Assembly: GCA_963829055.1 (NCBI GenBank)
Contig: CAWHHI010000017.1
Coordinates: 64,001 to 128,000 of the forward strand
Length of the DNA: 64,000 bases
Reading direction: 5' to 3'
From: an uncultured Gemmatimonadaceae bacterium
GTDB lineage: Bacteria; Gemmatimonadota; Gemmatimonadetes; Gemmatimonadales; Gemmatimonadaceae
The translations under genes were made by a program, and so were the position numbers. This document shows, in pieces, positions 1-64,000 of the stretch (within the stretch, counting starts at the first letter, position 1; each line of letters opens with the position of its first letter). Under the pieces are notes generated by a model. That model ran no database searches and was not told where the DNA came from. It worked only from the letters and a program-made list of their open reading frames with translations.

Positions 1-761
1 TCCGTTGCAACGACGGATCCGAGGCGCACCTGACGTTCATGGCGGCCATCGGAACGCCGGGCGAGTTCGTGCGCTCGTGCAACCAGGAGCAGAGCGTGAA
101 GGTCGGCCCGGCGACGCCGCCGAACTCGCCTAACGGCGGCGGCCGGCGCATCATCCCGGACGCGGCGTGCGTGCAGCAGTTCCTCGTCATGAACGACGGC
201 AACAGCTCGGACTTCGGCTCAGGCTTGCACGAGAGTTGGCAGACGTCGAACGACATCAGGACGGCCGACGGTCGCTCGATCGCGTCATTCGATCCGTACT
301 TCCAGGTCAACTTCCCGAGCCGGTACTACGACCCTGCCCTGCCCGGCATCACGGCCGGCCTGTGGACCTTTGCTTCCTCCGACGACGCGCGCGCGGGCGG
401 CGCGTGCCAGGAGTCGATCCGGAACGGCGCGACGGCCGGCGTCGCATACGACGACCCACGCTCGGCATTCAACGGCGTCGAGCGGTTCATCGACGTCAAC
501 TCGATTCGTATCGACAACCGCGACGGTCCGGCGGTGTGGTACACGAACCCGTTTGGCCGAGGCGGCCGAACGGAGCCGTTCCCGGGCTCGGTCCGGCAGG
601 TGCTCTCGAAGGTGAACAACAGCGCACTCCGGATCTCGGGCCCTGGCTTGGGCTTCGATCGATTCTACGGCGGCGCGAAGACGCACGCGCCGAACCCCGT
701 CAGTGCGAGTCAGACTCGAGTCAGACGTCGGAACGATCAATCGAGTCAGACTCGAGTCTGA
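1..761 (+). CDS. Hypothetical protein, 5'-truncated by the window edge
   Basis: Frame open from position 3 (RCNDGSEAHLTFM...) with GC3-rich codons; the tail after ...KTHAPN runs into the repeat at 707-765. Confidence 0.65.
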   Translation, partial: RCNDGSEAHLTFMAAIGTPGEFVRSCNQEQSVKVGPATPPNSPNGGGRRIIPDAACVQQFLVMNDGNSSDFGSGLHESWQTSNDIRTADGRSIASFDPYFQVNFPSRYYDPALPGITAGLWTFASSDDARAGGACQESIRNGATAGVAYDDPRSAFNGVERFIDVNSIRIDNRDGPAVWYTNPFGRGGRTEPFPGSVRQVLSKVNNSALRISGPGLGFDRFYGGAKTHAPNPVSASQTRVRRRNDQSSQTRV

Positions 762-765
762 CCCC
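707..765. repeat. GAGTCAGACTC-type short palindromic repeat
   Basis: Two GAGTCAGACTCGAGTC units; perfect 18-bp palindrome GTCAGACTCGAGTCTGAC at 745-762. Confidence 0.75.
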
Positions 766-900
766 GTCTTCCGGGACGATAGCACGTCGCGCTCCGACAG
801 CCGTCGTTCGAAAGAACGTGGGACGAACCGGCCAGGTATGGAAACCCCGACATGGGGTCGCGCCGTAGAGGAGGGACTCTGATCCCGCCGAGGCCGGAGC

Positions 901-3330
901 GTGCATCTATCTCGTGGGGTGGTAGTTCTTGGATTGCTGACCGCTGCCTTTGCTGGCCATACCCGTTCACTGATTGCTCAGGCGGCGCAGACCGACGGCC
1001 GAGCCCGCGCCGACTCCGCGCGCACGCGCATCGTGCGCCCCGAGCGGGCACGCCAAACGCCAAGGCGCAGACCGGACGCGTCACCGTGGCACTCCCGCCG
1101 CGGGCGGCTGCCCGACCTGGAACCTGCCATCGCCGCGGCCGCGTACCGCGATGCACGAGCGCGCGAGATCATCGACCACGCCCGCCTCGCCCGCGTGCGC
1201 CAGGACTCGACCCTAACGAGCTACGACGCGACGGTGAAGCAGCGCCTCTCGGCCGGCCTCAACGTCAAAGCGATCGGCCGCGACCGGCTGCTCTTCCGAT
1301 CCGAGCTCGCCGCACGCGTACGGTGGAACCAGGCGAACCGCGTGTGGGTGGACGTCCTCGGTGCGCGCACGGCAGTCCCTGTGTCGTTCGCCGGAGTGAA
1401 GGTGCTCACCGGCATCGCCGAGCTCGTCCCGATTCCGTACTTCGCCGGCAGCGAGCGGCTGATGTGGTGGGTCAACATGGACGAGGACAAGGATGACGAC
1501 GAGGACATGTTCTCGTACGTGCACCCGCTCGAGCGTGGCGCCGAGGCGGTCTACGAGTACCGCTCCGGCGACTCCGCTCTGATTCGTCTGCCGGGCGGCA
1601 AGGAAATCTCACTGCGCGAGGTGACCATCCATCCGCGCGAGGCGAGTCCCGACCTGATCGTCGGCTCGCTGTGGTTCGAGGCGGCGGGCGGGCAGCTCGT
1701 GCGCGCCGCATTCAAGCCCGCGGCACCGATGGACATGATGAAGGTCATTGGCGAGGACTCGTTCGAGGACGTCCCGGCGCCGATACGTGCGACCTTGCTC
1801 ACGCCGGCCGAGTTCACGGTCGAGTCGTTCACCATCGAGTACGGACTCTACGGAGAACGTTGGTGGCTGCCGCGTTCGCAGACGGCGCGCGGCGAGATGC
1901 ACATGGGGTTCACTCGCTCGGTCGCGACCATCGATCAGAGCTTTCGCTACGCCTCGGTAAACGGCACCGACTCGCTTCCCACCGTCCCTGCGTCCGCGCG
2001 GCGATTCGGAGCGGACTTCGGCAAGGATGTCGGGACCGTCGTCGGCGGCGTGGTCGATGGCGTCGTGCCGGGGAAGCAGTTCAAGCGACGCGATGACACG
2101 CTCGACTGCGCGAAGGGCGACACCGCGGTGCACCGCGAGCGTCGCGGCGACGTTCGCATGACGATCAGCATGCCATGCGACACCGACGCGCTGATCCACT
2201 CGCCAGAACTGCCGAAGTCGATCTTCGACGCAGGCGAGGAGCAATTCGGTCTCGCCGATGCGCGTGCGCTGGCGAAGGATCTCGGGCTGGATACCGAGCT
2301 GGCCGAGTTGTCAGGCTCATCGTCGTCATCGACGACGACGACGGTCTCGTACGGCTGGCGGCGCGGCCTGATGCGGTACAATCGAGTGGAGGGTCTCTCG
2401 GTCGGGGCGTTAGGCGAGCGCGCGCTCGGGAAGCGCTACGACGGCAGCGCGCTCGTGCGTTTGGGGACCGCGGACCTCATGCCTAACGTCGAGCTGCGCG
2501 TCGCCCGTGGTGACGAGCGTCGGTCCATTGGCCTGACGGGATATCACCGCCTCGACAGCGCGAACGACTGGGGAGACCCATTCGGCATCGGTGGATCGCT
2601 CTCGGCGCTCGTGTTCGGTCGCGACGAGGGCTACTACTACCGGAGCTCGGGTGTGGAGATGACGGGAACGCGAGCGCCGGAAGCGTGGTCGAGCATCACG
2701 TGGCGCGTGTTCGTGCAGCGCGAGCACGACGCGCCCGCCGAGACGGACATCTCGCTGCCGAACGCGTTCCGCGGCGCGACGTTCGAGCCTAACGTGACGG
2801 CGATTCCCGCCAGCGAAGGTGGGGCGAACGCTCGGCTCCGAGCCGCACACGGGCTCGACCCGCGCGGCCTTCGCCTCTCCGCCGACCTGCGCGCCGAGGC
2901 AGCCGCGGGCACGTTCGACTACACGCGTGTGGCCGCGGACTTCACGGCGTCGCGGTATCTGTTTCGCAATGTCGGGCTGGCGCTCATGGGCGGCGCCGGT
3001 ACAAGCGGAGGAACGCTCTCGCCGCAGCGGGAGTGGTTCATTGGGGGAACGCATACGGTTCGCGGATTTGCGCCGGGAACGTTGACGGGCGACTCGTACT
3101 GGCTCGCGCGCGCCGAGCTCGGGTTCGGCGGCTCGGTCATCCGGCCCATTGTCTTCTATGACGCGGGCTGGGCGGGATCTCGCTCGGAGTGGAGTCGATC
3201 GTATGGAAACATTCGTGGCGCCGGCGCGGGGCTGTCGTTCCTCGATGGATTGGCGCGGATCGATCTCGCTCGCGGCGTAGACCCGCGCACGGTGTGGCAC
3301 GGGCATCTGTATGTCGAGGCTTCGTTCTAG
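901..3330 (+). CDS. Outer-membrane protein with C-terminal BamA/TamA/ShlB-like beta-barrel
   Basis: Signal peptide; RYNRVEGLSVG segment; C-terminal FIGGTHTVRGF, FYDAGWAG and RIDLARG motifs; terminal Phe. Confidence 0.8.
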   Translation: MHLSRGVVVLGLLTAAFAGHTRSLIAQAAQTDGRARADSARTRIVRPERARQTPRRRPDASPWHSRRGRLPDLEPAIAAAAYRDARAREIIDHARLARVRQDSTLTSYDATVKQRLSAGLNVKAIGRDRLLFRSELAARVRWNQANRVWVDVLGARTAVPVSFAGVKVLTGIAELVPIPYFAGSERLMWWVNMDEDKDDDEDMFSYVHPLERGAEAVYEYRSGDSALIRLPGGKEISLREVTIHPREASPDLIVGSLWFEAAGGQLVRAAFKPAAPMDMMKVIGEDSFEDVPAPIRATLLTPAEFTVESFTIEYGLYGERWWLPRSQTARGEMHMGFTRSVATIDQSFRYASVNGTDSLPTVPASARRFGADFGKDVGTVVGGVVDGVVPGKQFKRRDDTLDCAKGDTAVHRERRGDVRMTISMPCDTDALIHSPELPKSIFDAGEEQFGLADARALAKDLGLDTELAELSGSSSSSTTTTVSYGWRRGLMRYNRVEGLSVGALGERALGKRYDGSALVRLGTADLMPNVELRVARGDERRSIGLTGYHRLDSANDWGDPFGIGGSLSALVFGRDEGYYYRSSGVEMTGTRAPEAWSSITWRVFVQREHDAPAETDISLPNAFRGATFEPNVTAIPASEGGANARLRAAHGLDPRGLRLSADLRAEAAAGTFDYTRVAADFTASRYLFRNVGLALMGGAGTSGGTLSPQREWFIGGTHTVRGFAPGTLTGDSYWLARAELGFGGSVIRPIVFYDAGWAGSRSEWSRSYGNIRGAGAGLSFLDGLARIDLARGVDPRTVWHGHLYVEASF

Positions 3331-3370
3331 GTACGGCGATGCTGGGCACGGCCTTGCATTTCGGCACCGT

Positions 3371-3428
3371 CGCGCCACGGCCGGTGGGAACTGCGATTGA
3401 ACGGATTTACACGGAAACGGCCGGATAC
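3371..3428. repeat. Half copy of structured repeat family A
   Basis: GGCCGGTGGGAACTGCGATT...ACACGGAAACGGCCGGATAC matches arms of the copies at 43481 and 54571. Confidence 0.7.
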
Positions 3429-3440
3429 TCGCTCAGATGT

Positions 3441-3634
3441 TGTCATTCCGAGCGGGGCCGCGGAGCCATGTCATTCCGAGCGAGCCGAAGCCGAGTCGAG
3501 GAATCGTCGATCGTCCCGATAGAGAGGCCCTCTACCGTATGACAGTCGCGATTCCTCGACTGCGGCCCTTCGGGCCTTCGCTCGGAATGACATAGCCCTC
3601 GACTGCGGCCTGACGGCCTCCGCTCGGAATGACA
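3441..3634. repeat. REP-like palindrome family B (TGTCATTCCGAGCG...GTCGAGGAATC...GATTCCTCGAC...CGCTCGGAATGACA)
   Basis: Inverted termini and inner stem visible; doubled ends; other copies at 26251, 32454, 43536 and 46431. Confidence 0.9.
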
Positions 3635-3653
3635 GCAACCGGCCGATGGCGTC

Positions 3654-4956
3654 TCACGCGCCCATCGTTTGCACTCGGCGGAGCAGCGCGGCCGCCTGGC
3701 TCGGGGCCGGGCCGTCGATCAGGTCGAAGGCCAGGGCTACCTCCAGCGCCTGCTGCACCAGCTTCACGTTGCCGCGCGTCCGCGCGCGGCGGAGAACGAT
3801 CGTCAGCAGCAGCGATGCGAGGGCGTCGCGTTGATCCGGCGCGAGGGCGACCAGCGGCTCGACCCAGCACGGACTCGAGCCGTCATCACCGATGAGTGCC
3901 ATCACGGCCGCGGTGGCGCCGCGCGCAGTAACGCGCCGGTCGTACGATGGCCGGCGGCTCGCGGCCCGGGGCCAGCGCCGCCGCGCAGAGGGCGCCCATC
4001 ACGTACGTGCTGTGATAGGACGTCTCCAGCGCGATTCGCGCTCGATCATCACCCGCGAACGGCCTGTACCGCGTCTCGCCTAACGCGGCGCCCGGCAGGA
4101 AGCCGAGCGTGTCCTGGAGATTGGCGACGATGCTGAACGCGAACGTCGCGGCCGGCGTCCACGCGAGCCCGAGCATCGGCCACGTCATGAGTACTTCCGC
4201 CGTCAGGTCGAAGTCGTTCGAGTCGAGGCTCAACGCCAGCGCGGCATCCGCGTCCGCGGTAATGGCCGCTGGCGACCGCAACCCGGCAATGCGTTGGCGG
4301 CCCACGTCGCTGGCGTACATGACGGCACGCGTGAACGAGCAAATGTCGTGACGTGTAGCGCCAAGCGCGTCGATCGGCCTGCCGAGCATGGAGTCGGCGA
4401 CGAGATCGGCATCGCGACGCGTGGGTGGCTCGACGGCGCTCCAGAGCCGCGCCAGCCACGCCTGTTCCAGCACGCGATGCGGCAGCCGTTCGGGTCCGAA
4501 GTTCGGACCCATGGCCAGGCTCCGCGAAAGCAGCGCGTCGACGCGTGGGTCGGGGAACCCGAGGCGACTGAGGATGATGTGTCCGATCGAACGGTCGCGA
4601 GCCGTGGCCGGATCGAGGCACATGCCGGCAAGGACATCGTCGTGGCGCGCGTGCGGAAGCAGCAGCACGGCGAGCGTTTCGAATCGCTCACGGATCCGTT
4701 CGTCCAGCGTCGAGAGCGGCTCGACGCAGAGCAACAGCATTGCCGTATCGGAGACGGCCTTCTCGCGCATCCGTCCAGCAACGCTGACGTCTCGCGTAGC
4801 GGGGACAGGCGCTGCGGTCGTGTCGGCCATGGACCGAACCATTCGCAGCGCCAGATCGAGGACATCCACGACTCTGCGGATCAGATCCGCATGATCCCAG
4901 CGAACGACAGGATTGGCCGGCATGGACACGGCCGCTGTTGCGTTAGGCAATGACAT
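3654..4956 (-). CDS. DUF6895-like alpha-helical protein, frameshifted near 3905-3930
   Basis: ORFs 3886..4968 and 3654..3905 join. Motifs FTRAVMYASD, DFDLTAE and SYHSTYVMG resemble DUF6895 as I recall it (unverified). Start at 4956 or 4923. Confidence 0.55.
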
Positions 4957-5104
4957 ATGCCTGCACATCGCTGGGGGAGCCCGTCATCCCTTCACCCGGG
5001 CATCGTATTGCGACAGGAGCGTCCCGGTGCCCGAAATCGATCGCATTGCTGCACACGAACGCTTCGGTGGCTTCCCGGTGGCGTTCCGTTCGTACGTCCG
5101 GCAT
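4943..5104 (-). CDS. 53-aa peptide MPDVRTERHREATEAFVCSNAIDFGHRDAPVAIRCPGEGMTGSPSDVQAYVIA
   Basis: AGGAGG 8 nt upstream of the ATG; its last codons overlap the ATG at 4956 of the downstream gene; too short for the ORF track. Confidence 0.6.
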   Translation of the reverse strand: MPDVRTERHREATEAFVCSNAIDFGHRDAPVAIRCPGEGMTGSPSDVQAYVIA

Positions 5105-5261
5105 GACACCAACCTCCTACGGAGTTGAACCACTCGACGCCGCACGACGTCACTCGGCTGTCGAGTGCCCTGCAAGATCAACTCGGCTATGGCGTCTGAT
5201 AACTGGGGGAAACCCTAGTCACGAGCTTCCGGGCGCCGACAGGAAACGGCTGGAACTGCGG

Positions 5262-5640
5262 AACGGCAACTGCAACTGCAACTGCAAGACAGGATGGCCA
5301 GGATTGGCAGGATTAACACGATGACGGCCTCACGTCGAGCGGCGACTCGGCGGGGCCTAACGAATGTGGGAACAGCATCTCAGCGAGAGTGGCGTCCCGA
5401 GCAGCCGTTCCTCTCATACCTGGGCTCGTTGCGCGAGGCCGAGCGCGAACGGAGGCTCTGTTCAATCCTGTCCATCCTGCCAATCCTGTCATGCAGTTGC
5501 AGTTGCCGGACGTTTTCGAAACGGCTCTCGGGGAGAGTAGCATCCCGAGCGGCCGTTGCCCTATTCCCGGCTCATTGCGACAGCAAGCGTGGATGTAGAG
5601 CCGTCATCCTGTAAATCCTTGCCATCCTGGCTATCCTGTC
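5262..5640. repeat. GACAGGAT/ATCCTGTC and (GCAACT)n inverted tandem-repeat element
   Basis: GCAACTGCAACTGCAACTGCAAGACAGGATGGCCAGGATTGGCAGGATT (5266-5314) is mirrored by AATCCTGTCCATCCTGCCAATCCTGTCATGCAGTTGCAGTTGCC (5464-5507); a further arm lies at 5606-5640 and a related arm at 24020-24047. Confidence 0.75.
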
Positions 5641-5715
5641 GTGCTGTTCTTTCACTATTGCAGCACTCGAGACCCCGTGCGATCGTTCCACTCACCTGGT
5701 GACTGGAGCGAACGC

Positions 5716-6048
5716 GTGGCACGAACTCCGCCCGAAATGCTTCAGGGCACGGTCGACATCCTCATCCTGCGCACGCTGGCGTGGGAGCCCATGCACGGCT
5801 ACGCCATATCGCGCTGGCTCGACGCCCGCAGCGACGGCGTCCTGACCGTCGACGGTGCCGCGCTCTACCAGGCCCTCCACCGCCTCGAGAACCGCAAATG
5901 GGTCTCGGCCACGTGGGGTGTATCGGAAAACAACCGCAAGGCGAAGTACTATGCGCTGACGGCGGCGGGAAAGGCGCAACTCAGAGCCGAGTCGGCAGTG
6001 TGGAAGACGTACGCCGAAGCGGTCGCCAAGGTGCTGAGCCCAGGGTGA
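5716..6048 (+). CDS. PadR-family transcriptional regulator (acidobacterial ADOP-associated type)
   Basis: LQGTVDILILRTL, PMHGYAI, LYQALHRLE and WGVSENNRKAKYY motifs; lies directly upstream of an ADOP gene. Confidence 0.92.
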   Translation: MARTPPEMLQGTVDILILRTLAWEPMHGYAISRWLDARSDGVLTVDGAALYQALHRLENRKWVSATWGVSENNRKAKYYALTAAGKAQLRAESAVWKTYAEAVAKVLSPG

Positions 6049-6058
6049 GGATGCGGTC

Positions 6059-6796
6059 ATGCCTAACAAGCCATCACGGATCTTCCAGCTGCCGTGGCGC
6101 ACACGCAATCAGATCGTGCGCGACGTGGACGCCGAGCTGGCCTTCCACCTCGAGATGCGCGTGAGCGAGCTCGTGGCCGCCGGTGCCGATCCCGAGCAGC
6201 GCGCGTCGCCGAGCAGGCGAGGAGTTCGGCGATCTGGAATTCACGCGCGCGTACTGTCGTGAGGTCGACGAGCGAACGAATCGCGAGACCTGGCTCGCGG
6301 ATACGCTGACCGAATGGCGCCAGGATATCCGCTATGCGTGGCGCACCATGCGGTTCGCGAACCCGTCGTTCGCCATCGTGTCGCTCGTGACGCTCATGCT
6401 GGCAATCGGGCGAACACCGCGATTTTCAGCGTCACGCGTGCGGTGCTGCTCAGTCCCCTGCCCTACGGACGCCGTCGTCACTCGTGGCGGTGTACGAAAC
6501 GCCACGCTCCGCGCCCGCGAGCCGCAATCCGCTCTCGGTACCGAACCTCGTCGACTACAGGGCGGCACAGCACACGCTGACGGGGCTGGCCGCGTATGAC
6601 GATCGCTCGATCACGTGGCGTCCGACGATCGGACCCCGGTTGCTGACGAAGCATGCTCGGTACGGGGCAACCACGGTTCGAGCTGTTGCAGGTCGCCGTG
6701 GCGTTAGGCCTGGTGAGCGTGGTCGTCGTCGCGTGTCTGGTCCCGGCAGCACGTGCCATGCGCGTCGATCCCATCACGAGCCTGCGCGCCGAGTAG
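6059..6796 (+). pseudogene. ADOP permease remnant: N-terminus joined to the C-terminus, about 2 kb missing
   Basis: VDAELAFHLEM, WRQDIRYAWR and ANTAIFSV in shifting frames, then directly ACLVPAARAMRVDPITSLRAE*. Confidence 0.7.
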
Positions 6797-6823
6797 GTAG
6801 TTGAAACACTACTGCGGAGGCGG

Positions 6824-7789
6824 CTATTGTGGCGGCGTGTAGCGCTCGTTCGTGGGCGCCGCGCCAAAGCCCGCCTGTGTGCCTCCGCCGATGACGTAGA
6901 TCGCCTTCCCGACAGTCGCCGCGCCGAGGCCGTGTCGCGGCGTCGGCATGTCGGCCACGCGCCTCCAGGAATTGCGAGCGGGATCGTATTCCTCGTTATG
7001 CGGAAACACTCCGGGCGCTTCGCCGCCGAATACGTACAGCTTTCCGCCCGACGCGGCGGCACCCAACCCACCGCGCGCGGTCGGCATGTCAGTCAGGCGT
7101 TGCCATGTATTCGTCGCCGGCGAGTACGCTTCGAGCGTGGCAAAGTTGGCCGGCGCCCGCCCGCCGGCGACGAAGACGCGGTCGCCTATGACAGCGGCGG
7201 CCAGATGCTCGCGCGGCGTCGGCATCGGTGCGAGCGACGTCCAGCTGTCGGTAGCCGGATCGTAAACCTCGTTGGTCCCGACGACGCCTCCACCACTCAC
7301 GCCGCCGATCGCGTAGATCTTCCCTGCGTACTCGACGGTGACGTGCGCCGCACGAGGCGCTGGCATGGCGCGGCGCGAGGTCCACGTTCGCGCCCCCGGG
7401 TTGTACGCGAACACGCTTGCCGACGGTGGACCGGCGCTCGTGTAGCCGCCGGTCACGATCACCTGACCTCCAACCGCGGAGACGCCAGGGTGATTACGAC
7501 CTTCGGGCATCGCCGGACCGGGTGTCCAACGATCCGCGGCGACGTCGTAGATCTCGAGCGTGGCAACGGTCGCGCGCTGGGCGTCGTATCCGCCCGCGGT
7601 ATAGATGCGCCCGTCAATGAGCACCGAAGGCATTTCCTGTCGCGCGGTGAGTAGCGGCGCGCGGGCGTCCCAGCTCCCGACGCCGGGCTGCGATTGGTCG
7701 GTCGACGGGCCATCGTCATCGCCGCACGCAACGGCGAGCGAGAGGGCCATCGAACAGATGACCGTGTGCGCTGCGTGCCGTGCACGCAT
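6824..7789 (-). CDS. Kelch-repeat beta-propeller lipoprotein
   Basis: Lipobox LAVAC; six GG..Y..W..MPxxR Kelch repeats. Confidence 0.9.
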   Translation of the reverse strand: MRARHAAHTVICSMALSLAVACGDDDGPSTDQSQPGVGSWDARAPLLTARQEMPSVLIDGRIYTAGGYDAQRATVATLEIYDVAADRWTPGPAMPEGRNHPGVSAVGGQVIVTGGYTSAGPPSASVFAYNPGARTWTSRRAMPAPRAAHVTVEYAGKIYAIGGVSGGGVVGTNEVYDPATDSWTSLAPMPTPREHLAAAVIGDRVFVAGGRAPANFATLEAYSPATNTWQRLTDMPTARGGLGAAASGGKLYVFGGEAPGVFPHNEEYDPARNSWRRVADMPTPRHGLGAATVGKAIYVIGGGTQAGFGAAPTNERYTPPQ

Positions 7790-7826
7790 GGTGGTCAAGC
7801 CATCAGCTCCGTACACGCGGCTCGCT

Positions 7827-8806
7827 CTAGTTCCAGCGCAGGCCGCGCAGCTGGTCGAGGTTCAGGTTGCCCCCCGAGAGCACGACCGCGACGCGCGAGC
7901 CCGCCGGCAGCCTAACGAGCCCGTGCAGCAGCGCCGCGACCGGCGCCGCCGCCGCGCCTTCGACCACGAGCTTGCAGCGCTCCATCACCCAGATCATCGC
8001 GTCGAAGATGTCGCGGTCGGGCAGCGCCACGATCTCGTCCACGAACCGCTGCACCACCGAGAAGTTGAGCTCACCCGACGCGACGCACGCGCAGGCCGTC
8101 GATGATCGTGCGGCAGTCGATCGTCTCGAGCCGTCCGGCTTCGACGCTGCGCTGCATCGCCGGGCCGTCCGACGACTCCACGCCGATCACGCGGACCTTC
8201 GGGTTGTGACTCTTCACCGCCATCGACACGCCGGCGATGAGTCCGCCGCCGCCGATCGGCACGACGATCGCGTCGAGCTCCGGCCAGTCCTGCACGATCT
8301 CCAGGCCTAACGTGCCCTGCCCCGCGATGAGCTGCTCGTCGTCGAACGGGTGCACGTAGGTCAGCCCTTCCGTGCGAACGAGCTCCTTCGCCTTCTCGTT
8401 CGCTTCATCCCAGATGTTGCCGTGCAGCACCACCTCGGCACCGTAGCCCTTGCGTCGCCGCGATCTTCGCCGGCGTCGCGTTCGTGGCCATGCACACCAC
8501 GGCACGAATGCCGTGGATCTTCGCCGCCAGCGCCACGCCCTGCGCGTGATTGCCCGCCGACGAGCAGACGACGCCGCGTCGCTTCTGCTCTTCGGGCATG
8601 AGCGCGAACTTGTTGAGCGGTCCGCGGATCTTGTACGACCCGACGCGCTGGAAGAGCTCGGCCTTGAGTCGCACGTCGAAGCCCGTTCGCTCGCTCAGCT
8701 GACGCGACGTCAGCAGCGGCGTGTGCTTGATGTGCTCGGCGATGCGGGCACGCGTCTCCTGGAAGTCGGAGAGCGTCAGCGCGAAGAGATCGGCGGTTTG
8801 CGTCAC
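7827..8806 (-). CDS. PLP-dependent threonine/serine dehydratase (short TdcB/IlvA type), two frameshifts
   Basis: KAELFQRVGSYKIRG (PLP lysine), SAGNHAQG, HPFDD, GQGT, PIGGGGLI and LSGGN spread over three ORFs. Confidence 0.88.
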
Positions 8807-9088
8807 GGGTTCTCGGATTGGCGTTACAGCGTTTGTTCGACAGGAAGCGTGAATCCCGCAGATACGGCGGGTACAGCGGGCGCCGCGGTCGTGTGGCGAG
8901 CGAAGGTAGGCGCGGGCCGCGGCGGCGTCGAGGGTCGCCTCATGTGGGGCAGCGACGGTGCCACGATTTCGCGGAGCGCGGCATCAGATCATCACTCCCC
9001 ACGAACAGCGCAGTGCGGTATCGTATTGCACACTGCAGTCCGCCACGTCAAACCACCACTGTTGGAGTCAATCGAGGAGTCATTGGCA

Positions 9089-9650
9089 ATGCGTCAATCT
9101 GTTCGGTTCACAGTGCTCAATTGCGCCCTGGTGCTGGCGTGCGCCGCTCCGGCCGTCGCGCAATCCAGCGGTGGCCTCACGGCCGACCTCGTCAGCGACG
9201 TCACCGAGGCGCAGAAGAAGTTCGTCGATCTCGCGAAGGCCATTCCGGCGGAGAAGTACGACTGGCGCCCGAGTGCGGGCGTGCGCTCGGTGGGCGAGGT
9301 GCTGCGCCACGTCGCGAGCGACAACTATCTGATCCCGGCCGCGCTGGGCTTCAAGGCCGATCCGTCGACGGGCATCAAGGGCGAGGACTACAAGACGGCG
9401 CAGGCGTTCGAGAGCGAAGAAGTCGACGAAGGAGCAGACGGTCGCGGACCTCGAGAAGTCGTTCGCGCACCTGAAGCAGAGCATGCAGGCGACTCCGGCC
9501 TCGAAGCTCGGCGATCAGGTGAAGATGTTCGGCCAGTCGTTCACGACGCAGCGCGCGTGGATCCTCGGCACGACGCACCTCCACGAGCATCTGGGCCAGT
9601 TGATCGCGTACGCGCGGTCGAACAACGTGAAGCCGCCCTGGAGTCAGTAG
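9089..9650 (+). CDS. Secreted DinB-family protein, frameshift near 9415
   Basis: Signal peptide; WRPSAGVRSVGEVLRHVA; C-terminal HLHEHLGQLIAYARSNNVKPPWS. Confidence 0.85.
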
Positions 9651-9714
9651 GCCGGCCGGGAAGGAGGCCGTAGGAAGGAGGAGGACGGCGGCGGGCGGAC
9701 GGCGGAGAAACGGC

Positions 9715-9808
9715 GTGTCATCCCGAGCGGCGGAGCGAGCGATGTCCTGTGACGTCATCGTAGCCAGCCTGGCCACGGTACTCACGGAGATCCCTCGCTG
9801 TCGCTCGT
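9715..9808. repeat. Degenerate family-B variant (GTCATCCCGAGCG...GATCCCTCG)
   Basis: Similar to the copy at 22240-22356; flanked by AGGAAGGAGG/CCTCCTTCC arms. Confidence 0.5.
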
Positions 9809-9842
9809 ATGCCAGCCTCCTTCCCGGCCTCCTTCCTATGGC

Positions 9843-10305
9843 CTATTTCTTTCGCCGCGGCCGTGCACTCGATCTCGATCAGTGCGCCTGGCACCACGAG
9901 GCCCGCGACGCCCACCGTTGTGCGTGCCGGAGGATCGTTCGGGAAGAACTCGCGGTAGACCCCGTTCATCGCCTGGAAGTCCTTCACGTCGGCGAGGAAC
10001 ACGGAGCACTTCGCGATGTCCTGCATCGTCCCGCCGGCGAGCGTCACCGAGGCCTTGATGTTCTCGAGCGCCTGACGCGTCTGGCCCTCGATCCCGCCCT
10101 CCGCGAGTCCGCCACCACCCGGCTTCGTCCCGAGCGCGCCGGAGAGAAAGACGATGTCGCCGACCTTCACGGCGGTCGACAGCACGCCCGGGCGGGCGTT
10201 AGGCGCGTTGATCACCTGCTTGGCGGCCTGGCCGAATACCGGCGCGGCGCTGAACATGCCCGCGATGACGGAGCAGGCAACGATCGCTCTACGATTTCTC
10301 TTCAT
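9843..10305 (-). CDS. RidA/YjgF-family protein with N-terminal signal peptide
   Basis: VFLSG, GQTRQALENI, DFQAMNGVYREFF, PPARTTV and LIEIEC motifs. True stop probably TAG at 9843 after a homopolymer slip; the ORF track extends it to 9718. Confidence 0.88.
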
Positions 10306-10371
10306 GGGAGGCACCTCGTTAGGAGAACTCTTGTCCAATGGATTCCTTGTGGATTTGTATTCACGCATCTT

Positions 10372-10512
10372 CGCGCCAGGGCCGGTGGGAACTACGATTC
10401 GGGCGGAATGGAACCCTCGGAAAACAGCCGGATGCTGTCGAGTCAGTCGCTCTGTATCCGGTGATTCATCGGCTTCTGTCCGCAAAATCGTAGTTCCCAC
10501 CGACCGCAGCGC
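10372..10512. repeat. Structured repeat family A, short copy
   Basis: GGCCGGTGGGAACTACGATT ... AAAATCGTAGTTCCCACCG inverted arms. Confidence 0.85.
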
Positions 10513-10525
10513 GACGATGTATCGC

Positions 10526-11486
10526 TCAAATCAGCACACGCAACGCACCCGGCATCACCCGGACCTCGAACTTCGTCCCCTCGGCCATGAGGTCCCCGCA
10601 CCCGAAGAACGCCGATCGTTTCTCCGTTTCTATCGTCACGCGCACGGCGCGCCACGCCGAGAAGACATTGGACGCGATCGCCGACCCGCGCAACAGGCGC
10701 GTCAGCGCCGAGAGGAGTCGGACGCGGGCGACGTCGTGCACCACACACACGTCCAGCGCACCGTCCGCGTTGTCCGCGGGCACGGGCAGCGCCAGCCCGC
10801 CACCTAACGTCCGCTGGTTCGCGATGAACACGCCCTGCGTGCGGACTTCCGTGCTCTGATCCGTCGCTTCGCCGGGCACGCGCCACGTCAGGCGGACGGT
10901 CTCCGTGAGGCCTGGCCGGAACAGCACGTTCGCGCCCGCGGATATCCGATAGACGCCGCTGCCAAGCGAGTCGGCGGCCATGCGCGCGAGTGGATGGAGC
11001 GCCTTGATCCATGGCACGACGAGCGCGCTGTGCGCCCCAATGCCGATTCCGCCCGCGGTCACGAACGGTCGCCCGTTCACCTCGAGCAGGTCGATCGCGC
11101 GGGTGCTGCGCCTGACGATGCGGTCGATCGCGCCGGCAATGTCATCCGGAATGCCATTCGCTCGCGCGAAATCATTGGCGGTCCCTAACGGGATGACGCC
11201 GAGCGGAACGCCGGTGCCGGCCAGCTCCTGCGCCACGAGTCTGACGGTGCCATCACCCCCGGCGGCAATCACTACCGCGGGTCGTTGCTCGGCCGCCATG
11301 CGCTCGTGCACGAGCGCCGCCGCTTCATCAGCGGAGCGCGGCGAGACGATCTCGATACCATAACGCCGCCCGAGCGCGCGCTCCGCCGGCTTGCGCCAGT
11401 CATCGCCGGCGAACACGGCGTGCGTGCGGATTGGCGACGACGAGCGCTGCGGCGGTCGCGCCAATCGGCGTTGGGCGGTGGACCAC
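10526..11486 (-). CDS. Diacylglycerol/lipid kinase (YegS/DAGK family), N-terminal frameshift
   Basis: VVANPHA, AAGGDGT, PLGTANDFA and DGALDV motifs. Confidence 0.87.
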
Positions 11487-11782
11487 GGGATTAGCCGCCG
11501 TCGAATGAAGGCGCCCGCGTAAGGCGAGGTCTGGATCACGGGGCGGTAAGCTAACCTCACTCGCGGCCCTTGCCAGCCATAGCCTGCGACGCGTACGATA
11601 TGCCCCCCGCGGGTTCGCGTTCGCGATCGTCGTCGAACGCAGTAGCGGGTTGCCTCCTCGCAGTCCGGAGTGCACCCACCGCAGGGCGCACGTCTCACAG
11701 CGCCTCACCTCACCGCACGCCACTTGCCGCCCGCGCCCTTTGGCGCGTGTCGCGGCGCAGGCGTCTCCGCAGGAGGGCAGGA

Positions 11783-14700
11783 ATGTTTCCACGCGAAGTA
11801 CGCACCACACTCATGACGATGGCGGCACTGGCTTGTCTGGTGCCGATCCGTTCCGTCATCGGCCAGCAGTCCGGCACCGTACGCGGACGCGTCACGGAAG
11901 CAGGCTCGCAGCGCCCGGTCTCCGACGTCCAGATGACTGTCGTAGGAACGAGCTTTGGGGCTTTGACCGGACAAAATGGCGAGTACACGATCACGAACGT
12001 TCCGGCCGGACCAGCGCTCGATTCGCGCGCGCCGACTGGGGTTCAATCCGCTCGACAAACCGGTCACGGTGACCGCGGGCTCCGCCGCAGCACTCGACTT
12101 CGCGCTCACGCAGTCGGCGACGCAGCTCGAGCAACTGATCGTCACCGGCACCGCCGGTGCCGCCGAACGGAAGACCATCGGCAACTCCGTTACGCAGCTG
12201 GACGTCGCCGACATCACGCAGAAGCAGGCCGTGCTCAACGTGAGCGAGGTGCTGCAGTCGAAGACGCCGGGCGTCACGATCCTGCCCGGTTCCGGCGCGC
12301 CGGGAACCGCGGGCGAGATCCGCATCCGCGGCTCCGCATCGATCAGCGGCTACAGGCCCGTCGTGTTCATCGACGGCATTCGCTACAGCATCGATGACCT
12401 CGGCAGCTTCGCGGCGACGGGCGGCGGCACGTTAGGGCTGGCGCAGTCGACGCAGGTCACGTCGGCGCTCAACTTCCTCAACCCGAACGACATCGAGTCG
12501 ATCGAGGTGATCAAGGGGCCAGCCGCGGCGACGCTCTACGGCGCCGAAGCGGCGAACGGCGTCATCCAGATCATCACGAAGAAGGGGACGCGCGGCCAGC
12601 AGAAGCTGCAGTTCGGCGTGAGAGGCGAGCGTGGCACGAACGACATGACGCTCGACCAGCCCACGAACTACACGACCTGCGATGCGACCAAGCGCGCGCA
12701 GCTCGAGACGGGATCGACGACGCAGCTATCATGGCCCGGCTGCCAGAACGTGGCGGATCGAACACGATCCTCACCGACAACCCGATCGCGCGCGATCCGC
12801 TCGCCGTGCGCAGCGGCGAGCTGTCGATCGTGCAGATGAACGTGCGCGGCGGCGGCGACCGCTACTCGTTCTATCTCTCGGGCGACCGGAGCGTCGAGCA
12901 GGGCGTGTTCTTCAACAGCGACAACAGTCAGAAGTCGGTCCGTACGAACTTCACCGTGAACCCTAACGAGAAGCTCGATTTCACGGTCAACGTGAACTGG
13001 CAGGATGGCCGGCTGCGCCTCCCGATCCAGGACGAGTCCGCGAACGGACTGCTCCTGAGCGGTTCGCGCGGACAGCCGGGTCACTTCCGGCCCCCGGCGA
13101 ATCAGGGGTGGCGCGAGATCGGGCCGACGGCCGCGAACCGCTACAAGAACTACACCGACTCCGACCGCCTCACACTTGGCGGCACGGCCAACTACAACCC
13201 CTTCTCCTGGTTCCACAATCGGGGGACCGTCGGCATCGACGACGACGCAGTCGCAGGCACAGTTGCTCTTCCTCCCCGGCGACATTGATCCGGCGCAGGA
13301 TCCGGATGCCGCCAGCGGCGCCAACCTTCGCAAGACGCCGAGTCGGCAAGTCGTGACGCTGGATTACTCGGGGAGCCTGCTCTTCCAGCCGCTCAAGTCC
13401 CTGCAGTCCACGACGTCGTTCGGGTCGCAGGTCGTCGCCGACAAGCTCGAACAGATCAGCGCCACCGGCATCGGCATCGGCGCGGTCGACGTGACGCGCG
13501 TCGATCTCCTGCAGCGTTCGACCGGCGGCGAGCTATTCAGCGAGAACAACTCGGTCGGGTACTACGTGCAGGAACAGGTCGGCCTGAACGATCGCCTCTT
13601 CCTCACTGGCGCCGTCCGCGCTGACGACCATTCGTCGTTCGGTAAGGATTTCGACATCGTCATCTACCCGAAGCTCTCGCTGGCCTACGTGGCTTCGGAA
13701 GAACCAGCGATCCGCGGTATTCTCGACGCGGCGCGGGTGAGCACGCTCAAGCTCCGCGGCGCATGGGGACAGGCGGGTCGTGCGCCAACGGCGTTCTCGG
13801 CGACCCAGACGTACACGGTGAGCCGCGTGACATTCGGCCACGACCACCGCCTCGGCGATCAACACGTCGATCTACGGCAACCCGAATCTCGAAGCCGAGC
13901 GCGGCTCCGAGATCGAGCTCGGGTTCGACGCCGGCGTGTTCAGCGAGCGGCTCGGCATCGACTTCACGTACTACAACAAGACGACCTCGAAGATGTTGCA
14001 GGCGGTGTCGATCGCACCGTCGACGGGGTTCATCGGGACGCGGCTCGCCAATCTCGGTGAGGTGACGAACAAGGGCATCGAGCTCTCAGTGTTCGGTGCA
14101 CCGGTGCAGCTCAAGAACTTCGGTTGGGACATGCGAGTCAACGTCGCGACGAACGCGAACAAGCTGACCAGCTTCGGCGTCGTCGGAAAGACGGTGGACA
14201 CCCCAACCGGTCAGCCGTTCGCCACGGTGCAGCAGCACCGACCCGGCTACCCGTTAGGCGGGTACTGGGTCACGCCGCCACAGCGCGCCGCGGACGGGTC
14301 GCCGATCATCGTCAACGGTGCGCCGGTGTACAACGCCGGCGATACCGCGCGCCGCTACATCGGCCCGTCCACACCAACGCGCGAGGTCGGGTTCTCGAAC
14401 ACGTTCAGCCTGTTCCGATACATCCGCGTGTATACGCTGCTCGACTACAAGGGCGGCCACTACATCTTCAACCAGAAGGAGCGGAGTCGCTGTCAGGCGG
14501 CGAACGACAACTGCGCCGCGAACAACGACCCGCGCGCGCGGTTCCCGGTGACGGCGGCCGACACGATCCTGTCCAAGGAGCTCATTCTCCGTCGTGTGGC
14601 AAACGTGTCGCCCGAGTGGATCCAGAAGGCGGACTTCGTGAAGTTGCGCGAGGTCTCGCTGACCGTGGATGTGCCGTCGCAGTGGATGCGACGCACCGGC

Positions 14701-14871
14701 GCCTCGTCAGCCAGCTTCGTGTTGTCCGGACGCAACCTCGCGATCTGGAGCGACTACGATGGCGTGGACCCCGAGGTGAACTCGTACGGCGGACGCAACT
14801 TCGTACGTATCGATGCGTACGCGCTGCCAATGGTCCGTCGGATGTCCGTCGGTTTCAACCTCCAATATTGA
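11783..14871 (+). CDS. SusC/RagA-type TonB-dependent receptor, several frameshifts
   Basis: N-terminal GTVRGRV domain; plug motif LNPNDIESIEVIKGPAAATLYGAEAANGVIQIITKKG; C-terminal DFVKLREVSL and GVDPEVN; RBS GGAGG. Confidence 0.92.
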
Positions 14872-14872
14872 C

Positions 14873-16249
14873 ATGAGCGAGCCGACACCTATGACGCATC
14901 CATTCTCGAAAACCGACCGGCTTGCGCGCCTGACGTCGCTGGGGGCCCTCGCCCTCGCGCTCGGCACCGCCGTTGCCTGCGAGAATTTCCTCACCGCCGA
15001 GAACCCCGGCGCCGTCGAGGCCGAAGACCTGAATGACCCGTCGTACGCGGGACTCATCGGCGCCGGGCCCATCTTCGCTTTTCAGGATTCGTGGGACGAC
15101 ATCACGTACTGGAACGGACAGCTCACCGACGAGATCATCAACCGGAACGGCCCGAACCCGTTCATCGAGGAAGGGCAGATCGACCGACGTGAGCTGTACT
15201 CGGATATGACGTACATCCCGGCGTTCATCTACTCGCCGGTCCAGCGCGCCCGGTTCCTCGCGGAGGACGCGGTTCGACGACTGACGGTGATTCTTGGCGA
15301 CACCGTCGGACGTGATCTGCGCGTTGCACGAGCGCTGGCGTACGGCGGGTATACGTACATCGGCCTCGGCGAGATGATGTGCACGACACCGATCGACCGC
15401 GGTGTGCCGAAGTCGTGGGAGGAGATGATGACGGATGCCGTGACGAAGTTCGACTCGGCAGTCGTGATCGCGAACGCCGCGAAGGCATACTACGCCACGC
15501 TGACGCCGGCGCAGCCTAACGCCATCCTCGCGGCGGACTCGGTGATCAACTTCGCGCGCGTGGGGGCGGCGCGGGCGTCGTTGAACAAGAACGACAAGGC
15601 GAAAGCAACGACGTACGCGCAGCTCGTGCCGGCCGCCTTCGTGTTCAATGCGTACTACACCGACAACACGACCGGGCAGATCCATCGCACCTACAACCGC
15701 ATCGGGACCGGCAACGGCGTCGGGACGCTAGGCGGAACCCCGTTCGAAGCGATGGCGGCGGACCCTCGCGTTCCGCGGGCCACGACGCCGGCGGCTCGCG
15801 CTGGCACGCCGCTCTCGCCACCATCGTACAGCTCGTTCAACAACACCGTCGCTGGCGCGAACTTCACGCCCGTAACGGCGGTGCGCGTCGCGTCGGGTCT
15901 CGAGGCGCGGTACATCATCGCTGAAGCAGCGGGTCCGACGGCGGCAACGTTGGCGTTCGTGAACGAGCGCCGCGCGGCAGGCCTGCAGACGCCGACGGCG
16001 GTCACGGGCGATGCGCTGATGGCCGAGCTGCGCGACCAGAAGTCGCGCGACTTCTATCTCGACAACCACCGGCTCGGCGACCTGCGCCGGTACAAGAAGT
16101 ACTACACCGTCGATCTGTTCCCGAAGGGTCCGTACCCTGGCTCGACGACGGGACAGGTCTACAACGAAACGATCGACTGCTGGCCGCTTCCGACGAACGA
16201 GATCAACGACAATCCGAATATTCCGCAGAGTAGCGGAAATCGGGAATAA
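14873..16249 (+). CDS. RagB/SusD-family lipoprotein
   Basis: Lipobox AVAC; EARYIIAEA; RDFYLDNHRLGDLRR; CWPLPTNEINDNPN; directly downstream of the SusC gene. Confidence 0.88.
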   Translation: MSEPTPMTHPFSKTDRLARLTSLGALALALGTAVACENFLTAENPGAVEAEDLNDPSYAGLIGAGPIFAFQDSWDDITYWNGQLTDEIINRNGPNPFIEEGQIDRRELYSDMTYIPAFIYSPVQRARFLAEDAVRRLTVILGDTVGRDLRVARALAYGGYTYIGLGEMMCTTPIDRGVPKSWEEMMTDAVTKFDSAVVIANAAKAYYATLTPAQPNAILAADSVINFARVGAARASLNKNDKAKATTYAQLVPAAFVFNAYYTDNTTGQIHRTYNRIGTGNGVGTLGGTPFEAMAADPRVPRATTPAARAGTPLSPPSYSSFNNTVAGANFTPVTAVRVASGLEARYIIAEAAGPTAATLAFVNERRAAGLQTPTAVTGDALMAELRDQKSRDFYLDNHRLGDLRRYKKYYTVDLFPKGPYPGSTTGQVYNETIDCWPLPTNEINDNPNIPQSSGNRE

Positions 16250-16301
16250 ACGGCAGCTGGTACGCTGGTCGCTCGTGCTTGTAGCTGGTCGGAACAGCAG
16301 A

Positions 16302-16333
16302 CCCCGGGATGCCTATTCGCGGCAGTCCCGGGG
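16302..16333 (+). terminator. GC-rich hairpin downstream of the susCD pair
   Basis: CCCCGGGATGCC-loop-GGCAGTCCCGGGG; no clear U-tract. Confidence 0.35.
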
Positions 16334-16484
16334 CTCATGCTCTGGAACAGGATCCGGCACGGGCCGTCGTAACGCATTGGTTCGGCGCCGTCCAGTCGGA
16401 CCAGGCGGCATTGGCGCCCGGGAACGGTTGAGCGGAGATTATCCGGCGACGGGTGGCCGCCGGCGCAGTCACATGCCGACCATC

Positions 16485-16520
16485 GATTCCCGATTCCGAT
16501 TCCCTATTCCCGATTCCCGA
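16485..16520. repeat. Heptamer tandem repeat (GATTCCC)n
   Basis: About five imperfect units immediately before the ATG at 16523; reverse-complement array at 53272-53313. Confidence 0.8.
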
Positions 16521-16522
16521 CG

Positions 16523-17224
16523 ATGTATCGACAGCTCGACGACGACCGCATCATCGAGACACTGGAGCGCCTCCGCGACCGAATCATGGAGCGATTTCCG
16601 GCGTCGAGCCTTGCGCGCGTGAGCGAGGAGCTCCTCTCGATCGCTCACGAGTCCGCCTCGCACGTCGCCTATCTGGCGAAGCCGAGCTGGCCGGTTCGCG
16701 TGAGCGTGGGAATCGCGATCATCGCAATGGTCGCGGTCCTCGGCGCGGCGGCCTCACAGATTCGAGTGAGCGGTGGATCGGCGGGTTGGACGGACATCGT
16801 GCAGGGTGTGGAAGCGGCCATCAACGACGTGGTCTTCCTCGGCATCGCGGTCTTCTTCATGCTGACGATCGAGACGCGACTCAAACGCCGCCGCGCGCTC
16901 CGGGCGCTGCATCAGCTGCGGAGCATTGCGCACGTCGTGGACATGCACCAGCTCACGAAGGACCCGGAGCAGTTGGTCTCGAACCCGCCGGCGACGGCCT
17001 CGTCGCCGACGCGCACGATGACCCGCGGCGAGCTCGGACGCTATCTCGACTACTGCAGTGAGCTGCTGTCGGTGACGAGCAAGATCGCGGCGCTGTTCGT
17101 CGAGCGGTTCGACGATCCGGTCACGTTAGGCGCGGTGAACGAGATCGAGTCGTTGACGGCGGGACTGTCGAGAAAGATCTGGCAGAAGATCAGCATGCTG
17201 AACGGAGCATCGAGCGTCGGATAG
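16523..17224 (+). CDS. Hypothetical membrane protein with two TM helices
   Basis: Clean ORF with two hydrophobic segments; motif-like HVVDMHQLTKDP, RYLDYCSELLS and LSRKIWQKI. Confidence 0.8.
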   Translation: MYRQLDDDRIIETLERLRDRIMERFPASSLARVSEELLSIAHESASHVAYLAKPSWPVRVSVGIAIIAMVAVLGAAASQIRVSGGSAGWTDIVQGVEAAINDVVFLGIAVFFMLTIETRLKRRRALRALHQLRSIAHVVDMHQLTKDPEQLVSNPPATASSPTRTMTRGELGRYLDYCSELLSVTSKIAALFVERFDDPVTLGAVNEIESLTAGLSRKIWQKISMLNGASSVG

Positions 17225-17230
17225 ATGCAG

Positions 17231-17388
17231 CAGCTGCACGCTGCTTTGCCGACGGCTGCATGCTGCGGCCGCACGCTGCCCGCTGCTGCTATTAGCACCC
17301 GAACGACCCACGCGCTGCTCGCTGCACGCAGCGGCGCACCCAGCGTCACCCAGCACACCAGCACGAGCCACCCAGCAACCAGCCGCAG
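17231..17388. repeat. Repeat family D (about 155 bp)
   Basis: TTGCCGACGGCTGCATGCTGCGGCCGCACGCTG...GCTATTAGC...CACCCAGCGTCACCCAGC; reverse-complement copy at 40505-40665; partial hairpin at 38447-38550. Confidence 0.85.
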
Positions 17389-17410
17389 TTCCCCGTTCCC
17401 CCGTTCCCGC

Positions 17411-19670
17411 CTAGCGAGTCACTCTCACCACCGGACGAACGAGCTTCACCCCCGATCGCGCGTCAGGCGTCGCCGGCGCCGCCGCCGCGGCGAGCATTGC
17501 CTCATCGCTCGGCACCTGGCCGTCCACGCGCCACTGCCAGACATAGCGGCCCTCGACCAGCGGCAATTCCACCAGCCACACATCGCCCGTCCGCGTCGCG
17601 GGCACCGGCTTGGCCGAGACGTTGCCGGTCAACTCGACGACCTTCGCGTCAGGCACCGCGGAAGCCGGAAGCTCGAACCGGACCACCTCGCCGAGGTATC
17701 GCTGCAGCAGGAAAAAATGATCGGGGTCGACGCGCGCATCGGTCACCGAGCCCAGGTCCGCGACGCGCACCGTGTCCGCGCGATGCGTGAGGTGCACCGA
17801 CCGCTTCACCGTCCCGGTGGCTGTCGTGAGGACGAGGTCGAGCGGAAGATCGAACACCACATCCGGCTGGCTTCTGCGTCACGATCACGCGATCGCCATC
17901 GACTCGCGCTTCGACGTCCGGGATGTACTTGCCGCTGAGCCAGGGGAGAATGAACGGCGTCATGTCCCGGCCCGCCGCTCGCGACATTGCCGCGATGAAT
18001 TCCTCGTAGCCGGCCGCGCGGCCCTGACGCCGGATCGCGATGTAGTCGCGCATCCCGCGGTCGAATGTCGCGGCGCCTAACGTGCGTTCCAGCGACCGGA
18101 ACACCCATGAGCCCTTCACGTAGTGAATGCGCCCATTGTCCGGGTTTCCTAAAATGCTCTGGCGTCCCTCGAACCCCGTCAGCCCCGAACGATCCTGACC
18201 CGCCGCGTATGACGTGCGCTGACGCTCCCAGAACGCCCGCTCCACATCCTTGCCATAGACGTCGCCGAGTACGGTGCCTTCCGCGAACGTGGCCCAGCCT
18301 TCCTGCAGCATGTTCGCCGCGAAGCCACTCGCGTTCATCGTCCACCCGTGCGAGATCTCGTGCGCGAGCACGTAGGACGGACCGAGCAGAACGTCGTCGA
18401 GAAACCTGGCGCCGGAACCGCCAGTCACGGCGTTGTTCATGCGCACCGAGAAGCCGCCGCGACCGAGCGCGCGATTCGCGATGATCGCCAGATACCGCGT
18501 CGGTGCCTGCGGCTCGCCGAACCGCCGCCCCAACACCCGATACACGCGCTCGGCGACCTTCGTGAGTGAGTCGTGCGTGAAGCGAAAGTCCGACGGGAGA
18601 AACGTCTCCACGCGTACCGGACCAACCGGCGTAGCGATCGTCGAAGACTCCACCCGCCAATCACGATCGTACGCCAGCGCGAGCAGGAACTGCGGGTGCA
18701 TGCTTCGAGCAACGACCGTGCGCACACCGTTCGCGACCGATTCGGTCTGCGGCACGCTCGTCGTTAGGCGATACGCCGCCGGAATGGTGATCGTCGCGCC
18801 GAGCTGAGCGAAGCTGTTGCCGCTGTCATACCCGAAGAACGGGAGCCAGGCATTGGTATTGTGGTATGCACCGAACGCGGGCACGGCGGGCGTCGTATCG
18901 CGCGGCGTCGCAGCGGAGTCACGCGCGGGCCTCGGCGCGTCCGGTCGGCTCTCGACGAGCGAGTACCGCATGACGAGCCTCGCGCCTCGCTTCGGCTTCG
19001 CGTCGAACCAGAAGACGCCGCCGCCGACCGTGTACACGACGGGTCGTCCATCGAGCGTCATCGACGCGATTCGCGCGGCGGTATTGAATCGCGCGACGAA
19101 ACCGTACGGGCTGCCAATGTCGAGCGTCAGCGTGTCGACGGCGTCGAGTCCCTGCCCCGGCGTGACGTTCGCATGCACGGTCTGCGCGCGGATGAAGTTC
19201 AGCGTATCGAGCGGGATCTGCCGCCCGAGCACCCACCTGTCCGCCGTCTTCGTCGCCTCGTACAGCCCAGAGAAGCGACGGACGCGGTTCGTCTCGTCGC
19301 TCCCGGCCGCGGCGTCGAGCGGCATCGGTCGCTCGCGTGCCGGGTACACGGTGCCGGCGAGCAGCAGCACCGCGCGCTCGGGTCCCTGCCAGATCACGCG
19401 CTGGATGTCCCCTCGCCTGAGCGAGCGCTGCTGCCCGGCGGACCGCACGACGTCACGGCCGAGCGGGTCGACGTACACGCTGTCGAACGCGTCGGGCGAT
19501 GCGCTCGCGAACCGAGCCATCACGAGGTGCGCGAGCGAGTCCGGCGTTGGGGCACCGAGCGTCGCCGCGGTCTGCGCCCGTGCTGGCCGCGCGGCCGCGG
19601 ACAACGCGACGAGCGGCGCGAGAATCGCTAGCACGCAGGCGATAAGTGTGGCCGAGCGTATGGCCTTCAT
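17411..19670 (-). CDS. Secreted M1/gluzincin-like metallopeptidase with C-terminal CBM48/AMPK-beta-like domain, frameshift near 17870
   Basis: Signal peptide; HEISH...LQEGWATF; YVKGSWV; C-terminal VELTGN...WLVELPLVEGRYVWQWRVDG. Confidence 0.8.
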
Positions 19671-19791
19671 TGAGTACACGATTGGTGACAACCTTCCAGG
19701 GTCCGACGCGTCAGGCGAGCGGGCGCTGCAGTATAGCACGCGCTGAAGCACGCGCCACGCAGGCTGTTTCTACTACCACGAACTGTTCGAG

Positions 19792-20766
19792 ATGACCGAT
19801 CGCATGACGGACCGCGCGGACAGCAGTAAACCCGAGACCGGCTCGAACGTCGCGATCTACGCGTCCATAGTGGCGAACGTCGCCATTGCCGCAACGAAGC
19901 TGACCGCGGCCACGATGAGTGGCAGTTCGGCCATGGTTGCCGAAGGTATGCACTCGCTCGTTGATGCCTCGGACGGCACGCTCCTGCTGATCGGCCGGCG
20001 TCGTAGCCTGAAGCCGGCGGACGCGTCGCATCCATTCGGATACGGCAAGGAGCTGTACTTCTGGACGCTCATCGTGGCGGTCGTGTTCTTCGCCGTCGGC
20101 GGCGGGATGTCCGTGTACGAGGGCATTCTCCACATCCTCCATCCCGAGCCGATCAGCGACCCGACGCTGAACTACATCGTGCTCGGCGTCGCCGCGCTGT
20201 TCGACGGCACGTCGTTCGTCATCGCGCTACGCACGCTGCGACGCGAGGCACCCGGGCAGAGCGTGATGCACGTCGTGAGGCACGGGAAGGACCCGGCGCT
20301 GTTCACCGTCGTGCTGGAGGACTTCGCGGACCTGGCGGGGCTCGCGTTCGCGTTCCTCGGCGTGTGGCTTGGACACTACTTCGCGAATCCCTATCTCGAT
20401 GGCGTCGCATCGATCGCGATTGGGCTGCTGCTGGCGGCCGTGGCGCTCGTGCTCGTCGCCCAGAGCCGCTCGCTGCTCATCGGGTCGCGCGCGAGCGGCG
20501 ACGTCCTCCGCGCCGTGAACGAGGCGGCCGAGGCGGACCCGAACATCGAGTTCGCCGATTGTCCGTTGAGCATGCAGCTCGGGCCTAACGAGGTACTCCT
20601 CGGCGTGAAGGCCCGGTTCGCACCGCATCTCTCGCGCGCCGAGATTGGCGCGTCGATTCGTGGGTTCGAGGATCGGCTGCGCGCCGCTCGCCCCGAGGTC
20701 CGGTACATATCCGTGGAGCCGGTCGCCGCGACGGATGCGTCGCGGCCTCCCGTCCTTGCGCGCTGA
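19792..20766 (+). CDS. Cation diffusion facilitator (CDF) transporter
   Basis: SSAMVAEGMHSLVD, HPFGYGKELYFW, VVLED and LDGVASIAIG motifs; six TM pattern. Confidence 0.92.
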   Translation: MTDRMTDRADSSKPETGSNVAIYASIVANVAIAATKLTAATMSGSSAMVAEGMHSLVDASDGTLLLIGRRRSLKPADASHPFGYGKELYFWTLIVAVVFFAVGGGMSVYEGILHILHPEPISDPTLNYIVLGVAALFDGTSFVIALRTLRREAPGQSVMHVVRHGKDPALFTVVLEDFADLAGLAFAFLGVWLGHYFANPYLDGVASIAIGLLLAAVALVLVAQSRSLLIGSRASGDVLRAVNEAAEADPNIEFADCPLSMQLGPNEVLLGVKARFAPHLSRAEIGASIRGFEDRLRAARPEVRYISVEPVAATDASRPPVLAR

Positions 20767-20840
20767 ACACGCCTCGACGCACGTTCCGCGATTCGACGGA
20801 CCAGTGATTCGCGGAGGCTCGTGATGAGCAGGGCAGTGTC

Positions 20841-22233
20841 ATGGCGATGAAGCGAGTGAAAGCCGAGGAAGATGCGGAGATCATCACGGTCGACGGCCGA
20901 GAGGTCCGCGTCACGCATCCCGACAAGCCGTACTTCTCGCGCGAGGTCACGCTCTCGAAGCTCGACCTCGTTCGGTACTACCTCTCCGTCGCGCCGGGCG
21001 CGGTCGCCGGAATTCGCGATCGCCCCGTCGTGCTCAAGCGATTCGTGAACGGCGCGGAGAGCCCGCCGTTCTACCAGAAGCGTGCGCCGGAAGGCCGGCC
21101 GACGTGGCTGCGGACGGTCACGCTGTCGTTTCCATCAGGACGTACGGCGGAAGAGATCGTCGTCGACGACGCGGCCGGTCTGGCGTGGATCGTCAACCTC
21201 GGCTGCCTCGAGCTGCATCCGCACGCGGTGCGCACGGGCGACCTCGATCATCCGGACGAGCTGCGCATCGATCTCGATCCCGGGCCCGGGCGTTTCGTGG
21301 GACGACGTGCGTCGCGTCGCGATGGAAGCGAAGGGGCTGCTCGAGGAGCTGGGGCTGCGCGGCTGGCCGAAGACGAGCGGCTCGCGCGGCATGCACATGA
21401 ACGTGCGCATTGAACCGCACTGGACGTTCACCGAGGTGCGCCGCGCCGCGCTCGCGTTCTCGCGCGAGATCGAGCGGCGCGCGCCGGCGCTCGCGACGTC
21501 GAAGTGGTGGAAGGAGGAGCGGCGCGGCGTGTTCCTCGACTACAACCAGAACGCGAAGGACCGCACGACCTGCTCGGCCTACTCGGTGCGTCCGCTGCCT
21601 GACGCGCGCGTGTCGGCGCCACTCGAATGGTCGGAGATCCCCGAGTGCGATCCGGCGGACTTCAACACGCTGCACGATGCCGGCGCGGCTGGCGAAGATC
21701 GGCGATCCGCACGCGGGCATGGATGACGCGGCGGGCTCGCTGGACGCGATTGCTCGAGCTCGCGGCACGCGACGAGGCGGCGGGACTCGGCGACGCGCCC
21801 TGGCCGCCGCACTTCCAGAAGATGGATGGCGAGGCGACGCGCGTAGCGCCGTCACGCGCGAAGGGTGCCGCGAAGAAGAAGACGGCTGCGGCTCCGCGCG
21901 CGAAGATGCCGCTCATCGTCGTCGCGAACTCGCCGGACAAGGACGCGGCGCTGGCGGGGCTCGAGCGGTGGAAGGCGAAGCACCCGGACGTCGCGGCGCA
22001 CCTCGCCGCCGGACGACGTGCTGGTCGATTCGATGCGCGGCCGGTCGTCGACGTGGACGCGCATTCGCGTGAACCTGCGCAACGTTCCGGAGGCGGACCG
22101 CCCACCGCAGGAAACGCCGGATCCGGATGACGATCCGACGCGCGAGTGGCGTGAGGCTATGCTGCGTGCCAAGAAAAGCAGGCCGGCATCTCAGAAGAAG
22201 GGGCAAACGGATGCCGCGGATCTGTCGGATTGA
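20841..22233 (+). CDS. Stand-alone LigD-type primase-polymerase (PrimPolC-like) with C-terminal extension, frameshifted
   Basis: THPDKPYF, FYQKRAP, ELRIDLDP, KTSGSRGMH, FLDYNQNAKDRT and YSVRP motifs. Confidence 0.9.
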
Positions 22234-22239
22234 CTCAGG

Positions 22240-22356
22240 TGTCATCCCGAGGAGCGCGAGCGACGAGGGACCTTCTGTGATGGCATCGTAGCTGGTCTGG
22301 CCACGAGTAACTCACAGAAGATCCCTCGCTGACGCTCGCTGACGCTCGGGATGACA
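22240..22356. repeat. Family-B variant palindrome between convergent polymerase and ligase genes
   Basis: TGTCATCCCGAG...CGAGGGA...TCCCTCG...CTCGGGATGACA. Confidence 0.8.
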
Positions 22357-22364
22357 TTGCTCCA

Positions 22365-23452
22365 TCAACGCCCTCGGCGAAGATCTCCGCCAGCTCGTGC
22401 GGCGCGACGACCTCGAGCTGCGCGAACGTGCAATCGCTCGGGCGCTTGTCGGTGCGCCAGCGACGGAACTGCGCCGTGTGCCGGAAGCGGCCGCCCTGCA
22501 TGTGGTCGTACGCCACCTCGACCACGAGCTCCGGGCGCAGCGGCTCCCACGAGAGATCCTTGCCCTGGCTCCAGCGGCTCAGCGCGCCCGGCCGACGCTG
22601 CGTCGCGGCGGTCGCCGGCTCCGCCTCCGCCCACGCGCGCCACGGGTGATCGTCGAGCGCGTTCTCGCGATAGGGCTCGAGGAACGTGACGAGCTCCCGC
22701 CGCTTCGCCGCCGTGAAGCTCGCGCAGACGCCGACGTGCTCGAGGTTGCCGCTGTCGTCGTAGAGGCCGAGCAGCAGCGAGCCTAACGCGACGCCTTCTC
22801 CGTTCTTGTGCCAGCGGAAGCCGGCCACGACACAATCGCAGTCGCGCTCGTGCTTCACCTTGAGCATCACGCGCTTGTTCGGCTCGTAGGTGCCGTTCGG
22901 CGCCTTCGCGATGACGCCGTCGAGCCCCGCGCCCTCGAAGCGCTTGAACCAGTCGGCGCCGACGACGCGGTCGCGCGTCGCCGGCGTGAGGTGGAGCGGC
23001 GGGGCCGCGTTCGCGAGGATCGACTCGAGCGCGGCGCGGCGTTCGCGAAAGGGCGTCGTCGCAGAGGTTGCGGTCGCCCTCGCACAGCAGGTCGAAGAAC
23101 ACGATCGACGCCGGCGATCTCCGTCGCCAGCATCTTCACGCGTGACGCCGCCGGGTGCAGGCGCAACTGCAGCGCCTCGAAGTCGAGCCCGCCCGTCTCG
23201 GGCGATGACGATCTCGCCGTCGAGCACGCAGCGCTCGGGCAGCTGCGCCTTCAGCGGCTCGACCAGCTCCGGGAAGTAGCGATCGAGCGGCTTCTCATCG
23301 CGGCTCTGGATGAACAGCTCGTCGCCATCGCGGAAGACGAGCGTGCGGAAGCCGTCCCACTTCGGCTCGAAGATCCACCCTTCGCCGGGTGGAAGCTCGC
23401 TCACGCGCTTGGCGAGCATCGGCAGCACGGGCGGATTGACGACGAGATTCAT
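22365..23452 (-). CDS. ligC: ATP-dependent DNA ligase, LigC type, with compensating frameshifts
   Basis: PMLAK, EPKWDGFR, LDGEIV, FFDLL, GAGLDGVIAK, KVKHER, SLLLGLY and RFRHTAQFRRWR motifs. Confidence 0.9.
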
Positions 23453-23518
23453 GCCCCATGGTAAACCGGCGACGGCCGCTACGGAACACCATCGCCAGGT
23501 CCCGGCATCAACCCAGGG

Positions 23519-24004
23519 TCAATCGAGGCTCAGCTTCATCCCGACGTGCGATGGGACAAATCCCAGGCGCTCGTAGAAGCGGAGCGCATCGACCCGCGTG
23601 CGGTCGCTCGTGAGCTGGACGAGCCGGCAGCCGAGGGTCCGGGCTCGCTCGATCGCTGCTCGCATGAGGTGCTCACCGATGCCGTGCCCACGATGCTGCG
23701 AGCTCACACGCACGCCCTCGAACTGGCCGCGCGTCAGCCCCGCTCGGCTCATTCCCCGGATGATGGTGAGCTGAAGGCAGCCAACAACCTCACCTTCCAT
23801 TTCCGCAACCAGATACTCGTTGCCGGGGTGCTGCATCATCGCATCGAATGCGTCCCAGTACACCTGCGCCAGCGGCTCACCAACTGCCCCGACGATCTCG
23901 CGGGTTGCGCCGAGTCGGTCGTCGGCGAGCAGGCGGACGATGGCGGGTACGTCGGCGCGTTCGGCGCGTCTCACGCGAACATCGCTGGAAATCTTATCGG
24001 GCAT
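23519..24004 (-). CDS. GNAT acetyltransferase
   Basis: VRVSSQHRGHGIG acetyl-CoA motif; LVQLTSD; FYERLGF. Confidence 0.9.
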   Translation of the reverse strand: MPDKISSDVRVRRAERADVPAIVRLLADDRLGATREIVGAVGEPLAQVYWDAFDAMMQHPGNEYLVAEMEGEVVGCLQLTIIRGMSRAGLTRGQFEGVRVSSQHRGHGIGEHLMRAAIERARTLGCRLVQLTSDRTRVDALRFYERLGFVPSHVGMKLSLD

Positions 24005-24150
24005 GTGATTGAACCGCGTGACAGGATTGCAGGATTGACAGGATTGGACGGCGGTGCCGCGCGGTGCGTGACATTGCCAACGTATCGCGCCTAACGGTCG
24101 TCAGGCCATATTACCCGAGCGCAGCCGACTCGTGAACAGGAATCCCTCGA

Positions 24151-24843
24151 ATGAACGACGTGAAGACCGCCCTCGCCTGGCTCGAGCGGCACGCCAGCAA
24201 AGCCACGCGCGACGGCATGGCGCGCTACGGTGTGCCGTCCGACACCGCGATCGGCGTGACGATGGCGAACATGAAGGTGCTCGCCAAGCAGATCGGACGG
24301 AATCACGAGCTGGCCGAAGGGCTCTGGAAGAACGGGATGTACGAGGCGCGCATGGTCGCGGGGCTCATCGACGAGCCTGCGCGTGTCACCGCGGCGCAGA
24401 TGGATCGTTGGGCGAAGGACTTCGACAACTGGGGCATCTGCGACACCGTCTGCTTCGCGCTCTTCGATCGCACGCCGCACGCGTGGAAGAAGGTCGCGCG
24501 CTGGCACGATCGGCGAGAGGAATTCGTCAAGCGCGCCGCGTTCGCGTTGCTGTGGGGACTCACCGTCCACGACAAAGAGGCTGACGACAACGCGTTCGTC
24601 GACGGGCTGGGGTTCATCGAGCAGGGAGCTACTGATGAACGGCACTTCGTCAAGAAAGCGGTCAACATGGCGCTGCGTGCGGTCGGCAAGCGGAACGCTA
24701 CGCTCAATGCCGCGGCGACGAAGACGGCACAACGCCTGGCTACGTCGTCGGACGAACACGCGAAGTGGGTCGGCAAGGACGCGCTCCGGGAGCTCACGAG
24801 CCCGGCGCTCGCCCGTCGCCTCGCTGCCAAACCCAAGCGGTGA
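24151..24843 (+). CDS. DNA alkylation repair protein (AlkD-like HEAT-repeat glycosylase family)
   Basis: FDNWGICDTVC, EEFVKRAAF and DERHFVKKAVNMALRAVGKR motifs. Confidence 0.88.
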   Translation: MNDVKTALAWLERHASKATRDGMARYGVPSDTAIGVTMANMKVLAKQIGRNHELAEGLWKNGMYEARMVAGLIDEPARVTAAQMDRWAKDFDNWGICDTVCFALFDRTPHAWKKVARWHDRREEFVKRAAFALLWGLTVHDKEADDNAFVDGLGFIEQGATDERHFVKKAVNMALRAVGKRNATLNAAATKTAQRLATSSDEHAKWVGKDALRELTSPALARRLAAKPKR

Positions 24844-24870
24844 ACCAGGCGAAGGACGCGACTGACTTCT

Positions 24871-26256
24871 TCAACGGGGCTTTGAAGTAGCCAGCGGAAA
24901 CTCCGCGACCCCAATGCGCACGATCGTGTTCCGTCCGCGTCGCCCGTTCTCCACGCGCGCCGGAGTCTGCGCCTCCTCGGGCCAGATGCCATACACCTTG
25001 CCCTCGAGCGCGGCGAGCCCGTTGTAGTCGCCGAGGAACGAGGACTCGCGCGGGTCGAACGAGACGTCCGTCCAGGCGTAGTTCGTGAACGTGCGCGCGC
25101 CGTCCGTCGATCGAGCGAGCACGACGATCGGCCTGACGTTCGTCGAGTCGCCGCGGCGATCGTAGAACATGACGTACGCCGAGCCGTCGGCTGGATCGAC
25201 CGCGACCCACTGCATGAACTGATCTTTCCCGTTATGCACCGGATCGTCGTTCACGCGCGTCGGCTTCGACCACGTGCGGCCGCGATCGGCGCTCGAGGCG
25301 ACGAAGATGTCGATGTCGCCGTTGCGGTAGTCGCCCCACGAGACGTAGAGGCGCTGGCTCTTCGGCTCGATCGCAATGTTCGGGAATCCATTCCCGCGCG
25401 AGAAGTTCGCGATGTTGAAGTACGGCGGTGCCGTCTCGATCACGCGACGCGATGGCGTGAACGTCTTGCCGCCGTCGCGCGACGTGGTGAACACGATGCC
25501 TTTGCCGTCGTGCCAGGTGGCGTAGAGCGTGCCATCGTCCGCGATCGCGGCGCGGAAGCCGACGAGGCCGCCGGTGTCGTCGCGTGGGAGACCGGGCTCT
25601 GTGCTCACGACCTTCGGCGTGCTCCACGTTAGGCCGTCGTCGGTCGAGCGGGAGAACAGCATCACGGTGCGATCGACCTGGAACTGGATCCAGCCGATGT
25701 AGAGATTGCCAACGTAGGGGCTCTTCTCGCGCGTGTCGGCGACGATGGACGGCATGTCCTCCCACGGGAGGCCGGGTTTCGTCTCCGGATGTTCGACGAC
25801 GACGTTAGGCTCCTTCGCCCACGTCTTGCCGCCGTCGGGCGAGCGCCGCACGAAGATCCCGCCGCGCGAGCCGCCGAGCGCCCAGTAGGACGTCACGCCG
25901 GTGCGGTCGAACGCGATGTAGCAGAGGAAGGCATGACCGTGCCGGTCGATGGTGACAGACACGTCGCCGGCGACCTTGTAGTTGGGCGGGACGGTGCCTT
26001 CCGCGCCGATCCATGTGGCGCCGCCGTCGGTCGACCACGATGCGCTCGCCTGATTCTGATACACGCCGACGACGTGCCGCGCGTTGCGTGGGTCGATGGC
26101 GATGCCGGGCTCGGTGAATGGGCCGGGTTCGGTGATGGTACTCACGCGCGCACCGGGTGCACGCGGCAGCGGCTCGCGCACGAAGCTCTGCCCGCTCGCC
26201 GCGGACGACGCGAGCGCGACGATTGGAACGAGACTACTCAGGCGAAGAGTTGTCAT
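24871..26256 (-). CDS. Secreted sialidase-like (BNR/Asp-box) protein
   Basis: Five S-x-D-x-G-x-T-W/F Asp boxes; signal peptide; the ATG lies inside the end of a family-B repeat. Confidence 0.85.
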   Translation of the reverse strand: MTTLRLSSLVPIVALASSAASGQSFVREPLPRAPGARVSTITEPGPFTEPGIAIDPRNARHVVGVYQNQASASWSTDGGATWIGAEGTVPPNYKVAGDVSVTIDRHGHAFLCYIAFDRTGVTSYWALGGSRGGIFVRRSPDGGKTWAKEPNVVVEHPETKPGLPWEDMPSIVADTREKSPYVGNLYIGWIQFQVDRTVMLFSRSTDDGLTWSTPKVVSTEPGLPRDDTGGLVGFRAAIADDGTLYATWHDGKGIVFTTSRDGGKTFTPSRRVIETAPPYFNIANFSRGNGFPNIAIEPKSQRLYVSWGDYRNGDIDIFVASSADRGRTWSKPTRVNDDPVHNGKDQFMQWVAVDPADGSAYVMFYDRRGDSTNVRPIVVLARSTDGARTFTNYAWTDVSFDPRESSFLGDYNGLAALEGKVYGIWPEEAQTPARVENGRRGRNTIVRIGVAEFPLATSKPR

Positions 26257-26408
26257 TCCGAGCGGAGGGTTGTCATTCCGCAGTCGAGGAATCGGTTGTC
26301 ATTCCGAGCGAAGTCGAGGAATCGCGATCGTCCCGGTAGAGGGGTCCCTCTACCGGTACGAGTCTCGATTCCTCGACTTCGCCGCTTCGCGGCTCCGCTC
26401 GGAATGAC
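26251..26408. repeat. REP-like palindrome family B with triplicated left end
   Basis: Three TGTCATTCCG starts, GTCGAGGAATC/GATTCCTCGAC stem and CGCTCGGAATGAC end. Confidence 0.9.
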
Positions 26409-26483
26409 GGCCGTGAATTGCCAAGCAAGCATGGATGTCGTATCTGCTATTCGCAATTCGACCTGCCACCGGAGTTTGTTCTT

Positions 26484-27537
26484 ATGCGCGTTTCCAACAT
26501 GGTACACGCCGTCGATGCCCACGCGTGCGGCGAGCCGGGACGCGTCATCGTCGGCGGCGTGCTCGACGTGCCCGGCAAGACCATGTACGACAAGATGTGC
26601 CACCTCCGCGATCACGCCGACGGCCTGCGCAAGCGCATGCTGCGCGAGCCGCGCGGGTATCCTGCCGCGAACTGCAATCTGATCCTCCCGTCATCGAACC
26701 CCGAGGCGGACGCCGGCTACGTCATCATGGAACAGGTCGAGTATCCGGGCATGTCGGGCACGAACACGATCTGCGTCACGACCGTGCTGCTCGAGACGGG
26801 AATGCTGCCCATGCAGGAGCCGGTCACGGAGCTCACGCTCGAGAGTCCCGCGGGACTCATCCGCGTGCGCGCCGACTGCGTGAACGGCAAGGTCAAGCGC
26901 GTGACGTTCCGCAACGTCCCCGCGTTCGCCGCCTACCTCGACACGAGCATCGAGGTTCCGCACCTCGGCACCGTCGTCGTCGACGTCGCCTACGGCGGCA
27001 TGTTCTACGTCATCGCCGACGCGACGCAGTTCGGCCTTCGCCTAACGCCTGACGAGGGCGGCGACATCGTGCGCATCGGCGAGATGATCAAGGCCGCCGC
27101 GCGCGAGCAGTGTCCCGATCGTTCACCCGGAGCAGCCGGGATTCGAGGGCGTGACCATCGCGCAGCTCTCCGGCCCGCCGCTCCGCGACGATGCCGACTG
27201 GCAGAACTGCGTCGTCGTGTCTACCGGAGAGCTCGACTGGAACAAGCCGAGCACGTGGACGGGGGCGATCGATCGATCGCCGTGCGGCACGGGAACGTGC
27301 GCGAAGATGGCGACGCTCCACGCCAGAGGGAAACTCGCGCTCAATCAGGACTTCCGACACGCCGGCGTGTTCGGCACCGTGTTCACCGGTCGTCTCGTCG
27401 AGGAGACGAAGGTCGGCAAGTACACGGCGGTCGTCCCGACGCTCGGCGGCCAGGCGTGGATCACGGGCATGGCGACGTACGTCGTCGATCCGGATGATCC
27501 CTTCCCCGACGGATTCACGGTCGGCGACATCTGGTAG
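26484..27537 (+). CDS. Proline racemase superfamily protein (Ser/Cys type), frameshift near 27110
   Basis: VDAHACGEPGR, LREPRG, YPGMSGTN, DVAYGG and DRSPCGTGT motifs. Confidence 0.9.
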
Positions 27538-27555
27538 GACCCGCGGCCATACCGC

Positions 27556-28377
27556 CTAACGTTCGGCCGGCGCGTCGTCGCGAGGCGTCGCGTTCGCCTC
27601 GCCAAGCAGGAGCGGCAGGCGGTCGCGGTAGCTCCGACTCAGCCGCAAGCGTGCGCCGCGCCGAGTCCGGATGATGTACTCGCCGTGGTAGTACGGCTCG
27701 AGCGACACGATGCTCGACCGACGCACCAATGCCGACCGGTGTACGCGGACGAAGTCCCGAGGATCGAGACGCTGTTCGAGCGCCGAGAGCGTCGATCGAT
27801 AGAGGTGAGACTTGGCCGTTGTATGCAGGCGCAGATAGTCACCGTCCGCTTCGACCCATTCCACGTCCGCGACCTCGACGAACGTGATCTTGCCGGTGGC
27901 TCGGATCGGGATTCGCACGAGCGGCGTCACGCTGGGCGTCCCCGCGGCCGACGAGGACGCGGGCGCCACAGCAGGGAGCGATCCAGGGGCGGTGCTTGAT
28001 TCTCGCGCCGCGCGCTCGGCGAGCCGCTCCCGCACCCGGACCAGCGTGCGGTTGAAGCGCTCCTCGCCAACGGGCTTCAGGAGATAGTCGATCGCTTCGT
28101 GCTCGAAAGCACGGACGGCATGCGCGTCGAACGCAGTGACGAAGACGACCGCCGGAACGGCCCGCGGACCGAGCGCTTCGAGCACACCGAGACCGGAGAG
28201 GCCGGGCATCTGTACGTCGAGGAACAGCGCGTCCGGATCGTGCTGATCGACCGCGGTGACCGCTTCGGTTCCGCTGCCGCACTCGGCCACTACAACCACA
28301 TCGCTGTGGCGCCCGAGCAGTACACGAAGCCGTTTTCGCGCGAGCGGTTCGTCGTCCACGATGATCACGCGCATCAC
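27556..28377 (-). CDS. LytTR response regulator
   Basis: IVDDEPLAR, FLDVQMP, FVTAFD and DYLLKP receiver motifs; LytTR FVRVHRS and LSRSY. Confidence 0.93.
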   Translation of the reverse strand: MMRVIIVDDEPLARKRLRVLLGRHSDVVVVAECGSGTEAVTAVDQHDPDALFLDVQMPGLSGLGVLEALGPRAVPAVVFVTAFDAHAVRAFEHEAIDYLLKPVGEERFNRTLVRVRERLAERAARESSTAPGSLPAVAPASSSAAGTPSVTPLVRIPIRATGKITFVEVADVEWVEADGDYLRLHTTAKSHLYRSTLSALEQRLDPRDFVRVHRSALVRRSSIVSLEPYYHGEYIIRTRRGARLRLSRSYRDRLPLLLGEANATPRDDAPAER

Positions 28378-29498
28378 GACGGCATCTCCTGCGACACCGA
28401 TGCGCGACGCAGCGGCAAGACAACAGTCGCGCGCGTGCCGCCACGCGGCCCAGCCATCACGCGCAGCGACGCGGCTGCTCCGTACGATCGAACCAGGCGC
28501 TCCGCCGTGTTCCGGAGCCCGAGGCCGCGTGAGCCGGCGAGCGAGAACGCCGGCGAGACACCCACACCGTCATCCGTTACCTCGACGCGAAGCCCTGCGC
28601 CGTCGGCACAGGCGTGGACGCGTACAATGCCGCCCTCGACAGATGGCTGTATGCCATGGCGGACCGCGTTCTCGACAAGTGGTTGGAGAATGAGCATCGG
28701 GACGAGCGCATCGTCGAGCGTGCCGTCGACGTCAATGTCCACCGCGAGACGCCCGCTGAACCGGACGCGCTCGATCTCCAGGTAGCTCCTCACCAGCGCA
28801 ATCTCATCTGCCAGCGTGATCTCGGCGTGCTCGGCATGCTCGAGTGTCTGGCGCAGGAAACCGCTCAGGTGCTCGATCATTCGCTGAGCGGCGACAGGAT
28901 CGTCATCGACGAGCGCGGAGATGGCGTTGAGGCTGTTGAAGAGGAAGTGCGGATCCAGCTGCATGCGCAGCACCTGCAGCTGCGCTCGCGACGCCTCGTC
29001 GCGCAGCAGCGCCTCCCGTTGCCGACGCGTTCGGGCAGCGTACTCGTGCTCCAGTGCGTACGCCATGAGCGCCACGATAATGCCGACGAGCGCGTCGTGC
29101 CTAACGACCACCCGGAATAGCGCCGGAGCACTCGCGGTACCATCGAACGTCGCGCGCAGCGCGGGCCACGCGTGCGACAACGCCGTCACCACGACGGCGT
29201 GCACGACGATCGTCGCGAGCACCAGCCCGCCCAATGCGAATGTGGTCGCGGCACGGTGCCACGTAGCACCGAGCGCGCGACGAAAGAGGCGGGCCTGCGG
29301 TAGCGTCACCACTACCCACAGCGCCACGATCGCGACCAACACCCCAGTCGGTGGCGCCCCAGGCACGCCCGCCGCGCCACCGGCCTCGCCGCGCCCCACA
29401 GTCAACTCCGCTGCCGCGGCGCCGCACGCGATGACGAGCAGTAGCACACGATCGACTCGTCCGGGCGGCATCTGCGGGTTGGTCGTCGCTGGAGGCAT
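28374..29498 (-). CDS. LytS/YehU-type sensor histidine kinase
   Basis: TM helices; QLDPHFLFNSLNAI; LQPLVENAVRHG; GLGLRN. Confidence 0.92.
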   Translation of the reverse strand: MPPATTNPQMPPGRVDRVLLLVIACGAAAAELTVGRGEAGGAAGVPGAPPTGVLVAIVALWVVVTLPQARLFRRALGATWHRAATTFALGGLVLATIVVHAVVVTALSHAWPALRATFDGTASAPALFRVVVRHDALVGIIVALMAYALEHEYAARTRRQREALLRDEASRAQLQVLRMQLDPHFLFNSLNAISALVDDDPVAAQRMIEHLSGFLRQTLEHAEHAEITLADEIALVRSYLEIERVRFSGRLAVDIDVDGTLDDALVPMLILQPLVENAVRHGIQPSVEGGIVRVHACADGAGLRVEVTDDGVGVSPAFSLAGSRGLGLRNTAERLVRSYGAAASLRVMAGPRGGTRATVVLPLRRASVSQEMPS

Positions 29499-29670
29499 GG
29501 CTACACGATGCGTTCGAAGACTCGGCGCGGAAAGCCTGCTCGACGTGCGGTAAGGCCGGTTCGTCGATCCGCCGCGCCGGCCGGCCGAGTCGACGCGGAA
29601 GCAACCGGGCGTCGACACGATCGTAGCGCCGTTCACTCGCGCAGCATCCGCAAACACAGGAGTTACACCA

Positions 29671-31211
29671 GTGCTCATTGCTCGCCCTACCTCTCGCACT
29701 ATTGTCATCGCCGCGGCGGTGACTCTTCTCAGTAGTCCCGTCCCAGCAGGCGCCCAACCGCAGTGCTCCGCGCGCACGTTCACCGCGTGCGGCGTACGCG
29801 TCGAGAACAGTCGCGTCATCGTGCAGGGGGCTGCTGCACAGCCCATTGGATTGTTAGGCTGGCGCGGCACCGGACTCGCGCCTCGGTCGGCCGCCAGCTT
29901 CCCAAGCGATTCAGCCGTGCTCGGACCACTCGGCCCGCTCATCGACGCCATGCCTGGCGCCGGTATTGTGATCGGGCTCCTCGAGCCGGACGGCCGTACG
30001 CGCGTCATCACGCATGGCACGTCGGGACGCCATGGCGTGCCGTTGAGCGACAGCACCGTATTCGAGATTGGATCCGTGACGAAGGTGTTCACCGCCGTCG
30101 TGCTCGCCGATATGGTGGCGAAGCGCGAGGTCCGGCTCGATGACCCGGTCGCGAATTATCTGCCGCCGTCCGTTCGGATGCCGTCGAGAGATGGCCGAGC
30201 AATAACGCTTCTCGATCTGGCGACTCATACGTCCGGTCTGCCACGCAACCCGACGAACCTCGCAGCTGCGGATTCCGGCGGTCCCTACGCGCGCTACGAT
30301 GTCGGCAACCTCTACGCGTTCCTGTCGTCCTATGGCCTAACGCGTGCGCCAGCGACGCAGTTCGAGTACTCGAACGTCGGCTTTGGGCTTCTCGGGCACG
30401 CGCTCGCGCGCCACGCCGACACATCGTACGACGCGCTCGTCCGCGCACGACTGCTCGACCCGCTCGGCATGCGCGACACACGCATCGCGCTCGACGCCGA
30501 GCGTGAGGCGCGGTTTGCGGTGGGGCACGCGGTTGATGGCACGGTCGTGGGTCCGTGGGAGTTGCCCGCGCTTGCCGGCGCCGGTGCCTACCGCTCGACG
30601 GTCGCAGACCTCCTTCGCTTCGTGAAGGCGAATCTCGCAGTCGGACGCCAACCCGCTCGGCCTAACGCTGGCAAGTGCGCGTCTCGCGCGGCGAGCCACC
30701 CCGGTTTCCGGCATGGGCATGGCCCTCGGCTGGCAGACGCATCTTCCGGACAACGACACGGTGCCCGCGTTCGTCTGGAAGGACGGTCAGACCGGCGGCT
30801 TTGCCTCGTTCATCGGCGTCGACGTCGCGCGGCATTGAGGCGTGGTGATGCTCGCGAACGTCGCGGGAGCGGAAGCGCTGGACGCGGTCGGCATCGGTCT
30901 ACTGAGCGACAAGAACGCGGGAAACCTGGCCGTCCGGGGCATCGGTTCCGACGGACAGCGTGTTGGATACGTACGTCGGCGAATATGAACTCGCCCCAGC
31001 GTTCCACATGGTGGTCACGCGAGCGAAGCACACGTTGTATGTCCAGGCAACGGGGCAGAATCGCCTGACGCTCCTGGCTCGAAGCGATCGGGAGTTCGAC
31101 GTCGTGGGTGTCGCGGCGCGCGTCCGATTCGACATCGACGCCGGCGGTCACGTGACGTCGCTCGTTCTGGAACAGGGTGGGAAATCGTCGGCCGCCCGCC
31201 GCATACGGTGA
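29671..31211 (+). CDS. Serine hydrolase (class C beta-lactamase/D-Ala peptidase fold) with C-terminal DUF3471-like domain, frameshifted
   Basis: FEIGSVTK (SxxK), LATHTSGL and FEYSN motifs; C-terminal LDTYVGEYEL; RBS AGGAG. Confidence 0.87.
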
Positions 31212-31223
31212 GCGAAGCCTCGC

Positions 31224-31638
31224 TCAGGCGGAAAGCGGGTGCCCGATCTCCCAGTGGTGACCGAATGGGTCGACGACGCGGCCGAGCCGCCATCCATAAT
31301 CTTCCTTCACCGCGACGATCTCGCGCGCACCCGCGGCCTTGGCTCGCTCGACCATCGCATCGGGATCCGGCACGGTCAGGATCATCCGAGTCGTCGATCC
31401 GTTCAGCGACTCGGGGCTGAAGTTCGCGTGCTCGGGAGACTCGTCGGCGACCCAGAACTCGGCGCTCTCGAGGGCAAGCCGCGAGACCACGGCACCATTG
31501 GGAGACTCAACGCGGAACACCTCGACCGCTCCGAAGGCAGACTTGTAGAACTCCACCGCGCGCGCGCCGTTTCGAACGGACAACATCGGGGCGACGGAGT
31601 ATGCGACCGAAGCGGCGTGAACTAACGTCAGGACTCAT
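31224..31638 (-). CDS. VOC/PhnB-family protein
   Basis: AVEFYKSAFGA; YGWRLGRVVDPFGHHWEI; the start needs a frameshift, otherwise ATG at 31586. Confidence 0.88.
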
Positions 31639-31673
31639 CGATTCCCTCAGCCGGAATGGGCGGGCGAGAACGT

Positions 31674-31865
31674 CTAGAACGAGCTCCCGACCGCCTGCCG
31701 CAGCTCCTCCGCGAGCGACGCGTCGAGAACGTGAAAATACCACCCCTCGCGCTGAACGACATACTGCGCATTGTTGGCGTCCACCACCGTGCGCGCGGCG
31801 TGCAGACCGCGCTTCGAGTACGTCATGCGATACCCCCGCGGCGTTTGCTTCTCGCTTACCTGCAC
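31674..31865 (-). CDS. Small hypothetical protein (about 63 aa)
   Basis: Fills the gap between two minus-strand genes; protein-like composition (YVVQREGWYFHVLD). Confidence 0.45.
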   Translation of the reverse strand: MQVSEKQTPRGYRMTYSKRGLHAARTVVDANNAQYVVQREGWYFHVLDASLAEELRQAVGSSF

Positions 31866-31900
31866 TGCGCGAGCGGGCGTGAGATGTCCAGCTCGCAACG

Positions 31901-32449
31901 TCAGGATCGGACAACCCGACACGGATTGCCAGCGGCCACCACGCCACTCGGCACATCACGCACGACGACACTTCCCGCCCCCACGATGCTGTCCGCGCCG
32001 ATCGAGACTCCGGGACACACGATCACGCCGCCACCGAGCCACGCCCGCGAGCCGATCGTGATCGGACGGGCCAGCTCGGCGCCGGCTGTACGCGTTGCCG
32101 CGTCTCGCGGGTGATCCGCCGTGAGTAGCTGGACGTTCGGACCGAGTTGCGCGTGTGCGCCAATGATGATCGCTGCCGGATCGAGGAACACCGCGCCGAA
32201 GTTGATGAAGACTCCGTCGCCCAGCTGTATCTGTGTCCCGTAGTCGCAGAGGAACGGTGGCTCGATCCACGCGCCGTCGCCCACGGCACCGAGGAGCTTG
32301 GACAGGAGTGTCGCGCGCTGCGCGGCGTCTTCCGGATCGCTGGCGTTGAACTGCGCACAGAGCCGACGCGCGTGAACCCGGGCCGCGACGAGCTCCGGCG
32401 CACTCGCGAGATAGAGATCGCCGCGCAGCATCTTCTCGCGTTCACTCAC
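31901..32449 (-). CDS. Sugar O-acetyltransferase (maltose/galactoside acetyltransferase family)
   Basis: EKMLRGDLY, IEPPFLCDYG, hexapeptide repeats and AGNPCRV; GTG start at 32449 or ATG at 32458. Confidence 0.92.
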   Translation of the reverse strand: MSEREKMLRGDLYLASAPELVAARVHARRLCAQFNASDPEDAAQRATLLSKLLGAVGDGAWIEPPFLCDYGTQIQLGDGVFINFGAVFLDPAAIIIGAHAQLGPNVQLLTADHPRDAATRTAGAELARPITIGSRAWLGGGVIVCPGVSIGADSIVGAGSVVVRDVPSGVVAAGNPCRVVRS

Positions 32450-32453
32450 TGCA

Positions 32454-32589
32454 GTCATTCCGAGCGGAGCGCCGAAGGCGCGGAGTCGAGGAATCGCGAT
32501 CGTACGGGTAGAGGGGTTCCTCTATCGGGACGATCGCGATTCCTCGACTCGCTGTCGCTCGCTCGGAATGACCACCCGCTCGGAATGAC
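32454..32589. repeat. REP-like palindrome family B
   Basis: GTCATTCCGAGCGGAGCG...GTCGAGGAATCGCGATCG...CGATCGCGATTCCTCGAC...CGCTCGGAATGAC (twice). Confidence 0.9.
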
Positions 32590-32658
32590 GTCCCAGGTCT
32601 TGCCCGCCGCGGCACCCTGCGGCAGAATCCATGTCGGTCCACGTGCGAGGAGCTCGTC

Positions 32659-32868
32659 ATGACGGCCATGTTCGCGCAAGTCGCTCAGTTGATCCAGGGG
32701 GCCTTGCTGCCCGAAAACCGATGGACGCTGCTACTCATTGCGGCCATCGGCCTCGGCGGATTCGCCGCGGTGCGTGGGAAGTTGACCGAGTCCTGGGTGC
32801 TCATCCCGCTGCTCGCGCTGATCATCTGGTACGCGATGTATCGCTGGCTCGACCTCAGGGCCCGATAG
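32659..32868 (+). CDS. Small two-TM membrane protein (69 aa)
   Basis: GAGGAG RBS; two hydrophobic helices; GC3-rich codons. Confidence 0.7.
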   Translation: MTAMFAQVAQLIQGALLPENRWTLLLIAAIGLGGFAAVRGKLTESWVLIPLLALIIWYAMYRWLDLRAR

Positions 32869-32887
32869 CTGCGACGCCAGCTCCGTC

Positions 32888-35317
32888 TCAGCTCGATCGC
32901 ATCGCGGCCATCGGATCGACGCGCGTGGCTCGACGAGCGGGGATGAGGCACGCGGCAACGCCGCTCACGACGAGCACCGCCACCACCGCCGCGAACACGG
33001 TTGGATCCGCGGTGCCCACGCCGAACAGCATCACCTGCAGGCCGCGCGCCAACAGTAGCGCGAGCACGAGGCCGATCGCGAGACCGACGCCGAGCTGCAC
33101 GAGCCCCTGACGTAGCACGAGCCGCAGGACGTCTCCGGGGCCGGCGCCAAGCGCGAGCCTAACGCCCATCTCCTGCGTGCGGCGGCTGACCGAGAACGAC
33201 ATCACGCCGTACAGCCCGATCGCGGCGAGGAACAGCGCCGCGACGCCGAACGCGCTGAACAGCGTACCGAACGTGCCGTAGAACCACGTGCTCAACGCCA
33301 CCACCTGGTCCATCGTCCGCACGTCGTACGTGGGGATATCGGCATCGATCGACGCGACGATCTCGCGCACGCGACTCGTGAGCGCCAGCGGATTCGCGTC
33401 CGACGTCCGAACGGCAACACTCACCGCGCTCGGCGCGGCCTGCGCCGCTGGCAGGTAGAAGCCCGCGCCGTTCTCCGCATCGCGCACGCCGTTCATGTGC
33501 GCGTCCGGCACGACGCCTACGATAGTCAGCCACGGCGCCGTCGACTTCTCTTCGCCGACGCGGAAGCGACGACCGATCGCGTCGCCGTTCGGGAAATGGC
33601 GACGCACGAAGCTCGCGTTCACGACGGCGACGGGAACGGAGCCCGCGCGATCGGCCGGCGTGAAGCCACGCCCCTGACGGATCGCAATGCCGAACGTCGA
33701 GAAGAACGTCGGCGTCACAGCGACCTCGCGCGCGAACGGGCGATCGTTCTCCGTCGCGTAGCGCTCGCCTTCGACCGTATACTCCGCGCCTGACGACGGC
33801 GTCAGCGGAAGCGCGGTCGAGAGCGTTACGGCGCGCGCGTTAGGCTCGCGCTCCAGCCGACGCGTGAGCTCCTCGACGAACCGCACACGCTTCTCTGCAT
33901 CCGGGTACGTGCTCGCGGGAAGATCGACGCGCGCGGTGAACATCGACGCCGTGGTGACGCCGAAATCAGTGCGCTGGAGCACCACGATACTCTTGATCGC
34001 CATCCCGGCCGCGACGAGCAGCGCACATGACAGCGCGACCTCCGCTATCACGAGCGCGCGGCTGAAGCGCGCGAGCCGGAAGCTCGACGAGCCGCGTCCC
34101 TCGTCCTTGAGCACGTCACCGATGCTCACGCCGGACGCCTGGATCGCCGGCAGCACTCCGGCGAGCAGACTCGCGAGCGTCGTGATGCCGACAGTGAACG
34201 CCACCACCGTGAAGTCCATGTTCACGCGAATCCAGAACGGAATCTCGATAGCGGACTTCATCGCGTTATTGAAGAACGAGACGCCGGCGAATCCGATGCC
34301 GAGCCCCAGTGCGCCACCTAACGCGGAAAGTACGAGCGCCTCCGCCATGAACTGGACGAGGATGCGACGACGCGTCGCGCCAAGCGCGCTGCGGATCGCG
34401 ACCTCGCGACTGCGCACGACGGCGCGCGCGAGCAGGAGGTTCGCAACGTTCGCGCAGGCGATGAGCAGCACGCCGAGCACGGCGACGAACATCGTATAGA
34501 AGAGCACGAGCTCGTCGCTGTTGACGAACTCCCGCGCGTACGGCTTGAGGATCGGCAGCACGCCCGCGTTCGTCGCCGGATAGCGCGTCTCGAGCGCCTT
34601 GGTCACCGTCGCCATGTTCGCGTAGGCGCGATCGAGTGACACACCGGGACGAAGTCGACCAAATACCTCGAGCCGCTGGCCCTCTCCGCGCGGAATCTCG
34701 AGGGGGTTCAGGCGGAGCGGGACCCAGATGTCCTGTCTGACCGGAAACGCGAACCCCTTGGGCATGACGCCGATGATCGTCGCGGGGTCGCCGTTCACCC
34801 GCACGACGCGCCCGATGATCCCCGGATCGCGCGCGAACCGGTTCTCCCAGATCGTGTTGCCGATGACGACCACGTTCGGCGCCCCGGGGCGTTCATCGTC
34901 CGCGGTCAGCGTGCGACCCATGGCTGCCCGCACACGCGCCAGGCCGAACATGCTCGCCGTCGCGAACGCGCCCGAATACCGCTCGGCTCGCGCACCCGGC
35001 GCGGCGAGATTGACCGTACCCTCGTAAAACGCGGCCAGGTCCGTGAACGATTGCTGCGCACTGCGCCAGTCGACGAAGTCGTGAATTGGAACCGGCACGC
35101 TCTGAACGCCTGCCGGCAGGTTGCTCTCCTCGATGTGAACGAGCTCCTCCGGCTTCTCCAGCGGCAGCCCCTTGAGAACGACACCGTCGAGGATGCTGAA
35201 CGTCGCCGTGGTCAGGCCAATACCCAGCGCGAACGCGAGCACGGCGATGGCCGAGAGGCCGGGGCTCCGCGCGAGAAAGCGCGTCGCGAGGCGAACGTCG
35301 GAGATCGATGACTTCAT
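32888..35317 (-). CDS. ADOP duplicated ABC permease (MacB/FtsX repeats)
   Basis: ALGIG, LLIACANVANLLLAR, REVAIRSALGA, GLYGVMSF and PARRATRVDP motifs. Confidence 0.93.
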   Translation of the reverse strand: MKSSISDVRLATRFLARSPGLSAIAVLAFALGIGLTTATFSILDGVVLKGLPLEKPEELVHIEESNLPAGVQSVPVPIHDFVDWRSAQQSFTDLAAFYEGTVNLAAPGARAERYSGAFATASMFGLARVRAAMGRTLTADDERPGAPNVVVIGNTIWENRFARDPGIIGRVVRVNGDPATIIGVMPKGFAFPVRQDIWVPLRLNPLEIPRGEGQRLEVFGRLRPGVSLDRAYANMATVTKALETRYPATNAGVLPILKPYAREFVNSDELVLFYTMFVAVLGVLLIACANVANLLLARAVVRSREVAIRSALGATRRRILVQFMAEALVLSALGGALGLGIGFAGVSFFNNAMKSAIEIPFWIRVNMDFTVVAFTVGITTLASLLAGVLPAIQASGVSIGDVLKDEGRGSSSFRLARFSRALVIAEVALSCALLVAAGMAIKSIVVLQRTDFGVTTASMFTARVDLPASTYPDAEKRVRFVEELTRRLEREPNARAVTLSTALPLTPSSGAEYTVEGERYATENDRPFAREVAVTPTFFSTFGIAIRQGRGFTPADRAGSVPVAVVNASFVRRHFPNGDAIGRRFRVGEEKSTAPWLTIVGVVPDAHMNGVRDAENGAGFYLPAAQAAPSAVSVAVRTSDANPLALTSRVREIVASIDADIPTYDVRTMDQVVALSTWFYGTFGTLFSAFGVAALFLAAIGLYGVMSFSVSRRTQEMGVRLALGAGPGDVLRLVLRQGLVQLGVGLAIGLVLALLLARGLQVMLFGVGTADPTVFAAVVAVLVVSGVAACLIPARRATRVDPMAAMRSS

Positions 35318-35462
35318 GGGCGTCGTCCTGGTAGGTGAGTCGGCCGGTCCGGGATGAGGGACGGACGGACCCCGCCGGGAGAAGTTTCAGCGATGTGACG
35401 AGACGAGACCCGCCTACACCAGGCGCACCGGACGCCGCCGTTCGCGGCGCGGCGCCGGCGTC

Positions 35463-36587
35463 TCAGTCGCCTTCAGGCTTCCACTCACCGGACAGCTCCT
35501 GCCACATCCGGTCGATCGCCGATCCCTTCATCTGCGCGTCGAAGTTCGCGCGGAGGAACGCATCGCCATGCGAGAAGCGTTCGCCTAACGCCGCGAGATC
35601 GATCGCGGCGCGGAGCTGATCCGCGGTCATTCCAGGACGGTACGCCGCCTTCGCCTGACGCGAGATCGACTCGAGCGTCTCGGCCACGTCGCGCAGATAT
35701 TGATTGTCGCGCATGACAGGCCCGTGCCCGGGGACGATGCTCGCAACGTCCATGCGCTCGATGGTGCGGAGGACGACTGCCCACTCGGTGATGTAGGACT
35801 CTGTCGCGAACGGGAACGGAAAGACAATGAGATCGCCGACGAGCAGACTTTTCGAGTCCGGCAGGTAAGCGACGATATCGCCGGCCGTGTTGCCGCGTCC
35901 GAGGAAGCTGAGCTCGACGCTGCGTTTGCCGAGGTCGAGTGTCAGCGTCGTATCGATCTGGCGGTCGACGCCGCGGTACTCCATCGCATCGCACTCCGGC
36001 ATCTGCGCATCCGTCGCCTCGGCGAAGTTCTGCAGGCGATGGAGTGTGGAGTCGGAGATCGGAGTGCCGTCGGGTCGCTTGCGGCTCGCGAGCAGGTCGC
36101 GGAGCGGCTGTGAGGAATCCACGAGATCTTTCCTGCACGCCTCGCCGCGAAAGCTGTCGCGACGACTCTCGATCATCTTCGCGGTGAACGTGTGCGCGAC
36201 GATCTGGACGCCGGGGTAGGCCCTGGCGATTTCGGCGTTGCCCGCCCAGTGATCGTCGTGCCAGTGTGAGATGACCACGTAGCGCACCGGCTTGTCGGTG
36301 AGCCGCTTCACGTCGCCGGCGATCTGCCGCGTGATCGACGGATGGTGTCCCGTGTCGAAGAGCAATACGGCGTCCGTACCGATCACCGCGATGATGTTGC
36401 TGCTGACGATCGGGTTGAGGCGCTTCTCGAAGAAGCCGTAGACGTTCGGCGCGATCTCGACGGTGTCGTAGTCGAACGGCCCGGGCGCGCGAACCGAGGG
36501 CGTGCCGGCCGTCGCCAACAGCGAAGTGGCGACGAGCGCGGATCGGCTGGCGCGGAGCCCAGTACGGGCGGGATGAGGTAGCCGCAT
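35463..36587 (-). CDS. Metallo-beta-lactamase-fold hydrolase (glyoxalase II/cyclase-like), probably exported
   Basis: LFDTG, SHWHDDH, GNTAGD, GDL and VPGHG motifs. Confidence 0.88.
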   Translation of the reverse strand: MRLPHPARTGLRASRSALVATSLLATAGTPSVRAPGPFDYDTVEIAPNVYGFFEKRLNPIVSSNIIAVIGTDAVLLFDTGHHPSITRQIAGDVKRLTDKPVRYVVISHWHDDHWAGNAEIARAYPGVQIVAHTFTAKMIESRRDSFRGEACRKDLVDSSQPLRDLLASRKRPDGTPISDSTLHRLQNFAEATDAQMPECDAMEYRGVDRQIDTTLTLDLGKRSVELSFLGRGNTAGDIVAYLPDSKSLLVGDLIVFPFPFATESYITEWAVVLRTIERMDVASIVPGHGPVMRDNQYLRDVAETLESISRQAKAAYRPGMTADQLRAAIDLAALGERFSHGDAFLRANFDAQMKGSAIDRMWQELSGEWKPEGD

Positions 36588-36711
36588 TCGCCAAGGTTGC
36601 GCCGCGCATGCGGTGGTGATTGCACGATATTGTGCGACCGCCGGCGAGTGCGTCGCCCCTGTCGAGCCGAGGCGATAGCTTTCCTGTCGACCCACCCATA
36701 ACGGAGCGAAT

Positions 36712-38440
36712 GTGAACGCACCCGTCTTTCGTCGAACCGCGAGCCTCGGTGTCCTGGCGACCGTGGCCTGCCTCGCATGCAACTCCAGCGGCGAGGACGC
36801 GAGCCGGGATGCCGCGGTGTCCAGCGCGGCGCTGCAACCCGCGCTGGCGGCGATCACCGCCGACAACATTCTCCAGCACGTGAACCGCCTCGCGTCGGAT
36901 GGCTTCGAAGGGCGCGGTCCGGGCACGGCCGGCGAGGACAGCTCGGTCGCGTACATCACGGAGCAGTTCAAGGCGCTGGGCCTCGCGCCGGGCAATCCGG
37001 ACGGCACGTACATCCAGCCCGTCTCGATGATCGGCTACACGAGCCATCCCGATGCGTCGATCGCGGTTGGCGGGAAGACGATGAAGCTCCGCTTCCCTAA
37101 CGACTACGTCGCCGTCTCGCGCCGCAACGCGAACGCCATTCGCGTCGACAACTCGGACGTCGTGTTCGTCGGCTACGGCGTCGTCGCGCCCGAGTACGGC
37201 TGGGACGACTACAAGGGGCTCGACGTGAAGGGCAAGACGATCATCATGCTCGTCAACGATCCCGCGGTGCCGAGCCCGACGATTCGACGAAGCTCGACTC
37301 GACGATGTTCAAGGGCAAGGCGATGACCTACTACGGCCGCTGGACGTACAAGTACGAGATCGCGTCCGAGAAGGGCGCGGCGGCGGCGATCATCGTGCAC
37401 GAGACCGGGCCGGCGGGGTACCCGTACGAGGTGGTCGTTGGCAGCTGGGGCCGCGAGAACTTCGACGTCAAGGCGACTGGCCCGACGAATCGCGTGGCCG
37501 TCGAGGCCTGGATGGCACTCGACAAGACCAAGGAGCTGTTCCGCAACGCGGGGCTCAACTTCGATTCGCTCAAGAAGGCCGCGACGCGCAAGGACTTCAA
37601 GCCCGTCGCGCTCAACGCGAAGGCGACCTTCCACGTGCGCAACCAGGTGCGCGAGATCCAGTCGAAGAACGTCGTCGCGAAGCTCGAGGGATCGGACGCG
37701 AACCTCAAGGACGAGTACGTCGATCTACACGGCGCACTGGGACCACCTGGGCCGTGACACGACGCTCAAGGGCGACCAGATCTTCAACGGCGCGCTCGAC
37801 AACGCGTCGGGCGTCGGCGCGCTGCTGACCGTCGCCAAGGCGTTCAAGGCGCTGCCGAAGCCGCCGGCGCGGTCGATCCTCTTTCTCGCGGTGACGGCCG
37901 AGGAGCAGGGCTTGTTCGGCGCGAAGTAGTACGCCGACGCATCCGCTCTACCCGCTGAACAAGACGCTGGCGGACATCAACATGGACGGCGTCAACCAGT
38001 GGGGCAAGACGAAGGACCTGACGGTCGTCGGCTACGGCAACTCGACGCTCGATGACTTGTTAGGCACCGTGCTCGCGTCGCAGGGTGGCCGGACGATCAA
38101 GCCGGACCCGGAGCCCGAGAAGGGCTTCTTCTACCGCTCCGATCACTTCGAGTTCGCGAAGCAGGGCGTGCCGGCGCTCTACGTCGAGGCGGGCACGGAG
38201 TACGTCGGCAAGGACTCGACGTACGGCCAGAAGAAGCGCGACGAGTACACGGAGAACGACTACCACAAGCCGTCGGACCAGGTGAAGCCGGACTGGGATC
38301 TGTCGGGCGCGGTCGAGGACCTTCAGGCGTTCTTCCAGGTCGGGTATCGCGTCGCGCAGACGGACCGCTGGCCCGAGTGGAAACAGGGGACGGAGTTCAA
38401 GGCCAGGCGAGATTCGATGGTGAAGGGCGATAAGCCGTAA
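36712..38440 (+). CDS. M28 aminopeptidase with PA domain, lipoprotein; frameshifts and a probably erroneous TAG at 37927
   Basis: Lipobox [54 protein letters not shown]. Confidence 0.9.
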
Positions 38441-38446
38441 AGAGCA

Positions 38447-38550
38447 GGCTGGTGGCTGGGTGCTCGTGCTGGTGGCTGGGTGACGCTGGATGGGGACCCG
38501 CTGCAACCAGCGTCACCCAGCAACAAGCACGAGCACCCAGCTACCAGCTC
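38447..38550. repeat. Hairpin made of family-D arms between convergent genes
   Basis: GCTGGTGGCTGGGTGCTCGTGCT...CTGGGTGACGCTGG pairs with CCAGCGTCACCCAG...AGCACGAGCACCCAGCTACCAGC. Confidence 0.8.
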
Positions 38551-38559
38551 CTGCAGTTG

Positions 38560-39759
38560 TCAGTACCCGAGTGTCAAGGCAAGTGATTCAGTCGGTAGCA
38601 TGTCCTTCCATTGGTGGATGAGCCTCTGATACGCATGCCCGACCGCACGCTGTTTGCGGTCGATGTCGTAGAGGCCTAACGAGTTCACGCGGCCGTTGTT
38701 CTCGCGCAGGCTCGTGTCCCAGTCCACCTGGTCGATCAGCGAGTACCAGGTGAAGCCGACGATCGGGATGCCGTCTTCCTTGAGACGGATCATCTGGGCC
38801 CACTCCTTCCACAGCCACCGCTCGGCGAACGGCTCCTTGATGTTCGTCTCGGTGTGCATGACCGGGAGGCGATAGCGGCTGAAATATTGCCGAGCGAGGA
38901 TGTAGTAGCCGAAGATCTCGCCAGCCGTCTTCGTCTCGCGCTCCTCGCAGACGAGGTGCTCGTTCGTCTCGTAGTAGTCCGTTCCCATGATGCAGTGCGC
39001 CTTCACGCGGTTCTCCTGGAACCAGCGGTACTCCTCGCGGGTCATGCCGTAATCCATCAGGTATTGATAGATCGGCGCGGAGACGGGATAGCCATACGTG
39101 AGGTCGAGCGCGAGAAAGCGTCGCTCGTTGAGAAAGCGCGCGAGCGGCAAGCACGTCGGATCCTCCGGATGGAAGTACTCCGACGATTCGCTCTGGATGA
39201 ACGTGGGGCGGTCGATCGTGCCGAGGATCGCGACCATCGCGCGCACGTTCGCCTCGCACAGATGCCTGATCGCGGTGACGAACGCGCGCTCGCTGCGCAG
39301 CCGTTCGTTCCACCAGCCGTTCAGCGCGGAGAACGTCGCGGCGATGAAGATCTCGTTGACAGGCGTGTAGAGCTTGAGCCACGGATAGCGCTGCGCGAAC
39401 GCGCGCGCGTATTCGGCGAAGTGGCGGGGGAAGTCCGGGTTCTGAAAGTCGCCGAGCCAGTCGGGAATCCCGAAGTGACAGAGGTCGACGATCGGCGTGA
39501 TGCCGAGCTCGCTCAGGGCGTTGAATGTCTCATCCGCGAACGACCAGTCGTAGCGGCCGGGACCGAGATGCGTACGGTAGTACGGCGGACCGTAGCGGAG
39601 AAACGGGATGCCCATCTCGACCACGAGGCCGAAGTCCTCGCGCCACCGCTCGTAGTGTCCCGTCTTCTCCATCTCGTCGACGCGCATGGTGCTTCCATCC
39701 GGGAGCGCGACAGTCGGGTAACTGTTCTCGATGCCGGACGCGAACATGAAGTCGTGCAT
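38560..39759 (-). CDS. Glycoside hydrolase family 1-like protein
   Basis: FASGIENS, LRYGPP, DLCHFG, TPVNE (acid/base), HTETN (nucleophile) and GFTWYSLIDQVDW motifs. Confidence 0.88.
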   Translation of the reverse strand: MHDFMFASGIENSYPTVALPDGSTMRVDEMEKTGHYERWREDFGLVVEMGIPFLRYGPPYYRTHLGPGRYDWSFADETFNALSELGITPIVDLCHFGIPDWLGDFQNPDFPRHFAEYARAFAQRYPWLKLYTPVNEIFIAATFSALNGWWNERLRSERAFVTAIRHLCEANVRAMVAILGTIDRPTFIQSESSEYFHPEDPTCLPLARFLNERRFLALDLTYGYPVSAPIYQYLMDYGMTREEYRWFQENRVKAHCIMGTDYYETNEHLVCEERETKTAGEIFGYYILARQYFSRYRLPVMHTETNIKEPFAERWLWKEWAQMIRLKEDGIPIVGFTWYSLIDQVDWDTSLRENNGRVNSLGLYDIDRKQRAVGHAYQRLIHQWKDMLPTESLALTLGY

Positions 39760-39861
39760 GGGGCGGGACTGGGATCGGGGGTCGGGGCAGCGTGGGCATA
39801 GTGAACCGTGGCCAAGTGCAGCAGTCGGGCCGCGCGTCGCTGGCATTGATAGCTTTCGGCC

Positions 39862-40492
39862 ATGGCTGAGCGAAGGCACGGCGCGAAGGCGCCCGCCGAC
39901 GGATGGGACCGTGTCCGGGGCCGACTGGTCCGACAAGGACATTTCGGGCGAGACGCACGAGCGCGTCGCGTTCGTCGACCTCGACCTGACGGAGGTCGTC
40001 AACAACGGAGCGACGTTCTCCGAGTGCACGTTCCGTCGCGCGCGCTTCAACGCGTCGGTGCACACGGACGCGGCATTCATGAACTGCACATTCACGAATT
40101 GCAACTTCTTCGACGCGCAGTTCCATCAGTGCAAGCTCGTCGGAAGCATGTTCGACCGCTGCACGTTCGAGATCACGAAGGTGGTCGGCGGGAACTGGTC
40201 GCTGGTCGGATTGCCGGGCGCGGATCTCCGTAGCGCGTCGTTCACCGGCGCGCGCATGCGCGAGGCAGATCTCACGGGTGCGCGCTGTCGGGAGGGGTCG
40301 TTCCGCGACGTCGATCTCGCGGGTGCGCTGCTGGCGCGTGCGGACTTCTCGTTATGCGACCTGCGGGGGAGTGACCTGAGCTCGCTGGACCCGGCGGAGA
40401 CGGAGATCCGGGGCGCGATCATCACGCTCGATCAGGCGATCGTGATCGCAACCGCGCTCGGCCTCGATATCCGGGCGGATGAGGAGGACTGA
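39862..40492 (+). CDS. Pentapeptide-repeat protein (MfpA/Qnr-like fold), probable frameshift near the start
   Basis: Runs of A-D/S-L/F-x-x (ADLRS, ASFTG, ARMRE, ADLTG, ADFSL, CDLRG, SDLSS). Confidence 0.88.
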
Positions 40493-40504
40493 ACTGCAGG
40501 ACTG

Positions 40505-40665
40505 AACTGCAGCTGGTGGCTGGGTGCTCGTGCTTGTTGCTGGGTGACGCTGGGTGCGGCTGCGATGCAGCGAGCAGCGCGTGGCGTACCGGGCGCTAAT
40601 AGCAGCAGCGCGCAGCGTGCGGCCGCAGCATGCAGCCGTCGGCAACAGTTCCCAGCGTGCAGCCG
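40505..40665. repeat. Repeat family D, reverse copy
   Basis: Reverse complement of 17231-17388. Confidence 0.85.
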
Positions 40666-40670
40666 CGTGT

Positions 40671-43367
40671 CTAGTCCCCTCGCAATACCTCCACCGGATT
40701 CGTCCGAGTAGCCCGCAGCGCCGGGACGTAGCTCGCGGCCAGTGCCGCGATCGCAAGCGTCGCAGCAACCAGCACCATCGTGATCGGGTCCGTCGGCGTG
40801 ACCGCGAACAGGAAGCTCGAGAGGAATCGCGTTAGGCCGAACGCCAGCACCAGACCCGCCACGATGCCGACGCCCGCCAGCGCCATCCCCTGCCGCACCA
40901 CCATCCCCGCCACGCTCGACGGCTTCGCACCCAGAGCCACACGGATGCCGATCTCCTTCCTCCGCTGTGCGACACCGTACGCGATGACACCGTAGATCCC
41001 GATCACCGCGATCGCCAGCGCCACGATCGAGAACGTCGAGAAGAGGAACATCAGGAATCGCGGCTGCGACACCGACTCGCCGCGCACTTCCTCCATGGTG
41101 CGGAACTGACCCACCGGAAGCTGGGCATCCAGCGCCGCGACCTCGCCACGCACCGCGCGCGTGAGCGTGGACGGCTCGCCGGTCGTCCGCAGCACGAGGT
41201 TCAGCGAGCGCATGACGGCCCCGCCACCCCAGAAGCGGAATTGCGTGTGCGCGAGATACATCTCGCCGACCGGCGTCGCCGCCAGGCTCGCCTGCCTAAC
41301 GTCGGCGACGATGCCGACGATCGTCACCATCCCCGGCCCGGCCTTGCCGCCGAGCTTGAAACGCTTGCCGATCGGGTCGTCGTTCTGCCAGTACTTCTTC
41401 GCCAGCGCTTCGTTGATCACGACCACGCCCGGAGTCGTTTCGAGATCCGTCTCCTCGATGCCTCGACCGCGAAGCAGCCGCATCCCGATCGCCTTGAAAT
41501 ACCCCGGCGTCACCACCTGCCAGTCCGCTCGGCGACGCGTCTCCCCCGGTGCGACCGGACGCCCCTCGATCTCGATGCCGAGGTCGCCCCGCTCCGCCAC
41601 GAGTGGCACGCCGGCGACGCCGCCGGCACTCGAGACACCCGGAAGTCCCGCGACACGGCGCGTGAGCTCCTGATAGAACCGCACGACGCGCTCGGTCTCC
41701 GCATAACGAGATGACGGCAGCGAGATCGGCACCGTGAGCACGTGGTCGACGCGGTAGCCGGGGTCCACCGACAGCAGTTGGACAAAGCTTCGCGTCATGA
41801 GGCCCGCACCGACGAGCAGCACGAGCGCGATCGCGACTTCGCTGATCACGAGCGTGCGGCGCGCCCCCTGCCTGACGCCGCCGGCCACGCCCCGGCCACC
41901 CTCGCGCAGCATCGACTGCACGTTGACGCGCGTCGCGTTCACGGCGGGAAGCAGCCCGAAGATCACGCCCACTACCGTCGATGCCGCCAACGCGAACAGC
42001 AGAACGCGGAAGTCGACGCCGATCGCGTCGAGACGCGGGATGTTCGGCGGACGCAGCGCGACGAGAAACCGAGTCCCGAGAAAGGCGAGCGCTATTCCAA
42101 CGACGCCACCCGTGAGCGACAGCACGACGCTCTCGACGAGCATTTGCCGCATGAGTCGCGCGCGACCGGCGCCGAGCGCGGTGCGCACCGCCATCTCGCG
42201 ACGACGCCCCTCGGTTCGCGACAACAGCAAGCTCGCGACGTTCGCGCAGGCGATGAGCAGCACGAACCCGACCGCGCCCAGCAACACCATGAGCGTCGGG
42301 CGCACTCGGCCGACGACACTGTCGAGCAGCGGCAGCGCGCCGCCGACGAAGTTCATCTTCGCCGGGTAATCGTTAGGGAAGTCCACCGGGAACCGACGCG
42401 CCACCGACGCCACGTCCGCACTCGCCTGACTCGGCGTCACCCCGCGGCGCAGTCGCGCGACGCCGGACAGGAAATGACTCCCGCGGATCATGGTGCTGTC
42501 ACGGCTCAATCCCAGCGGGACGAACAGCTGCGCGGCGTCGGTCTCCGAGAGCTGCTCGGGAACACGGAAGCCTTCGGGCATCACGCCGACGACAGTGGTC
42601 GCCGTACCATCGAGGATGATGCTCTTCCCGACGACGTCCCGCGCGCCACCGAAGCGGCGCTGCCAGAGTCCATAGCCGAGGACCACGACGTTGACGCCGG
42701 GGACATCCTCGGACGAGCTGATGACACGCCCGACTGCCGGAGCGACCCCGAGCGCCGGAAAAACACCCGCACTGAGCAGAACCGCGGGGAGACGTTCCGG
42801 CTCGCCATCTCCCGTTAGGCTGACCACGGCGGGCGTGTAGACGCCGAACGCCTCGAACGTCTTGGTGCCGTCGCGATAATCGAAGTACTCCGCGGGCGAG
42901 ACTGATGAGATCGCGCCGAGGATGTCGGCGTTCCCGTCCCACGTGTTGCGAATGGCGACGAGGCGCTCGGGCTCCGCGTAAGGCAGCGGTCGCAGCAGCA
43001 CGCCGTTCACGACGCTGAACAGCGCGGTGTTCGCGCCGATGCCGAGCGCGAGCGTGATGATCGCGACGATGGTGAAGCCGGGATTGCGGCGAAGCGCGCG
43101 CACGGCGTAGCGGAGGTCCTTCACGGTATTCTCGACGCCGTTCCCGCCGCGCGCGTCGCGGAGCTCGTCCTTCGTGCTCTCGAAGCCGCCGAACACCCGG
43201 GCCGCTTCGGTCCGCGCGGTGTTCGCGTCCAGCCCGCGCCGCTGGCGCGCCGAGGCCTCCATGTCGAGATGAAACCGGAGCTCGTCGTCGATCTCGCGCT
43301 CGACTGTTCGTCGATCGAACAGTGCGCGGAGACCGAACACCAGGCGTTGGATGATCGGTGCGGGCAT
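40671..43367 (-). CDS. ADOP duplicated ABC permease with N-terminal permease prefix
   Basis: EIDDELRFHLDM, DLRYAVRALRR, LALGIGANTALFS and LLIACANVA motifs; ends PVEVLRGD. Confidence 0.94.
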   Translation of the reverse strand: MPAPIIQRLVFGLRALFDRRTVEREIDDELRFHLDMEASARQRRGLDANTARTEAARVFGGFESTKDELRDARGGNGVENTVKDLRYAVRALRRNPGFTIVAIITLALGIGANTALFSVVNGVLLRPLPYAEPERLVAIRNTWDGNADILGAISSVSPAEYFDYRDGTKTFEAFGVYTPAVVSLTGDGEPERLPAVLLSAGVFPALGVAPAVGRVISSSEDVPGVNVVVLGYGLWQRRFGGARDVVGKSIILDGTATTVVGVMPEGFRVPEQLSETDAAQLFVPLGLSRDSTMIRGSHFLSGVARLRRGVTPSQASADVASVARRFPVDFPNDYPAKMNFVGGALPLLDSVVGRVRPTLMVLLGAVGFVLLIACANVASLLLSRTEGRRREMAVRTALGAGRARLMRQMLVESVVLSLTGGVVGIALAFLGTRFLVALRPPNIPRLDAIGVDFRVLLFALAASTVVGVIFGLLPAVNATRVNVQSMLREGGRGVAGGVRQGARRTLVISEVAIALVLLVGAGLMTRSFVQLLSVDPGYRVDHVLTVPISLPSSRYAETERVVRFYQELTRRVAGLPGVSSAGGVAGVPLVAERGDLGIEIEGRPVAPGETRRRADWQVVTPGYFKAIGMRLLRGRGIEETDLETTPGVVVINEALAKKYWQNDDPIGKRFKLGGKAGPGMVTIVGIVADVRQASLAATPVGEMYLAHTQFRFWGGGAVMRSLNLVLRTTGEPSTLTRAVRGEVAALDAQLPVGQFRTMEEVRGESVSQPRFLMFLFSTFSIVALAIAVIGIYGVIAYGVAQRRKEIGIRVALGAKPSSVAGMVVRQGMALAGVGIVAGLVLAFGLTRFLSSFLFAVTPTDPITMVLVAATLAIAALAASYVPALRATRTNPVEVLRGD

Positions 43368-43480
43368 CTATGCTCTCTCCTTCGGATGGCTCAGGATACC
43401 GTTCCTGTAGCCATTCGACAAGAGAAGGTGCCGGATGGTTTGCAGGGTGCGATCTTCGCGGATTGGTCGGTCTGGCTTGT

Positions 43481-43920
43481 CGCGCCGGGGCCGGTGGGAA
43501 CTACGATTTGGCGGATGAACTGCAAAACGCCGGGCTGTCATTCCGAGCGGAGCCGCGAAGGCGCAGTCGAGGAATCGCGATCATACGGGCAGAGGGCTCT
43601 ACCGGGACTCGATTCCTCGACTCGCTGCGCTCGCTCGGAATGACAGCCCGGCTTTGCATCGACGCATCATCGCGCCGGGGCCGGTGAGAACTGCGATTGG
43701 GCGGATGAAACGGAAGAAGCAGGATAGCGCCCGCGTAAGGGCCGGCTCCGCTCGCACCGAGCCGGGACTCTTTGGGAACGGCCGCTCGGGACGTCAATGC
43801 GTCCCGAGCGGCCGTTCCTATTTCAGTCACGCTCCGGCGAGAGCCAGCGTCGATGCAAAGCCGTATCCGGCCGTTTTCCGTGTCATCCGCAAAATCGTAG
43901 TTCCCACCGGCCCCGGCGCG
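43481..43920. repeat. Structured repeat family A, full copy with a nested family-B element at 43536-43645
   Basis: Terminal arms CGCGCCGGGGCCGGTGGGAACTACGATT / AATCGTAGTTCCCACCGGCCCCGGCGCG; body homologous to 54571-54911. Confidence 0.9.
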
Positions 43921-44020
43921 GTGAACCAGACGAGCAGATCCGCGACGATCGCCGCACGGCTATCGTCGCACAGCCAACTGTACCATCCCCGCACGTGTCT
44001 CAGCCGTTACCCCTCCCCGG

Positions 44021-46426
44021 ATGAAGACTCCGATGCTGACACTCGCGGGCGATGTGCGGTACGCGGTTCGGGCCCTCAGGCGACGTCCCGGCTTCACGAT
44101 CGTTGCGATCCTCACGCTCGCGCTCGGGATCGGCGCGAACGCTGCCATCTTCAGCGCCGTCCGCGGCATCCTGCTCAGTCCCCTGCCGTTCCGCGCACCC
44201 GAGCGGCTCGTGTCGTTCAACGCCGAGCAGTTCATCGCGAATGCGGAGTTGCTGCATCTGCAGCAGAACGCACGCACGCTCGACGGCGTCGCCGCTCTCA
44301 GCCCCGGATGGGGGATGGCGCTCACGGGCAGCGGCGAGGCAACTCAGCTCAACACGAACCGAGTCTCCACCAACCTCCTCGACGTGCTCGGCGTTCGACC
44401 AATGCTCGGGCGGACATTCGTCGACGGCGAGTCCATCCCTGGCCGCGAGACGGTCGCGATCCTCAGCCATGCACTCTGGGCCGAGCGGTTCGGGAGTGAT
44501 CGCTCGATCATCGGGCGCAGCATGGTGCTCGATGGCACGCCGTACACCATCGTCGGCGTTTTGCCACCGGGGTTCGAAGTGCTCGGTCGGCCAGCAGACC
44601 TGTGGACACCACTCGTCATCGACCCAACCGCCTGGTTCCATCGCGGCGCGACCGCATGGCTCGTCGCGCGACTCCGCGCCGGCGTGACGATCGAGCAGGC
44701 GCGCGCCGAGCTCGCGACGCTGTACCCGCGGATGCGCGAGGCCTACGACTTCGCGCCCGACTACTACAAAAACGCGACGCTGCTCCCATTGCAGGAGCGC
44801 GCCGTCGGAAGCGTGCGCACGGCGTTGCTCGTGCTGCTGGCGGCCGTCGGCTTCATCGTGATGATCGCCGGAGCGAACGTCGGGAATCTGTTGCTCATGC
44901 GCGCGGCCGGACGTCGACGCGAGATCGCCGTCCGCACCGCACTCGGCGCCACGCGCCGGCGGGTGCTCGCGCAGATGCTCGTCGAGAGCGTCGTTCTCGC
45001 GTTAGGTGGCGCCGCCGTCGGCGTCGCGCTCGGTGCGTTCGGCGTTCGCGTCCTTCGCGCGGCACTGCCGCCCGACACGCCACGGCTGTCGTCTATCACG
45101 CTCGACGCGCCAGTGCTCGCGTTATGCGCTGGCCTGGCGATTCTTCTCGGCATCGCGTTCGGGCTCGCGCCCGCCTTGCTCGCCAGCGGCGGCGACGTGC
45201 AGGACGCCTTACGCGGCGCGCGTGGTGTCGCCGGACGCGCGGGCGGTGAACGTGCGCGCGGCACGCTCGTGGTGGCGGAGGTCGCGCTGACGCTCGTGCT
45301 CGTGATCGGCGCAGGGTTGATGATGCGCACGCTCTGGTCGTTGTCGCACGTCGCGACCGGATTCCGACCCGACGGCGTATTGACCATGCGCCTTCAGCCG
45401 ACTGGCGGACGATTCGACACGGGAGCGAAGCAGGGCGAGTACGTGACCACCGTACTCGAACGGCTCGCACGATTGCCGGGCGTGCAGTCGACAGGCGCGA
45501 TCCATCACCTGCCGCTGGCGGGGCTCTCGTGGTATGCGAACGTCGATCTCGAGGGGCGCGTCAGGCCCGCTGGAGAGCCGCCGATGCGATCCGGCTGGCG
45601 CGTCATTGCCGGCGACTACTTCCAGACGATGCGCATTCCACTCATCCGCGGTCGCGCGTTCAGCGCGACGGACACGCGCGAGGGCCCGCCGGTGGCGATC
45701 GTGAGCGACGCGTTCGCCCGCATCGCCTGGCCTGGTGAGGACCCCATCGGCAAACGATTCCTCGCCGGGAACGCGACGCGTGGTGGCGCCGTGACCGTCG
45801 TGGGTGTTGTTGGAGGCGTTAGGCACGTGACGCTCGACGCGGCGCCGGCCCCGGAGCTCTACCGGCCGATCGCGCAGACGCCGATGGCCGCGGTGACGGT
45901 CGCCGTACGAACCACGGGCGACCCACTGGCCCTGGCGGCGCTCGCGCAGCAGGCAGTCCGCGCGATCGACGCCAATGTTCCGATCTCCGACGTGCGATCG
46001 CTCGAACAGGTGATGTCGACGTCCGTCGCCCGCCCTCGGCTCATCATGGCGCTGTTGCTCGTGTTCGCGGGGGTCGGCACGGTGCTGGGCGCGGTCGGGG
46101 TCTATGGGGTGATCGCGTACGCGGTGGGCGAGCGGCGCCGTGAGATCGGCGTCCGCATTGCGTTAGGCGCGGAGCCGAGTGCGGTCGCGGCCGCGGTGGT
46201 GTTGCGGGGTGTGCGGTACGCGGCGATTGGCGTGGGCGTGGGCCTCGCCGGGGCGCTGGCGGTGACGAGAGTGATGCGAACGCTGTTGTTCGGGGTCAGC
46301 GCTACCGATCCCGTGACATTCGTCGGCTTGGCGGTGCTCCTGATACTGATTGCGGCACTGGCGAGCTACTTACCGGCGCGTCAGGCGTCGACGATCAACC
46401 CCATGGAGGCGATGCGCGCGGATTGA
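44021..46426 (+). CDS. ADOP duplicated ABC permease
   Basis: DVRYAVRALRR, LALGIGANAAIFS, REIAVRTALGA and GVYGVIAY motifs; ends PMEAMRAD. Confidence 0.94.
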   Translation: MKTPMLTLAGDVRYAVRALRRRPGFTIVAILTLALGIGANAAIFSAVRGILLSPLPFRAPERLVSFNAEQFIANAELLHLQQNARTLDGVAALSPGWGMALTGSGEATQLNTNRVSTNLLDVLGVRPMLGRTFVDGESIPGRETVAILSHALWAERFGSDRSIIGRSMVLDGTPYTIVGVLPPGFEVLGRPADLWTPLVIDPTAWFHRGATAWLVARLRAGVTIEQARAELATLYPRMREAYDFAPDYYKNATLLPLQERAVGSVRTALLVLLAAVGFIVMIAGANVGNLLLMRAAGRRREIAVRTALGATRRRVLAQMLVESVVLALGGAAVGVALGAFGVRVLRAALPPDTPRLSSITLDAPVLALCAGLAILLGIAFGLAPALLASGGDVQDALRGARGVAGRAGGERARGTLVVAEVALTLVLVIGAGLMMRTLWSLSHVATGFRPDGVLTMRLQPTGGRFDTGAKQGEYVTTVLERLARLPGVQSTGAIHHLPLAGLSWYANVDLEGRVRPAGEPPMRSGWRVIAGDYFQTMRIPLIRGRAFSATDTREGPPVAIVSDAFARIAWPGEDPIGKRFLAGNATRGGAVTVVGVVGGVRHVTLDAAPAPELYRPIAQTPMAAVTVAVRTTGDPLALAALAQQAVRAIDANVPISDVRSLEQVMSTSVARPRLIMALLLVFAGVGTVLGAVGVYGVIAYAVGERRREIGVRIALGAEPSAVAAAVVLRGVRYAAIGVGVGLAGALAVTRVMRTLLFGVSATDPVTFVGLAVLLILIAALASYLPARQASTINPMEAMRAD

Positions 46427-46430
46427 GGTC

Positions 46431-46557
46431 GTCATTCCGAGCGGAGCGCCGTCAGGCGCGGAGTCGAGGAATCGCGATCGTACCGGTAGAGGGCCCTCTA
46501 CACCGCAGGCCAAGGATTCCTCGACTCCGCCGCTTCGCGGCTCCGCTCGGAATGACA
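46431..46557. repeat. REP-like palindrome family B
   Basis: Same termini and inner stem as the other B copies. Confidence 0.9.
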
Positions 46558-46612
46558 ACCCGCTCGGAAGCGAGTGGCGTGACTTCGACCGCCGCTCACG
46601 GGTTGTATTCCC

Positions 46613-49086
46613 GTGAGGCAGCCTGCTGCTACTACACCTACTGACGCGTTCGCTCTGGACCTGCGCCGCGTCGTGCGGCGACTCGTGCGCGCCCCCGGGT
46701 TCGCCGCCACCGTCGTGCTCTCGCTCGCGATCGGCATGGCGTCCGTCATCGCGCTGCTCGGCGTCATCGACACACAGCTCTTTCGCGACCCCGCCGGTCT
46801 CCGCGACCCACGTCGCGTCGTCGCCATTGGACCGTGGGCCGGCTTCGCGCGAACATCCTACCCCGACTTCGTCGACCTCCGCGACCAGGGGCGATCGCTC
46901 GAGTCCGTCGGCGCGTTCGGAGTCTGGAACTACTCCGCGCGCGTCGGCAGCGCCGTAGCGCCAGCCCGCGGACTTCTCGCATCGCACTCGCTGCTGCCGA
47001 CCCTCGGCATGGCGCCCGCCATTGGTCGCACGTTCGTCGCAACCGAGGACCGGCCGGGTGCACCGACGGTCGCTCTCATCGGTGCCGGCCTTCGACATCG
47101 GTTCTTCAACACTGATCGCGAAGCACTGGGCAAGACGGTCCGGCTCGCCGGTATCGACTTCACGATCATCGGCGTCCTTCCGTCGAGCTTCACCGCGCCC
47201 GACATGTCGCCGGTCGACCTCGTGCTGCCGATCGAGAACGCCCCGTGGTTCGGAGGACGCGAAGCGCTCGTCAACCGCGACTTTCAGTGGGTTCGCATCG
47301 TCGGCCGATTGCGGCCGGCAGCTCGGCGGCCGCCGCGAGCGCGGAAGCGAGCGCGATCTACCGGCGCGCGAATGTCGGCGTTCGCGCGGTCGATCAGACG
47401 ACGCTCGCGCGCGAGACGATTCCCGTTCGCTCGTTGCGTGAGGCGCGCCGCGATCCGAGTGCGCCGAGCGCGCGGGTGTCCGTGTGGCTCACGGCGCTGG
47501 CGGCCGTGGTCCTGCTCATCGCGTGCGCGAACGTCGCCAGCCTCTTCGTCGCGCGCGGCGTCGCCGACCAGCACGAGCTCGCGATCCATGTGGCGTTAGG
47601 CGCGACCAGTGGGCGACTCGCGCGCCGCGCGCTGCTCGAAGTCGGGATCCTCGTCGTGCTCGCGGTCGTGCTCGCGCTGATCACAGCGCGCTTCGCATCC
47701 ACCGCGCTCGGCGCCTTGCTGGCCAATACGCTGGCCCCCACGCCGATTGATGTACGCACCGGCGCGATCGCGGCTGGCATCGCGGCGATCACGTGCGTGG
47801 CCTGCGCGCTCGGTCCAGTCGTACGGGCGACACGAGTGAACCCGCGTTCGACGCTCGGCATCCAGTCGCGGACGGTGGCGTCATCGCATCGGTATGCGCT
47901 GCGCACGCTCGTCTCTCTCCAGGTCGCGCTCGGCGTCGTACTCGTCTCCGAAGCGGCGGTGTTCGCCGCCAGTCTGCGCAACGCGACCCGCGTGGACCTC
48001 GGCTTCGATCTCGATCGTCTCGTTGTTGCGGACGTCGACCTGCGAGCGGCGGGGTTCACGCCGTCGACGAGCTCGAGCGCCGCGGCCCGCGCGCTCGACG
48101 CCGTGCGTCGCATTCGGGGCGTCACCGCTGCGGGGATGACCAACGCCGCCACTGTTCCAGGCTATCTCAATCCGCCGGTGCGAGTACCCGGTCGAGATTC
48201 GGTACCCGCCGGAATCGACGACAGCGAGCCGTACGTCAACTCCGTGACGGCCGGTTTCCTCGAGGCGTTAGGCGTGCCGCTGCTGCGCGGGCGACGACTG
48301 ACCGAAGACGATGAACGCGCGGCCAGACCGGTCCTGCTCGTGAGCGAGCGCTTCGCCCACCTGTACTGGCGTGGCGAGAACGCGATCGGCCAGTGCGTGC
48401 GAGTCGGACGGTCGCTGTCGACGCCGTGCGCACAAGTCGTTGGTGTGGTCGGGGACCGCCGCGGCTCGCCCGGCGCGACGCACGGCGTGGCCGAGGTGTA
48501 TCTGCCGTCGACGTCGTCAGCGATGCCGGCGGATCTGGCGCAGGCGTTCCTCGGACGCGAGCTGGCGGTGCGCGTCGACCCCGGCCACCCGGAGGTCGCG
48601 ACCGCCGTGCAACGGAATCTGCTCGACGCGATCCCCGCGCTGACGTCCGTACGCGTGCGTGTGGGCGACGACTACCTCGAGCGGCAGACGCGATCGTGGC
48701 GCCTGGGCGCGGCGGTGATCGGTGTCTTCGCCGCGGTCGCACTGCTGCTGGCGGCGGTTGGCGTGTTCAGCGTGTGGTCGCACGCGGTCGCAACACGACG
48801 CCGCGAGCTCGGCATTCGCGGCGCGCTCGGCGCTCGACCCGGTGACCTCGCGTGGCTCATCGTCCGCGACGCGCTGGCGGTCGCGTCGGTGGGGGCTGTG
48901 TTCGGAATCGCTGTGGCCGTCGCGGCGGGCGGCGCGGTCCGGTCGATGGCCTTCGGAATCTCGCCGCTGGACCCACGCGTCTTCGCGGTCAGCTGCATCG
49001 CGTTCGTGCTCGTGACCTGCCTGGCGACGATCGGACCCGCCTTGCGAGCGGCGTTCACGGATCCGAGGGGGGCGTTGGCAGGCTAG
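46613..49086 (+). CDS. Divergent ADOP permease, frameshift near 47330
   Basis: DLRRVVRRL, SYPDFVDLR, LLIACANVA and RELGIRGALGA motifs. Confidence 0.87.
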
Positions 49087-49099
49087 TGGATTGCTTCCC

Positions 49100-49232
49100 A
49101 GATGTTGAATAGCAGGCGAGGCAGGCCCTATTGCCAGATTTGGCCATACACGCCGCAGCTCGCCCCGGTGCAGCGGCTTTGCCGTTGGCCAAATCTGGCA
49201 ATGAGGCCAGAATCGCCTGCTATTCAACATCT
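49100..49232. repeat. 133-bp single-copy palindrome between convergent genes
   Basis: Perfect 20-bp outer arms AGATGTTGAATAGCAGGCGA and 17-bp inner arms ATTGCCAGATTTGGCCA. Confidence 0.88.
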
Positions 49233-49253
49233 CAGACGTGTTCCACTAGGCCA

Positions 49254-50033
49254 TCACGCCGGCATCTGCTCTCGGAGCCGCTTGCTCTTCTTCAGTGCGC
49301 GCGCCCAGGCCCAGAAAACCACCACGAGCGCGATCCCGGTGGCGAGGACCGCGTGACGGACCGGGTGCGCGCTCCATGGCTGGTAACGCAGGGAGTCCGC
49401 CAGCATCAAAACGAACGCACCGGCGATCCAGTACGCGGAGCTGCCGTATTCCTTGAGGATGACGCGTCGCCAGTTGAACGCCATGCCTTGCATCGACGTG
49501 GCAAAGCCGCCGAGACGTACTCTCCAGCGCGGTACGCGCGCCGCGTACGCGTCGTACTGGGCGCCGAACTTCCGTCTCAGAAATGCCTCTTCGGCGGCAA
49601 CAATCGCGGAGTAGCCGATGAGGAAGAACGGCACTCCGACGAGATACGCCGCCGGTGCGTTCCATGTGAGCAGCAGCCCGAGCAGAATGAGCAGGTTGCC
49701 AACGTAGAGCGGATTGCGCGAATGATTGAAGAACCCGCCGGTCACGAGATCCTCGGCGTATACCTGCCGGTTCTTCCCACCACGGATGATGTACGCGTAG
49801 CCAACGACCGCCACGCGCAGTGCCTGCCCGAGCAGCGCGACGCCGAAGCCGACGAGATCGAGTGCGGTGTCATAGTCGTCGCGCCCGCGTGGCCAGTGTG
49901 GCCGCGTGAGAACGAACAGCGCGAGGAGTACCGCGGGGAAGATTCCGTCGCGGTACTTGAAGAGGAAGTTGCCGTAGCGGACGAGCGCTGACGGCACGGT
50001 GTCGTCGGCGGAGGTCGTGGCCGGCGAGATCAT
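49254..50033 (-). CDS. Isoprenylcysteine carboxyl methyltransferase / PEMT (Ste14-like) membrane protein
   Basis: LVTGGFFNHSRNPLYVGN; EEAFLRRKFGAQYDAYAARVPRW; multiple TM helices; ATGA overlap with cmoA. Confidence 0.9.
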   Translation of the reverse strand: MISPATTSADDTVPSALVRYGNFLFKYRDGIFPAVLLALFVLTRPHWPRGRDDYDTALDLVGFGVALLGQALRVAVVGYAYIIRGGKNRQVYAEDLVTGGFFNHSRNPLYVGNLLILLGLLLTWNAPAAYLVGVPFFLIGYSAIVAAEEAFLRRKFGAQYDAYAARVPRWRVRLGGFATSMQGMAFNWRRVILKEYGSSAYWIAGAFVLMLADSLRYQPWSAHPVRHAVLATGIALVVVFWAWARALKKSKRLREQMPA

Positions 50034-50851
50034 TTGACGGCGATCATCCCGGCGAAGTTGTACCAGCGGAAGAACTCCTGGAACTTCGTGAAGCCGCACT
50101 CCAGTAGCAGATCCCGATTTTCGTCGAGGCGATAGGGGATCAGCACGTTCTCCAGCGCTTCGCGCTTGCGCGCGATCTCCATGTCGGAGTAGCCGTGCCG
50201 CCGCTTCATGTCGTAGTAGTTGTCGATGAAGAGGCGGTTGAACAGCGTGTCGCTCTCAATGACCTTCTCGGCCACGATGATCGCGCCCTGTTTGCGCGTT
50301 CCCTCGGCGATCGTGCGGATCACGCGGTCGCGGTGCAGCGGACGGACGAACTGGAGCGTGAACAGCATGACGGTGACGGAAGCGTTCTCGATCGCGAACG
50401 GCTCGTGCAGGTCGGCGAGCCGTATCTCGCGCTGACGGGACGGTGGCAGCGTCGTGAGCTTCTGGCGTGCCCGCTCCACCATGTCGGGTGCGTTGTCGTA
50501 GCCAACGAACGCGATCGAGGGGTCGAGTTGCGGCTCGAGCGCCAGGAACGTCGTGCCCGTGGAGCAGCCGAGGTCGTAGACCGTGGTACCAGGCACGGCG
50601 AACTCCGCGGCGAGCTCCGCGGTCATACGTTGGATCTCGCCGTAAAACGGCACCGAGCGGCTGACCATGTTGTCGAACACGCGCACGGTGGTCGCGTCGA
50701 ACGTGAAGTCCGTGGGGCGTGTGGTGCTCTCCGCGAAGATGTCGTCCGTCGGCTCGCCGCCGGGCGTGATCGGTGCCGGCATGCCAGCACCCACTGTTGC
50801 GGTGTCAACGGCCGTGTGCGCTTCGCCGTTCGACCTCGGTTCTGGTGTCAT
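50030..50851 (-). CDS. cmoA: Carboxy-S-adenosylmethionine synthase CmoA homolog
   Basis: FTFD...VFDNMVSRSVPFY, YDLGCSTG, IENAS...FTLQF, AEK, GYSDMEIARKREALENV and FRWYNF are colinear with E. coli CmoA. Confidence 0.88.
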   Translation of the reverse strand: MTPEPRSNGEAHTAVDTATVGAGMPAPITPGGEPTDDIFAESTTRPTDFTFDATTVRVFDNMVSRSVPFYGEIQRMTAELAAEFAVPGTTVYDLGCSTGTTFLALEPQLDPSIAFVGYDNAPDMVERARQKLTTLPPSRQREIRLADLHEPFAIENASVTVMLFTLQFVRPLHRDRVIRTIAEGTRKQGAIIVAEKVIESDTLFNRLFIDNYYDMKRRHGYSDMEIARKREALENVLIPYRLDENRDLLLECGFTKFQEFFRWYNFAGMIAVK

Positions 50852-51204
50852 GGCTTGTCTGTCTCGAGGTAAGCACCCGCGTCCTCAGCACGGGCGAGGG
50901 CACTTTGCGCCCACGCGAAGCCCGGACGAGTCAACATCCTTGTACCGCAGCAAATCAGGAGCCCACAGGGGCCGAACCGACAAAGGCCGCTCGGAGGCAG
51001 TTAGTGACCACGGACAATGCCGAACGATGTATCACGTTCGCTCCGGTCCCGCTGTCTGGCCAGTCACCCCAGCACCCTGTTCCCCATCCGCGGCCCGTCC
51101 CTCAGATACGCTGGACGTCCCGCCCACGGCCGGCTCATCATCCGGGGCGATGAGGGCGCGGCACAGGGCCGTACCCTGCACGCGATGCCTCAGGAGAGAC
51201 CCGG

Positions 51205-52458
51205 TTGAGCACCGTCACCACCCTGGCCCACGACGCCCCGTTCTCAATCCGGCGAACGGCCATCACGCGAGGTGCGACGTACTTCGTCGCCTGGACCGTC
51301 GTCGCGTTCACGACGTCCGAGCTGCAGTACGTCGCGCAGCCCGCGAGCAACGCGCAGCCGTACGGCCGCCTGTTGCGGATGGCGCTCGCGAGCTGCTGGC
51401 TGTGGGCCGCGTTCACCCCCGCGATTCTCGCGTTCGCGCGACGGATTCGCATCGATCGCACGAACTGGCCGCGTACGCTTCCGGTGCACCTCGCCGCCGC
51501 CGCTGCCGCGACGTTCCTGGACGTCTGGCTCATGCACGCGATCATGCCGTTCGTGAGCCCGGACGCGCCGATGAATCGCGTCCCCATTCACATCGTCTTC
51601 CTGCGGCAGCTGTTCCTGTACTCGGTCTGCTACTTCGTGATCATGGCGCTCGCGCACGTGCGCTACTACGCGGGCCTCTCGTACGAACGCGACCTCCGCG
51701 CCGCGCAGCTCGAGGCGCAGCTCTCGGCCGCGCGCCTAACGGCGCTCCAGGGACAGCTCCGGCCGCACTTCCTGTTCAACACGCTGAACATGATCGCCGA
51801 GCAGGTCTACACGGACCCGGCTGGCGCGGACGCGATGCTGACGCGGCTCGGCGTGTTGTTGCGGTCGTCGTTCATCGAGACCGACCGCGAGCGCGTGCCG
51901 CTGCATCGCGAGCTGGAATTGCTCGAGAGTTACGTCGAGATCATGCGTGCGCGCTTCCATGGACGCCTGACATTCGAGCTCGACATCGATCCGGCGACGC
52001 TCGACGCGTTGGTCCCGCGGTTCATGCTGCAGCCGCTCGTGGAGAATGCCATCAAGCACGGCGTCGAGCCTCGTGAGGAAGGTGGCCGCGTGACCGTGAC
52101 TGCCCGTCGTCAGGGCGATTCGCTGACACTCGACGTCCGCGACAACGGCGACGGGCTCGCCGGCGCGATCCGCGAAGGCACCGGCGTTCGCAATACGCGC
52201 GAGCGGTTACAACATCTCTATGGCATCGCGCGTCAGCAGTTCGCGCTCGCGCCCGCACCGGGCGGCGGCACGGTCGCATCGCTCGTCATCCCGTTCGACA
52301 CGGACGACGGCCCGGCGGACAGCTACACGGCGACGGCACCGGGCACCGCGTCGGACACCCGAGGTGCCACGGTTCCCGGCCGTGCACCCCTGCCCTCATC
52401 GCCTGACGTGCCAGCGATGCCGGGTGTCGGGCCTGCGTTCCGGCGAGGCGTGTCATGA
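51205..52458 (+). CDS. LytS/YehU-type sensor histidine kinase
   Basis: TM helices; QLRPHFLFNTLN; LQPLVENAIKHG; GTGVRN. Confidence 0.92.
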   Translation: MSTVTTLAHDAPFSIRRTAITRGATYFVAWTVVAFTTSELQYVAQPASNAQPYGRLLRMALASCWLWAAFTPAILAFARRIRIDRTNWPRTLPVHLAAAAAATFLDVWLMHAIMPFVSPDAPMNRVPIHIVFLRQLFLYSVCYFVIMALAHVRYYAGLSYERDLRAAQLEAQLSAARLTALQGQLRPHFLFNTLNMIAEQVYTDPAGADAMLTRLGVLLRSSFIETDRERVPLHRELELLESYVEIMRARFHGRLTFELDIDPATLDALVPRFMLQPLVENAIKHGVEPREEGGRVTVTARRQGDSLTLDVRDNGDGLAGAIREGTGVRNTRERLQHLYGIARQQFALAPAPGGGTVASLVIPFDTDDGPADSYTATAPGTASDTRGATVPGRAPLPSSPDVPAMPGVGPAFRRGVS

Positions 52459-53267
52459 CGCTACTCCGCGTCCTCATCGTCGACGATGAGGCGTTTGCGC
52501 GCCAGCGGCTCCGTCGCCTGCTCACGGAGCTTCAGGACATCGAGGTCGTCGGCGAGGCCGCGAACGGGCGCGAGGCGGTCGCGCTGATCACGCAGCACGA
52601 CCCTGACGTGGTGCTGCTCGACGTGCAGATGCCGCGTGTCGATGGCTTCGGCGTGCTGCGCGCGCTCGACGGGCCCGCGCCTCTCGTGATCTTCGTGACG
52701 GCGTTCGACGAGCACGCCGTGGCCGCGTTCAACGTCCACGCGTTCGACTACATCCTCAAGCCGGTGGACCCGGCGCGTTTCGCGGACGCCATCGCGCGTG
52801 CCCGCGCGCAGATCGAGCAGTCGACGATCGCCGAGCGTCATGCGAAGCTCGTGGCGTTTCTGGATGCGTCGCCGGGCGCACCGACGCGGGACGTTGCCGT
52901 GCCCGCCGCCGAATCGGCGACGGCGAGCGGGCGCGCGCCACTCGATCGATTGCTCGTCAAGGAGGAGGGCAAGATGTATTTCGTGCCCGTCGCCGAGATC
53001 GACTGGATCGAGGCGTTCGGCAACTACGCGCGTCTGCATACGGGGCCGCGCACCCACCTCATTCGCGAGACGATGTCGACGCTCGAGCGCGCGCTCGACG
53101 TGCGTCGCTTCGCGCGCATCCATTGCTCGACGATCGTGAATCTCGATCGCATCAGGCAGATGGATCTGTGGGGCTCGGGAGATTACATGGTGCGGCTGGC
53201 CGATGGCACGCAGCTCAAGCTCAGCCGATGGTATCGGGATCGGCTCGAGGCGCGGTTGCGACCGTAG
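52455..53267 (+). CDS. LytTR response regulator
   Basis: IVDDE, LLDVQMP, FVTAFD, DYILKP; FARIHCS and LSRWYR; ATGA overlap with the kinase. Confidence 0.93.
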   Translation: MTLLRVLIVDDEAFARQRLRRLLTELQDIEVVGEAANGREAVALITQHDPDVVLLDVQMPRVDGFGVLRALDGPAPLVIFVTAFDEHAVAAFNVHAFDYILKPVDPARFADAIARARAQIEQSTIAERHAKLVAFLDASPGAPTRDVAVPAAESATASGRAPLDRLLVKEEGKMYFVPVAEIDWIEAFGNYARLHTGPRTHLIRETMSTLERALDVRRFARIHCSTIVNLDRIRQMDLWGSGDYMVRLADGTQLKLSRWYRDRLEARLRP

Positions 53268-53271
53268 CATT

Positions 53272-53313
53272 GGGAATCGGGGATCGGGAATCGGGAATCG
53301 GGAATCGGGAATC
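53272..53313. repeat. Heptamer tandem repeat (GGGAATC)x6
   Basis: GGGAATC GGGGATC GGGAATC GGGAATC GGGAATC GGGAATC. Confidence 0.9.
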
Positions 53314-53447
53314 GCACGTGCAGGTCGTCCCACCGATGTGCAGATCATCACGCCGGCCTTCGTTCGCCGGCCGAGTGGCGTGAGTTTCGGGTCCACTCCT
53401 GCCTGACGAGAATGATGCTACGCTCCGCATTGCCTCCACGCGCGCGC

Positions 53448-54560
53448 ATGTCCGCGCTGAAGTTCATTACCGTTGTTGGCACTACGGCCGTCGCCGTTCT
53501 TGTGCCCCTCTGCCACGCCATCGCGCAACCGCCGGCGCCGCGACACGCGGTGCTCGCCGTGCCGTCCAAGTATCCGTCCATTCAGGCGGCGATCGACAGC
53601 GCCATGAACGGCGATACCGTGCTCGTCGCGCCCGGGCGGTACTACGAGAACATCCGCTTCAAGGGAAAGGGCATCGTCGTCACGAGCCAGTTCGCGCGCA
53701 CGCGCAACGAGGCGGACATCGAGCGGACCATCATCGACGGCAGTCGGCCGACGCACCCCGATACGGGGACAGTCGTTAGGTTCGTCAACCAGGAGGACTC
53801 GACGGCGGTGATCCAGGGATTCACGATCACCGGCGGCACGGGCACCGTGTGGCTCGACGCGAAGGACGTGACGTACTTCCGCGAGGGCGGCGGGATCCTG
53901 TGCGAGCTCGGGTCGCCGACGATTCGCTTCAATCACATCGAGAACAACAGCGCGGTCTCGAAGGCGAAGAACGTGAAGGGCGACTCGTTGATCAGCGCCG
54001 GTGGCGGCGCCATCCGCTGCGGCTACTCCGAGCCGACGATCACGAACAACGTCATTCGCGGCAATCACGGGCGCTACGGCGGTGGCGTCGTGCTGTTCTA
54101 CTCCGCCGGCATCGTGAAGAACAACCTCATCGTCGACAACGACGGCGGCGAGGACTTCGGTGGCGCCGGGCTGTGGATCGTCGGTGGGTTGAGCTATCGG
54201 CTGTCGACGCTCGTCGAGCACAACACGATCGTCAATAACCGATCGATGACACCGGATTCCGCGCGCGGCATGAAGGGCCGCGGCGGCGCCATGATCGCGG
54301 CCGGCACGAAGGTCGTGTTCCGAAACAACATCGTGTGGGGTAACGCGCAGAGCGCGGGCAATCAGGTGAGCTACTCCCCGGCGACGCCGCCCGAGATGAG
54401 CAACAACATCGTGCAGGGTGGTCTGCCGGGCACGGGCAATCTCGATAAGGATCCGCAGTTCGCCGACATGACACGCTTCACGTTGAAGCCGGATTCGCCG
54501 GCGAAGCGCGGCGCCGGTTTCGAGCTCGGCGCCTATGGTGGCGTGCCGCGTACTCGCTGA
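53448..54560 (+). CDS. Secreted right-handed parallel beta-helix (pectin-lyase-like) protein
   Basis: VPSKYPSIQAAID..GDTVLVAPGRYYENI; repeated GGGI/NNxIxxN; GNLDKDPQF. Confidence 0.85.
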   Translation: MSALKFITVVGTTAVAVLVPLCHAIAQPPAPRHAVLAVPSKYPSIQAAIDSAMNGDTVLVAPGRYYENIRFKGKGIVVTSQFARTRNEADIERTIIDGSRPTHPDTGTVVRFVNQEDSTAVIQGFTITGGTGTVWLDAKDVTYFREGGGILCELGSPTIRFNHIENNSAVSKAKNVKGDSLISAGGGAIRCGYSEPTITNNVIRGNHGRYGGGVVLFYSAGIVKNNLIVDNDGGEDFGGAGLWIVGGLSYRLSTLVEHNTIVNNRSMTPDSARGMKGRGGAMIAAGTKVVFRNNIVWGNAQSAGNQVSYSPATPPEMSNNIVQGGLPGTGNLDKDPQFADMTRFTLKPDSPAKRGAGFELGAYGGVPRTR

Positions 54561-54570
54561 CACGCGGCTT

Positions 54571-54911
54571 GCATCATCGCGCCGCGGCCGGTGGGGACTA
54601 CGATTTGGCGGATCGGTACTGCGAAACTGCCGGATACTGCTCTGCATCGACGCATCGTCCCGCACGGCCGGTGGGAACGGCGATCGCGCGGAGGACGCGG
54701 AAGAAGCAGGATCGATCGCGTTCGGGACGGCCCCTCGCGCCACGAGCCGGGATTCTTTGGGAACGGCCGCTCGGGACGCAGGAGTCTCCCGAGCGGCCGT
54801 TCCTCTGTCATTCAGGCCGCGGCGAGAGCCAGCGTCGATGCAAAGCCGGATCCGGCCGTTTTCCGTGTCATCCGCAAAATCGTAGTTCCCACCGGCCCGG
54901 AGCGCTGATGC
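54571..54911. repeat. Structured repeat family A, full copy
   Basis: GCATCA...GGCCGGTGGGGACTACGATTTGGCGGAT ... ATCCGCAAAATCGTAGTTCCCACCGGCC...TGATGC; inner GGAACGGCCGCTCGGGA/TCCCGAGCGGCCGTTCC stem. Confidence 0.9.
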
Positions 54912-55032
54912 GTGAATGCAAGCCGAATCGGCTGTCTCGCGGTTCATCCGGCCAATCGTAGTCGCCAACGACCGCGGCGCGACGAAGCCAGCAACAGGTT
55001 GTGCCGCGTGATCGCCGTTCCGATCTTGGGGC

Positions 55033-56859
55033 ATGCACCCACTGCTCCGCACGATCCTAACGCTCTCGCCGGCCCTTCTTTCGGCGGCGCGCCTCGACCT
55101 CGGCGTCGCGCCCAGGGCAGCCCCGACGAGCGTCATTCGCGTCAATCAGCTCGGGTACCTGCCTAACGCTCCCAAGACGGCCGTGATGTGCGTCGTCCCC
55201 GACTCGCTGGGCGGCGGTGGCACGTGGCTCCCACCCGCGTCCGTGCCCTTCACCGTCGAGGACACCACCGGTCGCCGCGTGCTCGCGCCGCGCACCGCCA
55301 GCGCCGCCGGTCAATTCGGACCCTGCGCACAGACGTACCGGCTCGACTTCTCGTCGCTTCGAAAGCCCGGCCGCTACCACATCGTCTCCGCTGGCGTTCG
55401 CTCGCCCGTCGTGCGCATCGACGCCCGCGCGTACGCCGGCGCCGCGGACACGCTCCTCTACTACATGCGCCAGCAGCGCTCGGGCTACAACCCGACGCTC
55501 AAGGATTCCGTTCACAAGCGCGACGGGATCATCGTCGATCACCCGACGCGCACCGGTGAGTTCATCAACGTGAGCGGCGGCTGGGCCGACGCCGCGGACT
55601 ATCTGCAGTACGTCACGACGTCCGCGACCGCCACCTACGTCATGCTCAAGGCGCGTCACGAATTTCCGCGCGCGTTCTCCGACAACTTCGCCGCGACCGG
55701 TCTCCCGGGCGCGAATGGCGTCGACGACGCGCTCGACGAGGCGCGCCATGGACTCGAGTGGCTGCTGCGCATGTTCCCGGACGACTCGACGATGTTCAAC
55801 CAGCTCGCTGACGACCGCGATCACACGTACTTCGATCTGCCGACGTCCGACTCCGCGGACTACGGCTGGGGCAAGGGCAAGGAGCGCCCCGTGTATCCGT
55901 GCACGGGCAAGCCGCAGGGGCTTTTCACCGGAAAGAATCGCGCGACGGGCTACGCGTCCACGGCCGGCAAGTACGCGGCGACGTTCGCACTCGCCTCGCG
56001 TGCGTATGCGACCACGGACCCCGCGTTCGCGCGTCGGCTCCGCGAACGGGCGCTGGCGGCGTACGCGTTAGGCGTGAAATACCCCGGCAACTGTCAGACG
56101 GCGCCCGGCAAGTCGCCGTACTTCTACGAAGAAGAGAACTGGGCGGATGACATGGAGCTCGGAGCGGCCGAGCTCTACGCGCTGACGCGCGAACAGCGGT
56201 TTCTGCGGGATGCGTTAGGCTACGCCGCGAAGGAGCCGGTCACGCCGTGGATGGGCGCCGATACGGCGCGTCACTATGAATGGTACCCCTGGATCAATCA
56301 CGGCCACGACGCGGTCTGGCGCGTCGGTGACGCGTCGGCCAAGCGCCTCATGGCCAGCTACTACCGCCAGGGCCTCGAGCGTGTAGCCGCGCGCGCGAAA
56401 ACCAACGGCTTCCGCGTCGGCATCCCGTTCATCTGGTGCTCGAACAATCTCATGTCGGCGTTCGCGACGCAGGCGCTGATCTATCGTCGCATGACGGGCG
56501 ACGAGCGCTTCCGCGAGTACGAGGCAGCGGCGCTGGACTGGCTGTTCGGCGCGAACCCGTGGGGCACGTCGATGGTGATCGGCCTGCCGTGGTCAGGCAC
56601 CTGGCCACACGATCCGCATTCGGTGCTCGCCAAGCAGCTTGGCGTGGAGACGCAGCTCGGCGGTCTCGTGGATGGCCCGGTCTATCGTTCGATCTACGCC
56701 AACCTGCGCGGCATCCGCCTGTTCGACCCGGACGAGTACGCGCGGTTCAACACGGGCTTCATCGTCTATCACGACGACCTGGGCGACTACTCGACGAATG
56801 AGCCGATCATGGACGGGACAGGCATGCTCACGTACCTGCTCGCTGCGCTCGCGCCGTGA
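55033..56859 (+). CDS. Glycoside hydrolase family 9 with N-terminal Ig-like domain
   Basis: IRVNQLGYLP..PKTAV; GGWADAADY; DDMELGAAELY; GANPWG; DYSTNEP. Confidence 0.9.
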   Translation: MHPLLRTILTLSPALLSAARLDLGVAPRAAPTSVIRVNQLGYLPNAPKTAVMCVVPDSLGGGGTWLPPASVPFTVEDTTGRRVLAPRTASAAGQFGPCAQTYRLDFSSLRKPGRYHIVSAGVRSPVVRIDARAYAGAADTLLYYMRQQRSGYNPTLKDSVHKRDGIIVDHPTRTGEFINVSGGWADAADYLQYVTTSATATYVMLKARHEFPRAFSDNFAATGLPGANGVDDALDEARHGLEWLLRMFPDDSTMFNQLADDRDHTYFDLPTSDSADYGWGKGKERPVYPCTGKPQGLFTGKNRATGYASTAGKYAATFALASRAYATTDPAFARRLRERALAAYALGVKYPGNCQTAPGKSPYFYEEENWADDMELGAAELYALTREQRFLRDALGYAAKEPVTPWMGADTARHYEWYPWINHGHDAVWRVGDASAKRLMASYYRQGLERVAARAKTNGFRVGIPFIWCSNNLMSAFATQALIYRRMTGDERFREYEAAALDWLFGANPWGTSMVIGLPWSGTWPHDPHSVLAKQLGVETQLGGLVDGPVYRSIYANLRGIRLFDPDEYARFNTGFIVYHDDLGDYSTNEPIMDGTGMLTYLLAALAP

Positions 56860-56861
56860 TC

Positions 56862-57432
56862 GCTGGCTGCTGGCTGCTGCTGCTGACGTTCGGGATCGCT
56901 GTCTTGTCGGCGGGGGCGTCGCGTCTCCGGCGCCGTAGGCGCTTACACGCCCTGAGCCGACGGGTACCGAACTCCGTGTACGGCTGGCTGGCTCGGCCCC
57001 GTCGTCTCGGGGCTACGCGCCAACGGCCCCTACGACGCGACACCCCCGCCTCCTGGTACGCATCCCGACCGGTCGGGGCAAGCAGCGCGCAGCACCCAGC
57101 AAGTGCGCGCCCTAACGCGTGACGGCGCCGCCCGCGAGAGGGGACGCGGCACTTGCTGCGCGCTGGGTGCGGTCGCGAATGCGTGCGTGCGGTGACGAGC
57201 GGCCGGCCACGGAGCGTGCCATGACCGGGGGCGCGGGCGCTCGGCGTAGGGGGCCTCGCGCGTAGCCCCGAGACGGCGGGGCCGAGCCACTCTCACGGCA
57301 TGGAGTTCGGTACCCGTCGGCTCGAGGCGTGTAAGCGCGTGGCCACCGGAGCCGAGTGCCCGCGCCTAGCGCCGCGACAGACTCGACCAGCCCCGCGCGC
57401 CGCAATGCCAGCACGCAGCACGCAGCACGCAG
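56862..57432. repeat. Long (about 570 bp) imperfect inverted repeat, possible structured RNA
   Basis: 56939-56978 pairs with 57299-57338; 56989-57020 pairs with 57258-57289; inner CAGCAAGTGC/GCACTTGCTG stem. Confidence 0.85.
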
Positions 57433-57439
57433 CTCAGCG

Positions 57440-57956
57440 CTACGGCAGCGTCTCGAACGACGTGACTTTGTAGACGATCTCGTCCCCCGGCAAGCGCCGT
57501 GACCGGGTCGATCAGCACGCTGATCGGATACCCCAACGTCGCGTCGTACGTGATCCGCGAGTCCTGAGGACCCAGCGCCAGCCCCTGCGCGATGAGCACC
57601 AGCAGTCCATCCACCGACTTCGCCGCCGCGCGACGATCCTCGCTCACCGCCAGGTTCGTCGCCGCGTCCACCACGCTCTCGATCGTCTCGCCCGTCTCAC
57701 CAGGCGTCCGCCTCACCGTGACGCGCACGGGACGCTGGAACTCGGTCGTGCACTCGCACGTCTGAGCCACCACAATGCGGTAGTGCGCCGGCCCCACCGT
57801 CTGCCACTTCTTCAGCGCGCCGTCGTACTCCGCCTGCGTCGTCCCATTGTTGTTGCTGCCGTTACCGCCGAGCCCGATCACGTCCCCACCAGCACATGCA
57901 CCAACCACCAGCACGAGCGCCGCGACAACGGATGCGCGGCCAAGGAATGCACTCAT
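57440..57956 (-). CDS. Lipoprotein with DUF6174-like domain, frameshift near 57485
   Basis: Lipobox VGAC; KKW...HYRIVVAQTCEC; YDATLGYP; ends DEIVYKVTSFETLP after the shift. Confidence 0.75.
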
Positions 57957-58021
57957 AGTTCTCCGGAGTTCTCTACTGCACGAGTCCAGCGTCCGTATTA
58001 GGATGTGTCGGTACACACGCT

Positions 58022-59309
58022 ATGACCAGCCTGCCGAACCCTCGAACGATGCGGTCCGTCACCTCAATGCGCGGTGACGGGGACGAACCGTCACGCCCGG
58101 CAGGATTCGCCTGGCGATTCGTGCTCGCAAACCGTCGCGATGGATCAGGGATCTGGGGAGCGGCGTGCCTCGTGTTCGCCTCGCAGAACGCGCTGCGCTA
58201 CATCATGCGCGACCAGGCGGTGGACTGGGTCAACGCGCTGTGGATGGAAGCGCTGTACTGGGTCCCGTGGCTCGTGCTCACGCCCGTCCTGCTCGCGACG
58301 GCGCGTCGCAAGCCGCTCGGCTCCGGCGCACCGCGGTCGAACGTGTGGTGGCACCTCGGGTGTCATGGTCGCGCTGTCGCTCGTGCAGGTCGTCAGCCGC
58401 CGATGCGCTGCAGTATCCGGTGGCGGTCGCGCATGGCTTAGTCCCAGTGGCGCTGACCGGCTCCGCGCACGCGCTGGAGACGTACCGCCGCTCGTTCCCG
58501 GCGCTCGTGATCACCGTGTGGTGGAAGTACTGGGTGTTCATGGGCCTCTACTACGCGTTCGACTATCACCGTCGCTTCCGCGAGCGCGAGGTCGCGGCGG
58601 CGCAACTCGAGACGCAGCTGGCGACGGCGCATCTGCAGGCGCTGCGGATGCAGCTCAATCCGCACTTCCTGTTCAACGCGCTGCACTCGGCGGCGATGCT
58701 GACGATGATCGACCCCGACGGCGCGCACCGCGTGCTCGTACAGCTGAGCGCGCTGCTTCGGACGACGCTCGACCGCTCATCAGCGGCCGAGGTGCCGCTC
58801 TCGGAGGAGATCGACTTCGTCGACCGCTACCTGGCGATCGAGCGCATTCGGTTCCAGGATCGGCTTCGGCGTCGAGATCGAGGCCGATGACGATGCGCTG
58901 TCGGCGATCGTGCCGAACCTGATCCTGCAGCCACTGGTGGAGAACGCGGTGCGCCACGGGATCGCGCGCCGAACCGACGCCGGCGACCTCACGATTCGCG
59001 CGGTGCGGCGCGGGGGTCTCCTCGTGGTCGAGGTCGAGGACGACGGCCCCGGGCTTCCCGCGGGTTGGACGTTCACCCCACCGGAGGGGAGCGGCGTCGG
59101 CCTGACGAATGTCCGCTCGCGGCTCGAGCGGCTGTATGGAAGTCAGGGTCGACTCGAGCTGCTGACTCCAACGGATGAAGCCGGCCGGCCAACGCACGGG
59201 TGTGCTCGCGCGCGTGACGATCCCGTTCCGCGTCGCTGCGCCGTCGCCCCGCCGTCGCGAAGTCGCGTCCCCGATTCCCAGTGCACAATCCCCAGTCCCC
59301 ACCGCATGA
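58022..59309 (+). CDS. LytS/YehU-type sensor histidine kinase, several frameshifts, start uncertain
   Basis: TM helices; QLNPHFLFNALH; LQPLVENAVRHG; GVGLTNVRSRL; TGA overlaps the regulator ATG. Confidence 0.87.
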
Positions 59310-60148
59310 TCCGCGCGCTCATCGTCGACGACGAGCCGATCGCGCGCGCCGGCATCGCGAAGCTGCTCGAGGGCGAGTCGGATGTGACGGTGATCGGGGA
59401 GTGTCGGGACGGGGCAGAGGCTGTCGCGCACATCCGCGCACATCGGCCCGACCTCGTGTTCCTCGATGTGCAGATGCCCGAGCGCAACGGCTTCGAGGTG
59501 CTGGCGTCGCTCGAGCCACACGAGCTTCCGGCGACGATCTTCGTCACGGCGTACGACGAGTACGCGCTCGACGCGTTCGAAGCGAGTGCGGTCGACTACC
59601 TGCTCAAACCGTTCGACCGTGAGCGGTTCGCGCGCGCGCTGTCGCGGGCGCGCCGTTTCCTCGCCGGCGATCAGCTCGCGGTGTTCCGCGCGAAGGTCTC
59701 GTCGGTGCTGCAGACGATGCGACCGAACACTCGCCTCGTTGGCACAGGCGCGAGTCCTCGAACGGCTCGACTCCGCATCGCGCCTAACGGTGGCCCGAGC
59801 CGAGCGACGGAACGCGCGCGCGGCGGTGACAGTCGGCTCGCCATCCGGACGCGCGGGCGCATCACGTTCGTCGCGATCGGCGAGATCGAGTGGATCGAGA
59901 CGTCGCGCAACTACGTGCGCGTGCGCGCGAAAGGCGTGTGGCACACGATGCGCGAGCCGCTGTCGACGTTCGCGGGTCGACTCGACCCGCTGCAGTTCGT
60001 GCGCGTGAGCCGCTCGTGCATCGTCAATCTCGATCGCGTGCGCGAGTTCCGTCGGCAGGCGAACGGCCAGTACACGGTCCTGCTCGACGACGGCCAGCGA
60101 CTCGTGGCGAGTCGCCGCTATGGCGCGAAGTTGGCGCCTGACGCGTAG
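59306..60148 (+). CDS. LytTR response regulator
   Basis: MIRALIVDDEPIAR, FLDVQMP, FVTAYD, DYLLKPF; FVRVSRS. Confidence 0.92.
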   Translation: MIRALIVDDEPIARAGIAKLLEGESDVTVIGECRDGAEAVAHIRAHRPDLVFLDVQMPERNGFEVLASLEPHELPATIFVTAYDEYALDAFEASAVDYLLKPFDRERFARALSRARRFLAGDQLAVFRAKVSSVLQTMRPNTRLVGTGASPRTARLRIAPNGGPSRATERARGGDSRLAIRTRGRITFVAIGEIEWIETSRNYVRVRAKGVWHTMREPLSTFAGRLDPLQFVRVSRSCIVNLDRVREFRRQANGQYTVLLDDGQRLVASRRYGAKLAPDA

Positions 60149-60201
60149 AGGAAGGAGGAAGGCGGTCGAGGACGATCGCCTCGCTGCGCTCGGGATGACA
60201 T

Positions 60202-60262
60202 GGCTCCTTCCTCAGGCCTCCTTCCTTAGGCCTCGTTCCTCAGGCCTCCTTCCCAAGGCCTC
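60202..60262. repeat. 14-bp tandem repeat (GGCCTCCTTCCTCA)x4
   Basis: Four imperfect units preceded by a family-B half end (CGCTCGGGATGACA) and an AGGAAGGAGG arm at 60149. Confidence 0.75.
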
Positions 60263-60291
60263 TCGTACAATATTCGCATAGGCGATGAGCC

Positions 60292-61194
60292 ATGCAGTCC
60301 CTCGCTCGTCTGCTCGCCATCGCCTGTCTCGTCGCGCTCGGTGCTTGCAATCCCATGCGCTATCTGTTCGGATGGGAGGCGCGGCTTCGCCCCGACACCA
60401 CCGAACGCGCCGGAGGGCAGTCCCTCGTCGGCGCCGGCGACATTGGGTTCTGTGGTCTGATCGGCGACCGCGCCACCGGGATTCTGCTCGATCAGATTCC
60501 CGGCACCGTCTTCACCCTCGGCGACAACGCGTATCCCGACGGTACGCTCGAAGATTTTCAGAAGTGCTACGAGCCTACCTGGGGCCGACACAAGAGCCGA
60601 ACGCGGCCGTCCGCCGGTAACCACGAGTACCACGCCGACGGCGCACCGGGCTATTTCGCGTACTTCGGCGCCGTCGCGGGCGATTCCTCGAAAGGATACT
60701 ACAGCTACGACCTCGGCACCTGGCACGTGGTGGTGCTCAACAGCAACATCGACGTCAGCGCGACGTCGGAGCAGATGCGATGGCTCGCGAATGACCTGGC
60801 CGAGCACCGCACGTTATGCACGGTGGCGTACTGGCATCACGCGTTTCTGAGCTCGAGCTCTGACGCTACCCCCAAGATGCGAGACGCATGGCGGCTGCTC
60901 TACGACGCCGGCGTCGAGGTCGCGCTCACGGGCCACCACCACGCCTACGAGCGCTTCGCACCGGTGAACGCCACGGCAACCGCCCTCGACCAAGGGCGGG
61001 GCGTTCGAGAATTCGTCGTCGGCACAGGCGGCTCGCTGCTGGACAACTTCGGCCGCAAAGCCCACTTCAGCGAACGTCGCTACAACAACAACTTCGGCGT
61101 GCTACAGCTCCAGCTCTATCCCGGTCACTATGCCTGGCAGTTCATCTCGGTGAACGGGCACATACGAGACTCGGGGCGGGACAGATGCCACTGA
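60292..61194 (+). CDS. Calcineurin-like metallophosphoesterase lipoprotein
   Basis: Lipobox LGAC; AGDIG, LGDNAY, GNHEY and GHHHAYER motifs. Confidence 0.9.
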   Translation: MQSLARLLAIACLVALGACNPMRYLFGWEARLRPDTTERAGGQSLVGAGDIGFCGLIGDRATGILLDQIPGTVFTLGDNAYPDGTLEDFQKCYEPTWGRHKSRTRPSAGNHEYHADGAPGYFAYFGAVAGDSSKGYYSYDLGTWHVVVLNSNIDVSATSEQMRWLANDLAEHRTLCTVAYWHHAFLSSSSDATPKMRDAWRLLYDAGVEVALTGHHHAYERFAPVNATATALDQGRGVREFVVGTGGSLLDNFGRKAHFSERRYNNNFGVLQLQLYPGHYAWQFISVNGHIRDSGRDRCH

Positions 61195-61199
61195 TAGCT

Positions 61200-61348
61200 G
61201 GAAGGGGCGGAGGGCGGGATGGCGGGAAGGCGGCAGCGAGCGGCAGCGAGGTCTCGCGACGACGCGCGCGGAGAACCGCGAATCCTGCTGCGTGCTGCGG
61301 CGCCGCAGTCCGCGCCATCCGCCTTCCGTCCTGAGCCCGTTCCTCCTT
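61200..61348. terminator. GC-rich hairpin between convergent genes
   Basis: Purine-rich GGAAGG...GGATGGCG arm after 61194 and complementary CGCCATCC...CCTTCC arm before 61352. Confidence 0.4.
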
Positions 61349-61351
61349 CCG

Positions 61352-62839
61352 CTATTGCGCGACGGGCCGCGGGAACTTCCCCTCCCTCGTCGCTGCCTGC
61401 CACGCGAAGATCGCGAAGATCATCGCCGACTGCTGCAGATCCTTCTCGCTGACACGTTCGTAGAAATCCGCGTTCGTGTGGTGCGTTCGCACGTCGTAAT
61501 CCCGGTAGTCCTTGAGCGTCGTGAAGCCCGGAATCCCCACCGCGGTAAAGCTCAGGTGATCCGTGTTTCCGATCTTGTCCACCGGATTGCGCTTCACGCC
61601 GAGCTCGCCTAACGCGCCCAGCCAGCCATCGAAGATCGCCTTGGCGCCGGCGTTCTCCTCGGTATAGAACCCGTACGTCGGCCCCATCCCTGGATCATCG
61701 TTGAGATACACCGCGATCGCGTCCCGTGCCGCCGCATCGTTCTTGAGATGCCGCTCCACATACGCCTTCGACCCCAGCAGCCCTTCCTCCTCCCCGCCCC
61801 ACAGCGCCAGGCGAATCGTCCGCTTCGGCTGCGCGCCCACCGCCTTGAGCATCCGCATTGCCTCGATGGCCGCAGCCACCGCGTCCGCGTTGTCCGTGGC
61901 GCCGGTTGCCGAATGCCACGAGTCGAGGTGCGCGCCAAGCAGTACCACCTCGTTCTTGAGTACCGGATCCGTCCCCGGAATCTCGGCGATCACGTTGTAG
62001 CCACTCGTGTCCGCCGCCTGGTACCTAACGCGCACCTCGGCCGCGAGCTTGACCGGCGTGCCATGCTGCGCCAGCCGCGCGATCATGTTGTAGTGTTCGG
62101 CCGCCATCACCACGCTCGGCACGGCATCATCCCGCGTGCCTCGGTTGCCGAGCACGAAGATGGTTCCGTGTTGGCCCTGATTCGGGCGGAGCACGAGACC
62201 GACGCCCAGCTGCTGCAGGATCGGCATCATCTCACGCACCGGCGTTAGGCCATCCGTGCGCAGCATTGGCGGTGCGCCGATGCGCACTCGCGCCTCCGTG
62301 TCGCCCGGCTGCGGACGGTCGGCCGAGATGAGCGCCTGTCCCTCCTGCGGCGGCTGCGGCAACACGATGGCGCCCTTTAGCTTCGCGCCCATCGCCTTGA
62401 TCTGCTCGGCCGTCTTGTCGCCGAGGTAGATGGGGTTCGTCGCGAGGACGCCGCGCGTCGATGGCGTCCACGCCTCCGGATAGCCCTCGAGCGGGAAATA
62501 GCGAGGCTGCGTCATCTCGAGGGTAAATTTCTCCAACGCCCAACCACGACCGAACGGGAACGGCTCGACAGCGACGTTGCTCATACCCCATTCTGTAAGG
62601 CGATCGCGCGTCCAGTCGACGGCACGCTTGAACCCGGGCGAGCCGGTGAGCCGCGGGCCGATCACGTCGGTGAGCGTGCGATAGCTCTCGAGCACACGTG
62701 AATGCGCTTGCGACTCGGCACTCAATCGCGCCATCATCGCGCGGTCGACGGACTCCTGCGCGGTGAGTGGTGTACAGATCGATGGCGCGACACCGATCGT
62801 GAGTGCGAGGGCGATACCAATCAAGGATTTGTGCAGCAT
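61352..62839 (-). CDS. Secreted M28 peptidase (carboxypeptidase Q-like)
   Basis: IGPRLTGSP, GAHLDSW..ATGATDNA, WGGEEEGLLGS, TDHLSF and HHTNAD motifs. Confidence 0.92.
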   Translation of the reverse strand: MLHKSLIGIALALTIGVAPSICTPLTAQESVDRAMMARLSAESQAHSRVLESYRTLTDVIGPRLTGSPGFKRAVDWTRDRLTEWGMSNVAVEPFPFGRGWALEKFTLEMTQPRYFPLEGYPEAWTPSTRGVLATNPIYLGDKTAEQIKAMGAKLKGAIVLPQPPQEGQALISADRPQPGDTEARVRIGAPPMLRTDGLTPVREMMPILQQLGVGLVLRPNQGQHGTIFVLGNRGTRDDAVPSVVMAAEHYNMIARLAQHGTPVKLAAEVRVRYQAADTSGYNVIAEIPGTDPVLKNEVVLLGAHLDSWHSATGATDNADAVAAAIEAMRMLKAVGAQPKRTIRLALWGGEEEGLLGSKAYVERHLKNDAAARDAIAVYLNDDPGMGPTYGFYTEENAGAKAIFDGWLGALGELGVKRNPVDKIGNTDHLSFTAVGIPGFTTLKDYRDYDVRTHHTNADFYERVSEKDLQQSAMIFAIFAWQAATREGKFPRPVAQ

Positions 62840-62960
62840 CGTTGGGCTAGCGTGAGAGTGGCGGTCCGAGGCTATCTTCCCGCTCGACGATGAGCGTCGC
62901 AAGGGCCGACAGCGTCGCGATGCGGAACCTGCAGGCCCAGCGATCCATCGATTATTCCAC

Positions 62961-63452
62961 ATGCCCCGAACGAGCCGACCCAATGTGAGCGCCGGTCTCC
63001 TCCTCTTCCGGCGGTCCGTCGCCGGACTGGAGGTGTTCATCGCCCATCCCGGCGGCCCGTTCTGGAAGGATCGCGATGCAGGCGCGTGGACCATTCCGAA
63101 GGGCATCGTCGAGCAAGGTGAGGATTTCCTCGATGCCGCGCGGCGGGAGTTCGAAGAAGAAACGAGCATTCAACCGATCGGTCCGTTCATTCCGCTCGGC
63201 AGCATCCGTCAGAAGGCCGGCAAGACCATTCACGCGTGGGCCTGGGAAGGGGATGCGGACCCGAGTGCGATCGTGAGCAACAGCATGCGGACGGAATGGC
63301 CGCGCGGCTCCGGACGTTGGATCGAGTTCCCCGAAGTTGATCGTTGCGAATGGGCCAATCCGGCGACCGCACGCGCGAAGATGAATCCGGCCCAGGCAGA
63401 GCTGGTGACCCGCCTCGAGGCCGCACTTGTGGGGAGCGACGCCGCGCCGTAG
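62961..63452 (+). CDS. NUDIX-domain protein (COG4119 type)
   Basis: SAGLLL, HPGGPFW, WTIPKG..AARREFEEET and FPEVDR motifs. Confidence 0.9.
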   Translation: MPRTSRPNVSAGLLLFRRSVAGLEVFIAHPGGPFWKDRDAGAWTIPKGIVEQGEDFLDAARREFEEETSIQPIGPFIPLGSIRQKAGKTIHAWAWEGDADPSAIVSNSMRTEWPRGSGRWIEFPEVDRCEWANPATARAKMNPAQAELVTRLEAALVGSDAAP

Positions 63453-63463
63453 CTATGCGGCCT

Positions 63464-64000
63464 ATGTCCAACTCCTCGACTCGGCCGACCTCGCTTCAGC
63501 GCCGCGACTTTCTTCGCGCCGGTGCGCTCGCCGCGGCAGCAACCGCGCTCGACGTCTCGCGTGGCGAGAGTGCGACGACCTCATCGCCCGCCGCGACGGC
63601 GCTCGCGCGAGCGCCCGAGAAGAATGCGTTCGAGCAGAATGCGTTCGAGCTCGAGGAGACGACGATCGCGGCGTTGCAGGACGGCATGCGTACCGGTCGG
63701 TACACCGCTCGCTCCATCACTGAGCTCTACCTCGGCCGCATGGACGCGGTCGACAAGGCGGGTCCCGCGATCAACTCGGTGATCGAGAGAAATCCGGACG
63801 CCGTCCGCATTGCCGAGGAGCGCGATGCCGAGCGAAAGGCCGGGCGCGTTCGCGGCCCGCTGCACGGCGTCCCCGTGCTGATCAAGGACAACATCGACAC
63901 CGCCGACCGCATGCGCACGAGCGCCGGTTCGCTCGCGCTCGGCGAATCGATCGCACCGCGTGACGCGTTCATCGCTGCACGGCTGCGCGAGGCCGGTGCG
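63464..64000 (+). CDS. Amidase-signature enzyme with Tat signal, 3'-truncated by the window edge
   Basis: QRRDFLRAG twin-arginine signal; FELEETTIAALQ; GPLHGVPVLIKDNIDT..MRTSAGSLAL. Absent from the ORF track because it has no stop. Confidence 0.9.
   Translation, partial: MSNSSTRPTSLQRRDFLRAGALAAAATALDVSRGESATTSSPAATALARAPEKNAFEQNAFELEETTIAALQDGMRTGRYTARSITELYLGRMDAVDKAGPAINSVIERNPDAVRIAEERDAERKAGRVRGPLHGVPVLIKDNIDTADRMRTSAGSLALGESIAPRDAFIAARLREAGA

Follow-up and report, generated by a model that had tools for sequence, protein, structure and literature searches.

The window (the whole 64-kb stretch of DNA that was analyzed, from genome G000 of a soil bacterium, whose assembly is 86% complete) carries the heptamer CCTAACG, read as CGTTAGG on the opposite strand, in 58 copies (34+/24-) between positions 129 and 62249. 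This exact recount agrees, coordinate by coordinate, with the preliminary description of the stretch. Dinucleotide shuffling of the window gave 3.34 ± 1.98 CCTAACG (maximum 10), and none of the 100 shuffles reached 58. The base before CCTAACG is usually G (44/58 window copies), as had been noticed, making the octamer GCCTAACG. Siblings with another last letter had been estimated at about three; there are exactly three, every one CCTAACA. No Rfam families were found in the window. The copies are listed below, with "+" for CCTAACG and "-" for CGTTAGG on the shown strand; "full" copies are preceded by G and thus read GCCTAACG.

129..135, +, full GCCTAACG
1212..1218, +, preceded by C; xxC CTA ACG in gene 901-3330
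2408..2414, -, full; GCG TTA GGC in gene 901-3330(+)
2482..2488, +, full; frame CCT AAC G
2788..2794, +, full
4079..4085, +, full
4941..4947, -, full; Pro-Asn in frame, DUF6895 gene start; no stop
5356..5362, +, full
6702..6708, -, full
7911..7917, +, full
8306..8312, +, full
10197..10203, -, full; kept in 3/4 aligned congeners
10317..10323, -, preceded by T
10803..10809, +, preceded by A; absent in 4/4 aligned congeners
11184..11190, +, preceded by C; absent in 4/4 aligned congeners
12430..12436, -, preceded by C; kept in 2/3 aligned congeners
12962..12968, +, preceded by C; congeners CCGAACG or CCGGTGG
14252..14258, -, full; kept in 2/2 aligned congeners
15515..15521, +, full; absent in 2/2 aligned congeners
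17124..17130, -, full; kept in 2/4 aligned congeners
18076..18082, +, full; absent in 3/3 aligned congeners
18762..18768, -, full; kept in 1/3 aligned congeners
20584..20590, +, full; CCT AAC G; kept in 2/2 aligned congeners
22782..22788, +, full; absent in 6/6 aligned congeners
24090..24096, +, full
25627..25633, -, full; absent in 2/2 aligned congeners
25803..25809, -, full; absent in 2/2 aligned congeners
27041..27047, +, full; kept in 5/6 aligned congeners
27555..27561, +, full; TAG stop of LytTR gene 27556-28377(-)
29100..29106, +, full
30336..30342, +, full
30661..30667, +, full
33158..33164, +, full
33838..33844, -, full
34317..34323, +, preceded by A
35584..35590, +, full
37096..37102, +, preceded by C
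38675..38681, +, full
40830..40836, -, full
41295..41301, +, full
42371..42377, -, preceded by C
42813..42819, -, full
45000..45006, -, preceded by A
45817..45823, -, full; xxC GTT AGG in gene 44021-46426(+)
46161..46167, -, full; GCG TTA GGC
47594..47600, -, full; GCG TTA GGC
48266..48272, -, full; GCG TTA GGC
51735..51741, +, full; xGC CTA ACG
53774..53780, -, preceded by A; xxC GTT AGG
55056..55062, +, preceded by T
55162..55168, +, full
56066..56072, -, full; GCG TTA GGC
56213..56219, -, full
57111..57117, +, preceded by C
59783..59789, +, full
61608..61614, +, full
62024..62030, +, preceded by A
62243..62249, -, full
6062..6068, +, tolerated variant CCTAACA; GCCTAACA 10-fold over-represented genome-wide
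29852..29858, -, tolerated variant CCTAACA, counted as sibling in the window
38058..38064, -, tolerated variant CCTAACA, counted as sibling in the window

The reading frames proposed earlier for single copies mostly stand. By our own crude gene calls, all five GCG TTA GGC sites (2408, 46161, 47594, 48266, and 56066) are read as xCG TTA GGx, sites 1212 and 51735 as xxC CTA ACG, and sites 45817 and 53774 as xxC GTT AGG. The frame CCT AAC G was recovered at 2482 and 20584, but 12962 fits it only in an ORF and not in a called gene, because the gene there is split. Two copies were thought to supply stop codons. The one at 27555 does contain the TAG stop of a LytTR response-regulator gene (27556-28377, minus strand), but the one at 4941 ends no called gene and encodes an in-frame Pro-Asn near the start of a DUF6895 gene (3886-4968, minus strand).

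The whole of G000 contains 6391 copies of the 7-mer and 5004 of GCCTAACG, for which 353 and 131, respectively, are expected under an order-1 Markov model, and 720 and 258 under an order-3 model. When all k-mers were ranked genome-wide against these nulls, a check that had been proposed, the word came first among both 7-mers and 8-mers at either order. GCCTAACG is present at 0.64 8-mers per kb (38-fold enrichment), and density along the contigs is fairly even (0.64-1.09 per kb). The consensus is R-C-C-T-A-A-C-G/a: the inner six letters are strict and the outer ones vary, ACCTAACG being over-represented 13-fold genome-wide and GCCTAACA 10-fold.

The word is imposed on genes against their codon habits. 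Synonymous codons were shuffled within each of the 6159 crude gene calls of G000 in 10 replicates, giving 347 ± 24 7-mers and 153 ± 15 8-mers, compared with 3955 and 3118 observed in the genes; for the 8-mer, this codon-aware null falls short by ~20-fold. TTA codons are not equally common outside the motif, which would have spoken for a codon effect: 1494 of the 2797 in G000 (53%) lie inside the word. The copies in G000 genes are spread over all four stop-free frames (1157, 749, 1490, and 543), and synonymous opportunities are saturated, with P-N-[AGDEV] tripeptides spelled CCT AAC G in 1162 of 1929 cases (60%) and [APST]-L-G spelled xCG TTA GG in 1494 of 5585 (27%). Gene stops also fall inside the word (462 of the 6159 crude genes of G000), and the proteome itself is shifted, the observed/expected ratio being 2.0 for PNA versus 1.14 for ANP.

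Both orientations are used about equally in G000 (7-mers 3154:3237; 8-mers 2457:2547), also relative to genes (sense:antisense 1906:2033), and 51.7% of neighboring copies point the same way. Orientation correlates with GC skew at -0.17 over 137 bins. On C16, where the replichore switch is clearest among the contigs, the leading-strand split is 295:364, and we found no replichore polarity. Copies repel each other within ~200 bp, with 2.3% of spacings below 100 bp (8.0% expected) and 6.4% below 200 bp (15.3% expected), and spacings of 300-2000 bp are in excess. Flanking information does not exceed 0.16 bit at any position except -1. A dispersed repeat of the REP/MITE type was ruled out, as no conserved sequence or hairpin extends beyond the core, and inverted word pairs were not enriched in the pair-arrangement counts of G000.

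Word positions turn over fast between congeners. In comparisons of G000 with congeners at 75-87% nucleotide identity, the exact 7-mer was kept in 17/50 genome-site pairs (control 7-mers, 22.9%). The word was present only in the relative, and not in G000, at 17 sites, and 8 of 15 sites were found in G000 alone. Codon-aware null, use of four stop-free frames, saturated synonymous opportunities, flat flanks, and fast turnover together strongly support a force that acts on the DNA itself and not on the proteins, in line with the selection at DNA level proposed in the preliminary description.

Enrichment is not confined to one assembly. The word was found enriched in all six congeners searched (for example, at 1.25 per kb in G014), in other genera, in the plasmid of a named cultured strain, and in two phage contigs. 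Across the phylum sample, enrichment was scored as at least twice the count of the reversed-word control. By this measure the family has about 13 enriched genomes in 95 (G000 counted), the next family 3 in 166, and all other groups 0 in 140. Enrichment is thus patchy within the Gemmatimonadaceae, graded, and lineage-restricted; a single genus includes the saturated G235, G292, and G396 and the nearly empty G288 (29+37 copies). No comparable alternative word was seen in ~198 kb of G288 or ~173 kb of G016, the two non-enriched relatives sampled. Replicons other than chromosomes are also filled. The finished megaplasmid (plasmid 1) of the cultured Gemmatirosa kalamazoonensis has 778 copies in 1.1 Mb (control 20), and the phage contigs G415 and G414 have 37 (control 9) and 36 (control 1), respectively; G415 also shows direct terminal repeats and hits to integrase, TerL, portal, and major head protein. 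In G000, the longest three stretches free of the word hold diverged second copies of housekeeping genes that are otherwise single-copy. The word-free contig ends are foreign DNA, and this foreign DNA lacks the word.

The best reading of these data, a tentative one, is that GCCTAACG resembles an uptake sequence and has been spread by molecular drive; from its abundance, symmetry, spacing, coding cost, turnover, and distribution, we infer uptake bias as the force. Among the options raised at the outset, an uptake signal fits best and the methylation option is weakened. The uptake machinery of natural transformation would preferentially bind the word, as shown for USS and DUS, and word-bearing alleles would enter cells and recombine at higher frequency, spreading in the population by molecular drive. 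Point substitutions create the word wherever coding permits, sometimes at the cost of an amino-acid change, and a directional force on double-stranded DNA keeps both strands at ~1 copy per 1.2-1.6 kb. The word would come to fill chromosomes and also the megaplasmids and temperate phages that co-evolve with their host.

The closest likeness is to the Pasteurellaceae USS, also short and asymmetric, present on both strands at about 0.6-0.8 per kb, lying within genes in more than one frame and at some cost to coding, spaced more evenly than by chance, lineage-restricted, and filling the host's temperate phages. PMC6776037 states that the H. influenzae USS saturates at about 750 per Mb and that Pasteurellaceae temperate phages accumulate USS. 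Unlike the USS, GCCTAACG has flat flanks without AT-rich helper segments, is patchy in its family with no dialect in the two non-enriched relatives sampled, and belongs to a host of another phylum with 67% GC, where an uptake bias is proposed. The Neisseriaceae DUS, read by the minor pilin ComP, is likewise a hyper-abundant word marking self DNA, and type IV pilus/secretin hardware and ComEC are present here as well. However, Neisseria DUS often occur as inverted pairs acting as terminators, an arrangement not enriched for GCCTAACG, and no dialect series was seen in the stretches sampled from two non-enriched relatives. To our knowledge, every member of the Pasteurellaceae and Neisseriaceae carries some dialect.

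Several observations count against an uptake word. ComEC, secretin, and HHH_3 (ComEA-type) matches occur in 5/5 genomes of the panel each (the ComEA-like match in G000 is a partial 81-aa frame only), and since both non-enriched panel genomes have this hardware just the same, it cannot account for which genomes carry the word. The contrast between G288 and its saturated genus mates would require gain or loss of a reader plus long decay, and G288 and G016 showed no dialect in the stretches sampled. The ~200 bp range of repulsion is shorter than typical uptake fragments. Moreover, saturation of phages and plasmid would also be consistent with a repair bias across the whole host or with a tag that protects self DNA, and the spelling shared with the integron attC inverse core hints at another possible reader.

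The self tag, at which a helicase-nuclease (RecBCD, AddAB) or a defense system would stop degrading DNA in the manner of Chi, is unlikely. Selection would then favor frequent copies, in both orientations, in the chromosomes, plasmids, and phages of these hosts. GCCTAACG is an asymmetric 8-letter word at about Chi density or above (the density of Chi in E. coli is about equal or lower), protection of two-ended breaks would need both orientations, and a second copy within ~200 bp would add nothing, which matches the repulsion. Saturated phages and megaplasmid and word-less foreign DNA also suit a tag. Chi and KOPS are indeed over-represented 7-8-letter oligomers read by DNA-processing motors, but both are strongly polar with replication and GCCTAACG is not, as seen from the C16 split and from neighbors that point the same way in only 51.7% of cases; the earlier argument that the lack of strand skew speaks against Chi/KOPS holds as far as tested. 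The words that are polar on C16 are others, GCTCAAG (79% leading strand) and GGGGAAG (82%). Chi words are also enriched only few-fold, far below the 38-fold found here.

Quite unlikely, in our estimate, is that a tyrosine recombinase of the integron/Xer type (IntI or a paralogue) binds the solo copies, which would be kept for a chromosomal role or as a by-product. The preliminary description knew of no described signal with this sequence; the spelling is in fact that of the inverse core of integron attC, and the claim needs qualifying, although the copies across the genome are not attC sites. An attC consists of RYYYAAC and GTTRRRY boxes around an imperfect palindrome of 57-141 bp. IntI is guided less by sequence than by the folding of single strands and by extrahelical bases, which speaks against this reading. 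The inverse core consensus given in PMC3053210 is RYYYAAC, which GCCTAAC fits. The identical R'' box GCCTAAC, plus the next G, is also seen in array elements of relatives and in arrays from the environment. In the relative G021, 26/26 array elements, among those listed, begin with GCCTAACG, and for most of the listed elements the printed stretch contains an imperfect palindrome that ends in (T/C)GTTAGGC. At eight IMG/VR loci (GC 0.31-0.64), 50 of 78 copies have GTTAG[G/A/C][C/T] 45-160 nt downstream. G000 itself has an intI at C20:208008-208985 (265.7 bits), adjoined by five attC-like sites that start G/ACCTAACG; the attC features were found only for these ~5. Unlike attC, the genome-wide copies of GCCTAACG are solo, with partner GTTAGGC boxes or palindromes no more frequent than by chance, lie inside ordinary genes, and do not track intI. 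Their R''..R' pairs at 40-140 nt number 40, compared with 29 in the reverse arrangement and ~40 per direct arrangement, and attC was accordingly rejected for them. The gene intI is found in both enriched and non-enriched genomes: the near-empty G288 gives three hits that approach or exceed the cut-off, and that of the enriched G014 is spread over three frames. Thousands of solo boxes inside genes are needed by no known role.

A repair- or methylation-driven word, in which sequence-specific mismatch correction, possibly guided by a methyltransferase at CCTAAC, would convert near-matches in whatever DNA replicates or recombines within the host, also seems rather improbable. Such an origin has been proposed for cyanobacterial HIP1 (GCGATCGC), an octamer of unsettled function imposed on coding DNA at up to ~1 per kb. 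As in HIP1, whose deviations Elhai reportedly described in 2015 as concentrated at the outer letters, change in GCCTAACG is tolerated only at the first and last positions. Phages and plasmids carry the word as densely as the chromosome does, which suits this reading, and CCTAAC resembles the motifs in which type IIG or BREX enzymes methylate adenine on one strand. However, HIP1 is a palindrome that co-occurs with matching methyltransferases, whereas GCCTAACG is asymmetric and no methyltransferase family examined tracks it; none separated the three enriched panel genomes, by presence in all of them, from the two non-enriched ones, by absence from both. PF02384, PF01555, and PF00145 had zero matches in the 86% complete G000, where the hits were limited to a D12-class gene broken across two frames and one short frame of the Eco57I family. 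Vsr was found in 0/5 genomes. Moreover, one-letter neighbors at inner positions are not depleted (793 per Mb, versus 503 in non-enriched relatives).

A site for a nucleoid-associated or chromosome-organizing protein, its regular spacing kept by selection, is also quite unlikely. Strand symmetry, the sharp 8-bp boundary, and the fairly uniform contig density would suit such a site, and the repulsion below ~200 bp with the excess at 300-2000 bp could mirror a footprint. Against this, positions are not conserved between congeners, and neither the word-less close relatives nor the word in temperate phages is explained. We know of no nucleoid protein with an exact 8-bp site at such density.

Finally, the G000 assembly contains many split genes and chimeric contig ends, the sole point that favors an artifact. 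A mobile element, a codon effect, and an RNA were each rejected as the identity of GCCTAACG. An artifactual or trivial origin (assembly error, codon or amino-acid bias, or a dispersed mobile element) is excluded with near certainty and was already refuted, because the word exceeds the codon-aware null, has flat flanks, and recurs in the independent assemblies of congeners and in the finished Gemmatirosa plasmid.

In the window, C17:64001-128000 of the source assembly, we counted 58 copies of the heptamer CCTAACG/CGTTAGG, with 34 on the forward and 24 on the reverse strand, exactly as the preliminary description had counted by hand, while dinucleotide shuffles give an expectation of 3.34 ± 1.98 copies. 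The claimed scarcity of siblings without the final G and the usual G before the heptamer were both reproduced: CCTAAC lacking a following G is found three times, always as CCTAACA, and a G precedes 44 of the 58 copies. The source assembly, a Gemmatimonadaceae genome (7.78 Mb in 20 contigs, 67% GC, 86% complete, 4% contaminated), contains 6391 heptamers and 5004 copies of the octamer GCCTAACG, the heptamer with its preceding G. A genome-wide count had been proposed as a check on the enrichment, and an order-1 Markov model predicts only 353 and 131 copies, an order-3 model 720 and 258. Under both models the word heads all rankings of 6- to 9-mers, together with its sub-words. The two models were used in place of a maximum-order ranking, which is blind here, lacking power because the sub-words are owned almost wholly by the word.

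A sequence logo of the 6391 sites shows information solely at position −1 (G 0.78, A 0.13), with flat flanks, and the unit is therefore the octamer and not a piece of a longer repeat. Tolerated variants are over-represented (ACCTAACG 13-fold, GCCTAACA 10-fold, CCCTAACG 5-fold and GCATAACG 4-fold), and by the same measure the inner letters of the word are strict in this assembly. One-letter neighbours were not depleted when compared with 0.41 Mb from relatives in which the word is not enriched over the reversed word, our control. An Rfam search of the window returned zero families, and no near-word was found inside the dispersed repeats of the window. Among the 40 listed of 723 variant places from metagenome contigs, one falls inside the word (27559, A>T in X4), which is too few for an estimate of constraint.

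The proposal that the word is governed at the level of the DNA itself was strongly supported by a codon-aware null. Crude gene calls by codon log-odds gave 6159 genes, or 73% of the source assembly. Synonymous shuffling within each gene, which kept the protein and the codon counts, including the rare codons contributed by the word, yielded 347 ± 24 heptamers and 153 ± 15 octamers, against 3955 and 3118 observed in genes. The word is thus a DNA-level phenomenon, and it occupies every one of the four stop-free frames.

Copies of the word in genes of the source assembly, by stop-free frame
CCT AAC G: 1157 copies
xxC CTA ACG: 749 copies
xCG TTA GGx: 1490 copies
xxC GTT AGG: 543 copies

Sense and antisense copies in genes number 1906 and 2033. 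Rare codons are concentrated in the motif, as the preliminary description had suggested: it holds 53% of all TTA, 18% of CTA, 12% of CCT and 7.6% of AGG codons. The stop codon of 462 of the 6159 genes is provided by the word (254 of 775 TAA, 208 of 1622 TAG). Where synonymous codons permit the word, it is used strikingly often. It spells 60% of the Pro-Asn-(A/G/D/E/V) tripeptides and 27% of the (A/P/S/T)-Leu-Gly tripeptides, while its occupancy of Arg-Leu-Thr (26%), Cys-Leu-Thr (43%) and Ala-Leu-Thr (just 1.5%) mirrors the −1 preference G > A > C. The proteome is shifted as well, with PNA and PND at 2.0 and 2.2 times expectation, compared with 1.1 and 1.0 times for the reversed tripeptides.

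Copies are spread symmetrically over the strands (3154 and 3237 heptamers), and 51.7% of neighbours share an orientation. In 50-kb bins, of which there are 137, the correlation of word skew is −0.17 with GC skew and −0.09 with gene-strand skew. Short spacings are rare: 1.0% are below 50 bp (4.1% expected), 2.3% below 100 bp (8.0%) and 6.4% below 200 bp (15.3%), with an excess at 300 to 2000 bp, so that copies show a short-range repulsion. Unusual against this repulsion, plasmid 1 of Gemmatirosa kalamazoonensis (record L382, positions 16098-16135) carries three tandem copies in 15-bp steps on one strand. In two moderately enriched genomes, strand bias of the word on the first contig (G206:C1 and G010:C1) tracks gene orientation. 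A one-strand polarity of CCTAAC on a second contig, G206:C2, was ruled out, the 180 kb there holding 27 forward and 24 reverse copies.

The closest named relatives are Gemmatimonadaceae MAGs from soil, and near-identical DNA turns up in runs from rhizosphere, soil and freshwater sediment that belong to at least 15 studies. Conservation in orthologs, put forward earlier as a check, was followed in DNA of six congeners aligned at 75-87% identity, where the exact word was kept in 17 of 50 genome-site pairs, compared with 22.9% for control 7-mers. At 17 sites the word was present only in the relative, and 8 of 15 sites were unique to the source assembly, the other genomes having the usual spellings of high-GC DNA there, for example CCGAACG or CGCTCGG. 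From these counts, word sites are continually gained and lost, and their position is irrelevant. The enrichment itself recurs in related genomes, with all six congeners enriched (1242-2569 copies per strand), and an artefact is excluded as the cause of the word.

The distribution was determined in 401 genomes spread evenly over the phylum, with the threshold set at a word count no lower than twice that of the reversed-word control. In the family, about 13 of 95 genomes reached it (the source assembly counted), as did 3 of 166 in the next family, all of a single genus, and none of the remaining 140; the majority of the sample is depleted in the word (typically 5-20 copies versus 100-200 for the control). 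The unpublished genomes G013, G078, G198 and G117 figure only as non-enriched rows of these counts. The densest genome, G014, belongs to a different genus (1.25 copies per kb). Within one genus, G235, G292 and G396 carry about 1700-2078 copies per strand whereas G288 is nearly empty (29 and 37), a contrast that could expose the reader gene through comparative genomics. No substitute word, or dialect, was found in about 198 kb of G288 or 173 kb of the likewise non-enriched G016, and none was seen in the 21-kb loci L044 and L045. Two Gemmatimonadaceae loci with 88% protein identity to a window gene are without the word. In the moderately enriched genomes G206 and G010, 43 of 62 in-gene copies use xCG TTA GGx, the frame with the lowest cost; a weaker or younger drive would be expected to fill this frame before the others.

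The word is also found on mobile DNA. Plasmid 1 of the cultured type strain G. kalamazoonensis KBS708, a finished replicon of 1.1 Mb, holds 374 and 404 copies on its two strands, versus 13 and 7 for the control; the reader question is therefore directly testable at the bench. A scan of IMG/VR for inverted pairs gave 40 loci, two of them saturated on both strands. One, G414, is a 28.5-kb phage fragment (terminase, protease, major head and tape-measure matches) with 36 copies versus 1 control; the other, G415, is a 50-kb phage contig with direct terminal repeats (integrase, repressor, TerL, portal, major head protein and endolysin matches) with 37 versus 9. A six-frame search of both with PF00589 found no integrase; the integrase match in G415 came from PHROGs. 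In Pasteurellaceae, temperate phages likewise accumulate the uptake word USS, up to about 750 per Mb, and large lytic phages do not (PMC6776037, in the part consulted). In a scan of 80 viral direct-pair loci with flanks, the most copy-rich loci carry the word mainly on one strand, and six of eight examined were not saturated phages but attC-type arrays. Of the viral loci, L245 (an IMG/VR contig, GC 0.63) has 11 and 2 octamers, nearly all on one strand, with no attC-type partner box, and in L265 (GC 0.31) the word sits within a different, AT-rich repeat unit.

By analogy with USS and DUS, the uptake words of Pasteurellaceae and Neisseriaceae, biased DNA uptake followed by recombination is the best reading of the word, although we hold it tentatively and would put it at somewhat below even. 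To our knowledge this is the sole experimentally established mechanism that makes such words. It must yield about one copy per kb, strand symmetry, even spacing and indifference to frame, as well as a coding cost, fluid positions, restriction to lineages, and sharing with temperate phages and large plasmids. Counting against biased uptake are the patchy distribution without dialects, the short range of the repulsion and the absence of any receptor candidate. The search for a reader covered three enriched genomes (the source assembly, G014 and G292) and two non-enriched ones (G288 and G016).

Families searched in the five panel genomes
ComEC: 5/5
ComEA-type HHH_3: 5/5, in the source assembly only as a partial 81-aa frame
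Secretin: 5/5
PF02384: 4/5, absent from the source assembly
PF01555: 4/5, absent from the source assembly
PF00145: G288 only
PF02086: source assembly (in two frames, split), G292 and G288
Eco57I: 5/5
Vsr: 0/5

Among intI, four DNA methyltransferase families, Eco57I, Vsr, ComEC, ComEA and secretin, no family was both in 3/3 enriched and in 0/2 non-enriched genomes. The uptake hardware is encoded, yet it does not discriminate enriched from non-enriched genomes.

A Chi-like protective self tag is unlikely. The lack of strong strand skew noted in the preliminary description was confirmed on contig C16 of the source assembly, where GC skew switches clearly near 550 kb: copies of GCCTAACG and CGTTAGGC on the leading strand number 295 and 364. 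Words of the GCTGGTGG type, considered as a replaced Chi, are 2- to 6-fold over-represented in 5/5 genomes sampled, enriched or not, and do not discriminate. On C16, gene orientation switches together with GC skew at about 550 kb, which suggests the terminus, and a gene for a Xer-like recombinase lies at 540795-541592. The most polar 7-mers of this contig are GCTCAAG, with 79% of its copies on the leading strand, and GGGGAAG, with 82%; both are candidate KOPS- or Chi-type signals.

A site for an integron or Xer-type recombinase is more doubtful still. The earlier statement that no known signal of this kind has the sequence needs qualifying: the spelling of the word is that of the start of attC integron cassette sites, eighth base included. 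In non-enriched relatives, same-strand clusters of the word with a spacing of about 550 bp are cassette arrays. On contig C95 of genome G021, 26 of the 26 elements listed begin with GCCTAACG; most are imperfect palindromes ending in (T/C)GTTAGGC in the printed stretch, and both ends pair in five of six folded. In eight environmental direct-pair loci (GC 0.31-0.64), a GTTAG(G/A/C)(C/T) box lies 45-160 nt downstream of 50 of 78 copies. The word and the downstream box in these arrays correspond to the inverse core RYYYAAC and the core GTTRRRY of attC, as given in the consulted part of PMC3053210; integrons are on record in Gemmatimonadota (PMC8618304, likewise in part). The source assembly has a small chromosomal integron outside the window, at C20:202300-209000.

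Features of the chromosomal integron on contig C20
208008-208985, minus strand: intI, 265.7 bits
202.8-207.2 kb, 3′ side of intI: about five attC-like sites, starting with G/ACCTAACG and ending with CGTTAGG/CGTTAGCC

The genome-wide copies are not attC sites: attC-like pairs number 40 versus 29 in reverse, with about 40 per direct arrangement. Moreover, intI does not track enrichment, as three matches in the non-enriched G288 score close to the cut-off or exceed it, and the enriched G014 has the gene in three frames.

We see an equally slim chance that the conserved cassette end is what uptake or capture is tuned to, the filling of genomes being a by-product. Some Gemmatimonadaceae would then have a DNA-uptake receptor or IntI-linked reader preferring GCCTAACG, the conserved attC R'' box, and would selectively draw cassette DNA from the genes available in soil; through this bias GCCTAACG would build up in their genomes as well as in their plasmids and temperate phages. 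If true, such tuning would be a mechanistic link between natural transformation and integrons and would account for the return of one spelling in lineages that are not related, and the inverse-core match is a lead that could tie transformation to cassette capture. A HIP1-like drive by repair or methylation, named after the cyanobacterial octamer, has no better prospects in our estimate; no candidate enzyme for methylation of the word was found in the source assembly, which is incomplete (86%). Least probable is a nucleoid-protein site: the repulsion between copies could reflect a footprint, and the lack of positional conservation between congeners speaks against such a site.

Our literature searches found no description of the word. 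Among the papers that contain the string GCCTAACG, those listed concern unrelated subjects, judging by titles and abstracts, and neither CCTAACG as a genome word nor a DNA uptake sequence in a Gemmatimonad context was found. The work found on natural competence in Gemmatimonads describes no word, including the consulted part of PMC7305173. The present analysis adds figures for occupancy, a test of turnover, the contrast within a genus, a reader panel with a negative outcome, the exposure of chimeric contig ends by means of the word, and a cultured strain able to settle the question. Experimentally shown DNA uptake sequences are, as far as we know, confined to two proteobacterial families; a USS-like word in Gemmatimonadota would mean that the phenomenon also occurs in a soil phylum that is abundant but has few cultured members. 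The word may also serve as a barcode for host assignment, linking phages and plasmids to hosts, for following gene flow among soil populations, and for bin hygiene, as with the chimeric contig ends flagged in the source assembly.

These ends correspond to three stretches of 31-50 kb outside the window that lack the word and lie at contig ends or close to them (C6:5440-55038, C11:1-44055 and C6:591808-623330). They encode FtsK, chorismate synthase, DAHP synthase, an M17 peptidase and anthranilate synthase, and a second copy of each such housekeeping gene lies elsewhere in the assembly at only 47-56% identity. Most likely, contigs were joined chimerically there, or the bin is contaminated with DNA of an organism that lacks the word. 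Genomic islands and prophages were also considered as an explanation of word-poor stretches; the longest three consist of this foreign DNA at contig ends, and the smaller ones hold ordinary chromosomal genes. Several window genes lie in two frames (7827-8505, 11976-14871 and 58165-60148: a PALP enzyme, a TonB-dependent receptor with the Plug separated from the barrel, and a histidine kinase that has its ATPase part joined to the following ORF). The secretin, D12 methyltransferase and ComEA-like genes elsewhere in the assembly are split too, which reflects either many assembly indel errors or many pseudogenes.

The window also contains MITE-like palindromic repeats, e.g., TGTCATTCCGAGCG...CGCTCGGAATGACA, at 26230-26420, 22220-22370 and 17200-17430, with 310, 183 and 80 BLAST hits in the source assembly and the word in none. 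The other over-represented words GGATGACA, TCATTCCGA and AGTCGAGGAA are due to these repeats, and metagenome contig depth spikes in the window bins that hold them (e.g., 26002-26668). Four large MacB/FtsX-type permease genes (about 600-900 aa) are clustered at 32888-49086 with 5641-6048; the window also has a PadR regulator as well as three LytTR two-component pairs, and such gene content is typical for Gemmatimonadota and Acidobacteriota. Finally, the stretch 20841-23452 encodes part of a LigD primase-polymerase together with an ATP-dependent DNA ligase; these are genes of non-homologous end joining, with a DNA alkylation-repair gene nearby (24151-24843).

Follow-up and report, generated by a model that had tools for sequence, protein, structure and literature searches.

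A cmoA-type gene and the gene for an integral membrane protein with an ICMT-like fold overlap on the minus strand of the window (the whole 64,000-nucleotide stretch of DNA analyzed here), and the same two genes are found together in ten or more phyla. Judging from sequence and by analogy with known enzymes, the membrane protein probably transfers a carboxymethyl group from carboxy-SAM, and the pair would form a two-gene cassette that is independent of cmoB. A more specific reading is offered tentatively, as one that falls a little short of an even chance: a mobile cassette, present in roughly 3% of sampled diderm genomes, would cap the lipid A 1-phosphate with carboxymethyl (as phosphoglycolate) by means of the first integral-membrane, ICMT-fold carboxymethyltransferase. 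Under this tentative reading, some copies of the cassette would be accompanied by genes for a dedicated prephenate supply, by a PmrAB-like regulator, and by a further methyltransferase, which possibly esterifies the carboxylate.

The Two Overlapping Genes

The gene for the CmoA-type carboxy-SAM synthase (273 amino acids) occupies 50030..50851 (-) and is recognized from TIGR00740, PDB 4GEK and 1IM8, and its conserved residues. At 49254..50033 (-) lies the gene for an ICMT-fold integral membrane transferase of 259 amino acids, a candidate carboxymethyltransferase assigned from PF04191, TIGR04571, a structural model, and a tree. As an earlier note on this DNA had observed, the TGA of the cmoA gene overlaps the ATG of the membrane-protein reading frame in an ATGA at 50030..50033 (-), an arrangement that suggests translational coupling. 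Two contigs from soil RNA runs match this region: X1, of 212 nt, is identical to 49917-50128 and spans the gene junction, and X6 matches 49903-50053; the look-up covered four runs, as contigs only and at a depth of 2-5, and such matches do not show transcription.

The proposal that the cassette is a GC islet was dropped because its GC content (63-66%, slightly under the 69-73% upstream) resembles that of other stretches close by. The neighbors of the pair in the window are ABC permeases and a LytTR system, which are uninformative on substrate. Between the 3′ end of the cassette and a converging ABC-permease gene sits an imperfect palindrome (49083..49249, unstranded) with 64-nt arms that are 83% complementary. 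It is a dispersed repeat, found at 12 other places in the genome with 72-76% identity, and is probably not specific to the cassette.

The CmoA-Type Protein

The 273-residue protein scores 222.5 bits on the CmoA family TIGR00740 (cut-off 193.3) and 153 bits on PRK15451, which is under the cut-off of 285 for that model. It matches PDB 4GEK, 1IM8, and 4IWN with E values of about 1e-44 to 1e-41 and can be aligned over its full length with the CmoA structures of E. coli and Haemophilus; the family model leaves some 30 residues at the N-terminus uncovered. The family score and the structural matches bear out the earlier description of a clear CmoA homolog, and the window gene is the sole cmoA copy over the cut-off in its own genome.

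Alignment with E. coli CmoA also confirms two finer points of that description, namely that the arginine of K198-R199-x-x-L-E-N-V (E. coli numbering) is retained and that NFTLQF has become LFTLQF, so that N132 is replaced by leucine at a position that is also variable in phage homologs. The arginine, Arg230 in the window protein (50162..50164 (-)), is equivalent to E. coli Arg199, which binds the carboxylate of Cx-SAM, and it is invariant in the 50 rows of alignment A2 (50/50). Retained residues include F20, F28, S35, P37, Y39, T134, Q136, F137, E164, K165, K185, K198, and R199, and the residues that we take to be the active-site set of E. coli CmoA (R199, Y39, D89, T134-Q136-F137, and K165) are all kept. 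Identity between the CmoAs of the paired clade and E. coli CmoA is only about 35%. In all likelihood, the CmoA homolog makes carboxy-SAM from SAM and prephenate.

The Membrane Protein and Its Relatives

The membrane protein matches PF04191 (PEMT) with 42.4 bits, has five hydrophobic segments in a crude hydropathy scan, and carries the RxPxY and EE motifs. With its ICMT fold, these features place it in the ICMT/PEMT superfamily, and the earlier assignment as a Ste14/PEMT-type integral membrane protein stands at that level. Within the superfamily the label is refined, since LmtA is nearer than ICMT by curated score: the closest curated family is LmtA of Leptospira interrogans (TIGR04571; 96.1 bits against a cut-off of 325, covering positions 9-198 of the model's 252), and the ICMT family NF040696 scores lower (31.7 bits against a cut-off of 160). 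The protein falls outside ICMT/Ste14 proper, in that it retains R73, the equivalent of ICMT Arg173, but has I144 at the position of Arg246 and stays under the NF040696 cut-off.

The predicted structure (pLDDT 91.8, pTM 0.89) has an ICMT-like fold over about residues 18-173, followed by two extra C-terminal helices that set it apart from ICMT. Comparison with the ICMT structures 5V7P, 5VG9, and 4A2N gives Z values of 10.2-11.4 with 142-145 residues aligned at an rmsd of about 3 Å, and in the VIA comparison 5VG9 scores 11.4 and 4A2N 11.0, at an rmsd of 3.0 Å. A Foldseek search with the model returns nothing at E <= 0.001, and its top four matches are ICMT-fold chains. The ESM Atlas holds only PEMT/ICMT and LmtA-named clusters for this protein, all bacterial. 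BstC, the sole result of a single-sequence search for a PDB relative, was rejected as a chance match.

In a midpoint-rooted tree of a 74-row subset, the paired membrane proteins and the LmtA-like proteins form two clades (SH-aLRT 100 each), and on this sequence evidence the paired proteins are the sister clade of the LmtA-like ones; the membrane-protein and CmoA trees are both quick ones with long-branch warnings. The LmtA-like proteins are those of a control set of 80 loci, which reach up to 245 of the 325 bits and are not tested LmtA, and no match in 40 genomes exceeds the TIGR04571 cut-off. Both groups share the N-terminal G-x3-F-x2-R, R73, RxPxYxGN, I144, EE, and basic C-terminal helices. 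They differ in two motifs, as compared with LmtA-like proteins rather than with Leptospira LmtA: the G-T-S-G-R loop of the LmtA-like proteins is Y-I-x-R-G-G in the paired clade, and their E142-R143 (of an E-R-I-M motif) is lost, with A143 in the window protein. Residues G21, F25, R28, G69, R73, R106, P108, Y110, N113, I144, E148, and E149 are invariant or nearly so in both clades, and E195, R245, and K248 are common to most proteins of either.

Arginine 84

The loop G78-x-x-Y81-I-x-R84-G-G86 (49776..49802 (-)) contains the clade-specific basic residue Arg84 (codon 49782-49784 (-)). This position is arginine in 158 of 158 cmoA-adjacent membrane proteins and threonine in 86 of 88 others (LmtA-like or otherwise unpaired), as counted after removing four short or frameshifted rows and, because some loci repeat a contig, on de-duplicated proteins. 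Of the two that differ, one comes from a locus where the contig ends within cmoA, and the other from a genome that has two cmoA genes elsewhere. As the arginine and the pairing with cmoA are each the mark of a single clade, a single evolutionary event largely accounts for the 158:0 contrast. Inspection by eye finds no arginine at the equivalent position in eight neighboring plain PEMT proteins. Y81, N107, and R169 are also found in ordinary PEMT-family proteins and are not diagnostic, which leaves R84 (with G85) as the sole distinctive feature.

HMM alignment to the beetle ICMT (TcICMT) matches R73 to Arg173 and I144 to Arg246. The same alignment sets Y81-I82-x-R84 against F184-N185-H186, so that the loop corresponds to ICMT 181-188, a placement of Arg84 that comes only from the HMM alignment and has a gap beside the residue. 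The 184-186 loop of ICMT reportedly lines the methyl group (a 2018 finding attributed to Diver). For the basic residue that the earlier note proposed to look for in the cofactor pocket, this invariant arginine is a candidate. By sequence and analogy, R84 may contact the donor carboxylate of carboxy-SAM. In CmoX, the donor switch goes with one substitution, of Asn by Arg, and the resulting Arg350 contacts the carboxymethyl group (PMC12783734). The pocket of CmoB includes Lys91/Tyr200/Arg315 (PMC10491745), residues that a further paper confirms (PMC7496830). A different role for R84 is suggested by position 143, which is arginine in 78 of 88 LmtA-like proteins and Ala, Ser, or Cys in most paired proteins: R84 may replace an acceptor-binding arginine rather than bind the donor.

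Conservation and Distribution of the Pair

Whether the pair recurs across taxa was a question posed with the first description, and several searches answer that it does. Among the best 80 of 202 loci retrieved with the CmoA query, cmoA is followed by the membrane gene in 77, and the three misses comprise two contig ends and one true absence (L078). Loci retrieved with the membrane protein have cmoA upstream in 19 of 24 cases, the other five being weak matches, four of them LmtA-like. A membrane profile built from 58 members yields at least 600 matches, and all 77 new loci among its best 80 have a cmoA-like neighbor. When 401 genomes were sampled evenly from the class of an alphaproteobacterial record (G019), the membrane gene was present in 13 and paired in 13/13; the unpublished genome G032 contributes two rows to this baseline and one row to several other counts, and nothing rests on them alone. 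LmtA-like genes are unlike the paired ones in this respect, with no cmoA-like gene beside any of the 80 loci.

The pair is patchily distributed, the membrane gene occurring in 4 of 151 genomes of the phylum to which the window belongs; the records closest to the window genes come from Gemmatimonadaceae. Pairs are found in Gemmatimonadota, Acidobacteriota, Pseudomonadota, Bacteroidota, Verrucomicrobiota, Planctomycetota, and Nitrospirota, and further in Omnitrophota, Hydrogenedentota, Eisenbacteria, and records labelled Deltaproteobacteria. Every host with a name belongs to a diderm lineage, and among 301 genomes sampled from the phylum of an Actinomycetota record, the single monoderm phylum covered, the membrane clade was not found. 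Carriers that are in culture and non-pathogenic include Gemmatirosa kalamazoonensis KBS708, Ensifer adhaerens, and Pseudoxanthomonas spadix DSM 18855. The membrane gene is also carried on 18 plasmid or chromid records from Ensifer, Rhizobium, Sinorhizobium, and Gemmatirosa; both genes are present in all five plasmid regions examined, one of which is surrounded by IS elements and group II introns.

Clustering of neighbors reveals no third gene that recurs with the pair across phyla. A third conserved gene in the unit was considered and rejected, as only lineage-level synteny was seen (e.g., NfuA in Chitinophagaceae). A screen of 8000 longer candidates for a fusion of CmoA and transferase finds none at E <= 1e-20, which is weak evidence, and the five pattern matches on viral contigs include no relative of the pair. 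The gene order is swapped at locus L141.

A DAHP synthase or chorismate mutase gene lies within 3.5 kb of 22 of the 162 pair loci, against 0 of the 80 LmtA-like control loci, and such neighbors fit the use of prephenate by CmoA. A DAHP synthase or DAHP-CM fusion is upstream of the pair in Gemmatimonadota, Acidobacteriota, and Eisenbacteria, prephenate-supply genes are downstream of it in Bacteroidota, and L165 has a lone mutase; because the placement differs by lineage, the association arose more than once. Many of the 22 loci are kin. The window has no such neighbor, and prephenate-supply genes are located elsewhere in its genome.

At eight loci, in Massilia, Ramlibacter, Pseudoxanthomonas, Acidovorax, and Burkholderiales, the membrane clade is paired with a CmoA that shares just 28-30% identity with the window protein, and two of these loci are convergent, with the genes on opposite strands. 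The two divergent CmoAs that were scored are under the TIGR00740 cut-off, and the group lacks R199 and has a basic residue at 203, as do two phage homologs. In the quick tree, with its long-branch warning, the divergent CmoAs are a clade of their own (SH-aLRT 99), and in the equally quick membrane-protein tree their partners nest inside the R84 clade. The link between the genes has thus outlasted partner replacement and reordering. The divergent CmoAs may make carboxy-SAM as well.

A second plain PEMT-family gene or fused domain is adjacent to the pair at 8 of the 162 loci, in L050 as a fusion with the transferase; speculatively, its product could turn the new carboxylate into an ester, the reaction of CmoM on tRNA. 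Rce1-like genes (CAAX-protease family) adjoin the pair in L053, L055, L066, L085, and L167.

cmoB and Other Candidate Users of Carboxy-SAM

The window contains no cmoB by TIGR00452 or tblastn, as had been noted. The suggested search of the whole genome, which is 85.9% complete, likewise returns no match at cut-off level: the best TIGR00452 score is 38 bits where 275 are required, and the best tblastn match to E. coli CmoB reaches 43.5 bits. A cmoB elsewhere that would account for CmoA is thus not found in this genome, nor in most pair genomes. Over the cut-off, cmoB is present in 3 of 50 genomes, in none of a set of five (four carriers and one control), and in none of a further 15.

Two of the three cmoB-positive genomes (G007, G031, and G039) have the pair, and in G039 two cmoA genes, cmoB, and the membrane gene are all unlinked. 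All cmoA copies found in these three genomes, which are incomplete MAGs, fall in the paired clade of the quick tree, which hints at an ability of this clade to make carboxy-SAM. The TrhO-type domain PF17773 was not found in the genome of the window. U32 peptidases are present there.

Comparison With Known Carboxy-SAM Systems

To our knowledge, the known carboxy-SAM transferases are all soluble, and none has an ICMT fold or acts on lipids. E. coli K-12 makes its own carboxy-SAM. The CmoA/CmoB system of E. coli (PDB 4GEK) resembles the pair in having a CmoA-family synthase with R199 and in the overlap of cmoA (1203-1946) with the start of cmoB (1943-2914; locus L313). It differs in the partner, which is a soluble Rossmann-fold protein in CmoB and a polytopic ICMT-fold membrane protein here, and in that cmoB was not found in the genome of the window or in most carriers.

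Other carboxy-SAM cascades are TglE/TglF (3-thiaglutamate), MccS with the MccB C-terminal domain (microcin C-like), and phage CmoA/CmoX (DNA 5cxmC), each of which sets a CmoA homolog beside a dedicated methyltransferase homolog that uses carboxy-SAM (PMC10491745, PMC12783734). The membrane gene shares with CmoB, TglF, MccB, and CmoX the genetic link to a carboxy-SAM synthase; their acceptors, in these sources, are tRNA, peptide, nucleotide, or DNA, unlike the lipid proposed here. The pair would act like these cascades of a synthase and a carboxymethyltransferase, yet by the tests applied it lies outside CmoA/CmoB, ICMT proper, and LmtA.

Four uses of carboxy-SAM are described in the parts of these papers available, on tRNA, a peptide-derived amino acid, a microcin, and phage DNA (PMC10491745, PMC12783734). 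If the proposal is true, the pair would represent a fifth, carried out at the membrane by a different enzyme fold, and it would explain the many genomes that are annotated with cmoA as a tRNA modification gene and have no cmoB. It would also predict a lipid modification without a description in the searched literature, where neither the pair nor a carboxymethylated lipid A was found, although a mention in the supplements or network figures of CmoA papers is possible. Were lipid A the target, the modification would bear on outer-membrane charge, cation binding, and phage and host recognition.

Proposed Mechanism, Alternatives, and Acceptor

The earlier note had suggested that the membrane enzyme may use carboxy-SAM on a lipid or other envelope substrate, and the results favor that suggestion. 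In the proposed mechanism, the CmoA homolog would turn SAM and prephenate into carboxy-SAM in the cytoplasm, the step for which the case is strong. The ICMT-fold protein would take carboxy-SAM at a cytoplasmic cofactor site, where Arg84 would pair with the carboxylate of the donor in the part played by the basic residue of CmoB and CmoX, and CH2COO- (+58.005 Da) would be moved by SN2 to the head group of an anionic inner-leaflet lipid. The weakest step is the identity of the acceptor, for which kinship with LmtA would favor the 1-phosphate of Kdo2-lipid A. The product would be a phosphoglycolate diester, in which the phosphate is capped and the negative charge kept.

Other explanations leave out carboxymethyl transfer by the membrane protein. 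As a membrane analog of CmoM, it would use SAM in the ordinary way to convert a carboxymethyl group, added by an unlinked enzyme, into the methyl ester, and R73 and R84 would hold the carboxylate of the acceptor. ICMT holds its acceptor carboxylate with Arg173 and Arg246 (PMC8358657), and R73 corresponds to the former; with Ile144 at the latter position and R143 of the LmtA-like proteins lost, R84 could stand in. This is nevertheless unlikely, as no third gene that could encode the true carboxymethyltransferase recurs across phyla, the two genes move by themselves on plasmids and amid IS elements, and the second PEMT gene or domain at 8 of 162 loci is a better candidate for esterification. It is quite unlikely that the CmoA-like protein has changed function, to a plain methyltransferase or a SAM/prephenate sink, and that the membrane protein methylates a lipid as LmtA does. 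The loss of N132, the PRK15451 score, the low identity to E. coli CmoA, and the divergent partners without R199 speak for such a change; the TIGR00740 score, the 13 retained residues from F20 to R199, the prephenate-supply neighbors, and the three cmoB genomes with only paired-clade CmoAs among the copies found in these incomplete MAGs speak against it. Finally, CmoA could feed an unrecognized tRNA or small-molecule carboxymethyltransferase elsewhere while the membrane gene hitchhikes, as the cmoB of G007, G031, and G039, the unlinked genes of G039, and the incompleteness of the genomes might allow. The near-universal adjacency, in ten or more phyla, of genes that are only patchily present (4/151 and 13/401), the order swap, the partner replacement, and the failure to find PF17773 in the genome of the window make this highly improbable.

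Under the preferred reading of carboxymethyl transfer, the acceptor would be an anionic lipid, and the lipid A 1-phosphate is the top guess, held overall with some reserve. Its choice follows from the kinship with LmtA, which the earlier note had not noticed and which narrows the likely acceptor, together with the shared basic residues and the presence of lpxC in 52 of 53 pair genomes. The same chemistry on another acceptor, such as a phospholipid head group, undecaprenyl phosphate, a glycolipid, or a membrane-bound thiol or amine, is a sub-case of the carboxymethyl-transfer reading and is rather doubtful. ICMT/PEMT-fold enzymes act on varied lipids, Rce1-like genes adjoin five pair loci, and no lipid A gene co-occurs with the pair: among the loci clustered, no recurring lipid A biosynthesis (lpx) neighbor was found, and within the sampled class lpxC is not enriched (12 of 13 carriers and 353 of 401 genomes overall); this within-class test was set aside as uninformative. 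Set against another acceptor are the closest curated family and the sister clade, which are LmtA-like over most of the length, and the named hosts, which are all diderm, with 0/301 in the Actinomycetota sample.

LmtA methylates the lipid A 1-phosphate with SAM (PMC4402001). The features common to the paired and LmtA-like proteins that were counted for lipid A are R28, R73, E195, R245, and K248 with the two C-terminal helices, and the 301 genomes of the Actinomycetota-phylum sample in which the membrane clade is unseen were counted likewise. PmrA/QseB/CopR-like regulators, none of them over its family cut-off, stand beside 10 of 162 pair loci and 2 of 80 controls, which points weakly to the lipid A reading. 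Neighbors of the PAP2 (in Ensifer canadensis), MprF-like, and O-antigen-ligase kinds occur at single loci.

Genomic Setting of the Cassette in the Window

The pair of cmoA-type and membrane transferase genes is flanked by three large ABC-permease-like genes (40671-49086), with FtsX/MacB domains shown for the one at 47245-49086, and by two LytS/LytTR-type two-component pairs, a first at 51205-53267, confirmed by Pfam, and a second at 58165-60148. The surrounding DNA also holds a GH9 gene (55033-56859), a GH1-like gene (38560-40104), and a gene for a pentapeptide-repeat protein (39731-40492).

At the 3′ side of the cassette, an imperfect, 64-nt inverted repeat (49083-49249) lies between converging genes, and the same genome carries 12 further diverged copies of it (72-76%). 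This element is REP- or MITE-like, and it may serve as a terminator. Spurious-ORF translations are shared among the intergenic stretches at about 43500-43830, 46430-46620, 53300-53500, and 54530-54900, and this recurrence suggests that the window contains more dispersed repeat families.

An LmtA-like paralogue in the same genome (G000:C16:900535-901146) is unlinked to the pair. It scores 167-170 bits on TIGR04571, the LmtA family model, with a match that ends at model position 204, and it features the T-S-G-R loop as well as an apparent frameshift in its tail. Elsewhere in this genome, lpxC (C16:587470-588184) is matched as two pieces and a U32 peptidase (C16:460908-461473) has a TGA inside its match, which suggests that assembly errors are common here.

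Variation in Gene Content at Other Loci

Several homologous loci feature additional genes. At L050 (6806-8218), a single ORF fuses the R84 transferase (the cmoA-paired type with Arg84) to a second, plain PEMT-family domain. In L071, L144, L145, L153, L154, L157, L186, and L334, the second PEMT gene is a separate one close to the pair. A PD-(D/E)XK nuclease-like ORF separates cmoA from the membrane gene in L108 (6766-7152), and the corresponding gaps in L084 and L087 are about as large. Rce1-like genes (CAAX protease family) adjoin the pair in L053, L055, L066, L085, and L167, where their association with an ICMT-fold transferase echoes the eukaryotic Rce1-ICMT sequence.

In Erwinia phage Y3 (L315, 2501-4169), cmoA is followed by an asparagine-synthase-like gene, and no annotated DNA methylase occurs in the 5.8 kb of this locus shown. 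On a conjugative plasmid of Rhizobium sp. T1470 (L318), the pair stands isolated, surrounded by insertion sequences (IS630 and IS21) and by four maturase genes of group II introns. The sole unpaired R84-clade member seen (L221, G039:C68:9-758) comes after a TRAP-transporter-like operon, and its genome encodes two cmoA and cmoB, all located elsewhere.
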